A DNA stretch of 32,000 nucleotides from Mycolicibacterium smegmatis (GTDB taxonomy: Bacteria; Actinomycetota; Actinomycetes; Mycobacteriales; Mycobacteriaceae): NCBI RefSeq assembly GCF_001457595.1, contig NZ_LN831039.1, positions 6,720,001 through 6,752,000 of the forward strand. Reading direction: 5' to 3'. The notes beneath the pieces were generated by a model. That model made no database searches. It had not been told where the DNA came from and worked only from the letters and a program-made list of their open reading frames with translations. Position numbers and translations under genes: made by a program. This document shows, piece by piece, positions 1 to 32,000 of the stretch. How positions within the stretch are numbered: position 1 is the stretch's first letter; the number at the start of each line of letters is the position of its first letter.

Positions 1-10
1 CAGCCGCGCG

Positions 11-943
11 GTGGCCGGCCCCGCCGATGACATCTCGGTGGGGCCCGGCCTGTCGTCCGCACCTGCCCGACGCCGCCGCGGCACGCTGCGCCGCATCGTC
101 ACGCAATGGGGTCCGGCGGTACCCTTCCTGATCGCTGCCGGTGGAATCCTCGCCGCGGCCGCATTCTGGCTGATCCGTACGAGTTTCAGCGGTCCCGACG
201 GTGGCTGGACCCTGCAAGCCTGGCAGGACATCTTCGCCCAGCAGATCACCCGTGCGGCCATGGTGCGCTCACTCGGGTTGTCGGCAGTCGTGGCGACGCT
301 GTGCCTCGTGCTGGGATCGGTGCTGGCGTACCTGGTCTCCGGCCTCGCCCGCCGCGGCCGCACCGCGGCACAGGCGTTGCTCAATGTGGCCGCCAACTTC
401 GGCGGTGCCTCCCTGGCTATCGCCATGGTGTCCACCCTGGGCGCAGTCGGATTCGTCCGCCTGCTGCTGCAGGACCGGTTCGGGTACGCGCTGGGGTTCG
501 ACCTGTACTCGTTCTGGGGTGTGGTGGTCACCTACATGTACTTCATCCTGCCGCTCTACGTGCTCCTGGTGCTGCCGGCCATGTCGGTGCTGCGCGCCGA
601 GTGGTGGGATGCCGTGCAGGCCGCGGGTGGGACGCGGTGGCACTACTGGCGTCACGTCGGACTGCCGGTGCTGTGCCCGTTCCTGCTCGCGGGCTGGGTC
701 CTGACCTTCGCCTGGTCGCTCGGCCAGTTCTCGGTTCCCTATGCACTTCTCGGCGACACCTCGGCGACGTCGTTGATCACCACGCGACTCGGCAACTTCC
801 TGTTCTCGGCCACCGGAGGGTCCAACCGCTTCGAACGCGCGGCAGCTCTCGCGGTCTTCCTGATGGTCATCTCGGCGCTGGCGCTCGTGCTCTATCGGCT
901 GATCGCCAACCGGATGCTGGCCCGATTGGAGAACCTGCGATGA
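11..943 (+). CDS. ABC transporter permease subunit (binding-protein-dependent importer, PotB/CysT-like)
   Basis: 310-aa ORF from GTG 11 with several long hydrophobic segments. EAA-type cytoplasmic loop (AEWWDAVQAAGGTRWHYWRHVGLPVLCPFLL). Its stop overlaps the next permease start (ATGA at 940-943). The start is uncertain because the window begins only 10 nt upstream. Confidence 0.8.
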   Translation: MAGPADDISVGPGLSSAPARRRRGTLRRIVTQWGPAVPFLIAAGGILAAAAFWLIRTSFSGPDGGWTLQAWQDIFAQQITRAAMVRSLGLSAVVATLCLVLGSVLAYLVSGLARRGRTAAQALLNVAANFGGASLAIAMVSTLGAVGFVRLLLQDRFGYALGFDLYSFWGVVVTYMYFILPLYVLLVLPAMSVLRAEWWDAVQAAGGTRWHYWRHVGLPVLCPFLLAGWVLTFAWSLGQFSVPYALLGDTSATSLITTRLGNFLFSATGGSNRFERAAALAVFLMVISALALVLYRLIANRMLARLENLR

Positions 944-1764
944 CCCGCATGTCCCGCTGGGCGCTCCTCGGCCTGTGGAGCGTGTTCCTCGTGCTTCCGG
1001 TGCTGGCGACCCTGCTCTACTCGCTGGCCACGGTGTGGCGCGGGCGAGCCTTCCCGGACGGATACACCCTCGCGTGGTGGGTTCAGGCCTTCAGCGAGCC
1101 GCGGGTGGTATCGGCCCTGATGCGGTCGGTATGGCTGGCCGTGCTCACCGTCGTCGTGGTCGCGGCCGTCGTACTACCCGCCCTGTACTGGGGCCACATC
1201 CGCAACGGACGGATCCGTACGGTGATGCAACTGTGCGCGCTCTTGCCGTTCGCGCTGCCGTTCGTGGTGCTGGCCTACGGCATCAAACGTCTCGCCGGGG
1301 CCAGTGAACTCACCCAGCCGTGGGAGTCCAGCCCCGTGCTCGTCGTCCTCGGCCACGTCGCGCTGTCCTTCCCGTTCTTCCTGTGGCCCGTGGACGGCGC
1401 CATGTCCGCGGCCGGTGTACGGCAGCTGTCCGAGGCTGCCGAGACCTCGGGCGCCACACCGTTGGCCACGTTGTTCCGGGTCGTCATCCCGAACATCCGC
1501 ACCGGCATCCTGACGGGCGCGATCCTGACGTTCGCCACATCGTTCGGTGAGTACTCCATCGCCCGTGTCATCACCGGAAGCTCGTTCGAGACGCTGCCGG
1601 TCTGGCAGGTCTCCGCGCTGCAGGACACCCGCGGCAACCCCAACGGCGTCGCGGTCATGGCGATCTTCACATTCCTGCTCATGTTCATCGTCTCGGTGCT
1701 CATCGCACGGACCGGCAAGGGACAACCCCTGCGGCTTCTGCCGGGCATCGGCAACACACGATAG
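940..1764 (+). CDS. ABC transporter permease subunit (second membrane component)
   Basis: Internal ATG at 940 of track ORF 106..1764. The upstream part of that ORF is an Arg/Gly-rich out-of-frame overlap with the first permease. 274 aa, strongly hydrophobic, with EAA loop LSEAAETSGATPLATLFRVVIPNIRTG. Confidence 0.85.
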   Translation: MTRMSRWALLGLWSVFLVLPVLATLLYSLATVWRGRAFPDGYTLAWWVQAFSEPRVVSALMRSVWLAVLTVVVVAAVVLPALYWGHIRNGRIRTVMQLCALLPFALPFVVLAYGIKRLAGASELTQPWESSPVLVVLGHVALSFPFFLWPVDGAMSAAGVRQLSEAAETSGATPLATLFRVVIPNIRTGILTGAILTFATSFGEYSIARVITGSSFETLPVWQVSALQDTRGNPNGVAVMAIFTFLLMFIVSVLIARTGKGQPLRLLPGIGNTR

Positions 1765-1773
1765 GAGTATCTC

Positions 1774-2817
1774 GTGCCCAGCGCTGTTCAGATCGAGTCG
1801 GCCACAAAGGTTTACGGGTCCACCAAGGCCCTCGACAATGTCTCACTCCACATCGATCCCGGCCAGATGGTCGCCCTACTCGGGCCATCGGGTTGCGGAA
1901 AGACGTCGCTGCTGCGGGCCATCGCGGGGCTCAATCCCCTCGACCGCGGTGCGATCCGCATCGGTGAAAGCGACGTCACCATGGTGCCCGCCCGGCTGCG
2001 CCCGATCGGCATGGTGTTCCAGCACTACGCACTGTTTCCCAATATGACAGTCGCGGAGAACATCTCGTTTCCGCTGACCATCAACAAGCAGCGGCGCGCA
2101 CAGCGTGCGCAGCGTGTCGGGGAACTGCTCGAGCTGATCGGCATGACCGCGCTCGCCGACCGTTACCCCAACCAGCTCTCGGGTGGCCAGCAACAGCGCG
2201 TGGCGCTCGCGCGGGCGCTGGCACCCGAGCCTGATGTCCTGCTTCTCGACGAGCCCCTGGCCGCGCTCGATGCCGCGATCCGCAACGACCTGCGCGACGA
2301 GATCCGGCGCATCCAGCACCGCGTCGGCACCACAGCGGTATTCGTCACGCACGACCAGTCCGAGGCGATGGCGGTGGCCGACCGCGTCGCGGTGATGGAC
2401 CGCGGCCGCATCCTCGAGGTCGCCGCTCCCCCGGAGATCTACGAACGGCCCACGTCGCGTTTCGCGGCCACCTTCATCGGTTCCCGAAACGCGCTGGAGT
2501 TGCCGGTCGACGCCGACCGTGTCGTGCGATGGGGCACGGCATTCAGCGTTGTGGCCCCGGATGCGGCCAACGGCAAGGCTCTCGCGGTGTTCCGACCCGA
2601 GGATGTCCGCCTCACCGCGCATCAAGGTGTGGCGGGGACCGTCGACGTCGTGGTGTTCCTCGGTGCAACCAGCCGGGTGTACGTCACCGTCGAGGGCGAG
2701 GCCGGGGACCACACCGTGCACGTCGACCTGCCGTCACGTGCTGCTGCAAATTTCGTTCCGGGACAACGTGTCGGCGTTGTCGTCGCGCCAGAGAAAGTCC
2801 GGGTGTTCGCCTCATGA
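1774..2817 (+). CDS. ABC transporter ATP-binding protein (PotA/FbpC/MalK-type importer ATPase)
   Basis: Walker A GPSGCGKTS, ABC signature LSGGQQQR, Walker B LLLDEPLAALD and H-loop VTHDQ. The C-terminal ~110 aa resemble a TOBE-like regulatory domain. Confidence 0.92.
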   Translation: MPSAVQIESATKVYGSTKALDNVSLHIDPGQMVALLGPSGCGKTSLLRAIAGLNPLDRGAIRIGESDVTMVPARLRPIGMVFQHYALFPNMTVAENISFPLTINKQRRAQRAQRVGELLELIGMTALADRYPNQLSGGQQQRVALARALAPEPDVLLLDEPLAALDAAIRNDLRDEIRRIQHRVGTTAVFVTHDQSEAMAVADRVAVMDRGRILEVAAPPEIYERPTSRFAATFIGSRNALELPVDADRVVRWGTAFSVVAPDAANGKALAVFRPEDVRLTAHQGVAGTVDVVVFLGATSRVYVTVEGEAGDHTVHVDLPSRAAANFVPGQRVGVVVAPEKVRVFAS

Positions 2818-3833
2818 CAGACCCCATGGTCGTCCTCGTCATCATCGACGGTGCCGGCGCGCGTCAGGTGCGCCCTGACACGATGCCGACACTGCACTCG
2901 CTCGCCACCTCGGGTGCCTGGCATCCCGAGGGTTCCGAGGCCGTGCTGTGCTCGGCGACCTACCCGAACATCCTGACCCTGGTGACGGGTAGCTCTCCCA
3001 CGCAGCACCGCGTGTTTGCCAACCCGCTTTTCGGGCATGAGCTGGCCGGAACATCCTCGGTCACCACAGTTTTCGAACGCGCCGGCGATCGGGCTTCGGA
3101 GTTCGTCGTCGGTGATCAGTACCTGATCGATGTGGGCCGGGCGCGCACCGCGGGCCGGCACTGGCCACCTGAGGGAGTCCTGCCGGACGACGCCTTCCGC
3201 GACGAATTCGGCTACGCCACCGACTGCGCGGTGCTACCCCACGCACTGGCCGCCGTCGGGCGCCGACCCGATCTTCTCGTGGTGCATCTCAACGGGCCCG
3301 ACACCGCGAGCCATCTGCACGGGCCGGACAGTGACGCCGCTGTGGAGTCCTACCGCACCTCCGACGCCACGCTGGCATCGTTGGTCGACGCCCTGCGCCC
3401 GCACTGGGACAACCTCCTGCTGCTGGTCACCTCCGACCACGACCAGGAGACCATCCACGACGACCGCCGCATCGACCTCGCCGGCCTGGCATCCGCGCGC
3501 GGCGTCGACGCCACGGTGTTCCACGAGGGCACCGCGGCCGTGATCTGCGGACCCGGCGCCGCCGATGCGCGCTGGCTGTCCGACGTGGCAGGCATCGAGC
3601 GGTCCTGGCTGGTGGAACCGGGACTCCGGGTGGCCGCGAGCGAACCGCACCACTGGTTCGCCACAGCCGATGGGCCTACCCGTGGCGGGGCCCACGGCGG
3701 TCCCAGAACCCGCGGACAGGTGGCGGTCGCGGCAGGCGGGCACCCGATGGTCGGCCGTATCGCCGGGGCGTGGCGCCACCGGCAACCGCGCGCCGAGGAC
3801 TGGGCGGGCCTGGCACTGTCCGTATTCGGCTGA
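2814..3833 (+). CDS. Alkaline-phosphatase superfamily protein, nucleotide pyrophosphatase/phosphodiesterase (NPP) type
   Basis: ATG 2814 overlaps the ATPase stop (ATGA). N-terminal VVLVIIDGAGAR...MPTLHSL...SATYPNILTLVTG...QH and later LLVTSDHD match the metal-ligand/nucleophile core of NPP/AP-family enzymes. 339 aa. Confidence 0.7.
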   Translation: MTDPMVVLVIIDGAGARQVRPDTMPTLHSLATSGAWHPEGSEAVLCSATYPNILTLVTGSSPTQHRVFANPLFGHELAGTSSVTTVFERAGDRASEFVVGDQYLIDVGRARTAGRHWPPEGVLPDDAFRDEFGYATDCAVLPHALAAVGRRPDLLVVHLNGPDTASHLHGPDSDAAVESYRTSDATLASLVDALRPHWDNLLLLVTSDHDQETIHDDRRIDLAGLASARGVDATVFHEGTAAVICGPGAADARWLSDVAGIERSWLVEPGLRVAASEPHHWFATADGPTRGGAHGGPRTRGQVAVAAGGHPMVGRIAGAWRHRQPRAEDWAGLALSVFG

Positions 3834-3891
3834 CGCCGAACGATTTCAGGGGCCACACCCGAAACGCGGCGCGGGCATCTACGGTGCAACC

Positions 3892-5361
3892 GTGAACTTC
3901 GACGAATACCGCACATTCGACGCCACGGGACTGGCCGAACTCGTCGCCGACAAGCAGGTGACGGCCGCCGAACTGCTCGAGGTCGCGCAGGCCCGCGCCG
4001 AAGCGGTCAACCCGAGGATCAACGCGATCGTGCGGGAGGTCCCCGCGGCACCCGCCGACGCCGCACCGGGCCCGTTCACCGGAGTGCCCTTTCTCATCAA
4101 GGACATCGGTCAGGACTACGCCGGTGTGCCCTCCTCGCGCGGTTCACGTGCTTTGAGGTCGATCCCGGTCACCGAGCACGCCACGGTCGTACAGCGGTGG
4201 ATCGAGGCCGGTCTGGTGATCTTCGGCAAGACCAACACACCCGAGTTCGGCGCCAAGGGCATCACCGAACCCGAGGCGTGGGGCCCGACGCGCAATCCGT
4301 GGAATCTGACGCACACCCCGGGCGGATCCTCGGGCGGGTCGGCGGCCGCCGTCGCGGCGGGCATCGTGCCGTGCGCGGGTGCCAACGACGGCGGCGGGTC
4401 GATCCGGATCCCGGCGGCGTGCTGCGGGCTGGTGGGCCTGAAACCGGGCCGCGGTCTGACGCCGATGGGACCGGCGCTGTCCGAATCGGTGCACGGCGCG
4501 ACGGTGCAGGGCGTGGTGTCGCGGACGGTGCGCGACACCGCGGCCATGCTCGACGTGATCAGCGGCGGCGAACCGAGTGGTCCGTACGCACCGAAACTGC
4601 CCGGGACACCGTTCGCGTCGGCCGTGGGCGCCGACCCGGGCAAGCTGCGGATCGGGGTGCGCGTCCCGTCGGCCATCAACCCGAACCCGCATCGCGAGGC
4701 GTACGCGGCGGTCGAGGCCACCGCGCAGACGCTCACCGCGCTCGGACACCACGTCGAGGAGCTTCCGCAAGCGCCGTTCGACGACGCGGCGCTGGCGCGC
4801 GAGTTCCTGCTCTCGTGGTTCGTCTACACCGCGTGGGAACTCGAAGAGGCCAAGCGCATCTCGGGTGCGGGTGACGAGGCGTTCGAACGCGACACGCTCA
4901 TCCTGGCCGCGATCGGCCGCGCGACCAGCAGCGTCGCCTACGTCGACGCCGTGCAGCGACGCCACGACCACACGCGTCGGCTCACGACGTTCTTCGAGTC
5001 CTACGACCTGTTGATGACGCCCACACTGGCCACCCCACCGCCGCGGATCGGCGAATTCGAGCTGCCCGAACTCCTCAAGCGCGGGTCGGACGTACTGCTC
5101 AAGACCCGCACCGCGGGTCTGCTGCGCTTCACCAAGATCCTCGACGACAGCGTCGATGCGAACCTGGCATGGGTGCCCTACACGCAGTTGGCGAACATCA
5201 CCGGGCGGCCTGCGGTCACGCTGCCGCTGCACTGGACCGCCGACGGTCTGCCACTCGGGGTGCAGTTCGTGGCGCCGCTGGAAGGCGAATCGCTGCTCAT
5301 CCGGCTCGGGGCACAACTCGAAGAGGCGATGCCGTGGAAGGACCGCGTCGCACCGGTGTGA
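3892..5361 (+). CDS. Amidase (amidase-signature family, Ser-cisSer-Lys)
   Basis: GTG 3892 within ORF 3565..5361. Gly/Ser-rich amidase signature GGSSGGSAAAVAAG followed by GGSIRIPAA, with an upstream FLIKD lysine. 489 aa. Confidence 0.85.
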   Translation: MNFDEYRTFDATGLAELVADKQVTAAELLEVAQARAEAVNPRINAIVREVPAAPADAAPGPFTGVPFLIKDIGQDYAGVPSSRGSRALRSIPVTEHATVVQRWIEAGLVIFGKTNTPEFGAKGITEPEAWGPTRNPWNLTHTPGGSSGGSAAAVAAGIVPCAGANDGGGSIRIPAACCGLVGLKPGRGLTPMGPALSESVHGATVQGVVSRTVRDTAAMLDVISGGEPSGPYAPKLPGTPFASAVGADPGKLRIGVRVPSAINPNPHREAYAAVEATAQTLTALGHHVEELPQAPFDDAALAREFLLSWFVYTAWELEEAKRISGAGDEAFERDTLILAAIGRATSSVAYVDAVQRRHDHTRRLTTFFESYDLLMTPTLATPPPRIGEFELPELLKRGSDVLLKTRTAGLLRFTKILDDSVDANLAWVPYTQLANITGRPAVTLPLHWTADGLPLGVQFVAPLEGESLLIRLGAQLEEAMPWKDRVAPV

Positions 5362-5376
5362 TCGCCCGGCGGGCGA
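5362..5376. terminator. Short GC hairpin between convergent stop codons (possible bidirectional terminator)
   Basis: tcgccc-ggc-gggcga: a perfect 6-bp stem with a 3-nt loop. It fills most of the 18-nt gap between the amidase stop (5359-5361) and the LysR stop (5380-5382). No U-tract. Confidence 0.25.
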
Positions 5377-5379
5377 GGA

Positions 5380-6273
5380 TCAGGCGGTGAGCTCGTAGAG
5401 CGTGCTGCGCAACCACAGGTGGCTCGCGTCGTGGTCGAGCCGCGGGTGCCACACGGCATAGAACGGCAACTGCGGAAAGCTCTTGGGCGCGTCGAGGATC
5501 CGCACCGCTGACGGGTTGGCCAGCTTGGCGACCAGGCGCGCCGGGAACGTCACCACCAGGTCGGTTCCGGCCAGCATGTCCACCGCGAAGGTGTAGAAGG
5601 GCGTCGAGACGGCCACTTTGCGGGGGACCGGCAGGGCGTCCTCGATCAGGTGGGTGGTGCCCTGCTCGATCTCGATGCGGATGTGCGGGTAGGCCAGGTA
5701 GTCCTGCAGCGTCACCTGCGGACGGGCGGCCAGCGGGTGCTCGTGTGCCACCGCGCAGACGAAGTGATCGGTGAACAGTTCCCGGTGGGCCAGGTGCGAC
5801 GCCGCAGGCCGACCGACGACGAGCAGGTCGATGCCACCCGCGTTCAACTCGGCGAAGGCCTCGTCGTCGAGTTGCTGATAGACCACCGACGACCCGGGCG
5901 AGCGCTGATGGATCGTACGGGCCAGGTCGGCGCCGAACAGCGCGACCGAGTAGTCACTGAGCGCCAGCCGGTACGACTCGGTGGCGGTGCCCGGTTCGAA
6001 GTTCTCCGGCCCGAACAGCACATCGAGTTCGGGCATCAGACCGGCCAGCCGAGCCTGCAGTCGCTCGGCTCGCGGCGTGAGGGTGTAACCGTCGCGGCCC
6101 GCGACCAGCAACGCGTCGTCGAACGTGCGGCGCAGCCGCTGCAGAGCGCGGCTCATGGCGGGCTGACTCAGGCCGACACGCGCCGCGGCCCGCGAGACCT
6201 GGCGCTCCTCGAGCAGCGCGGCCAGCGCGGGGAGCAAATTCAGGTCGACACCACCGATATGCGTTTGGCGCAT
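5380..6273 (-). CDS. LysR-family transcriptional regulator (NodD-like N-terminus)
   Basis: 297 aa. N-terminal wHTH DLNLLPALAALLEERQVSRAAARVGLSQPAMSRALQRLR, followed by a LysR substrate-binding domain. Confidence 0.9.
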   Translation of the reverse strand: MRQTHIGGVDLNLLPALAALLEERQVSRAAARVGLSQPAMSRALQRLRRTFDDALLVAGRDGYTLTPRAERLQARLAGLMPELDVLFGPENFEPGTATESYRLALSDYSVALFGADLARTIHQRSPGSSVVYQQLDDEAFAELNAGGIDLLVVGRPAASHLAHRELFTDHFVCAVAHEHPLAARPQVTLQDYLAYPHIRIEIEQGTTHLIEDALPVPRKVAVSTPFYTFAVDMLAGTDLVVTFPARLVAKLANPSAVRILDAPKSFPQLPFYAVWHPRLDHDASHLWLRSTLYELTA

Positions 6274-6537
6274 ACGGTCAATACTAGGAATTCATTGGGC
6301 AGATAGCGGCGGATACGCGCACCCTCTTAGTACAGCGGCTGTCGCCTGACAGGAACTCGAAAGGAATTGGTGATGCGGTCCCTGGCTCTCGATGTTCCCA
6401 CCGACCGCACAGCGGGTACTCCTTGTCGACCTGTGCCAGCCCGACAAACATCTGTCGCACCGTTGTCGGCGTTGCCCAATCATCGTCTTTGCTGACGAGG
6501 CACCATGGAAAGAGACGACCAAGGGAAGGAGGGAACA

Positions 6538-7197
6538 GTGCGCCCCCATGGCACCGACCACGAGGGTAGGACGACCTCGTGGTTGGCCGACGATCCAGAA
6601 CTCACCACCTTCGCGCTCCGCATGCCGAGGTGGCCTGCGCTCGTGCGTTTGCGGGGACGGGATCCACTCGTACGCGCCGTCGATCGCGTCGAGGCCCTGA
6701 TCTTCTGCCTGGTCGTCGTGGTGGCGGTGCTCGCCGTTCCCGTCGTCGGTGCAATCGGCACCGCGGTCCACGATGCCCGCAGCCAGCACAATGCCCAGGC
6801 CGCCGCCAGCCGCACCCCGGTGGAGGCCACGGTGGTCGACATCTCCACCGACGCCGGCGACGCCTTTGCCAACACCCACACCGTGACCGGGCGCTGGTTG
6901 GTCGACGGCACCGAGCACACCGGCGTCGTTCCGGCCTCGCCGAACGTCTCGGTCGGTGACACCGTGCAGATCTGGGTCGACCGGTCAGGTGCGTGGGCTC
7001 CCGCGCCGCCACCGGCGTCGAGTGCGGCCGCAGATGCGATCACGCTCTCGGTGCTCATCCTGTTCGGCTTGGCCGGTGCCACGCTCACGGTTCTGGTGCT
7101 GACCCGGAAATCCTGCGACCGGGTCCGGTTCAACCGGTGGCAGCACGGTCTCGACGCCTTCATCGACCACGGCGACGGTTACGCCAGCCGTCCCTGA
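6538..7197 (+). CDS. Rv1733c-like conserved actinobacterial membrane protein (two TM helices)
   Basis: Matches my recollection of M. tuberculosis Rv1733c: FALRMPRWPALVRLRGRDPLVRAVDRVEA..GAIGTAVHDARS...ATVVD...GRWLVDG..HTG...GDTVQIWVD, and C-terminal TM ITLSVLILFGLAGATLTVLVL..NRWQHGLD. I prefer the start at GTG 6538 because GGAGG lies at 6528-6532 and the homology extends upstream of ATG 6622. ATG 6505 is an alternative. Confidence 0.75.
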   Translation: MRPHGTDHEGRTTSWLADDPELTTFALRMPRWPALVRLRGRDPLVRAVDRVEALIFCLVVVVAVLAVPVVGAIGTAVHDARSQHNAQAAASRTPVEATVVDISTDAGDAFANTHTVTGRWLVDGTEHTGVVPASPNVSVGDTVQIWVDRSGAWAPAPPPASSAAADAITLSVLILFGLAGATLTVLVLTRKSCDRVRFNRWQHGLDAFIDHGDGYASRP

Positions 7198-7206
7198 CCG
7201 CTCGGC

Positions 7207-7225
7207 TTTGTCGGGATCCGACAAA
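7207..7225 (+). terminator. Stem-loop 10 nt after the Rv1733c-like stop (candidate intrinsic terminator or RNA element)
   Basis: tttgtcgg-gat-ccgacaaa: a perfect 8-bp stem with a 3-nt loop, followed by ttctgc, which is only a weak U-tract. Confidence 0.3.
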
Positions 7226-7323
7226 TTCTGCTGGTCGGTTTTCGTCAATTCACGGCGTGACCGGCCGACATTGTCTGCAAGCTCGAGGCAGGCCCAGGGG
7301 GTGGGCCTGAAGGGAGGGACCAC

Positions 7324-7809
7324 GTGACCGCCACCATCCGACGACACACCATCTCCAGATATCTGCGGCGCTCTCGCGGAACCGGGACGCTGCGACTGCG
7401 CCTGAAGCCGGCACATCAACGGTGCGGTTTCGTGCAGGGAGCCTGGTGGCCGCGCTCGACCGTGTTGGGCACCGAGCTTTCGCCTCTCCTCGCGGCGATC
7501 AGGACCCGCTCCGGCACGATCGAGCGCGTCCGGTATCACGCGGGCGACTGGTCGGAAGCCGGAACTCAACCGGCCGACGACGTGGTGCTCGACGGCAGTT
7601 CGCCGTCACCGCACGTCGTGACCTTGCAAGGTCCGGATCTCGGCGAACTCAGGTTGCTGGTCGTTCCGCCCTACACCGAGCCCACCCACGCCTATGACAT
7701 CGTGGTGGCCGCGTCCAGCGTCCACGATTCGTCCACACCCGATCAGCTTCTCGAGCTCTCACAACCCGAGTTCGGCGATCTGCTGCAGGAACGCCCGCGC
7801 GGGCGCTGA
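7324..7809 (+). CDS. DUF5994-like uncharacterised actinobacterial protein
   Basis: 161 aa from GTG 7324, with GGGAGGGA just upstream. It contains the GAWWPRS...EL..LL motif that I associate with DUF5994. The 3' end overlaps the convergent LysR gene by 51 nt. Confidence 0.6.
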   Translation: MTATIRRHTISRYLRRSRGTGTLRLRLKPAHQRCGFVQGAWWPRSTVLGTELSPLLAAIRTRSGTIERVRYHAGDWSEAGTQPADDVVLDGSSPSPHVVTLQGPDLGELRLLVVPPYTEPTHAYDIVVAASSVHDSSTPDQLLELSQPEFGDLLQERPRGR

Positions 7810-8619
7810 GGCACTCGCCGAGACGGCCACACCCAGGTTCCGCACCGTCGTCGGTGTCAGCGGCCTGATCACGACCCCGTCGGGCAGATCGGGCAGACCT
7901 GCACTCGGCAGGATGCTCACGCCCAGTCCCGCCCGCACGATCTCCAGCACGGCCGAGAGGCCACGCGCCTCGAATGCCACGTCGAAGTCGACACCGATGC
8001 TCTGCGCGACCGGTGTGAAGGCATCGGCGCACCCGCCCGTCGACCGGACGAACGGCTCTTTGGCGAGTTCGACGTAATCGACCACGTCCCACCCGGCGAG
8101 CCTGCTGTCCGCCGGGACCACGGCGACCATGTCCTGGTCACCCAGCACCGCGGATTGGAGGCCCTTGACGGGCAGACTCACCACACCGGCTTCGGCGGCG
8201 CCCCGGTCGAGCCAGTCCCGCACCTCCTCCTCACTGCCCTCGAGAAGCCGGACCGCGACCGCCGGATGACGCTCCCGGAATTCCCGCACGTGCGGCGCGA
8301 CCAGCGTCCCGGTCACGCTCGGCAGGCTGGCCAGGGTCAGGGTTCCGGTGAGCGATCCGGCCAGCGCCGCAACATCTTTGCGCATCGCGGTGAGATGGCT
8401 GACGGCTTCCCTGGCATGCCCCAATGCGAGCTCACCCGCCTCGGTCAGCGATACGCCGCCGCGCTCGCGGACCAGCAATGGCAGCGCCAGCTCCTTCTCC
8501 AGCGCGGCGACCGCACGACTCACGGCAGGCTGCGACAGCCCCAGTTCGCGGCTGGCCGAGGTGAAGCTACCGGTCTCCACAACCGCCACGAAGGCCCTCA
8601 GCTGCAGCAGCGTGGACAT
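7759..8619 (-). CDS. LysR-family transcriptional regulator
   Basis: wHTH MSTLLQLRAFVAVVETGSFTSASRELGLSQPAVSRAVAALEKEL plus a LysR effector domain. ATG 8619 gives the canonical N-terminus and has GGGGG upstream. ATG 8634, the track start, is the alternative. Confidence 0.88.
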   Translation of the reverse strand: MSTLLQLRAFVAVVETGSFTSASRELGLSQPAVSRAVAALEKELALPLLVRERGGVSLTEAGELALGHAREAVSHLTAMRKDVAALAGSLTGTLTLASLPSVTGTLVAPHVREFRERHPAVAVRLLEGSEEEVRDWLDRGAAEAGVVSLPVKGLQSAVLGDQDMVAVVPADSRLAGWDVVDYVELAKEPFVRSTGGCADAFTPVAQSIGVDFDVAFEARGLSAVLEIVRAGLGVSILPSAGLPDLPDGVVIRPLTPTTVRNLGVAVSASASAPARAFLQQIAELGL

Positions 8620-8636
8620 CGCGCCCCCTGACATAC

Positions 8637-8722
8637 AACGTTCGACATACCTCTATATCGACAACGGCATGCGAATTACTCCCGTTCACCACGTTTCACA
8701 AAACGTTCGAGAAACGTTTCGA
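8637..8722. promoter_or_regulatory. Repeated AACGTT(T)CGA boxes in the divergent LysR/MBL intergenic region (candidate LTTR operator)
   Basis: AACGTTCGA at 8637-8645 and 8702-8710, and AACGTTTCGA at 8713-8722. ACGTTTC (8691), AACGTTC (8702) and AACGTTTC (8713) are spaced 11 nt apart. GAAACGTTTC at 8711-8720 is a perfect 10-bp palindrome. Confidence 0.35.
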
Positions 8723-8755
8723 GAGAACACCGCACCACGTGCCGCAGGAGGAACC

Positions 8756-9664
8756 ATGCCGCCACTCGAGCAGAACACCATCGGCAACGGCGGGGACCGT
8801 GCCGCCGTCCGGAGCCTGACGTTCGACGACATCACCGTCACCTACGTCGTGGACGGTGTGATCGCCCTGCGCCCCGAGGTCTTCTTCCCCGCAGTCCCCG
8901 CCGACGCCTGGACGGAGCTGGTGACCGCCGGCGGGGAGCTGTTGATGAGCGCCGGTGGTCTTCTGGTCGAGATCGCCGGGTCCACAGTGCTGATCGACGC
9001 GGGCGTCGGCCGGATGACCGAAACACTGTCGTTCGGCGGCGTCGACTGCGGCTCGCTGATCGACGTGCTCGGGGCGCTCGGCGTGCCACCCGGCGACATC
9101 GACGTGGTGGCGTTCACGCACCTGCATTTCGACCATGCCGGTTGGGCATTCACCGATGGCACCAAAACCTTTCCCAACGCGCGTTACGTGGTGGCGGCCG
9201 ACGAACTCGCGCCGTACGGCACCGCCGAGCGCAATGACGATCCGACGGCACCGTGGGACGCCATCACGCGACTGGCCGGTGGCGAGCACGACGTCGTGAC
9301 CGTCCAGGACGGGGAGCAGGTCGTGCCGGGTGTGCACGCGGTCGTCACAGGTGGTCATACGCCGGGCCACACCTCCTACGTCGTCACCTCGGCCGCCGGT
9401 CAGCGACTCGTCGTGTTCGGCGACGCGTTCCATACGCCGGCCCAGCTCTCACATCTGCACTGGCTGTCGTCGGTGGACCCGGACGACGGGAGTGTCCTAC
9501 GCGCCCGGCTTCGCCTGCTCACCGAGCTCGACCGGCCTGACACCGTCGGATTCGCGTTCCATTTCGGTGATCAACCGTTCGGCCGGGTCGTCACCGACGC
9601 CTCGGGCGTCAGGGTGTGGGAACCGGTGGCATCGCAGTTGGTGGCGCCCCCGCCACGTCGGTAG
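8756..9664 (+). CDS. MBL-fold metallo-hydrolase (lactonase-like)
   Basis: ATG 8756 with GGAGGA at 8747-8752. Metallo-beta-lactamase zinc motif THLHFDHAGW, and later H residues (GGHTPGH). 302 aa. Confidence 0.85.
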   Translation: MPPLEQNTIGNGGDRAAVRSLTFDDITVTYVVDGVIALRPEVFFPAVPADAWTELVTAGGELLMSAGGLLVEIAGSTVLIDAGVGRMTETLSFGGVDCGSLIDVLGALGVPPGDIDVVAFTHLHFDHAGWAFTDGTKTFPNARYVVAADELAPYGTAERNDDPTAPWDAITRLAGGEHDVVTVQDGEQVVPGVHAVVTGGHTPGHTSYVVTSAAGQRLVVFGDAFHTPAQLSHLHWLSSVDPDDGSVLRARLRLLTELDRPDTVGFAFHFGDQPFGRVVTDASGVRVWEPVASQLVAPPPRR

Positions 9665-9670
9665 CGGCCT

Positions 9671-10141
9671 TCACTGCGCGCGGGCATGCAGGGCCTCTCC
9701 GAGGCTCCACACCGAGACCCCGATCAGCACAAGGTCTTTGAGCAGGAACTGCCCCGGCATCCCGGACAGCACCGGAATCGGACCCGCATGGGTCGCGATG
9801 ACGCCGGGGGTGGTGAACAGGAAGCTCAGCGTGCCGAGGAACAGCACGATGGCCATCGCGCTGCCGATCACCGTCGCACGTGCCGAAAACGGGCGCGCAG
9901 CAATGAGAATCGCGGCGACGATCTCAGCGGTGCCCAGGCAGTACGCGACCGCGGTGACGCTGAGGAAGTCGTACAGCCAGCTCATCAGCGGGCTGTGCTC
10001 GATGAGCACGCGGCTCTCCATCTTCACGTACTTGCCCACCCCGATCCAGGCGAGCACGATCACCAGGCCGTACCGGCAGATCATCTGCCCGGTTGTGGTG
10101 ATGCGATCTGCGAGCACACGGTCCGCGGCGGTGATGGTCAT
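9671..10141 (-). CDS. DUF417 (YkgB/RclC-like) integral membrane protein
   Basis: 156 aa with four hydrophobic helices. The layout and motifs (CRYGLVIVLAWIGVGKY...EHSPLMSW...GTAEI) resemble the DUF417 family. Its start overlaps the anti-sigma stop (ATGA, 10138-10141). Confidence 0.75.
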   Translation of the reverse strand: MTITAADRVLADRITTTGQMICRYGLVIVLAWIGVGKYVKMESRVLIEHSPLMSWLYDFLSVTAVAYCLGTAEIVAAILIAARPFSARATVIGSAMAIVLFLGTLSFLFTTPGVIATHAGPIPVLSGMPGQFLLKDLVLIGVSVWSLGEALHARAQ

Positions 10142-10374
10142 CGATCAGCTCCTTCGACTCCGGCGTCTTCGGCAGCGATGGCGGCCAGCAGTCCGTCGAA
10201 GTCCTCCGCGCACGGGCCACACGCACACAGATGCGCAGCGACCCCCGGATACCGGTGGGCGCGTAGGCCAACCGGCAGTTCGGCGTAGATGTGCAGAACC
10301 TCCATCGCCTCATCGCAACCGACGTCGCGCGGATCGGTCGTGAGAAACCGCTGAATTCGGGTCCATTCGGTCAC
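10138..10374 (-). CDS. Soluble zinc-binding (ZAS, RsrA/RshA-like) anti-sigma factor
   Basis: 78 aa with no TM segment. HxxxCxxC motif (H48-LCA-C52-GP-C55) plus upstream C20, as in redox-sensing ZAS anti-sigma factors. GTG 10374 overlaps the stop of the sigma region-4 reading frame (GTGA, 10371-10374). Confidence 0.7.
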   Translation of the reverse strand: MTEWTRIQRFLTTDPRDVGCDEAMEVLHIYAELPVGLRAHRYPGVAAHLCACGPCAEDFDGLLAAIAAEDAGVEGADR

Positions 10375-10993
10375 GGTCGTTCCAATGCCACGTGGTTGGT
10401 CAGATACTCGTTGGTGACGAGGAATTCGCGGATCTTACGTCGCGCGTCGAAAATCGTTTTGTAGATCGCGTTCCGGCTCACACCGAGTTTGACGACCAGA
10501 GCGTCCAGCGGTGTGCCCTGGATGACGATGGCACGAACATCTGCCGCTGCCGCTCGGTCAGGGTTGCCTCGACAGCGCGCTTGATCGCCGCGGACAACTC
10601 GGCGGCCTCGGCGTGCTCGCTCGGATCGATGCCGAAGCGCTCGGGCAGCCGGTTCCAGTCCTCGGTGTCGAGCGCCACGGGCGGATGACACCAGTGGTGG
10701 CGGCCGATCTTGTGTGCGACTTCGAGGATGACGAACTTGTACGCCCACGTGGTGAAGCGACTCTCGCCGCGGAAGCTGTCGAGCTTGCCGAGGATCGACA
10801 GTGTCGCGTCGGACGCGGCCTGCTGGGCGATGTCGTCGAGTTCGCTGCCCGTGATGGCGGTGTGACGCCGGTGCACTTCGCGTCGGGCCACCCGCAACAG
10901 CCTCTCGTGCAGGCGCTCGATCGCGGTCCTGCGGTCAGCAGGGCATGCGCCGGCGTCGAGAAGCCGCAACCACTCGCGGGACTCGGCGTCCAC
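10371..10993 (-). pseudogene. ECF-type sigma-70 family factor interrupted by a 1-nt frameshift
   Basis: ORF 10478..10993 carries region 2 (DDIAQQAASDATLSILGKLDSFRGESRFTTWAYKFVILEVAHK) up to ...TLTERQRQMFV. Region 4 (AIVIQGTPLDALVVKLGVSRNAIYKTIFDARRKIREFL) continues in another frame (ORF 10371..10748). On the coding strand the junction reads CAGATGTTCGTGCCATCGTC. One extra base in GTG(G)CC would restore MFVAIVIQG. The junction lies at about 10527-10535 on the plus strand. Confidence 0.75.
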
Positions 10994-11128
10994 CCAAGCT
11001 CCTCACAATCGTCGTCGTCGGAATCAACGAGGCACCCTCTCGCATGGTTCGTGCCCCCCGACGCGGCCCGGTCTTACCGTGTGACCCGAAAACTTTCGCC
11101 GTAAGAAGACCCGTCCGGCAGGGCACCA

Positions 11129-11614
11129 ATGTGTATGAGCCTGCTACATCCCGGCAAGAAGTTCCCGCACCTTCGTGTGACGCCACCTGCGGCCCCGGCC
11201 ATCGACCTGCCTGACCACTTCGAAGACCGCTTCGGAGTGGTGCTTTTCTTCCGCGGCGCGTGGTGCCCCTACTGTGTCGCCCAGCTACGTGCCTTCGACC
11301 ATGCCACGGACAAACTGCGCGAGAACCTGATCGACGTGGTGGCGATGTCGGTCGACCACGAGGCCACCACCGCGAAACTGATCGCCGAGCACGGACTGCG
11401 GTTCCCGGTCGGGCACAGCGCCGACGCCCGCACGGTCGCCGAACAGACCGGCGCCTTCGTCAACGCCGAACCGTTGCACCTGCAGTCGACGGGGTTCGTC
11501 CTCGATCCTGCCGGGCGCGTCACGGTCAGTGTCTACTCGAGCGGCGCGATCGGCCGGTTGGTGCCGGCTGATGTCATCGGGATGGTCCGCTATTTGCGAG
11601 AACACTCCGCGTGA
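11129..11614 (+). CDS. Thioredoxin-fold peroxiredoxin-like protein (AhpC/TSA/redoxin family)
   Basis: 161 aa. VVLFFRGAWCPYCVAQLRAF is a CxxC-type redoxin active site in AhpC/TSA context. Alternative start at ATG 11135. Confidence 0.75.
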   Translation: MCMSLLHPGKKFPHLRVTPPAAPAIDLPDHFEDRFGVVLFFRGAWCPYCVAQLRAFDHATDKLRENLIDVVAMSVDHEATTAKLIAEHGLRFPVGHSADARTVAEQTGAFVNAEPLHLQSTGFVLDPAGRVTVSVYSSGAIGRLVPADVIGMVRYLREHSA

Positions 11615-12705
11615 GGTTCACGCTGGACCACTCGGCGGGACGATGGCGGTTCCGTGGCCCCGACGGTGATCCGTTCCTGTCGATCGGCGTCGTCCACGCC
11701 GACGACACCAATCTGCGCTACCCGCACAACATGGGCATCTTCACGGCGCGATACGGGGCATCGCGGCGACGCTGGCTGCGGGAGGGCCTGGTGCCGGAGA
11801 TGACGTCGTGGGGGTTCAACACGCTCGGCTGGACATCGGAGTACGTCAGCGGTTCCGGGCTGGCCACCGACGGAGGTGCCGTCGACCTCGGCCACTCCGA
11901 AGGGCTTCCCGCCGACGACGTGGCCGCGCTCGGGATCCCGTACACACTGTCGCTGCGGGTCGCCGAGATCGAGCACTGGAACGGCCATCCGGCGTACCGG
12001 GACCCGCGTGGGCCCGCGTTCGCGCAGTGGTGTGACCACCTCGCCAGGATCACGTGCCGTCCCGACGACCCGAACCTACTGGGGTACTTCCTGGTCGACG
12101 TACCGTGCTGGGGCCGCCATCCCACAGGCGCCGGGTACCCGCCCGATGAGCTCGTGGCGATAGCCGACGCCTACTACCGCACCGCCACCGAGGCCATTCG
12201 CAGGCACGATCCGCACCATCTGATCCTGGGGGATCGCTACGGCACCCGGCATCCGGTGCCCGACGCGGTACTCGACGCCGCGGCGCCCTACGTCGACGTG
12301 CTGTCGGTGCAGACTTTTCCGGGGCCGGGTGCCGATCGGCTCCACGCCGCGCTGGAGATCATCGAGCGCTGGCATGTGCGGACCGGCAGGCCCGTGCTGA
12401 TCGCCGACACCGGCAACTGGTGCCCGACGGTGATGCGCCCGGACCGCACGGGCTGGGCGAGCGACCAGCGTGACCGCGGCGCCGGCTACGCCGCGGCGGC
12501 CGAGGCGTTCACCGCGCGGCGGTGGTGCCTGGGCTGGCACTGGTGCGGTTGGCTGGAGAATCCACATCGCGGGTTCGGGCTCAAGGATCCCTGGGACGAG
12601 CCCTACACCGACCTCACCGAGGTCGTCAGGCAGACGAATCTTCGGCTGTCGACAGCCGGAACTCCGAGAAGTCCAACGACACCAGCAGCCGGTCGCGGTG
12701 GATGA
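11611..12705 (+). CDS. Hypothetical protein, probably a TIM-barrel glycoside-hydrolase-like fold; no signal peptide
   Basis: 364 aa with good GC3 except in the last ~27 codons. GTG 11611 overlaps the upstream stop (GTGA). The W/H/D-rich pattern (GFNTLGW, LGDRYG, WCGWLEN) resembles GH-clan-A-like proteins. The function call is weak. Confidence 0.6.
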   Translation: MRFTLDHSAGRWRFRGPDGDPFLSIGVVHADDTNLRYPHNMGIFTARYGASRRRWLREGLVPEMTSWGFNTLGWTSEYVSGSGLATDGGAVDLGHSEGLPADDVAALGIPYTLSLRVAEIEHWNGHPAYRDPRGPAFAQWCDHLARITCRPDDPNLLGYFLVDVPCWGRHPTGAGYPPDELVAIADAYYRTATEAIRRHDPHHLILGDRYGTRHPVPDAVLDAAAPYVDVLSVQTFPGPGADRLHAALEIIERWHVRTGRPVLIADTGNWCPTVMRPDRTGWASDQRDRGAGYAAAAEAFTARRWCLGWHWCGWLENPHRGFGLKDPWDEPYTDLTEVVRQTNLRLSTAGTPRSPTTPAAGRGG

Positions 12706-12934
12706 TCCCGTCGTCGGTGCGCAGGTACGCCCGCCGCGCGGTGGGCCACCTCAGACCCTCGACGTCGGTGTAGAAGTGCAGGTACTGGCTGACGCCGAAG
12801 CTGCCCGCGATGTCCACGCGGTAGTCGTGGCGGCGTAGCAGGCGGGGTGTACTTGTTCCTTCATGGACGCGGTGTACACGTCCAGGCCGACGGTTGTCCA
12901 TCGCGGAGATGCGCGTGAGGCTGCTCGCTTCCAT
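12626..12934 (-). CDS. Small hypothetical protein (about 63-102 aa, start uncertain)
   Basis: This is the 3'-terminal part of track ORF 12626..14167. I counted third-position G+C above 90% over codons LLRRHDYRVDIAGSFGVSQYLHFYTDVEGLRWPTARRAYLRTDDGIIHRDRLLVSLDFSEF. The overlapping tail of the plus-strand gene has poor GC3. Candidate starts are ATG 12934, ATG 12901, or the in-frame GTG of the RVD codons. I recognise no family. Confidence 0.55.
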   Translation of the reverse strand: MEASSLTRISAMDNRRPGRVHRVHEGTSTPRLLRRHDYRVDIAGSFGVSQYLHFYTDVEGLRWPTARRAYLRTDDGIIHRDRLLVSLDFSEFRLSTAEDSSA

Positions 12935-12946
12935 AGGCTTCGTGTC

Positions 12947-14299
12947 ATGACAGCCACGTTGACGGGCGGACCCGATCTGCAGCAGGCCCGCCGGATCCTG
13001 ACCGAAATCCCCGGCCCACGGTCCCGTGACCTGGCCGAACGCCGCAACGCCGCGCTCCCGGCCGGCCTGGCGAGCGGGGCGGGGGTCTACATCGCCGCCG
13101 CAGGCGGCGGCGTGGTCGTGGACGTCGACGGCAATTCGTTCATCGATCTGGGCAGCGGCATCGCGGTCACCACGGTCGGCAACGCCGCACCTGCGGTCGT
13201 CTCGCGCGCGGGCAGCCAACTCGCGCAGTACACGCACACGTGCTTCCTGAACGTGCCCTACGAGCCGTACATCGAGGTCGCCGAGCGTCTCAATGCCCTG
13301 ACCCCGGGCGATCACCAGAAGCGCACCGCGCTGTTCAGCACGGGCGCCGAGGCCGTGGAAAACGCCGTCAAGTACGCACGCGCCCACACCGGTCGCGACG
13401 CGGTCGTGGTGTTCGACCACGCCTTCCACGGCCGGTCGCTGCTCACCATGACCATGACGGCCAAGAACCAGCCCTACAAGCACGGGTTCGGTCCGTTCGC
13501 CCCCGAGGTCTACCGCGCGCCCATGGCCTATCCCTACCGGTGGCCGTCGGGGCCCGAAAACTGCGCGGCCGAGGCGTTCGACCTGTTCACCACCCTGATC
13601 GACGCGCAGATCGGCGCAGATCAGGTGGCCTGCGTCGTGGTCGAACCCATCCAGGGCGAGGGCGGCTTCATCGTTCCCGCCGAGGGGTTCCTGCAGAAGG
13701 TCGCCGACTTCTGCCGTGAGCGCGGCATCCTGGTGGTGGCCGACGAGGTGCAGACCGGTATCGCGCGCACCGGCGCGTGGTTCGCGTGCGAGCACGAGGA
13801 CCTGGTCCCCGACCTCATCACCACCGCCAAGGGCCTGGGCGGCGGCCTGCCGCTGGCGGCGGTCACCGGCCGCGCCGAGATCATGGACGCCGCGCACGCG
13901 GGCGGCATCGGCGGCACCTACGCGGGCAACCCCGTCGCGTGCGCCGCGGCGCTCGGCGTGTTCGACGAGATCGAGCAGAACGGCCTGATCGAGCGCGCCC
14001 GCGCCATCGGCGAGGTGATCGTGGCAGAACTGCGCAGCATCGCCTCCACCACCGGCCTCATCGGCGAAATTCGCGGCCGCGGCGCCATGATCGCCGTCGA
14101 GCTGATCAAGCCCGGCACGCGCGAACCCAACAAGGAAGCCGTCGCCGCGCTGGCCAAGCACTGCCACGACAACGGTGTACTGACCTTGACGGCAGGCACT
14201 TTCGGCAACGTCCTGCGTTTCCTGCCGCCGCTGACCATCACCGACGAACTGCTCGTCGACGCCTTCGGCGTCATCCGCGACGGCTTCGCCGCCCTCTAG
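12947..14299 (+). CDS. gabT: Class-III PLP aminotransferase, 4-aminobutyrate/5-aminovalerate:2-oxoglutarate transaminase
   Basis: ATG 12947 gives the canonical GabT N-terminus (GGPDLQQARRILTEIPGPRS). It also carries DEVQTGIARTG and the PLP-lysine block TTAKGLGGGLPL. 450 aa. Confidence 0.92.
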   Translation: MTATLTGGPDLQQARRILTEIPGPRSRDLAERRNAALPAGLASGAGVYIAAAGGGVVVDVDGNSFIDLGSGIAVTTVGNAAPAVVSRAGSQLAQYTHTCFLNVPYEPYIEVAERLNALTPGDHQKRTALFSTGAEAVENAVKYARAHTGRDAVVVFDHAFHGRSLLTMTMTAKNQPYKHGFGPFAPEVYRAPMAYPYRWPSGPENCAAEAFDLFTTLIDAQIGADQVACVVVEPIQGEGGFIVPAEGFLQKVADFCRERGILVVADEVQTGIARTGAWFACEHEDLVPDLITTAKGLGGGLPLAAVTGRAEIMDAAHAGGIGGTYAGNPVACAAALGVFDEIEQNGLIERARAIGEVIVAELRSIASTTGLIGEIRGRGAMIAVELIKPGTREPNKEAVAALAKHCHDNGVLTLTAGTFGNVLRFLPPLTITDELLVDAFGVIRDGFAAL

Positions 14300-14318
14300 A
14301 AATCACCAGGAGCTCACC

Positions 14319-15512
14319 ATGACCCTCACCGCACCCACGAAGAAGTCCACCTACGCCCCGCTCGAGCTGTTCGACACCGACCGCCTGCTCGACCAGGACG
14401 AGCGCGACATCGCCGCAACCGTGCGACAGTTCGTCGACACCCGGCTGAAGCCCAACATCGAGGGCTGGTTCGAATCGGCCACTCTCCCACGCGAACTCGC
14501 TAAGGAGTTCGGCAATCTCGGTGTGCTGGGCATGCACCTGCAGGGTTACGGCTGCGCGGGCACCAACGCCGTGAGCTACGGCCTGGCCTGCATGGAACTC
14601 GAGGCAGGCGACAGCGGCTTCCGCAGCTTCGTGTCAGTGCAGGGTTCGCTGTCGATGTTCTCGATCTACCGCTACGGGTCCGAAGAGCAGAAGAACGAGT
14701 GGCTGCCCCGCCTTGCCGCGGGCGACGCCGTCGGCTGCTTCGGTCTGACCGAACCCGACTTCGGCTCCAACCCTGCCGGTATGCGCACCCGTGCGCGCCG
14801 CGACGGCAGCGACTGGATCCTCAACGGCACCAAGATGTGGATCACCAACGGCAACCTGGCTGACGTCGCCACGGTGTGGGCGCAGACCGACGACGGCATC
14901 CGCGGCTTCCTGGTTCCCACCGACACACCGGGATTCACCGCCAACGCGATCCACCGCAAGCTCTCGCTGCGCGCCTCGGTGACCTCCGAACTGGTGCTCG
15001 ACAACGTGCGCCTGCCCGCGTCGGCCCAGCTGCCGCTGGCCGAGGGCCTCTCGGCTCCGCTGTCGTGCCTCAACGAGGCCCGGTTCGGCATCGTGTTCGG
15101 CGCGCTGGGCGCCGCACGCGACAGCCTGGAGACCACGATCGCCTACACGCAGTCACGCGAGGTGTTCGACAAGCCGCTGTCGAATTACCAGCTGACGCAG
15201 GAGAAGCTGGCCAACATGACCGTCGAGCTGGGCAAGGGCATGCTGCTGGCCATCCACCTGGGCCGCATCAAGGACGCCGAGGGTGTGCGCCCCGAGCAGA
15301 TCAGCCTGGGCAAGCTCAACAATGTCCGCGAGGCCATCGCGATCGCCCGCGAGTGCCGGACCCTGTTGGGCGGCAGCGGGATCACGCTCGAGTACTCGCC
15401 GCTGCGTCACGCCAACAACCTGGAGTCGGTGCTCACCTACGAGGGCACCTCCGAGATGCATCTGCTGTCCATCGGCAAGGCGCTCACCGGAAAGGCGGCG
15501 TTCCGCGCATGA
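14319..15512 (+). CDS. gcdH: Glutaryl-CoA dehydrogenase
   Basis: AGGAG lies 6 nt upstream of ATG 14319. Near-colinear similarity to GCDH as I recall it: GVLGMHLQGYGCAG..VSYGL...ELE..DSGFRSF.SVQ.SL...IY.YGSEEQ...LP.LA.G...GCFGLTEP..GS.P..M.T.A......LNG.K.WITN...AD..VWA; LSLRAS.T...LDNV..P; YEGT..MH.L..G.A.TG..AF. Confidence 0.92.
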   Translation: MTLTAPTKKSTYAPLELFDTDRLLDQDERDIAATVRQFVDTRLKPNIEGWFESATLPRELAKEFGNLGVLGMHLQGYGCAGTNAVSYGLACMELEAGDSGFRSFVSVQGSLSMFSIYRYGSEEQKNEWLPRLAAGDAVGCFGLTEPDFGSNPAGMRTRARRDGSDWILNGTKMWITNGNLADVATVWAQTDDGIRGFLVPTDTPGFTANAIHRKLSLRASVTSELVLDNVRLPASAQLPLAEGLSAPLSCLNEARFGIVFGALGAARDSLETTIAYTQSREVFDKPLSNYQLTQEKLANMTVELGKGMLLAIHLGRIKDAEGVRPEQISLGKLNNVREAIAIARECRTLLGGSGITLEYSPLRHANNLESVLTYEGTSEMHLLSIGKALTGKAAFRA

Positions 15513-16972
15513 CCCCGGTGACCATCAACCACCTTGTTGCGGGCGAGTGGGTGGCCGGTGCGGGCGACGTCGTCGTCAGCGTCAACCCGGCCCACCCGGG
15601 CGACATCGTGGCCGAGGGACACAACGCGACCACCGCGCAGGTCGACACCGCGGTCGCGGCCGCCGCCGAGGCGTTCCGTGCATGGGCGGCCACCCCGACG
15701 CACCAGCGTGGTGCGGTGCTGCTGGCCGCCGCGCAGATCGTCGACCGCAACGCCCAGGCCTGGGGTCTGGAACTGGCCACCGAAGAGGGCAAGACCAAGG
15801 CCGAGGGCATCGGTGAGGTCAAGCGCGCCGCACAGATCCTGCGGTACTACGGCAACGAGGGCGACCGGCAGGCAGGCGAGATCTTCTCGTCACCCCGTGC
15901 CGGCGAACAGATCCTGGTGACCCGCAAGCCACTCGGTGTGGTCGGCGTCATCACCCCGTTCAACTTCCCCATCGCCATTCCGGCGTGGAAGATCGCGCCT
16001 GCCCTGGTGTACGGCAACACCGTGGTGTGGAAGCCCGCGAGCACCGTTCCGGTGCTGGCGATCCGCTTCGCGCAGGCACTCACCGAGGCCGGTCTGCCCG
16101 CGGGTGCGCTGAATCTGGTGATCGGTGACTCCGAGACCGGAACCGCGATCGTCGACCATCCCCGCATCGACGGTCTGACGTTCACCGGATCCACCGCGGT
16201 GGGCCGTCGTCTCGCGTCCGTGGCCGCGACGTGCGGCATCCCGATGCAGGCCGAGATGGGCGGCAAGAACGCCGCCGTGGTGCTCGACGACGCCGACCTG
16301 GACGTGGCCGTCGAACAGGTGATGCTGGGTGCGTTCCGGTCGACCGGCCAGAAGTGCACCGCCACATCCCGTTTGATCGTCACCGACGGCATCGCCGACA
16401 AGTTCACCGAGGCACTGGTCGAACGGGCCCGCGCACTGCGGGTCGGCGACCCCACCGACGACGCCACCGAGATGGGTCCGGTGATCACCGACGCGTCCCG
16501 CGCGTCGATCCTGGCCGGGATCGACACTGCCGTCGCACAGGGCGCCACGGTGCTCGCCGGTGGGCGGCCCTACACCGAAGGCCCGCTCGCCGAGGGGTAC
16601 TTCATCGCCCCGACCGTGCTGGAACTCGACGGTTCCCCGGCCAAGGTGTGGAGCGAGGAACTGTTCGGACCGGTGCTGGCGGTCCGCCGCGCGGCCGACG
16701 CCGACGAGGCGTTCGAGCTCGCCAACGACAGCGAGTTCGGCCTGTCCGCGGCGATTTTCACGCAGGATGTGACCCGGGTGCTGCAGGCCATGGAGCAGAT
16801 CGACGTCGGTGTGCTGCACGTCAACTCCGAGTCCGCCGGCGCCGATCCGCATGTGCCGTTCGGTGGCGACAAGAAGAGCGGTCTGGGCCCCAAGGAACAG
16901 GGGGCCGCGGCACGGGATTTCTTCACCCACACCACCACCGTGTACCTGCGGGGCGGGCGGCCGGGCGTATGA
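15509..16972 (+). CDS. NAD(P)-dependent aldehyde dehydrogenase (candidate glutarate-semialdehyde or gamma-glutamyl-aminoaldehyde dehydrogenase)
   Basis: ATG 15509 overlaps the gcdH stop (ATGA). ALDH motifs VITPFNFP, WKPAS, FTGST.VG, EMGGKN and catalytic Cys GQKCTATSR. 487 aa. Confidence 0.9.
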   Translation: MTPVTINHLVAGEWVAGAGDVVVSVNPAHPGDIVAEGHNATTAQVDTAVAAAAEAFRAWAATPTHQRGAVLLAAAQIVDRNAQAWGLELATEEGKTKAEGIGEVKRAAQILRYYGNEGDRQAGEIFSSPRAGEQILVTRKPLGVVGVITPFNFPIAIPAWKIAPALVYGNTVVWKPASTVPVLAIRFAQALTEAGLPAGALNLVIGDSETGTAIVDHPRIDGLTFTGSTAVGRRLASVAATCGIPMQAEMGGKNAAVVLDDADLDVAVEQVMLGAFRSTGQKCTATSRLIVTDGIADKFTEALVERARALRVGDPTDDATEMGPVITDASRASILAGIDTAVAQGATVLAGGRPYTEGPLAEGYFIAPTVLELDGSPAKVWSEELFGPVLAVRRAADADEAFELANDSEFGLSAAIFTQDVTRVLQAMEQIDVGVLHVNSESAGADPHVPFGGDKKSGLGPKEQGAAARDFFTHTTTVYLRGGRPGV

Positions 16973-18072
16973 GCGCGGCCGCACTCGAGGGCGTCGTCGT
17001 CGCGGACTTCAGCCGCGTGTTGGCCGGGCCGTACGCGACGATGATGCTCGCGGACTTCGGCGCCGAGGTCATCAAGATCGAGCGGCCGGGCACCGGGGAC
17101 GACACCCGACAGTGGGGCCCTCCGTACGACTCGACCGGCGTGGCAACGTATTTCAACTCGGTCAACCGCAACAAACGCTCGGTCGCACTGGACCTGGGCA
17201 GCACGGAAGGACGCGAGCAGGCGCGTGAGCTGATCCGCCGCGCCGACATCGTGGTCGAGAACTTCCGACCGGGCACGATGGAGAAACTCGGCCTCGGCTA
17301 CGACGACGTCCGCGCGATCCGCCCCGACGTCATCTACTGCTCGATCACGGGATTCGGCCACGGCGGCGGGGCCGCCCTGCCGGGCTACGACCTGCTGGTG
17401 CAGGCCGTCGGCGGTCTCATGAGCGTCACCGGCACCGAACCGGGCGATCCCACCAAAGCCGGTGTGGCACTGGTGGATGTGCTGGCCGGTATGCATGCGC
17501 TCAGCGGCATCCTGGTCGCCCTGGCGCACCGCGACCGCACGGGCGAGGGCCAGCGGGTCGACACCAACCTGTTCTCGGTGCTGCTGTCGTCGATGGTCAA
17601 CCAGGCGTCGGGTTATCTGGGCGCCGGTGTGGTGCCGGGCATCATGGGCAACCGGCATCCGAGCATCACGCCGTACCAGACCTTCGACACCGCCGACCGG
17701 CCCATCGCGATCGCGGTGGGCAACGACAAGCAGTTCCGGGCGTTCGCCGCGGTGATCGGCAGTCCCGACCTCGCCGACGACCCGCGGTTCTCGACCAACC
17801 CGCAGCGGGTGGCCCACCGGGACGTGCTGTGTCCCTTGATCGAGGCCGCGCTCAAGGCCAAGGGCGCCGACCACTGGTATCACGAACTGACCGCGGTCGG
17901 GGTGCCCGCGGGACCCATCAACGACCTGTCGGAGGCGTTCGCGTTCGCCGAGGAACTTGGCATCGAGGCCGTGGTGCAGATGCCCGACGGTCCGACTCCG
18001 CAGGTCGCCAACCCGATCACGCTGTCGGCGACCCCGGTGACCTACCGCAACAGCCCGCCTCCGCTCAGCTGA
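16969..18072 (+). CDS. Family III (CaiB/BaiF) CoA-transferase (candidate glutarate CoA-transferase)
   Basis: ATG 16969 overlaps the ALDH stop (ATGA). N-terminal LEGVVVADFSRVLAGPYATMMLADFGAEVIKIERPGTGDDTRQWGPP is typical of family III CoA-transferases. 367 aa. Confidence 0.9.
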   Translation: MSAAALEGVVVADFSRVLAGPYATMMLADFGAEVIKIERPGTGDDTRQWGPPYDSTGVATYFNSVNRNKRSVALDLGSTEGREQARELIRRADIVVENFRPGTMEKLGLGYDDVRAIRPDVIYCSITGFGHGGGAALPGYDLLVQAVGGLMSVTGTEPGDPTKAGVALVDVLAGMHALSGILVALAHRDRTGEGQRVDTNLFSVLLSSMVNQASGYLGAGVVPGIMGNRHPSITPYQTFDTADRPIAIAVGNDKQFRAFAAVIGSPDLADDPRFSTNPQRVAHRDVLCPLIEAALKAKGADHWYHELTAVGVPAGPINDLSEAFAFAEELGIEAVVQMPDGPTPQVANPITLSATPVTYRNSPPPLS

Positions 18073-19576
18073 GGCCGGGCCGTTCGCGGCTCACCAGCAG
18101 TTGCCACGCGCGGATCGCGAGCCACAGCTGGGCACGGGTGTCGGCCGTGCCGAGGTCGTCGGCGAGCAGATCACTGATGCGCCGCATCCGGTTTCGCATG
18201 GTGTGGCGATGGATCTGGAGTTCACTCGCGGCGGCCTCGAGCTGACCGTTGTGGCGCAGGAACGCCGTCAGCGCGTCGATCAGTTCGTCGCCTCCTGCGA
18301 GCAGAGGCTCGATGGGTTGGGCGAGCACACGCAGTTCCGCGGTGCTGCGCCCGCCAAGCAACGTGCCGAACACCTTGACCTCGGTGAACTCGGTGATGTT
18401 GCGCCGGGAGTTGGAATGCGCTGCGATCCTGGCCTGCTCGGCCCCGACGACCGCATCGGCGAGGCGCACCGGCTGGCTGGCCCCGCCTCTGACGGTGCGC
18501 CCGGTGACACGTCCGAACTCCTCGACCGCGGCATAGACGCGCCTGCGCCGGGCTGCGTGCACGATGATCGCGAACTCGTCGCCCGTGCTGGTCATCAGGT
18601 ACGACCCGGCCGGTGCGAGGCGCTGCCCCAGATCGTCCTGCGCCGTCAACAGCGGCGTGAACCCAGTGAGCAGCAGGACGACCACCTCGTCGTCGGGCTG
18701 AAAACCCAAGTACCGCAACACCGCACTGTCGGTGGTGCCGGTGCCCGAGAGGATGTCGCGGGTGACGGCGGAGCGCAGCCGGTCCTCGGCGTCGACCACC
18801 CGCGCGGGTTTCTCCAGTTCGATCGAGATGAGCGATACGGCGTGCGCGACGAGCAACCGCTGCGAGTTGGACATCGGCTGCTCGGTGCGCACCGCGAGAT
18901 GCCCGCGCACGGGCTGTGCGGCGCGCAGGGTCTGCACGGTGACATAACCATCCGCGTCGGCGACCACGCCGGCCTGCGCACGCGCACCGGCGCGCCGTGA
19001 CGCCTCCAGCACCTCGACCAATCGCTGGTCGGCCGCACCACGGGTGGCCAGGATGCGGCCCTCGATGTCGGCGACGACGACTGTCGCGGAGAGGCATTCG
19101 GCGAGAGCGTTGACGACCGCGGGGATGCCGCCGCGCAGTGTGGCCCGCGCCAGCACCTGCTGTTGATCGACCATGCGCTGCACGGCGCTCAGTTCGTCGG
19201 CCTTGACGGCGTCGATCACCACGCGGGCGATCGCGATGAACGGTGTCGAGGCAGGCACCTCGAGCACCGGCAGCCCCAGTTCGTCGCCTGCGGCCAGCAC
19301 GGCCGCGGGCACCTCCTGCAGCGTGGTGCCGGTGTCGACGGCGAGCGCCGCGATGCCCGCCGCCGACAGCCGTGCGACGTAGTCGCGTTGTTCGCCGGCT
19401 CCGGCACCGATGTTGATGCCGGTGGTCATGACGAGCTCGCCACCCGCCAGATACGGTGTGGGATCGCGCAACTCGTTGGCGTGGGCCCAGGCGATCTCCC
19501 GGTCCGCGCCCTGCGCGCCGGCCAGCAGCGACAGGCCGAGCGACTCGACCTGTGCCAGCCCGCGCGCGGTGATCAC
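18065..19576 (-). CDS. PucR-family transcriptional regulator
   Basis: N-terminal PurC-like domain (LGLSLLAGAQGADREIAWAHANELRDPTPYLAGGELVMTTG). C-terminal PucR HTH (LEAAASELQIHRHTMRNRMRRISDLL). I chose the start at GTG 19576 because it overlaps the upstream stop (GTGA) and gives the canonical N-terminus. The track start at 19693 would overlap the upstream gene by 121 nt. Confidence 0.82.
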   Translation of the reverse strand: MITARGLAQVESLGLSLLAGAQGADREIAWAHANELRDPTPYLAGGELVMTTGINIGAGAGEQRDYVARLSAAGIAALAVDTGTTLQEVPAAVLAAGDELGLPVLEVPASTPFIAIARVVIDAVKADELSAVQRMVDQQQVLARATLRGGIPAVVNALAECLSATVVVADIEGRILATRGAADQRLVEVLEASRRAGARAQAGVVADADGYVTVQTLRAAQPVRGHLAVRTEQPMSNSQRLLVAHAVSLISIELEKPARVVDAEDRLRSAVTRDILSGTGTTDSAVLRYLGFQPDDEVVVLLLTGFTPLLTAQDDLGQRLAPAGSYLMTSTGDEFAIIVHAARRRRVYAAVEEFGRVTGRTVRGGASQPVRLADAVVGAEQARIAAHSNSRRNITEFTEVKVFGTLLGGRSTAELRVLAQPIEPLLAGGDELIDALTAFLRHNGQLEAAASELQIHRHTMRNRMRRISDLLADDLGTADTRAQLWLAIRAWQLLVSRERPGLS

Positions 19577-20382
19577 TCCGCCGGCGCCGCCGCCAACGCC
19601 CGTGACTGGCGGGCCTGTTCGGCCGCGCCGACGAACGCGCCGAACAACCGCATCCGGTCGGCCTCGGGACCGTCGGTGTCCTCGGGATGCCACTGCACGC
19701 CCAGATAGAAGCGGTCGGGATCCTCGACGCCCTCGGTGATGCCGTCGAGTGCGCGGGCCGCCACGACCAGGCCGCGGCCCAGGCGGTCGACAGCCTGGTG
19801 GTGGCCGTTGCGGCCGATCACGCGGTCGGTGCCCAGGATCGACCGCAGCCGGGTACCGGGCACGACGTCGATCGGTTCGTCGACGAACACCGGTTCACCG
19901 GGTCCGCCGTGGTGCAGCTTGTAGTCGACGATGTCACCTATGAGCGACCCGCCGCGCGCGACGTTGAGCAACTGCGATCCCCGGCAGATCCCAAAGATCG
20001 GGCGACCGGCGGCCTCGGCCGCGGCGATCACGGCGAACGCGTCGCGGTCGGCACGCAGATCGACACCGTAGGAGTTCGGGATGGGTTCGCAGGAGCCGTA
20101 ACACGACCCGTCGACATCGCCGCCGCCCAGCAGCAGCAGACCGTCGAAATCCGCTGCGGCCTCGGGGTTCTCCAGCGGTTGCGTGGTGTCCCAGAGCTCG
20201 AACGACGCGCCGAGTGAGACCAGGGTGGCAAGCGCGGTGCGGGTGAACCGCCTGACCAGTCCGGCGTCGTGCTCGTTGATGCCCGGAAAGTTCAACGAGG
20301 CCACCACGCACACGTGCGCACGCACCGACGTGGGCTCGCACGGGTTCGGGATCACGTCTTCACGACGTACCCGAATGGTCAT
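19573..20382 (-). CDS. Class-I glutamine amidotransferase-like gamma-glutamyl hydrolase (peptidase C26, PuuD-like), paralog 2
   Basis: 269 aa. Nucleophile elbow IFGICRGSQLLNVARGG, NGHHQAV, and WHPE near the C-terminus. ATG 20382 overlaps the paralog-1 stop (ATGA). Confidence 0.85.
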   Translation of the reverse strand: MTIRVRREDVIPNPCEPTSVRAHVCVVASLNFPGINEHDAGLVRRFTRTALATLVSLGASFELWDTTQPLENPEAAADFDGLLLLGGGDVDGSCYGSCEPIPNSYGVDLRADRDAFAVIAAAEAAGRPIFGICRGSQLLNVARGGSLIGDIVDYKLHHGGPGEPVFVDEPIDVVPGTRLRSILGTDRVIGRNGHHQAVDRLGRGLVVAARALDGITEGVEDPDRFYLGVQWHPEDTDGPEADRMRLFGAFVGAAEQARQSRALAAAPAE

Positions 20383-21092
20383 CGCGATTCCTTTCTCTTG
20401 CGGGCCCGGTCCACCAGGTCGGCGAACAGGGCCGCGTCGCTGTCAGCTGTGGCGTGCCGGTCCTCGGGATGCCACTGCACGGCAAGGATATCGGCCCGCC
20501 GGTGCTCGACGGCCTCGATCACCCCGTCGGCGGCGACGGCCGTCACCGTGAGATCTGCGCCCAGGCGGTCGATGGCCTGGTGGTGGTATGACGACACGTC
20601 GACGGTCTCGGTGCCCACGATCGAGTGCAGCCGCGACCCGGTGACCACCCACACCGGGTGGATGGCGTTGTGGTGCGCCGTGGTGGTCTCGGTGATGTGC
20701 TGTACCAGGGTGCCGCCGAGCGCCACGTTGAGCACCTGCAATCCGCGGCAGATCGCCAGGGTCGGCAGGTCCAGCTCGAGCACCGCGCGGGTCAGGCCCA
20801 GGTCGAAGTCGTCCTGGAACGCGACGGTGTCCTTGGTCTGCGGCGCCGGGTCGGCGCCGTACCGGCACGGTTCGACGTCGGCGCCGCCGGGCAGAAGTGC
20901 GCCGTCGAACGCCGCGAGGCGTTGCGGCAGTTCGGCGAGCGGGTCGGCGGCGGGCCCGTGCAGGATGACGGGCTCGCCGCCGGCGGCCCACACCGCCTCG
21001 CAGATGGCCTCGGCGGCCAGCGTCGCCGAGAACCGCAGGATCGGCACGCTCTCGGCCCGCCGGCCCGGGACCGCGATCAGCGGGCGGTTCAC
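20379..21092 (-). CDS. Class-I glutamine amidotransferase-like gamma-glutamyl hydrolase (peptidase C26, PuuD-like), paralog 1
   Basis: GTG 21092 overlaps the upstream stop (GTGA). LAICRGLQVLNVALGG, SYHHQAI and VQWHPE. 237 aa. Confidence 0.85.
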   Translation of the reverse strand: MNRPLIAVPGRRAESVPILRFSATLAAEAICEAVWAAGGEPVILHGPAADPLAELPQRLAAFDGALLPGGADVEPCRYGADPAPQTKDTVAFQDDFDLGLTRAVLELDLPTLAICRGLQVLNVALGGTLVQHITETTTAHHNAIHPVWVVTGSRLHSIVGTETVDVSSYHHQAIDRLGADLTVTAVAADGVIEAVEHRRADILAVQWHPEDRHATADSDAALFADLVDRARKRKESR

Positions 21093-21808
21093 TCGCCGAA
21101 GGGGTAGTCGAGGGTCGGCAGCCATTCCTTCCAGACGTCACGCAGACGTCCCGAGGAGATCAGACGTTCGAGCGCACCGTCGATCTCGGCGAGGGTGTCC
21201 GGCCGGTCCTTGGACACCGCGATGCCCCACTTGTTGGCGGTCTTGACCGTGAAGGCGAGCTCGTAGTCGGGGTGCGTCGCACCCAGCGGCACGAAGACCA
21301 CGTCGTCGTCGACCACGGCGTCGACCTCCTCGGCCAGCAGCGCCGCCAGCATGTCGGCGTACACGTCGTCCGAACCGGCGCCGAACGGCACCGGGATGGC
21401 GCCCGTGAAGGTCTCCGCGAGCTTCATGTTGGTGCTGTTCTCGATCGCGGCGACCTTGCGGCCCACGAGGTCCTCGGGGCTCTTGATCCCAGTGCCCCGG
21501 CGGATCAGCACGCCCTCGTGGAAGATCGCGTAGGGCCTGGTGAAGTCCACCTGCGCCTGCCGTTCGGGGGTGATGCCCTGGCCGCACAACACGGCGTCGG
21601 CGTCACCGCGCTGCACGGCGGGGATCATGTCGACCCAGGGCACACGCACCCATTCGACGGACCTGCCGAGTTCGGCGCCGAGCGCCTCGGCCACGCCGGG
21701 CTCGTATCCCGTGCGTCCGTTCTCGGGGGTCCACAGCGAGAACAGCGGCGGGGCCTCGGCGTCGAGGCAGGCGAGCCGCAAGGGGGCACGGGTGGTCGTC
21801 TCGGTCAC
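21089..21808 (-). CDS. Family-3 solute-binding-protein-like (periplasmic-binding-protein type II fold) protein without a signal peptide
   Basis: GTG 21808 overlaps the GS-like stop (GTGA). 239 aa. LRLACLDAEAPPLFSLW...GYEPGVAEALGAELGRSVEWVRVPWVDMIPAVQRGDADAVLCGQGITPERQAQVDFTRPY matches the amino-acid ABC SBP (SBP_bac_3) core. The N-terminus VTETTTRAPLR has no hydrophobic h-region and no lipobox. Confidence 0.72.
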   Translation of the reverse strand: MTETTTRAPLRLACLDAEAPPLFSLWTPENGRTGYEPGVAEALGAELGRSVEWVRVPWVDMIPAVQRGDADAVLCGQGITPERQAQVDFTRPYAIFHEGVLIRRGTGIKSPEDLVGRKVAAIENSTNMKLAETFTGAIPVPFGAGSDDVYADMLAALLAEEVDAVVDDDVVFVPLGATHPDYELAFTVKTANKWGIAVSKDRPDTLAEIDGALERLISSGRLRDVWKEWLPTLDYPFGE

Positions 21809-23190
21809 GGTGCGTCGCTCCAATACATTTCGCGTTCCCAGTCGGTCACATATCCACAGAACCTGGCCCACTCGTCGGCGTGGAAGTCGATGAGCAGCGA
21901 GGAGAGGTCCGGTCCGAGCGCCTGCGTGAGCACCTCGTCGGCACGGAACGCCTCGATGGCCTCGCCGAGCGTCAACGGCAGTGCGGGGAACCGGGTGTCG
22001 ACGAGCGCGTCGTAGGACGAGCCCTGGGTCGGCGCACCCGGATCGATCTCGTTCTTCATGCCGTCCTCGCAGGCCGCGAGGATCACGGCGTGCGACAGGT
22101 AGGGGTTGACCGCGGCGTCGGGCAGCTTGTACTCGAGGCGGCCGACAGCCGACAACCGCACGGTGCAGGTCTTGTTGTCCAGGCCCCAGTTGATGCGTGA
22201 CGGCGCGAATTGTCCTGCGTCCCAGTACCGTTTGTACGAGTTCACCGTGGAGCCGTTGATCAGCATGGCGCCGGCCGAGTGCGCGAGCAGGCCGCCGAGC
22301 GCGTGCTGGCCGAGTTCGGACAGGTGCAACTCGGTGACGCCGGGTTCGGCGAGCACGTTGACACCGTCGCGCCACAGGCTGAAGTTGTGGTGGCAACCGT
22401 TCCCCATCATTCCGGTGGCGGGCTTGGGCATGAAGCTCGCCTGGATGCCGAGCTCGCGTGCCACCTGCTTGCAGATCTGCCGGTAGGTGGTCAGGCGGTC
22501 GGCGGTGAGATCGGCCCGGTCGTACATGAAGTTCAGTTCGACCTGGAACTCGTCCTCGTAGTCGCCCTCGATCATGTCGAGGCCGAGCGCCTGGGCGTAC
22601 TCGACGACCTTCTTGACGATCGGACGGTTCCGCTCGAGATGCTCGATGTGATAGGCGGGGCTTGACCCGGGGCGGAACTGCGCTTCCAAACCCTCACCCT
22701 GCCAGGTCATCTCGGGCTCGCAGCCGGTGCGCAGCTCCAGACCCGTGCGGTCGGTGAAACCGGCGTGCAGGCGCCGCAGCAGCCCGCGGGAGTCACAGGC
22801 GAATTCGGCGCCTGCACGTTCGGCCAGGTGATCGGGTTCGTACAACCGGCAGAACACTCGCGCGAAACTGGTGTCCCACGGCAGCACCGCGAAGGTCTCC
22901 AGATCCGGGATCGCGGTGTACTCAGGGGCGTTCACGCCACCGGCGAGCAGCACACCCTCGCGGGTGCCCTGCAGGTTGGCCACCGCGGTCTGGTGCTGCT
23001 GCACACCCCTGACGGCGAGGCGTTCGAAGTGCTTGGCGGGAGCGACCTTGCCCACGACCCGGCCCGTGATGGTGACGGCCTGGAAGTAGACGAACTCGAC
23101 TCCCCGTTCGGCGATGGTCTCGAGTACGGCAGCGAGGTCGGGGCTCGTGGCGTTGGCCTGCCGGTGCGCGTCAAGGGGTGTGATGGTCAT
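21805..23190 (-). CDS. Glutamine-synthetase-like ligase (candidate gamma-glutamyl-amine/amide synthetase, PuuA/IpuC/GlnA3-4-like)
   Basis: 461 aa. GS catalytic-domain block ASFMPKPATGMMGNGCHHNFSLW, and an N-terminal GS beta-grasp (VEFVYFQAVTITGRVVGKVAP). GAGGA SD inside the end of the ferredoxin gene. Confidence 0.9.
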   Translation of the reverse strand: MTITPLDAHRQANATSPDLAAVLETIAERGVEFVYFQAVTITGRVVGKVAPAKHFERLAVRGVQQHQTAVANLQGTREGVLLAGGVNAPEYTAIPDLETFAVLPWDTSFARVFCRLYEPDHLAERAGAEFACDSRGLLRRLHAGFTDRTGLELRTGCEPEMTWQGEGLEAQFRPGSSPAYHIEHLERNRPIVKKVVEYAQALGLDMIEGDYEDEFQVELNFMYDRADLTADRLTTYRQICKQVARELGIQASFMPKPATGMMGNGCHHNFSLWRDGVNVLAEPGVTELHLSELGQHALGGLLAHSAGAMLINGSTVNSYKRYWDAGQFAPSRINWGLDNKTCTVRLSAVGRLEYKLPDAAVNPYLSHAVILAACEDGMKNEIDPGAPTQGSSYDALVDTRFPALPLTLGEAIEAFRADEVLTQALGPDLSSLLIDFHADEWARFCGYVTDWEREMYWSDAP

Positions 23191-23195
23191 GGTGA

Positions 23196-23384
23196 TCAGT
23201 CCTCGATCGTGATGGCCTGGAGCGGGCAGACGTCAGCGGCCTCCTCGACCGCGAACCGCTCGGATTCCGAAGGCGTGCTGATGTATTCGAGGACGCCGTC
23301 GTCGGTCATCGAGAACACCGAGGGGGCGGCGATGACGCACTGGCCGTGGTCCTGACAGCGGTTGAGATCAACGGAGACTCGCAT
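23196..23384 (-). CDS. Small 3Fe-4S-type ferredoxin (P450 redox partner)
   Basis: 62 aa from ATG 23384, with AGGA 6 nt upstream. The track TTG 23390 abuts the SD directly. Cluster ligands CQDHGQC ... CP (DLNRCQDHGQCV...ADVCPLQAI) are typical of actinobacterial P450-linked ferredoxins. Confidence 0.85.
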   Translation of the reverse strand: MRVSVDLNRCQDHGQCVIAAPSVFSMTDDGVLEYISTPSESERFAVEEAADVCPLQAITIED

Positions 23385-23413
23385 GATCAATCCTTTGGGT
23401 TGGGCTGTTGGAG

Positions 23414-23439
23414 CGTTCAGGGGGCTCGTTCAGGGGGCC
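23414..23439. repeat. 13-nt tandem duplication spanning the P450 stop codon
   Basis: cgttcagggggct (23414-23426) is directly followed by cgttcagggggcc (23427-23439), 12 of 13 identical. The real P450 stop is the tca at 23430-23432. Confidence 0.9.
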
Positions 23440-24632
23440 GGGGTGAAACCGATCGGCAGTGTGTTGGGTCCGGTGTTGCCCGAGTCGGGCAGCCAAGTGG
23501 CGCCGGGCAACTCATGCGGGTCGCGCAGGCGGCGGGCCAGCAGCGGCAGCGCCTCGCTCATGTCCGAGCGGGCCACGAAGTGGCCGAGGCAGTGGTGGAC
23601 CCCACCGCCGAAACCGAAGTGCGGCTTGCGTTCTGCGGTGATGTCGAAGCCCGGCTCGAACACGCGCGGGTCGGTGCCTGCCGACTCGCTGTACAGGTGC
23701 ACGGTGGTGCCGGCCTTCAGCGTCACGCCTTCGTACTCGAAGTCCTCGACCACCTCGCGGGTCACCCACCGCACGGTGGGGTTGACGCGCATGACCTCCT
23801 CGACGGCCTTGCCGCCGAGATCGGGACGCTCGCCGAGCAGACGCCACTGGTCCGGATGCTTCATGAACGTCTGCATCGCCAGGCCCAGCTGGTTGCGGGT
23901 GGTGTCGAAGCCCCCGAATATCAGCAGCAGGATGGCATCTCGCAGCTCTTTGTCGCTGAGCCTGCCGTCGTCCGGACGCGACGCATTGACCAGCGTGGTC
24001 ATGAAGTCGTCGCGCGGGTTGGCCCGGCGGTCCGCGATCAACTCGTCGCTGTACTCGTACAACCGCTGCACGGCGGCCTCGATCTTGGGCAGGTCCTCGC
24101 GCAGCGTGACGCCCAGGGCCAGGCCGATGGTCGCGGACTCGGTCGAGATGACCTTCCACTCCTCTTCGGGCAGGCCGAGCATGATCGCGATGACCCGCGC
24201 CGCGTACGGTTCGGCGAACTCGCTGACGAACTCGCAACGATCGGGTTCGGCGAAGTTGTCGATGAGTTCGTTTGCCAGCGCCTGGAATCGGGGCACCAGC
24301 GACCCGATCAGCTTGGGCGAGAACGCGGGGTTCATGAGCCGGCGCAGCCGGTGGTGTTCCTCGCCTTCCTTGTTGAGGATCCAGCTGGCGAACCACTCGG
24401 CGAACGGGCCCTCCGTGACGCCGTTGTGCGCAGGCCACGCGGCGCTGCCCTGGCGCAGTTTGGGGTGCTTGATCAGGCGGTTGACCTGCTCGTAGCGCAA
24501 TACAGCCAGCCCGTAGGGCGTCGTTGCGTACCAGCTCTTCTCGCGGGCTTCGTGGACCTCGTCCGAGGTGATCGAGAATGCCGGGTCCGTGACATCAAAA
24601 CTGGGGACTGAGTCGAGGGTGGTCGACGACAT
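23430..24632 (-). CDS. Cytochrome P450 monooxygenase (possibly the piperidine/pyrrolidine/morpholine-type mycobacterial P450 class)
   Basis: Heme-thiolate loop FGFGGGVHHCLG, ExxR (EEVMR) and I-helix-like LLLIFGGFDTT. ATG 24632 has GGAGG 8 nt upstream. The track TTG 24647 lies inside that SD. 400 aa. Confidence 0.92.
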   Translation of the reverse strand: MSSTTLDSVPSFDVTDPAFSITSDEVHEAREKSWYATTPYGLAVLRYEQVNRLIKHPKLRQGSAAWPAHNGVTEGPFAEWFASWILNKEGEEHHRLRRLMNPAFSPKLIGSLVPRFQALANELIDNFAEPDRCEFVSEFAEPYAARVIAIMLGLPEEEWKVISTESATIGLALGVTLREDLPKIEAAVQRLYEYSDELIADRRANPRDDFMTTLVNASRPDDGRLSDKELRDAILLLIFGGFDTTRNQLGLAMQTFMKHPDQWRLLGERPDLGGKAVEEVMRVNPTVRWVTREVVEDFEYEGVTLKAGTTVHLYSESAGTDPRVFEPGFDITAERKPHFGFGGGVHHCLGHFVARSDMSEALPLLARRLRDPHELPGATWLPDSGNTGPNTLPIGFTPAP

Positions 24633-24782
24633 CAGTGCTACCTCCAAGGGTTCGCGACCGAACGGTCACTAAATACTCTAGAAGTAGATTGTTAAAGTCA
24701 ATAGGTCGACAACTGTCAATTTTCGGGGTTTTTGTTAAGGCTCCATTACGCCTGTTAGAACTGCGTTACTCACCGGTAGAAA
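24633..24782 (-). promoter_or_regulatory. AT-rich control region upstream of the P450 operon (promoter plus probable operator repeats)
   Basis: G+C is visibly far below the flanks. Minus-strand reading: aTTGACAgttgtcgacctaTTGACTttaacaatctacttcTAGAGTatttag. That gives two TTGAC boxes 19 nt apart and a TANNNT -10 candidate, TAGAGT. Plus-strand TGTTA(A/G) boxes lie at 24690, 24733 and 24753. CAATAGG at 24699-24705 is shared with the 26361 inverted repeat. Confidence 0.4.
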
Positions 24783-25499
24783 TCATGCGATTGCAACGAC
24801 CCAGCCGGTCCCCAGCGGCATTTCGGCCACCTCACGGAACTCGTCGGGACCCGGATTCGCGCTCTGCTCCGGCATCTGCGGCAGCCTCGACCCGACGAAC
24901 CACCGCGGCGTGTTCGCGGCCAGAACGCGCCGCTCGGTATTGACCACGACGGCGTCGCGCGCGGTCTGACGCAGGACCGCGAGCAGGTTGCGCTCGACCT
25001 CGCCGACCACCAGGTCGGCACCCGCGATGCCCAGGAACACCTCGTCGGCAACCACGGGGACCGTGGCCGTGATGGTGTACATGTCCGAACCGCTGTAGTC
25101 GACATACGGGCCGTAGGCCACGCGGGCCTGGCCACGCTGCGCCAGCTGGTAGAAGTCCATCTGCAGGTAGTCGTACACGTCCACGCTGGTCGGGTCGAAG
25201 TTGAGCCGTAGCCGGGCCACCCGGTCGTCGCCGCGACGCTGCCACCAGGCCAGATAGCGCTCCTTGCCCTCGACCACGAACGGTGCGGCGATGAACCCCA
25301 TGCCCCATACGTCGTGGCGGCCCTGCAACACGTCGGCGAGCCGGCGCTGCAGCCCACTGAAGTGCGCCTCGGTCAGCGGCGCGCGCGGCGGCCTGATGGC
25401 GAGCACGTCCTCACGGATGCTCTCGAGCAGCCCGAACAGCGGCTCGAGCGCGTCCGAGGCTTCCTTGGCCAAGAGCTCGGCCAGCTGATCTCCACTCAT
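24783..25499 (-). CDS. Stand-alone soluble Cache/PDC-like sensor-domain protein (no output domain, no TM)
   Basis: 238 aa. The pattern ...MGFIAAPF...YLAWWQR......LNFDP.S.DVYDYLQMDFY......VAYGPYVDY.G...YTIT.TVPV....FLGIAGADL is what I associate with actinobacterial cache-domain-containing proteins. ATG 25499 overlaps the GntR stop (ATGA). The family call was made by eye only. Confidence 0.6.
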   Translation of the reverse strand: MSGDQLAELLAKEASDALEPLFGLLESIREDVLAIRPPRAPLTEAHFSGLQRRLADVLQGRHDVWGMGFIAAPFVVEGKERYLAWWQRRGDDRVARLRLNFDPTSVDVYDYLQMDFYQLAQRGQARVAYGPYVDYSGSDMYTITATVPVVADEVFLGIAGADLVVGEVERNLLAVLRQTARDAVVVNTERRVLAANTPRWFVGSRLPQMPEQSANPGPDEFREVAEMPLGTGWVVAIA

Positions 25500-26233
25500 C
25501 GGCCGGCCTCCTTCGTCGTGAGATCCAGGTTGATCTGGGTCAGCCGCGCGAGCTGCCCCATCACATGAGCCTCGGCCAACTGGCGGGCCTCCTGTGCGTT
25601 TTCGGCAGCAATGGCAGCAGAGATCGCGTGCTTCTCCTCCACATAGGCGGCCACATCGATGGGTGGCCCGATCGGTAACCAGATCAGGCCCGACACCTCG
25701 GCCTGCAGGTTCGCCTCGCGGCGCGCCAGGCGAGCCGACTGGGCGGCGACCGCGACCTGGATGTGGAACCGGCTGTCGGCCCGGATCCGGTCACGCAGCG
25801 ACGTCGCGGTGTCGAGTTGATCGGTCAGCGCGAACAACCGCCGCACGGTCGACGGCGCGGCCCGCTCGGCGGCCAATCGGGCGGCCTGACCGGCGATCGC
25901 GGTGTGCTCGTCGAACAGATCTCGCAGGTCAGAGGCGCTCATGGCGGCAAGCCGGGCGGTCAGCTTCTCGACCGGCGGCCCTGCGGGCCTGCGGACGAAC
26001 GACCCACCGCTGCGCCCGCGGCGGGTCTCCACCAGCTCGAGTTCACGCAGCGTCGCGAGCGCCTCGCGCACGGTCATCGGGGCGACGCCGAACTGCGCGG
26101 CCAGGTCGACCTCCACCGGCAGGCGTTCACCGTCATCCAGCAGACCCAGATGGATGGCCTCGGTGATGCGCTGCACGATCTCGTCGGCGCGACCCACGGG
26201 AGCCTCGGGCGCGACGAGCGGCGACAGCGACAC
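25496..26233 (-). CDS. GntR-family (FadR/FCD subfamily) transcriptional regulator
   Basis: wHTH ADEIVQRITEAIHLGLLDDGERLPVEVDLAAQFGVAPMTVREALATLRELELVETRRGRSGGSFV, followed by an all-helical FCD-like domain. GTG 26233 is preceded by GGAAGGAGA. The track start 26398 adds a low-complexity, poor-GC3 extension. Confidence 0.85.
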   Translation of the reverse strand: MSLSPLVAPEAPVGRADEIVQRITEAIHLGLLDDGERLPVEVDLAAQFGVAPMTVREALATLRELELVETRRGRSGGSFVRRPAGPPVEKLTARLAAMSASDLRDLFDEHTAIAGQAARLAAERAAPSTVRRLFALTDQLDTATSLRDRIRADSRFHIQVAVAAQSARLARREANLQAEVSGLIWLPIGPPIDVAAYVEEKHAISAAIAAENAQEARQLAEAHVMGQLARLTQINLDLTTKEAGR

Positions 26234-26343
26234 CGGCGGTTCTCCTTCCGAGATACAGGTGGGCGATCCCGGCGGGGACCGATTCGCCGAAGTGGCGTCT
26301 GGAGATGTCGGCAATCTACCCGATTTGCGACGAATTCTGCCGT

Positions 26344-26377
26344 TCCTATTGCCGGATAAACAATAGGACTGTAGTTT
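26344..26377 (+). promoter_or_regulatory. Inverted repeat overlapping a candidate promoter of the APC permease operon
   Basis: TCCTATTG (26344-26351), a 9-nt spacer, then CAATAGGA (26361-26368): a perfect 8-bp inverted repeat. Candidate -35 TTGCCG (26349-26354), a 17-nt spacer, then -10 TAGTTT (26372-26377). Confidence 0.4.
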
Positions 26378-26418
26378 TTCGCTCACTTGGCGCAGCACCT
26401 CCAGCAGAAAGCAGGCTG

Positions 26419-27915
26419 ATGTCTATTTCCAAGTCCCCTGTCAGTCCCTCGGAAGGGGCTCACGCGTCCGATTCGGACGCCGCGCATCTGGACAAGCTCG
26501 GCTACAAATCCGAGTTCAAGCGGGATATGAGCCCCTGGGCCAACTTCTCGCTCGGTTTCACCTACCTGTCCCCGGTCGTCGGTATCTACACACTGTTCGC
26601 CTACGCGCTGGCCACCGGCGGCCCGCCGATGATCTGGAGCCTCGTGATCGTCGGCGTCGGCCAGCTGCTGGTCGCGTTGGTGTTCAGCGAGGTCGTGGCC
26701 CAGTTCCCGGTGGCGGGCGGGGTGTACCCGTGGGCACGCCGGCTGTGGGGACGCAAATACGCCTGGATGACCGGGTGGGTGTACCTCGTGGCCCTGCTGG
26801 TGACGATCGCGTCGGTGACCTACGGTTCCGGCCCGTTCATCGCCGCCACGTTCGGCATCGAGGCCACCGTGAACAACACCATCGCGTTCGCGCTGGTGTT
26901 GCTCGCCCTGGCCACGATCATCAACTTCATGGGCACGAAAGTGCTTGCGAAAGCAGCGATCATCGGTTTCACCGCCGAGATCATCGGTGCCCTGGTGGTC
27001 GGTGGCTGGCTGCTGATCGCGCACCGCGAGCACAACCTCGGCGTCATCTTCGACAGCTTCGGCGCAGGCGGCGACGGCAGCTACCTGTGGGCCTTCGCGG
27101 CCGCGGCGCTGATCGGCGTCTACCAGTACTACGGTTTCGAGGCCTGCGGCGATGTCGCCGAGGAAGTGCGCGATCCGGGTCGCCTGATCCCCAAGGCCAT
27201 GCGCCGCACCATCTACATCGGCGGTGCCGCAGCCACTTTCGTGTGCCTGTCGCTGGTTCTCGCGGTGGCCGACATTCCCGCGGTGATCGCCGGCGAGGAC
27301 GTCGACCCGGTCAGCACCGTGCTCACCGAGGCGTTCGGTCCGATCGGCTCCAAGGTCATCCTGGTGATCGTGCTGCTGTCGTTCTTGTCCTGCGCGATGA
27401 GCCTGCAGGCCGCCGCGAGCCGCCTGGCCTACTCGTACGGCCGTGACGGCATGATCATGGGCAGCAGCCTGCTCAAGAAGTTCTCGGCTTCTCGCCACGT
27501 CCCGCCTTACGCGCTGATCCTGGCCGCCATCGTGCCCGCCGTGATCATCATCGGGTCGAAGGTCTCCACCGACGCGATCACCAAGATCATCAGCTTCGCC
27601 GCCTTCGGGATCTACCTGGGCTTCCAGATGGTCGTGCTGGCCGCGCTGCGTGCCCGCCTCAGGGGCTGGGTGCCGTCGGGCAAGTACACGCTGGGCAGGT
27701 GGGGTGTGCCGGTCAACATCGCGGCGCTGGTCTACGGCATCACCGCCATGGTGAACATGGCGTGGCCCCGCACTCCCGACGCACCCTGGTTCGACAACTG
27801 GATCGTCGCGCTGTCCGCGGCCGTGGTCGTGGTGACCGGCCTGGTCTACATGGCCGTCCACCCCCTGCACGACCGCAGCACGGCGCCCTACTCCGACGCC
27901 ATTCCGACAAAGTAG
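26419..27915 (+). CDS. APC-superfamily amino acid/amine permease
   Basis: ATG 26419, 498 aa, about 12 hydrophobic helices. N-terminal LGYKSEFKRDMSPWANFSLGFTYLSPVVG and internal FEACGDVAEEVRDP are typical of APC permeases. Confidence 0.9.
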   Translation: MSISKSPVSPSEGAHASDSDAAHLDKLGYKSEFKRDMSPWANFSLGFTYLSPVVGIYTLFAYALATGGPPMIWSLVIVGVGQLLVALVFSEVVAQFPVAGGVYPWARRLWGRKYAWMTGWVYLVALLVTIASVTYGSGPFIAATFGIEATVNNTIAFALVLLALATIINFMGTKVLAKAAIIGFTAEIIGALVVGGWLLIAHREHNLGVIFDSFGAGGDGSYLWAFAAAALIGVYQYYGFEACGDVAEEVRDPGRLIPKAMRRTIYIGGAAATFVCLSLVLAVADIPAVIAGEDVDPVSTVLTEAFGPIGSKVILVIVLLSFLSCAMSLQAAASRLAYSYGRDGMIMGSSLLKKFSASRHVPPYALILAAIVPAVIIIGSKVSTDAITKIISFAAFGIYLGFQMVVLAALRARLRGWVPSGKYTLGRWGVPVNIAALVYGITAMVNMAWPRTPDAPWFDNWIVALSAAVVVVTGLVYMAVHPLHDRSTAPYSDAIPTK

Positions 27916-27960
27916 GCGCGCCGCCCGCCCGCCCGCTCGCTCACGATCGAAAGAGATGTC

Positions 27961-29343
27961 TTGACCGCCACCGCCCAGCCGCCGTACCGGAGCACCAACC
28001 CGGCCACCGGCAACGTTCTCGCAGAGTTCGACACCACCACCGACGATCAGGTCTTTGCGGCGATCGCCGCGGCCGATGAGGCGTTCCGTTCTTGGCGCTC
28101 AACGCCTCTGGACGAACGCACCGACGTCGTGCGGACGGTGGGAAAGCTCCTGCGCGAACGTGCCGACGACTTCGCGAAGTTGGCACAGTTGGAGATGGGC
28201 AAGAAACGCGGTCAAGGCGCCGGGGAGACCCGGTTCTCCGCATCGATCTTCGAGTTCTACGCCGACCGTGGCGCCGGCCTGCTCGCCGATGAACCGATTC
28301 CGACGTTCACCGGCGGGCAGGCGGTGATCCGGCGGCAACCGGTGGGTGTGCTTCTCGGCGTCATGCCGTGGAATTTCCCGGTCTACCAGATCGCGCGTTT
28401 CGCGGCTCCGAACCTGGTGCTGGGCAACACCATGCTGCTCAAGCACGCCGAGTCGGTTCCCCAGTGCGCGCTGGCCTTCGCCGAGTTGATGCGCGACGCC
28501 GGCGTGCCCGAAGGCGTGTACACCAACCTGTTCGCGACGTTCGATCAGGTGGCGACGATCATCGCCGATCCGCGTGTGCAGGGAGTTTCGGTCACCGGAT
28601 CCGAGCGTGCCGGTGCGGCCGTCGCGGGCTTGGCCGGGCAGTCCCTGAAGAAATGCGTGCTCGAGCTGGGCGGCTCGGACCCGTTCATCGTGCTCGACGG
28701 CGACCCGAAGGAACTGGCCCGCACCGCCTGGAACTTCCGCATGCACAACATGGGACAGGCGTGTAACTCCAACAAGCGCATCATCGTCCTCGACACCATC
28801 TACGACGACTTCGTCACCGAGTTGGTCGCCGCGGCAGAGGCTTTCACCGGTGACCAGATCGCGCCGCTGTCGTCGCGGGCAGCGGCCGAGAACCTGGCCG
28901 CCCAGGTCGACGACGCGGTCGACAAGGGTGCGACGCTGCACACCGGCGGCGTGCTGGCCGAGGAGCCGAAGGCGTACTTCACCCCGGCCGTGCTCACCGG
29001 CGTGACCCCCGGGATGCGGGCCTACACCGAGGAACTGTTCGGCCCGGTCGCCGTGGTCTACCGCGTCGCCGATGCGGAAGAGGCTGTCGCGCTGGCCAAC
29101 TCCACGGATTTCGGCCTGGGGGCGTCGGTCTTCAGCGCTGACACCGCCCGTGCCGAAGCCGTGGCCCGCCGCCTCGAAGCCGGCATGGTCAACGTCAACA
29201 CCCCGTCCGGCGACGGCCCCGACATCCCGTTCGGCGGCATCAAGCGGTCCGGGTTCGGCCGCGAACTCGGCACGCTCGGCATCGACGAGTTCGTCAACAA
29301 GCAGGTCTACGTCGTCGCCGAGTCGACATCGTCGTCAGACTGA
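27961..29343 (+). CDS. NAD(P)+-dependent succinate/glutarate-semialdehyde dehydrogenase (Sad/YneI-like ALDH)
   Basis: TTG 27961. Colinear with E. coli YneI as I recall it: NPATG...; MPWNFP.YQ; LLKHA..VP.CA; VTGS.RAGAAV...AG..LKKCVLELGGSDPFIVL; GQ.C...KR; FGGIKRSGFGRE. 460 aa. Confidence 0.9.
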   Translation: MTATAQPPYRSTNPATGNVLAEFDTTTDDQVFAAIAAADEAFRSWRSTPLDERTDVVRTVGKLLRERADDFAKLAQLEMGKKRGQGAGETRFSASIFEFYADRGAGLLADEPIPTFTGGQAVIRRQPVGVLLGVMPWNFPVYQIARFAAPNLVLGNTMLLKHAESVPQCALAFAELMRDAGVPEGVYTNLFATFDQVATIIADPRVQGVSVTGSERAGAAVAGLAGQSLKKCVLELGGSDPFIVLDGDPKELARTAWNFRMHNMGQACNSNKRIIVLDTIYDDFVTELVAAAEAFTGDQIAPLSSRAAAENLAAQVDDAVDKGATLHTGGVLAEEPKAYFTPAVLTGVTPGMRAYTEELFGPVAVVYRVADAEEAVALANSTDFGLGASVFSADTARAEAVARRLEAGMVNVNTPSGDGPDIPFGGIKRSGFGRELGTLGIDEFVNKQVYVVAESTSSSD

Positions 29344-29388
29344 ACTCCAGCGGGGAACACCGGCACCGTCTCGGCGGTTGAGGCGAGA

Positions 29389-30219
29389 GTGACGGACGCA
29401 CCTCGCTTCGGGATCTCGACCTCTTCTGCCGACGGCGGCATCGCCCCGGATGTTCTGGCCCGCGCGGTCGAAGAGCGCGGATTCGACTGGTTGTTGTTCG
29501 ACGACCACTCGTATTTCCCGGCCGATACGCCCGATGCGGTCGATCCCGCGTTCCGCGCCCGGCTTCCGCTGATCCGCGACCTGTTCGTCGTGCTGGCATA
29601 CGCCGCGTCGGCGACGTCGACACTGACCATCGGATCCGGTGTCGCGTTGTTGCCGCAGCGCGACACGCTGCACACGGCCAAGGCCGTGGCGTCGCTCGCG
29701 ACACTGTCGGGGAACCGCGTGGTCCTCGGCGTCGGGGTCGGCTGGAATCTGAACGAGGTGCGCAACCACGGCGCCGACCCGCGCAGGCGCGGTGCCAAAC
29801 TCGACGAACAACTCAGCGCGCTGCGAGCCCTGTGGTCCGACGATGAGGCCGAATTCTCGGGCACACAGGTGCGTTTCGGCCCGGTCGTGGCCCGTCCCCG
29901 CCCTTCTGCTCCTGTCCCCATCCTCGTCGGTGGGGCCAGCGAAGCCGCACTCGCCCGCACCGTCCGGTTCGGTGACGGATGGCTGCCATTCGCCGAACTG
30001 TCGACGCCCGCAGACGTCGCACGCGCCAGGAAGTGGTTCACCGAACAGGGCCGCGGCGATCTCGGCGTCACGGTCTCGGGTGTGCCCGGTGACGCGTCGG
30101 TGGCCTCGGCGTATCTCGACGCGGGCGCAGGCCGTGTCCTGTTCCACCTCGAACCCGGACCCGAGGACGACGTCCTGCGGGCGTTGGACACCGTCGCGGA
30201 CACGGTCCGATCCATCTGA
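29389..30219 (+). CDS. Luciferase-like monooxygenase (LLM) class oxidoreductase, probably F420-dependent
   Basis: 276 aa from GTG 29389. FGISTS...ERGFDWLLFDDHS...LGVGVGWNLNEVRNHG...RGAKLDEQLSALRALW...PILVGG...RFGDGWLP is the pattern of the short actinobacterial LLM F420 subfamily. Cofactor specificity is not provable from sequence by eye. Confidence 0.75.
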   Translation: MTDAPRFGISTSSADGGIAPDVLARAVEERGFDWLLFDDHSYFPADTPDAVDPAFRARLPLIRDLFVVLAYAASATSTLTIGSGVALLPQRDTLHTAKAVASLATLSGNRVVLGVGVGWNLNEVRNHGADPRRRGAKLDEQLSALRALWSDDEAEFSGTQVRFGPVVARPRPSAPVPILVGGASEAALARTVRFGDGWLPFAELSTPADVARARKWFTEQGRGDLGVTVSGVPGDASVASAYLDAGAGRVLFHLEPGPEDDVLRALDTVADTVRSI

Positions 30220-30307
30220 AGGTTCGCCACAGGTATTCCGCACCGGCGGCAGACGCGCGATCCTATGGGGTGACCGTCGACGTACGACAGAGTTGAAGGA
30301 GGCCTGC

Positions 30308-31054
30308 ATGGCAGGCAACACCAGCGTCCCCGGGGCGACCGTGGGAAGCCGACTGCTGGCGGTCCTCGACTGCTTCGACGTCGATCACCGTGAACTCACC
30401 CTCACCGAGATCGCGCAACGCGCCGATCTTCCGCTGTCCACCGCACGCAGGCTCATCACCGAGCTCACCGAGTGGGGTGGCCTGGAACGGCTCTCGAGCG
30501 GGGGTTACCGGATCGGGGTCCGCCTGTGGCAGGTGGGATCGCTTGCACCCCAGGCCCGTAACCTTCGTGAGGCGGCTCTGCCCCACATGCACGACCTGTT
30601 CGAGGCAACCCGCGAGAACGTGCAACTCGCCGTCCTCGACGGGCTCGAGGCGCTGTGCCTCGAGAAGATCACCGGAACCAAGTCCGTGCCCACGGTCACC
30701 CATGTCGGCGGACGACTGCCCCTGCACACCACGGGCGTCGGCAAGGTCCTCCTCGCCTTCTCACCCCGCACACTGCTGGAAACCGTTGTGGCACAGGGGC
30801 TCGAACGCAGCACCATCCACTCCATCACGGAACCGGGGCGTCTCGCATCGGCGTTGGAACGCGTCCGGCAGACCGGGCTCGCCTACTCATACGAGGAGAT
30901 GACGCTCGGCGCGATCTCGGTCGCCAGCCCTATCATCCACGCCGGCAGGTTGTCCGGGGCTGTGAGCATCGTGACACACTCGGGCACGCATCTGGACAGA
31001 CTGGCCCCCGCGGTGCGCACGGCGGCGCTGGGCATCTCGCGCAGCCTGCTCTAA
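30308..31054 (+). CDS. IclR-family transcriptional regulator
   Basis: ATG 30308 with GAAGGAGG upstream. wHTH LLAVLDCFDVDHRELTLTEIAQRADLPLSTARRLITELTEWGGLER, plus an IclR effector domain (GKVLLAF...). 248 aa. Confidence 0.9.
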   Translation: MAGNTSVPGATVGSRLLAVLDCFDVDHRELTLTEIAQRADLPLSTARRLITELTEWGGLERLSSGGYRIGVRLWQVGSLAPQARNLREAALPHMHDLFEATRENVQLAVLDGLEALCLEKITGTKSVPTVTHVGGRLPLHTTGVGKVLLAFSPRTLLETVVAQGLERSTIHSITEPGRLASALERVRQTGLAYSYEEMTLGAISVASPIIHAGRLSGAVSIVTHSGTHLDRLAPAVRTAALGISRSLL

Positions 31055-31863
31055 CGCAACGGGTCCGCGAAAGCAGCTGTGTAACCGAAGAAGTCGGCCA
31101 TCCCGCCCACCTGCGCGTCGGTCATCTGTGACCCGACCTGCACCGCGCATCCGCGCTGCGTCGCTTCTTTGATCAAAGGTGTCACGGCCGGCTCGGTGAT
31201 CACGTCGGCCACCGCGGCATCGCCACCGACACCGTCCAGATCGACGGGGAGCGGATCGGTGCTGCGCATACCCGCAGGACTGGCGTTGACGATGAGGTCG
31301 TAGCCCCTCCCGAGCGCAGCCACCGGTCGTGACAACACCCCCGTTGCGGACACCCGATCCGCCAGCTCATTCGCACGTGCGCCGTCGACGTCGGAGACAT
31401 CCACCGCACTCGCACCTGTGTCGGCAAGGGCGAGCGCGATGGCAGAACCCGCTCCCCCGCAACCGACCACGAGGGCACGCCTCCCGCCGACCGGGCCGAT
31501 GCCGCCCTCGAACGCGGTCACGAAGCCGACGCCGTCCAACATGTCGGCCACCCAACCACCGCTCTCACCGACCTTCAGGCAGTTGACCGCCCCCACCTGC
31601 CGTGCGCGGTCGGACAGTTCCGTGGCGAACCGCATCGCGGCCGCCTTGTGCGGCACGGTGATGAGCAACCCGTCCAGGTTCCGCCATCGCCGTGCCCCGT
31701 CGAGGAAGGCTTCCAGGTCGGTGGGCCGGACGTGGAAGGGCACACACACCGCGTCGACACCGAGTTCACGGAACACCGTGCCCCACAGCTCGGGTGCGCG
31801 CACCTGTGCGACGGGGTCGCCCACGACGCCCAACAGTCGGGTTCTGCCGGTCGGATCGGTCAC
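31051..31863 (-). CDS. Shikimate/quinate dehydrogenase family protein (AroE/YdiB-like)
   Basis: 270 aa from GTG 31863. LLGVVGDPVAQVRAPELW, LITVPHK, and the Rossmann motif VVGCGGAGSAIALAL. Its stop overlaps the IclR stop by 4 nt (CTAA). Confidence 0.82.
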   Translation of the reverse strand: MTDPTGRTRLLGVVGDPVAQVRAPELWGTVFRELGVDAVCVPFHVRPTDLEAFLDGARRWRNLDGLLITVPHKAAAMRFATELSDRARQVGAVNCLKVGESGGWVADMLDGVGFVTAFEGGIGPVGGRRALVVGCGGAGSAIALALADTGASAVDVSDVDGARANELADRVSATGVLSRPVAALGRGYDLIVNASPAGMRSTDPLPVDLDGVGGDAAVADVITEPAVTPLIKEATQRGCAVQVGSQMTDAQVGGMADFFGYTAAFADPLR

Positions 31864-31983
31864 CGCACCATGCTGTCCCTGCGCGGCTCATCCCGCACAG
31901 CGGTCGCTGCCGCTCAGTGGCACCGAGTCGTTCTTGGTCGCCGTGGATCCGCCGTAGCGTCGACCTGACCTGAAAGGGAGAAC

Positions 31984-32000
31984 ATGCTGCACGAGGAGAT
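31984..32000 (+). CDS. 5' end of an unidentified gene (truncated by the window end)
   Basis: ATG 31984 preceded by AAAGGGAG. Only 5 codons (MLHEE) are visible, so neither coding status nor function can be assessed. Confidence 0.25.

Follow-up and report, generated by a model that had tools for sequence, protein, structure and literature searches.

The pip locus of Mycolicibacterium smegmatis and a proposed gamma-glutamyl route for piperidine and pyrrolidine degradation

The region between positions 12947 and 29343 of the window, the whole 32,000-nucleotide stretch of DNA analysed, is the pip (piperidine/pyrrolidine-degradation) locus of Mycolicibacterium smegmatis, the species to which exact sequence matches assign the DNA, here from a strain other than mc2155. 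We consider it probable, on the whole, that this pip island supports growth on piperidine and pyrrolidine by way of gamma-glutamylated intermediates, with its two operons linked in a regulatory cascade. The pathway so proposed is plausible and, on comparative genomics, fairly well supported. The P450 and regulator of the pip locus were described in a publication dated 1999, and the core corresponds to the published pipR-pipA-ferredoxin-GS locus, so that the pathway is an extension of a known system, not a new one, and the novelty of the locus is modest. The initial annotation had used the pip/mor loci as an analogue only, and its claim of novelty was not sustained. Its interpretation stood in part: the cyclic-amine class, the ligase, the hydrolases and the link to glutaryl-CoA dehydrogenase (GcdH) were supported, while novelty, joint control and diamines as substrates were not.

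GC3-based gene calling together with Pfam and NCBIfam searches recovered all the genes previously listed for both operons and the permease unit. One gene, encoding a dCache protein and located between the GntR and P450 genes, had been missed, and the start of the P450 gene was moved from TTG 24647 to ATG 24632 (400 aa). The permease unit and the minus-strand operon are as follows.

27961..29343, plus strand: aldehyde dehydrogenase, SSADH/Sad-like (PF00171 at 9.3e-127)
26419..27915, plus strand: APC-superfamily permease, 498 aa (PF13520 and PF00324)
25496..26233, minus strand: PipR, FadR-subfamily GntR/FCD regulator, 245 aa, MSMEG_6700 (PF00392 and PF07729)
24783..25499, minus strand: dCache_1/PDC protein, soluble and stand-alone, 238 aa (PF22673 at 2.6e-08)
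23430..24632, minus strand: cytochrome P450 PipA (CYP151A1, MSMEG_6695), by identity to the mc2155 protein
23196..23384, minus strand: ferredoxin, 62 aa, 3Fe-4S type by motif (PF13370 and PF13459)
21805..23190, minus strand: GS-like ATP-dependent ligase, the MSMEG_6693 protein (PF00120 at 2.1e-70)
21089..21808, minus strand: SBP_bac_3-fold protein, cytoplasmic (PF00497 at 3.2e-25)
20379..21125, minus strand: Peptidase C26/PuuD-like gamma-glutamyl hydrolase a (PF07722 at 2.9e-54)
19573..20382, minus strand: Peptidase C26/PuuD-like gamma-glutamyl hydrolase b, C26b (PF07722 at 3.7e-37)
18065..19576, minus strand: PucR-family regulator, final gene of the pip operon (PF07905 and PF13556)

PipA was 100% identical to the mc2155 protein (ABK70871/AFP42941) and 87% identical to MorA of Mycobacterium sp. 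HE5 (AAV54064.1); its best PDB match was AurH (3p3l). Because the P450 is PipA/CYP151A1 itself, the substrate class suggested earlier, saturated cyclic secondary amines, was correct. Expression of pipA is induced by piperidine (PMC9477822). PipR matched the mc2155 sequence ABK69644/AFP42945 exactly and shared a 90% cluster with AAD28343.1; MSMEG_6700 has been named the piperidine/pyrrolidine regulator (PMC2018728). The ferredoxin, identical to mc2155 AFP42940 and carrying the motif CQDHGQC...CP (pattern CxxHxxC...CP), is proposed to be the redox partner of PipA. A ferredoxin reductase gene, present in 53% of the 80 related loci described below, was found nowhere in the window, a point against the favored reading.

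Linear di- or polyamines such as cadaverine and putrescine, which had been offered as alternative substrates, would be degraded in a Puu-like manner with the P450 in place of the PuuB oxidase. The parts list is indeed Puu-like (ligase, aldehyde dehydrogenases, C26 hydrolases and GabT-type transaminase), but the P450 is PipA, tied by the literature to piperidine and pyrrolidine use, and no PuuB-type oxidase is present. Moreover, the ligase shares just 26% identity with PuuA, and with the gamma-glutamylputrescine synthetase model it scored 199 bits where the cut-off is 650; M. smegmatis also possesses GlnA3 and GlnA4 as separate paralogues. Diamines as the main substrates are thus highly improbable.

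Related loci were collected using the GS-like gene as anchor, giving 80 actinobacterial loci, 60 of them full-length. Common to the 80 was a core consisting of the permease and, divergent from it, PipR, dCache protein, P450, ferredoxin, GS-like ligase, SBP-like protein and two C26 hydrolases. The gene order of this core recurred in all 60 full-length loci from many actinobacterial genera, indicating that the arrangement is not due to chance. The genes for P450, ferredoxin, ligase, SBP-like protein and two hydrolases, tightly packed or overlapping, co-occurred in 88-100% of the full-length loci. Of these loci, 58/60 had the permease gene, divergently oriented to pipR; the protein, whose exact sequence is annotated in M. 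smegmatis, is proposed to serve in amine uptake.

The GS-like enzyme retains the metal, ATP and glutamate residues. It has lost the Asp50-Ser53 loop and carries Phe in place of the flap Glu327, as do 80 of 80 orthologues. As judged from these residues, it lacks the ammonium-binding site of true glutamine synthetase and, in agreement with the earlier reading, is no ordinary glutamine synthetase. Its closest solved structures are glutamate-methylamine ligases (PDB 9qur and 7cql), and we propose that it acts as a gamma-glutamyl-piperidide/pyrrolidide synthetase. Both predicted PuuD-like hydrolases carry the Cys-His-Glu triad: hydrolase a is 34% identical to E. coli PuuD and its triad is retained in 73-74 of 74 orthologues, and in hydrolase b the three residues align with PuuD C114, H222 and E224 and are retained in 70/70. 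A ligase without the ammonium site, together with this triad in both hydrolases, favors gamma-glutamylation of the amine before P450 attack.

The classical model has PipA hydroxylate the cyclic amine directly in its free form, followed by oxidation of the aminoaldehyde or cyclic imine so formed to the omega-amino acid; ligase and hydrolases would then have a different function, for instance to capture nitrogen, to detoxify surplus amine or to process further amines. Free morpholine was oxidised by a system reconstituted from recombinant MorA and its ferredoxin and reductase (PMC9477822), which fits this model and speaks against a gamma-glutamyl route. The ligase and the hydrolases reached no NCBIfam equivalog cut-off, the ligase falling below both TIGR03105 and NF045547, and the literature searched held no experimental report of a gamma-glutamyl intermediate in any mycobacterium. 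Against the classical model, however, ligase, both hydrolases and P450 are conserved together across genera, as translationally coupled genes of a single operon, and the ammonium-site residues are lost from the ligase in every orthologue. In addition, Sielaff and Andreesen in 2005 reportedly obtained no substrate-binding spectrum of P450mor with free morpholine, piperidine or pyrrolidine. We therefore regard the classical model as unlikely.

The minus-strand operon faces a plus-strand C5 operon, the stop regions of the CoA-transferase and PucR genes overlapping by 8 nt (18065-18072), which agrees with the converging arrangement noted before.

12947..14299, plus strand: GabT/DavT-type class-III aminotransferase, 450 aa (PF00202 at 3.5e-122)
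14319..15512, plus strand: glutaryl-CoA dehydrogenase GcdH, an acyl-CoA dehydrogenase, by identity to PDB 3swo
15509..16972, plus strand: aldehyde dehydrogenase of the plus operon (PF00171 at 5.6e-156)
16969..18072, plus strand: family III CoA-transferase (PF02515 at 9.4e-125)

The aminotransferase, its exact sequence annotated as 4-aminobutyrate transaminase in M. smegmatis, passed the GABA-transaminase cut-offs of NF004714 (710.7 bits; cut-off 639) and TIGR00700 (581; cut-off 507), and is proposed to convert 5-aminovalerate or GABA to glutarate or succinate semialdehyde. GcdH shares 391/397 residues (98.5%) with PDB 3swo, the M. smegmatis glutaryl-CoA dehydrogenase, and aligned with human GCDH at E = 3.8e-106 with Arg94, Ser95 and the Tyr-Glu370 base conserved, which upholds its earlier assignment. 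The CoA-transferase, with succinate--glutarate CoA-transferase as its best NCBIfam match (359 bits, under the cut-off of 750) and an E of 1.9e-85 against human SUGCT (PDB 9br7), is a putative succinyl-CoA:glutarate CoA-transferase. By NMR, Combourieu in 2000 is said to have detected 5-aminovalerate and glutarate during mycobacterial piperidine degradation.

Both aldehyde dehydrogenases named in the initial annotation were present, and their roles are uncertain. The best NCBIfam matches of the plus-operon enzyme were the C5 semialdehyde enzymes GucD and 2,5-dioxovalerate dehydrogenase, and those of the Sad-like enzyme were SSADH models, all under cut-off; identity to PuuC was 34% and 30%, respectively. 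The plus-operon gene co-varied with the aminotransferase/GcdH/CoA-transferase block, and in Nocardioides-type loci Sad-like homologues (51-61% identity) lie directly 3' of C26b. This synteny suggests that the Sad-like enzyme belongs to the core and the other to the glutarate module. For the former we propose the PuuC role, as gamma-glutamyl-aminoaldehyde dehydrogenase, or that of a succinate semialdehyde dehydrogenase, or both; the latter is proposed to be a glutarate (or succinate) semialdehyde dehydrogenase. Only 22/60 loci had an aldehyde dehydrogenase within or beside the core, which weakens the favored reading.

The C5 operon adjoined the core in only some Mycolicibacterium loci and was missing from the 10-kb flanks in about half of the loci, again a point against the favored reading. 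The block of aminotransferase, GcdH, aldehyde dehydrogenase, CoA-transferase and PucR might be a general module for 5-aminovalerate, GABA or glutarate (derived, for example, from lysine or cadaverine) that merely adjoins pip in some Mycolicibacterium; many loci of this genus with an intact core have no block in their flanks, and a further GcdH paralogue (PDB 3sf6) exists in M. smegmatis. Yet 28/60 loci had GcdH no more than 10 kb from the core, and the arrangement took at least three forms across genera; as a genome carries one or two copies of such a gene, this co-location is very unlikely to arise by chance. The recurrence of GcdH and CoA-transferase beside the core in other orders and orientations (Nocardioides, Marmoricola, Microtetraspora and a second Mycolicibacterium clade) supports a functional link, in line with the joining of amine and glutarate-CoA halves proposed before. 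Independence of the two halves thus appears quite unlikely.

Four candidate regulatory elements were identified.

12874..12899, plus strand: imperfect inverted repeat G.ACA-N16-TGTCC preceding the aminotransferase gene, conserved
24654..24704, minus strand: predicted pipA promoter region, a conserved block with TTGAC (-35), TAGAGT (-10) and inverted repeat GTGACC-N4-GGTCGC
24734..24769, minus strand: GlnR-box-like repeats GTAAC-n6-CTAAC and GTAAT-n6-TTAAC, read from the sequence
26344..26368, strand unassigned: perfect inverted repeat with 8-nt arms, TCCTATTG-N9-CAATAGGA, in the pipR/permease divergent region, candidate operator

The PucR gene starts with GTG at 19576 and overlaps the C26b stop by 4 nt. 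Such translational coupling to the last pip gene argues against independent halves and, together with the co-occurrence of PucR and the C5 block, suggests a regulatory cascade, with PucR proposed as activator of the convergent C5 operon. The repeat upstream of the aminotransferase gene, at least 80% conserved over 20 Mycolicibacterium loci, is a candidate operator, possibly for PucR. The pipA block, strongly conserved in 24 Mycolicibacterium loci, would act as promoter and operator. A GTAAC-n6-TTAAC element was conserved in loci L001, L002, L003, L005, L007 and L010, and in mc2155 GlnR ChIP-seq peak 49 adjoins MSMEG_6695 (PMC3662644). The left half and flank of the divergent-region repeat were conserved in 36 Mycolicibacterium loci; a similar match arose by chance in 21/100 shuffles. 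No operator motif common to the pip and C5 halves was found, which counts against the favored reading and is consistent with independent halves. PucR occurred only in loci also carrying the aminotransferase-GcdH block, plus L027 and L029; its distribution follows the C5 block rather than the core. Control by PucR and GntR as one unit, as previously proposed, was thus not supported.

The scheme assigns no role to three conserved core proteins (dCache protein, SBP-like protein and second hydrolase), which also stands against it. The SBP-like protein had no signal peptide, its best PDB match was AncQR (4zv1, 5.7e-23), its Arg83 and Asp167-169 are invariant, and its orthologues begin a few codons from the GS stop in 79 loci; binding of a glutamine-like (gamma-glutamyl-amide) ligand is proposed. 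For the dCache protein, with its invariant PYVD motif, the AF2 model (pLDDT 78, pTM 0.77) gave amine chemoreceptor domains as top Foldseek matches: McpU with putrescine, TlpQ (histamine receptor), PctC with GABA and CqsR with ethanolamine. The gap between dCache and GntR genes had a median of -3 nt over 69 loci, indicating translational coupling to pipR, and the protein may be a cytoplasmic amine-binding partner of PipR.

In the favored pathway, the cyclic amine would be imported by the APC permease and converted by the GS-like ligase, with ATP and glutamate, to a gamma-glutamyl amide, masking the basic nitrogen. PipA would then hydroxylate the carbon next to the nitrogen, drawing on the 3Fe-4S ferredoxin and on a reductase whose gene lies elsewhere in the strain, and the carbinolamide would open to gamma-glutamyl-5-aminopentanal (the C4 analogue for pyrrolidine). 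After oxidation of the aldehyde by an aldehyde dehydrogenase, for which synteny favors that at 27961-29343, a C26 hydrolase would free glutamate and 5-aminovalerate (or GABA). The convergent operon would lead to crotonyl-CoA through aminotransferase, semialdehyde dehydrogenase, succinyl-CoA:glutarate CoA-transferase and GcdH. The pip promoters would be under PipR, which may act together with the soluble amine-binding dCache protein co-transcribed with it, nitrogen control would probably be added by GlnR, and PucR, made as the last pip operon product, would switch on the C5 operon.

Among known systems, the E. coli Puu pathway employs the PuuB oxidase, whereas the pip locus carries a P450. A gamma-glutamyl route has been shown for isopropylamine in the ipu system, and according to Yamamoto in 2020, Pseudomonas sp. 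KU43P reportedly gamma-glutamylates piperidine before P450 hydroxylation; both precedents argue against hydroxylation of the free amine and resemble the order of steps proposed here.

The G+C content of the window is about 68%, and real genes were distinguished from the many spurious ORFs by third-position GC; the ORFs thus chosen were scanned with Pfam and NCBIfam. Every gene named in the initial annotation was recovered, together with a PDC/Cache gene absent from it, in the following arrangement:

12947-18072, plus strand: operon for a class-III aminotransferase, an acyl-CoA dehydrogenase, an aldehyde dehydrogenase (ALDH) and a family III CoA-transferase (the C5 operon)
minus strand, in order of transcription: operon for a P450, a 62-aa ferredoxin, a glutamine synthetase (GS)-like ligase, an SBP_bac_3 protein, two Peptidase_C26 hydrolases (C26a and C26b) and a PucR regulator
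minus strand, upstream of the P450 operon: a GntR/FCD regulator and a 238-aa PDC/Cache protein
divergent from the GntR/FCD and PDC/Cache genes: an APC permease and a second ALDH

The last three genes of the plus-strand operon are joined by 4-nt start/stop overlaps. The two operons are arranged tail-to-tail, with an 8-nt overlap (18065-18072) between the 3' ends of the CoA-transferase and PucR genes. Genes beyond 12.9-29.3 kb are unrelated to the cluster. Positions 1-11614 carry ABC transporter parts, an amidase, two LysR regulators, a DUF5994 protein, a metallo-beta-lactamase-fold protein, a DUF417/MauE-like membrane protein and a peroxiredoxin; no link was found that would make the first 12.9 kb of the window a part of the cluster. 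Directly upstream of the cluster lies an ORF of 364 aa (11611-12705, +) with coding-like third-position GC and no Pfam or NCBIfam match. Downstream of it (29389-31863) are genes for an F420-dependent LLM-class oxidoreductase (passing TIGR03619), an IclR-family regulator and a shikimate-dehydrogenase-like protein, none of which is conserved with the genes around the P450.

Exact-sequence look-ups found the window proteins in Mycolicibacterium smegmatis genomes. When translated from the ATG at 24632, the P450 (400 aa) showed 100% identity over 400 aa to ABK70871/AFP42941 of strain mc2155, which is PipA (MSMEG_6695, CYP151A1), 87% identity to MorA of Mycobacterium sp. HE5 (AAV54064.1), and 71% identity to a P450 of Gordonia sp. 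KTR9. Under the P450 nomenclature rule, identity above 40% to a named member places it in CYP151. The GntR protein (245 aa, GTG start at 26233 preceded by the ribosome-binding site GGAAGGAG) is AFP42945 of mc2155, and falls into the same 90% cluster as AAD28343.1, deposited beside PipA AAD28344.1. As in the pip locus, this FadR-type regulator, PipR, is encoded upstream of the P450 on the same strand, and the ferredoxin and then the GS-like gene follow directly downstream of the P450. In the literature, MSMEG_6700 is credited with regulating the metabolism of piperidine and pyrrolidine (PMC2018728), MSMEG_6695 is given as a cytochrome P450 adjoining the IS1096 tnpA MSMEG_6697 (PMC3662644), and MSMEG_6693 is listed as a putative GS beyond glnA1-4 (PMC7816997). 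On the basis of the P450 and PipR identities to mc2155 and of these assignments, the region is identified as the pip locus of Poupin et al. (1999; J Bacteriol 181:3419), which, as cited in PMC9477822 and PMC2018728, is needed for growth on piperidine and pyrrolidine.

The mc2155 order pipR-pipA-orf1 (ferredoxin)-orf2' (GS) belongs to the same locus in a different strain: the sequences of the P450, the ferredoxin and PipR are identical, and the GS-like proteins belong to one 90% cluster. In mc2155, however, IS1096 is located between pipR and pipA, whereas the window is uninterrupted, with only 150 bp from the stop of the Cache gene to the start of pipA. The mc2155 Cache protein is identical through residue 237; from residue 238 it diverges and is extended by 51 amino acids. 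From this extension, IS1096 of mc2155 appears to be inserted at the last codon of the Cache gene (approximately 24783), splitting pipR and the Cache gene from pipA. The missing IS1096 is a strain difference and does not indicate another locus. The Poupin sequence of 1999 reportedly broke off within the GS gene and accordingly gave no description of the SBP-like gene, the two hydrolases, PucR or the C5 operon.

For comparison among genomes, diverse homologues of the GS-like protein were aligned, and the alignment was used for fetching 80 loci with 10-kb flanks, one genome per species. All window proteins were mapped onto these loci, and presence was counted on the 60 full-length loci. The divergent permease, GntR, Cache, P450, GS-like, SBP-like, C26a and C26b genes were each found in 88-100% of the 60 loci, in the same order and orientation, and the ferredoxin was detected in 77%. 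These loci came from Mycolicibacterium, Nocardioides, Streptomyces, Actinomadura, Intrasporangium, Humibacillus, Millisia, Trebonia, Nanopelagicales and others. The spacing of the ferredoxin and GS-like genes was bimodal, at either about 17 nt or about 1250 nt, and in 32 of the 60 loci it was taken up by the gene for a 407-aa FAD-type ferredoxin reductase (for instance at 8741-9964 of locus L003). In the window the gap is 5 nt (23190-23196), and no tblastn match to the L003 reductase with E below 0.1 was obtained across the whole window; PipA must therefore borrow a reductase encoded elsewhere in the genome. Mycolicibacterium chlorophenolicum DSM 43826 carries two copies of the GS-like/SBP/hydrolase set in one genome (L018 and L029), and at L018 the P450, Cache and GntR genes were not detected.

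The GS-like ligase was aligned with GlnA and PuuA (alignment A3). The residues of the metal, ATP and glutamate sites of the GS catalytic domain (E130, E132, E221, H270, R322, R345 and E358 in E. coli GlnA numbering) were invariant in this alignment. The ammonium site was lost, as in gamma-glutamyl-amine ligases: the Asp50-Ser53 loop is deleted, and the flap residue Glu327 is replaced by Phe (Tyr in PuuA), this Phe being present in all 80 orthologues. Identity to PuuA was 26%, and the score stayed below the cut-offs for both gamma-glutamylputrescine synthetase (NF045547; 199 versus 650 bits) and type III GS (TIGR03105; 283 versus 470 bits). The protein is accordingly placed by its sequence in a clade separate from these PuuA and type III GS equivalogs; the nearest solved structures are glutamate-methylamine ligases (9qur, 7cql). 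Both C26 hydrolases align with Cys114, His222 and Glu224 of PuuD, and the triad is conserved across orthologues; their scores lie below the cut-off for gamma-glutamyl-GABA hydrolase (NF008471; 75.8 and 49.9 versus 266 bits). In aniline degradation, hydrolysis of excess gamma-glutamyl amine serves as a safety valve, and one idea is that the second C26 hydrolase might act likewise. The ferredoxin carries a CxxHxxC...CP motif of the 3Fe-4S type.

Two putative binding proteins are encoded within the conserved gene set. One is the Cache protein (24783-25499, -), the gene of which follows that of GntR at a junction with a median of -3 nt. Its family is small, as 241 proteins were retrieved at E <= 1e-5, each of about 230-250 aa, and appears tied to pip-type clusters. 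The AlphaFold model is of moderate quality (pLDDT 78, pTM 0.77), with low confidence near the pocket. It was best matched by the dCache_1 domains of amine chemoreceptors (McpU/putrescine, the histamine receptor TlpQ, PctC/GABA, PacA and CqsR/ethanolamine), with TM-scores of 0.65-0.71 to 6f9g, 6fu4 and 7psg, as for a double-PDC fold. The PYVD motif (PYxD type) was invariant in 73 orthologues. In contrast to dCache_1 sensors, which are extracytoplasmic, flanked by transmembrane segments and joined to an output domain, this protein has no hydrophobic or membrane segment within its 238 aa and no other or output domain, and is a soluble stand-alone protein. It is unusual for a Cache protein to stand alone in the cytoplasm and to be coupled to a GntR regulator; judging from the modelled fold, this protein, translationally coupled to PipR, may be an amine sensor.

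The other is the SBP-like protein (21089-21808, -), which is nearest to the glutamine/arginine and glutamate binding proteins. Its CGQG-I-T-x-x-R loop is invariant, a DDD motif is present, and the Arg and Asp that hold the alpha-amino acid are kept. An exported binding protein was rejected: the GS-to-SBP junction, as projected from the alignment, is about -19 nt and leaves no space for a signal peptide in 79 loci. The SBP-like protein probably binds an alpha-amino-acid moiety in the cytoplasm and, because the Arg and Asp are retained, could bind a gamma-glutamyl amide.

The four enzymes of the C5 operon would fit a route from omega-amino acid to acyl-CoA. The aminotransferase passed the NCBIfam cut-offs for GABA transaminase. 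The acyl-CoA dehydrogenase (14319-15512) is a glutaryl-CoA dehydrogenase (GcdH): it is identical at 391 of 397 residues (98.5%) to PDB 3swo and keeps Arg94, Ser95 and Glu370 of human GCDH, its DSGFRS and TYEGT aligning with human DSGYRS and TYEGT. Two GcdH paralogues of M. smegmatis have been solved, of which 3swo corresponds to this gene and 3sf6 (E = 1.4e-178) to a copy encoded elsewhere; because of this second paralogue, the copy in the window may be dedicated to the cluster. The CoA-transferase matched human SUGCT (E = 1.9e-85), and its best NCBIfam match was succinate--glutarate CoA-transferase (NF052585), the cut-off of which was not passed (359 versus 750 bits). Its membership of the SUGCT-like family III is clear, and its context suggests specificity for glutarate.

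Association of this operon with the conserved genes was examined among the loci. In about 15 Mycolicibacterium loci, the aminotransferase, GcdH, ALDH and CoA-transferase genes plus PucR adjoin the core in the arrangement seen in the window. In Nocardioides, Marmoricola, Microtetraspora and uncultured relatives, GcdH (63-68% identical) and CoA-transferase (53-58%) genes lie beside the core in other positions and orientations, and the aminotransferase and GcdH genes are also found near the core of a divergent Mycolicibacterium clade (L069, L077, L079 and L080). Altogether, GcdH was located within 10 kb of the core in 28 of the 60 loci. Such recurrent linkage in varied arrangements is good evidence of a functional connection, though not of an obligatory one.

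With respect to the two ALDHs, we depart from the roles first assigned: the enzyme at 27961-29343, initially annotated as a Sad-like semialdehyde dehydrogenase, is the better PuuC-like candidate, and that at 15509-16972 would act on glutarate semialdehyde. Homologues of the former directly follow C26b in Nocardioides-type loci, and in many Mycolicibacterium loci its orthologue comes after the permease gene; the latter travels only with the C5 operon and most resembles C5 semialdehyde dehydrogenases. This assignment, drawn from synteny and resemblance to C5 enzymes, is weak because any ALDH was present in or beside the core in only 22 of the 60 loci.

For regulation of the cluster, conserved elements were searched for in three promoter regions. 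Upstream of pipA, a block of TTGAC, TAGAGT and GTGACC-N4-GGTCGC is conserved in 24 Mycolicibacterium loci. Further upstream, GlnR-box-like repeats (GTAAC-n6-CTAAC and GTAAT-n6-TTAAC, 24734-24769) are conserved in several close relatives; they coincide with GlnR ChIP-seq peak 49 of mc2155, for which no differential expression was observed under nitrogen limitation (PMC3662644). Apart from this peak, the literature on expression of MSMEG_6685-6702 yielded incidental mentions only. The intergenic region between pipR and the permease gene carries a perfect inverted repeat with 8-nt arms (26344-26368), partly conserved. A different, imperfect inverted repeat (G.ACA-N16-TGTCC, 12874-12899), conserved in 20 loci, is located upstream of the aminotransferase gene between two possible start codons, and the start at 12947 is therefore favoured. 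The conserved motifs differ among the three promoter regions, and no operator common to both halves of the cluster was found among them. An ATTG-N5-11-CAAT pattern seen in the window was not conserved as such. A scan for consensus sigma-70 promoters gave no matches and is uninformative for a GC-rich genome, and terminator-like sites were fewer than in shuffled sequences.

The likely start of PucR, GTG at 19576, overlaps the stop of C26b by 4 nt (19573-19576), and PucR is therefore part of the pip operon. In addition, PucR co-occurs with the C5 operon across loci. Based on these two observations, we infer a cascade in which relief of repression by PipR would lead to production of PucR. The C5 operon would then be activated by PucR, which might respond to the omega-amino acid.

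From the gene identities, residue patterns and synteny observed, the following chemical steps can be proposed. The permease would import the cyclic amine, and the GS-like ligase would convert it to the gamma-glutamyl amide. PipA and ferredoxin, with the reductase encoded elsewhere, would hydroxylate the alpha-carbon, and ring opening would give a gamma-glutamyl aminoaldehyde for oxidation by an ALDH. A C26 hydrolase would then free glutamate and either 5-aminovalerate (from piperidine) or GABA (from pyrrolidine). The convergent operon would finally take 5-aminovalerate through glutarate semialdehyde, glutarate and glutaryl-CoA to crotonyl-CoA. Gamma-glutamyl derivatives of piperidine, pyrrolidine or morpholine were looked for in the literature searched, and nothing was found. 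The gamma-glutamylation/P450 route to crotonyl-CoA proposed in the initial annotation is thus reasonable, with real comparative support; the accompanying claim of an undescribed system holds only in part, since the locus is known and the chemistry has precedents. New features appear to be the complete inventory of genes around pipA, the repeated linkage to the GcdH module, the coupling through PucR, and the two odd binding proteins.

A more ambitious joint reading, to which we give little credence, takes all these parts as a pan-actinobacterial module of about ten genes, with a dCache sensor working together with the repressor PipR, an SBP-fold binder of gamma-glutamyl amide, a C26 safety valve, and feed-forward by PucR to the C5 operon. 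The SBP-fold protein could then bind the gamma-glutamyl amide, which looks like glutamine, and either deliver it to the P450 or act on it in another way; the dCache protein, the SBP-fold protein and the second C26 hydrolase may be integral parts that have never been characterized. If true, this joint reading would add a new regulatory and substrate-handling layer to a known type of pathway. Piperidine, pyrrolidine and morpholine, all saturated N-heterocycles, are in common use in industry and as building blocks for drugs, and the best-known degraders of these compounds are mycobacteria. A complete gene-to-step map in a genetically tractable model could test gamma-glutamyl masking as a general P450 route to basic cyclic amines, could explain why P450mor reportedly did not bind its supposed substrates, and could clarify the origin of the xplAB island for RDX degradation. 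The gain is incremental, as the P450 and its regulator are known, the chemistry is precedented, and the downstream module is standard metabolism.

Among known systems, the morABC genes and GS-like orf of Mycobacterium sp. HE5/RP1, encoding the morpholine monooxygenase P450mor, show the same succession of ferredoxin and GS-like genes. They differ in that the ferredoxin reductase gene morC, lacking in the window, is located between the two, and these strains also use morpholine. In Pseudomonas sp. KU43P, Yamamoto and coworkers are said to have described in 2020 a pip cluster with a gamma-glutamylpiperidide synthetase and a P450, piperidine being glutamylated and then hydroxylated. By this description, the KU43P chemistry would be the same as that proposed here, in a proteobacterium. 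The E. coli Puu pathway (PuuA, B, C, D and E) follows the same logic of gamma-glutamyl protection, oxidation, ALDH, C26 hydrolase and GabT-type transaminase. In the present locus, however, a P450 and ferredoxin stand in place of the flavin oxidase PuuB, no gene for a PuuB-type FAD oxidase was found by Pfam/NCBIfam within 12947-29343, and identity of the ALDHs to PuuC reaches only 30-34%. We judge the locus not to be orthologous to Puu; a true Puu-type polyamine pathway was rejected on the basis of the 26% identity of the ligase to PuuA together with the failed NCBIfam cut-offs. As in the route of DavT, DavD, glutarate CoA-transferase and GcdH, and in human SUGCT and GCDH, the expected catalytic residues are present in the downstream enzymes; in the window the four genes, with their predicted specificities, form one operon placed tail-to-tail with the amine-activation operon.

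By tblastn of plasmids, a related set of genes was detected in the xplAB region of plasmid pGKT2 of Gordonia sp. KTR9 (L083, 7155-14166). GntR/FCD, Cache protein, CYP151 P450 and GS-like genes occur there in the pip order, and both the P450 and the GS-like frame are 71% identical to those of the window. The xplAB cluster also occurs in Rhodococcus, and XplR and Cyp151C are names of its proteins. Unlike the window, the KTR9 region has no SBP-like or hydrolase genes, and its GS-like frame stops matching at residue 390, where it abuts an FAD oxidoreductase (the XplB reductase) followed by the XplA P450. By its gene order and these identities, the RDX-degradation island looks like what remains of a pip-type cluster, reworked to serve for a nitramine.

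Follow-up and report, generated by a model that had tools for sequence, protein, structure and literature searches.

A signal-less SBP_bac_3 family linked to gamma-glutamylation and oxygenation genes for amine catabolism in Actinomycetota and cyanobacteria

The gene clusters closest to the one considered here are those for cyclic-amine degradation, pipA/pipR and morABC, which combine a GntR regulator, a CYP151-type P450, a ferredoxin and a 'glutamine synthetase' (PMC9477822, PMC3662644, PMC7816997). The same pathway logic is found in the Puu pathway of E. coli, the Ipu pathway of Pseudomonas KIE171 and A. aurescens TC1, and GlnA2-4 of Streptomyces (PMC6776027). Common to these gamma-glutamylation pathways and to the window, by which we mean the whole 32,000-nucleotide stretch of Mycolicibacterium smegmatis DNA that was analysed, are a GS-like ligase, oxidation of the gamma-glutamyl-amide, an aldehyde dehydrogenase and a C26/PuuD hydrolase. 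The pip/mor literature that we found covers the P450, the redox partners and the regulator; the gene for a substrate-binding protein (SBP)-like product, which is our subject, is neither mentioned there nor given a role. The relevant features of the window are as follows.

12863..18072, forward strand: converging lower-pathway operon, syntenic in orthologues
18065..19693, reverse strand: PucR-family regulator (PucR and HTH_30 domains), present in a subset of orthologous loci only
19573..20382, reverse strand: second C26 gamma-glutamyl hydrolase paralogue (Peptidase_C26, E = 4e-37)
20379..21125, reverse strand: first PuuD-like C26 gamma-glutamyl hydrolase (Peptidase_C26, E = 3e-54), which follows the SBP gene in orthologues
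21089..21808, reverse strand: SBP_bac_3 protein of 239 aa without export signal, on which this report centres
21805..23190, reverse strand: GS-like gamma-glutamyl-amine ligase, 461 aa, MSMEG_6693-type (Gln-synt_C, E = 2e-70)
23196..23390, reverse strand: small ferredoxin, 64 aa, between P450 and ligase, its position conserved in orthologous loci
23430..24647, reverse strand: cytochrome P450, CYP151/PipA-type, MSMEG_6695 (Pfam p450; PMC3662644, PMC9477822)
24783..25499, reverse strand: stand-alone Cache/PDC-like protein (MCP-like_PDC_1), coupled to the GntR gene; the pair is conserved
25496..26398, reverse strand: GntR/FCD regulator (PipR-like), conserved beside the P450 operon
26305..27915, forward strand: APC-family amino-acid/amine permease (AA_permease_2), divergent from the GntR gene, conserved
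27961..29343, forward strand: aldehyde dehydrogenase of the module (Aldedh)

Together, Gln-synt_C, p450 with ferredoxin, Aldedh and two Peptidase_C26 genes make up a gamma-glutamylation gene set of the Puu/Ipu/Pip type, which is syntenic in orthologues. Very likely, this operon is the pipA/pipR cluster already described from M. smegmatis for the cyclic amines piperidine and pyrrolidine, MSMEG_6693/6695 (PMC3662644, PMC7816997, PMC9477822; for pipR, see PMC2018728 and PMC9477822). Its gene set is that of pipA/pipR in this species and of morABC in Mycobacterium sp. HE5/RP1. P450s with 57-66% identity to the one in the window are encoded next to GS-like genes in Paracoccus TOH and S. clavuligerus. 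An ORF homologous to the 64-residue ferredoxin is annotated as ferredoxin in Rhodococcus pR1CP1, and the pGKT2 homologue of the Cache/PDC-like protein as a 'cache domain-containing protein'. The GS-like ligase scored below the NCBIfam cut-offs for GlnA, type III GS and PuuA. In some loci (L131, L135, L146) the aldehyde dehydrogenase gene sits between the two C26 genes. The lower-pathway operon, which encodes a class III aminotransferase, an acyl-CoA dehydrogenase, an aldehyde dehydrogenase and a type III CoA-transferase, would convert an omega-amino acid to a dicarboxyl-CoA.

The ORF at 21089-21808 (reverse strand) encodes a 239-residue protein beginning MTETTTRAPLRLACLD, probably MSMEG_6692 going by gene order. 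It begins with GTG at 21808, which shares the tetranucleotide GTGA (21805-21808) with the TGA that ends the GS-like gene, and has GGAG about 9-12 nt upstream; its stop overlaps a GTG of the following C26 gene (GTGA, 21089-21092), which starts either there (21092) or at ATG 21125. An earlier note on this DNA had recognized an SBP_bac_3 core, and this is borne out by a Pfam SBP_bac_3 (PF00497) match over residues 15-231 (E = 3.2e-25; 88.8 bits, gathering cut-off 26.4) and by a type II structure model; the Pfam matches are to type II families only. Hundreds of database entries for the family carry the label 'ABC transporter substrate-binding protein' or 'glutamine-binding periplasmic protein'. 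These names and the Pfam match speak for an ordinary exported SBP of an ABC transporter. Against them stand the NCBIfam transporter-SBP equivalogs, of which the best, TIGR01096, gave 81.9 bits with a cut-off of 256 and GlnH gave 44.7 with a cut-off of 303; the protein fell far below every curated cut-off for the GlnH, ArtJ, ArtI, cystine SBP and LAO subfamily models.

Hydropathy analysis and inspection by eye gave no signal peptide, lipobox or Tat motif. The maximum Kyte-Doolittle value over the first 45 residues is 0.83 (11-residue window), compared with 2.17-2.88 (11-residue window) for seven SBP_bac_3 paralogues of the same genome, all of which have a hydrophobic leader followed by Cys, consistent, as judged by eye, with a lipoprotein signal peptide. 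The earlier note had allowed that an upstream start might supply a signal peptide or lipobox. The upstream frame does stay open, but only where it overlaps the GS gene, and the residues encoded there are not signal-like. In four orthologues (L009, L011, L037 and L049) the frame is closed by a stop 1-6 codons upstream of the conserved LRLACLD, and therefore no leader is possible. Two candidate motifs were rejected. 'LAC' at residues 12-14, considered as a lipobox, has no h-region, has Arg at -3 and falls in strand beta1 of the model; a Tat motif read from an upstream TTG start ('MERRT') has no hydrophobic core and is unconserved, and there are orthologues with upstream stops. Clade members are all leaderless, with 232-262 residues. 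The protein is thus predicted to be cytoplasmic, as the note had supposed when it remarked on the missing signals.

The transporter genes tell the same story. The only ABC genes within the window encode a fused permease and a TOBE-type ATPase at 106-2817 (forward strand), about 19 kb away on the opposite strand, and are unrelated to the SBP-like protein. Across 116 family loci (1.17 Mb) there is no polar-amino-acid (glnP-like) ABC permease, and a glnQ-like ATPase is found in four loci only. The claim of no cognate permease or ATPase, made for this operon, is borne out. The SBP-like protein is not a transporter component. Taken with the leaderless clade, the upstream stops and the NCBIfam scores, these sequence comparisons effectively refute the exported-protein reading, to which we would assign a very small probability, and for all of the signal-less clade the database name is almost certainly incorrect.

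The order GS-SBP-C26 is retained in essentially all of the 46 genome loci examined, which span Mycolicibacterium, Nocardioides, Arthrobacter and Leucobacter, with 52-93% identity; the conservation in orthologous clusters on which the earlier note had made its proposal depend is therefore present. The signal-less clade extends over Actinomycetota, filamentous cyanobacteria and marine metagenome contigs. It is well supported (96/98) and its long stem (0.91) is consistent with neofunctionalisation. The SBP-like protein, cytoplasmic by prediction, belongs to a monophyletic group without signal peptides that branches from the polar-amino-acid SBP fold.

The invariant neighbours of the gene are enzymes, not regulators. 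Of 33 sequence clusters, 18 have a GS-like ligase gene within 300 bp, and 22 have within 3.5 kb the gene for an oxygenase, which is either PhyH dioxygenase or CYP151-type P450. In Actinomycetota the arrangement is P450-Fdx-(FdR)-GS-SBP, and in cyanobacteria PhyH is divergent from SBP-GS. L159-type marine contigs carry overlapping PhyH-SBP two-gene units, with neither ligase nor hydrolase within the flanks retrieved, and C26 hydrolases are missing from PhyH-type loci. A PDB sequence search with the PhyH partner gave remote matches only (PHYHD1, DhiD, SnoK), which did not point to a substrate. Amt and GCV_T-type genes are present too in the cyanobacterial loci and hint at methylamine as a substrate. 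There are also orphan family members (G223/L196, L185) and one, L162, beside a GATase only.

The GS-like gene directly adjoins the SBP-like gene, on either side, in both Actinomycetota and cyanobacteria, and in the window their start and stop codons overlap. This is the pattern that an accessory or regulatory subunit of the ligase might leave, binding glutamate or product and tuning specificity or activity. We consider such a subunit improbable. Several members lie beside an oxygenase with no ligase near (L153, L144 and L155-L161; the order is P450-Fdx-SBP in L153 and FdR-SBP in L144). In ten sampled genomes, GS-like paralogues with 42-46% identity stand without an SBP-like partner, and so do P450-linked GS-like genes of S. 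clavuligerus (63% identity), Gordonia (71%) and Paracoccus (43%). The idea that the ligase is always partnered with an SBP was accordingly rejected. Since P450 + GS-like pairs exist without the SBP-like protein, on Paracoccus sp. TOH p2, S. clavuligerus pCLA1 and Gordonia pGKT2, it is not chemically indispensable. Apparent Rosetta-stone fusions of GS or C26 pieces with SBP pieces (P0135, P0141 and P0193) contain partial domains only and are read as chimeras, produced by frameshift or in assembly where high-GC genes overlap, with no value as evidence of interaction.

Three roles had been put forward in the earlier note. Two of them, a binder or chaperone for gamma-glutamyl-amides and a lyase acting on the hydroxylated intermediate, are viable and have been strengthened because the Arg/Asp anchor is retained and because of the cross-phylum link to GS-like ligases and two oxygenase classes. 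The third, a sensor for the downstream PucR regulator, is disfavoured. Cytoplasmic PBP-fold sensors such as AmiC are generally known, and in the window a PucR gene closes the operon while genes for a GntR regulator and a Cache-like protein lie ahead of it, so that a ligand sensor signalling to PucR or GntR/PipR in the manner of AmiC-AmiR might be imagined. It is, however, very improbable. No PucR gene was detected within about 8 kb downstream in many orthologous loci (e.g. L009, L011, L012, L014, L016, L018, L023 and L050-L052), nor was a PucR domain among the Pfam families of called genes in four annotated cyanobacterial loci or in marine locus L159. Furthermore, the conserved GntR + Cache pair already provides a sensor domain, and the constant associates of the family are enzymes.

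The AlphaFold model (pLDDT 93.4, pTM 0.87) is that of a closed two-lobed type II amino-acid SBP, and Foldseek matched it to liganded amino-acid SBPs with TM 0.80-0.84 and E ~1e-22. Pocket residues were assigned by alignment to GlnBP and AncCDT-1, not from model distances. The head-group anchors, Arg83 and Asp168, are each invariant (115/115 family loci) and correspond to Arg75 and Asp157 of E. coli GlnBP, with Gly76 and Asp16 equivalent to Gly68 and Asp10. Nearly invariant, family-specific pocket residues are Glu98 and Asp167 (both 114/115), Asn127 and Ala19 (both 112/115); in the distal pocket, positions 58, 75, 76, 122 and 194 switch with oxygenase context. Compared with polar amino-acid SBPs in general, the family adds invariant Glu98, Asn127 and Arg32 and a conserved C-terminal tail, W..P..F/Y-P (Pro236 in 111/115). 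Four GlnBP residues are changed, Phe13 to Ala19, Lys115 to Ile122, Thr70 to Gly/Ala78 and His156 to Asp167 (GlnBP ligand contacts partly from PMC7400645). The first two lie at ligand-pocket positions of GlnBP and therefore probably give the family a roomier, less polar distal pocket. The pocket is also unusually acidic, and could accommodate a cationic ligand instead.

AncCDT-1 is among the best sequence and structure matches. The earlier note had named cyclohexadienyl dehydratase (CDT)-like enzymes as an example of cytoplasmic enzymes of this fold. A PheC/CDT-type identity is ruled out, since Asp168 aligns with Asp170 of CDT and the general acid Glu173, three residues further on, is replaced by Val171, with Val or Ala at this position throughout the family. 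Non-catalytic AncCDT-1 likewise has no Glu173 general acid (10.1101/157495). The CDT network Lys100/Asn128/Asn133 becomes Glu98/Ile122/Asn127, matching at one position in three (Asn127 = Asn133), and Tyr22 becomes Ala19. CDT, moreover, carries a signal peptide, and the P. aeruginosa enzyme is periplasmic, not cytoplasmic.

Our best reading is that the SBP-like protein works within a gamma-glutamylation/oxygenation route for amines, in M. smegmatis the pip operon with piperidine and pyrrolidine. We propose, tentatively and with somewhat less than even confidence, that it recognizes gamma-glutamyl-amides by their glutamine-like head and acts as the catalyst by which the hydroxylated carbinolamide collapses or its ring opens. 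The ligand, the hydroxylation site and any catalysis are those that we infer, and the candidate catalytic residues are assigned from alignment alone. The GS-like ligase would form gamma-glutamyl-piperidide or -pyrrolidide, an N5-substituted glutamine, and the P450/ferredoxin would hydroxylate the carbon adjoining the amide nitrogen (the site is assumed for both P450 and PhyH). The SBP-like protein would then hold the glutamine-like head, Arg83 to the alpha-carboxylate and Asp168 to the alpha-ammonium, with Glu98, Asp167, Asn127 and Asp16 as putative cofactor-free acid/base catalysts to drive collapse of the kinetically stable carbinolamide. In cyclic-amine systems this collapse would open the ring to give a gamma-glutamyl-omega-aminoaldehyde, to be oxidized by the aldehyde dehydrogenase and then released by the C26 hydrolases. 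In PhyH systems the equivalent step would be dealkylation, yielding glutamine and an aldehyde.

Several points speak for carbinolamide collapse. An aldehyde dehydrogenase is part of the actinobacterial module, and the absence of C26 hydrolases from PhyH-type loci is expected if dealkylation yields glutamine directly. Glu98 and Asn127 occupy the CDT active-site positions Lys100 and Asn133, which we count in favour of catalysis. N-acyl carbinolamides are long-lived at neutral pH, and peptidyl-alpha-hydroxyglycine requires the PAL lyase. Cofactor-free lyases have arisen more than once from the type II PBP fold: CDT, prephenate dehydratase, MqnA and DszB. Counted on the other side are the missing CDT general acid (Val171), the P450 + GS-like pairs without an SBP, the orphans and the GATase-only locus, and the acidic pocket.

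The retained anchors and the closed AlphaFold model would fit a pure binding protein equally well. A non-catalytic cytoplasmic chaperone or hand-off factor would sequester the ligase-made gamma-glutamyl-amide until the oxygenase has acted, relieving product inhibition and shielding the intermediate from the two C26 hydrolases so that a futile ATP cycle is avoided. Such a protein would need the canonical amino-acid-binding determinants, all of which are kept, and the GTGA overlaps with the ligase and hydrolase genes (translational coupling) suggest matched expression. The frequent proximity of the GS-like gene (18/33 clusters) agrees with this, and the C-terminal tail could be a docking peptide. 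We nevertheless regard simple binding as possible but rather unlikely: it leaves the PhyH-SBP units without ligase or hydrolase in the retrieved flanks to be explained, stoichiometric buffering of a soluble intermediate is costly, and the near-invariant Glu98, Asp167 and Asn127 would be superfluous for merely binding a neutral amide. Two unrelated oxygenase folds as associates also make a specific hand-off complex less likely; they fit a role set by the small-molecule substrate or product of the oxygenase, not docking to a single partner.

If carbinolamide collapse is generalized, the clade may represent a second, independent SBP-turned-enzyme, a cofactor-free carbinolamide (N-acyl hemiaminal) lyase or ring-opener in a three-step module with the GS-like ligase and an alpha-hydroxylating oxygenase, which would be a P450 or an Fe/2OG PhyH. 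We offer this wider idea as a doubtful one. The module would take an amine to N5-alkylglutamine, then to N5-(1-hydroxyalkyl)glutamine and finally to glutamine (or gamma-glutamyl-aminoaldehyde) and an aldehyde. Were this true, filamentous cyanobacteria would possess an undescribed route carrying alkylamine nitrogen straight into glutamine, possibly a nitrogen-scavenging module.

Our literature searches found no paper giving the SBP-like protein a function, in agreement with the earlier note, which knew of no assigned role. To our knowledge no SBP-fold component occurs in the Puu, Ipu or GlnA2-4 systems, and none is listed in the A. aurescens TC1 protein table. In Ipu the product of hydroxylation is an alcohol that is stable, and no carbinolamide (PMC6776027). 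With this family, amine catabolism by gamma-glutamylation gains a conserved component that had gone unrecognised, one that may account for the opening of the hydroxylated N-acyl intermediate derived from cyclic amines: piperidine, pyrrolidine and probably morpholine-type pollutants. M. smegmatis is a tractable host, so the idea is directly testable.

Comparison with described binding proteins places the family apart. GlnBP, the E. faecium Glu-binding protein (5EYF) and the reconstructed AncQR (4ZV1) have the same two-lobed type II fold at 22-29% identity, whereas the SBP-like protein differs from polar amino-acid ABC SBPs in having no export signal or transporter genes and in belonging to a separate, long-stemmed clade. 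AmiC, which senses amides in P. aeruginosa, belongs to the type I (LIV-type) PBPs and is paired with an ANTAR antiterminator. The SBP-like protein resembles AmiC as a cytoplasmic binding-protein fold without a transporter; unlike AmiC, it is a type II SBP_bac_3 protein, matching type II Pfam families only, its conserved neighbours are enzymes, and conservation across the family does not extend to the nearby regulators. CDT has the SBP_bac_3 fold in common with it and is an SBP that turned lyase while retaining the amino-acid-binding motif (10.1101/157495), a motif likewise kept here; the gene context in our case is unrelated to aromatic amino acids. If catalytic, the SBP-like protein would provide a natural second example, beside CDT, of evolution from binding protein to enzyme.

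The gene of interest, encoding a 239-residue protein related to the solute-binding proteins (SBPs), lies on the minus strand of the window in a densely packed operon that runs from a GntR/FCD regulator through to a PucR regulator.

25496-26398, minus strand, GntR/FCD regulator
24783-25499, minus strand, stand-alone Cache/PDC-like protein
23430-24647, minus strand, cytochrome P450
23196-23390, minus strand, ferredoxin, 64 residues
21805-23190, minus strand, glutamine-synthetase-like (GS-like) gamma-glutamyl-amine ligase
21089-21808, minus strand, SBP_bac_3 protein, 239 residues (the SBP-like protein)
20379-21125, minus strand, first Peptidase_C26 (PuuD-like) hydrolase (C26a)
19573-20382, minus strand, second Peptidase_C26 (PuuD-like) hydrolase (C26b)
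18065-19693, minus strand, PucR regulator

An APC permease gene and an aldehyde dehydrogenase gene are transcribed divergently from the GntR gene, and a plus-strand operon encoding a class III aminotransferase, an acyl-CoA dehydrogenase, an aldehyde dehydrogenase and a type III CoA-transferase converges on the cluster. By product names and approximate genome position, the ligase and the P450 appear to be MSMEG_6693 and MSMEG_6695, respectively (PMC7816997; PMC3662644). Utilization of piperidine and pyrrolidine in M. smegmatis is served by pipA, a CYP151 P450, and the GntR regulator pipR (Poupin 1999, as cited in PMC9477822), and from its context we take the operon to be the pipA/pipR cluster. 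ChIP data for strain mc2155 place a GlnR peak between the P450 gene MSMEG_6695 and the IS1096 transposase gene MSMEG_6697 (PMC3662644). There is no transposase upstream of the P450 in the window (about 24633-24782), so the pip promoter region of this genome is not the same as that of mc2155. The binding of GlnR in mc2155, where no differential expression was seen (PMC3662644), is a hint that the operon may be under nitrogen control.

The GntR/FCD and Cache/PDC-like genes (24783-26398, minus strand) join through an ATGA overlap and stay together beside the P450 operon in almost every orthologous locus (L009-L053 among the family loci compared), including the inverted arrangement of Arthrobacter and Leucobacter and the xplR region of Gordonia plasmid pGKT2 (L199, 4155-5596). 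They look like a two-protein sensor-regulator pair. The ferredoxin gene ends 5 nt before the ligase gene (23190-23196) with no ferredoxin reductase gene between them, so the reductase must come from elsewhere in M. smegmatis. A gap of about 1.2 kb at this junction leaves room for a reductase in L009, L012, L018, L032, L042, L043, L048 and L051, and one is demonstrably present beside the SBP-like gene in L144 (3374-4756).

The earlier note had described an SBP_bac_3 core devoid of a signal peptide and of a cognate ABC transporter, and this description holds. The domain match is clear (E = 3.2e-25) and the N-terminus has no hydrophobic core, with a maximum Kyte-Doolittle score of 0.83, whereas all seven of the other SBP_bac_3 genes of the genome encode a hydrophobic leader followed by a cysteine (maxima of 2.17-2.88), consistent with lipoprotein signal peptides. 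The GTG start, preceded by GGAG at about 9-12 nt, overlaps the stop of the ligase gene (GTGA), and the TGA stop overlaps a GTG in the gene that follows. Upstream of the start the frame stays open, but only through the overlap with the ligase gene; four orthologues have an in-frame stop 1-6 codons ahead of the conserved LRLACLD, which makes a leader impossible. The only ABC genes in the window (106-2817, a fused permease and a TOBE-type ATPase) are on the opposite strand, some 19 kb away. They adjoin a type I phosphodiesterase/sulfatase-like gene and an amidase gene in a separate plus-strand unit (106-5361), followed by two LysR regulators, which bears no relation to the SBP-like gene. No glnP-type permease was found in 1.17 Mb of family loci. 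Databases name the protein as a transporter component, and in the light of these observations we consider an exported transport SBP extremely improbable.

A full HMMER scan over 1.84 billion representative sequences yielded 42 proteins at E <= 1e-30. Among these, about 25 are full-length clusters of 232-262 residues and 33-66% identity, all of which begin a few residues ahead of strand beta1. The next matches were ordinary SBPs and sensor proteins with several domains. A maximum-likelihood tree places all 28 labelled members in a single clade (support 96/98, stem of 0.91 substitutions per site), together with two sequences previously taken for outsiders that proved leaderless on inspection; outside it are SBPs with hydrophobic leaders at their printed N-termini and E. 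coli GlnH. Members occur in Mycolicibacterium, Nocardioides, Arthrobacter, Leucobacter and Rhodococcus (including plasmid pR1CP1), in many filamentous cyanobacteria, for example Leptolyngbya, Nodosilinea and Oscillatoria, and on marine contigs of 44% GC. The spread is patchy: four of 401 sampled Actinomycetota genomes carry a member at E <= 1e-90, the next-best matches being ordinary SBPs at E >= 1e-47. Seeming GS-SBP and SBP-C26 fusions in the metagenome proteins P0135, P0141 and P0193 hold partial domains only and were set aside as probable gene-calling artefacts over overlapping, high-GC junctions.

The note had made conservation in orthologous clusters a test of its proposal. Across 46 genome loci, most of them from Mycolicibacterium, the order GS, SBP, C26a, C26b is essentially invariant, with P450 and ferredoxin genes upstream of GS and sometimes an extra gene of about 1.2 kb after the ferredoxin, probably a ferredoxin reductase. 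Among distant members the neighbours are modular (PhyH denotes the Fe/2OG dioxygenase class, ALDH aldehyde dehydrogenase and Fdx ferredoxin).

Rhodococcus: ALDH-GS-SBP, facing aminotransferase-ALDH-C26-ferredoxin-reductase
L136: GS-SBP-P450
L153: P450-Fdx-SBP
L144: reductase-SBP
L181: GntR-PhyH-GS-SBP
Cyanobacteria: PhyH divergent from SBP-GS, with a copper amine oxidase in L118 and L120
L118, L121 and L122: varying combinations of Amt, amino-acid permease, acyl-CoA-dehydrogenase-like and DUF1989/GCV_T genes
Marine contigs L155, L157-L161 and L187: PhyH-SBP with a 4-nt overlap

Clustered at 70% identity, the 115 loci fall into 33 groups; 18 of these have a GS-like gene within 300 bp of the SBP-like gene and 22 have a P450 or PhyH within 3.5 kb, and many of the other contigs are too short to judge. 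The counts were made by tblastn with a limited set of queries, the contigs differ in length, and related loci are not independent. The true orphans are L185 and L196 (member G223); L162 stands beside a GATase only. The cyanobacterial trio of PhyH, SBP-like and 499-residue GS-like genes (L118, L120-L122), with Amt, an ammonium/methylammonium transporter, among L118, L121 and L122, may represent an undescribed cluster for assimilating nitrogen from alkylamines, possibly methylamine.

The frequent adjacency to the ligase gene would suit a subunit of that enzyme, and the PucR gene in the operon would suit a sensor. In the fetched flanks of the marine PhyH-SBP contigs no ligase, hydrolase or aldehyde dehydrogenase was detected. 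Since the protein accompanies oxygenases of two unrelated types, and the ligase or hydrolases are sometimes missing, a role connected with the substrate or product of the oxygenase is a more economical assumption than docking to one partner protein. We regard a ligase subunit as improbable and a sensor as slightly more so.

Nor is the protein obligatory, as three plasmids pair a related P450 with a GS-like gene in its absence. Identities to the window proteins are 57% (P450) and 43% (GS-like) for Paracoccus sp. TOH p2, 66% and 63% for S. clavuligerus pCLA1, and 71% (GS-like) for Gordonia pGKT2. The Paracoccus plasmid, from a piperazine degrader, has no SBP-like gene in L197 (5521-13645), where the P450 is accompanied by two GS-like genes, two amidotransferase-type hydrolases and an aldehyde dehydrogenase; a 206-residue protein without a Pfam match (6858-7478), which overlaps the first ligase gene at its start, could be a non-homologous substitute for the SBP-like protein. 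The Gordonia sp. KTR9 locus (L199, 4155-11166) holds GntR, cache protein, P450, a GS-like gene truncated at about residue 390, an FAD oxidoreductase and a second P450 of 552 residues; neither an SBP-like nor a C26 gene was detected in it. The oxidoreductase and the second P450 are presumably XplB and XplA, of RDX degradation, whose genes seem to have entered a pip-like operon by insertion.

The literature searched gave neither a function for the SBP-like gene nor a mention of it, in keeping with the note, which knew of no such role in Puu/Ipu-type pathways. We rate the product as a cytoplasmic SBP-fold protein recruited into catabolism, with a realistic chance of being a new enzyme.

The AlphaFold model (pLDDT 93.4, pTM 0.87) adopts a closed conformation. 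The pocket was mapped by alignment to E. coli glutamine-binding protein (GlnBP), with contact residues taken partly from PMC7400645. In the alignment the amino-acid anchor is kept (Arg83, Asp168, Gly76, Thr126 and Asp16 corresponding to GlnBP Arg75, Asp157, Gly68, Gly119 and Asp10), and GlnBP Phe13, Lys115, Thr70 and His156 are replaced by Ala19, Ile122, Gly78 and Asp167. Phe13, Phe50 and His156 were taken as further contact residues of GlnBP. Arg83, Asp168, Glu36 and Met153 are present in 115 of 115 loci, Glu98 and Asp167 in 114, Asn127 and Ala19 in 112, and Arg32 and Pro236 in 111. Positions 58/75/76/78/122/194 read W/C/G/G/I/W in the P450 context and M/F/N/A/L/F in the cyanobacterial PhyH context. 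This pattern therefore describes a constant head-group site, constant extra polar residues and a distal pocket whose residues change with the type of oxygenase beside the gene. The ligand that would suit it best is an alpha-amino acid with a side chain ending in a variable, mostly apolar group, as in an N5-substituted glutamine.

The GS-like ligase would form such a ligand from an amine. The P450 or PhyH would then hydroxylate the carbon adjoining the amide nitrogen, an assumption modelled on the alpha-hydroxylation accepted for CYP151 acting on cyclic amines, to give a carbinolamide, which for cyclic amines would be an N-acyl-2-hydroxypiperidine. Carbinolamides of this type are long-lived at neutral pH. 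Collapse would open the ring to the aldehyde needed by the aldehyde dehydrogenase of the cluster; in the PhyH systems it would release glutamine and an aldehyde, which would account for the absence of C26 hydrolases from those loci. Our tentative preference is for a cofactor-free lyase or ring-opening enzyme acting on the carbinolamide, with Glu98, Asp167 and Asp16 as putative acid/base groups. A purely non-catalytic binder, shielding the gamma-glutamyl-amide from the C26 hydrolases, would accord with the retained anchor and with the overlaps of its gene with the ligase and hydrolase genes; given the marine PhyH-SBP pairs, we hold it to be somewhat less likely.

The note had named PheC-type dehydratases and glutamine/glutamate SBPs for structural comparison. 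The fold is nearest to liganded amino-acid SBPs, the best superpositions being with the glutamate complex 5EYF (TM 0.84) and AncQR (0.80). Resemblance to cyclohexadienyl dehydratase (CDT) stops short of its general acid: by alignment to AncCDT-1 and the CDT literature, the positions of the active-site Lys100 and of Asn133 are held by Glu98 and Asn127, and the general-acid position 173 is Val171. CDT is the precedent for catalysis of this kind by the fold with the amino-acid motif retained.
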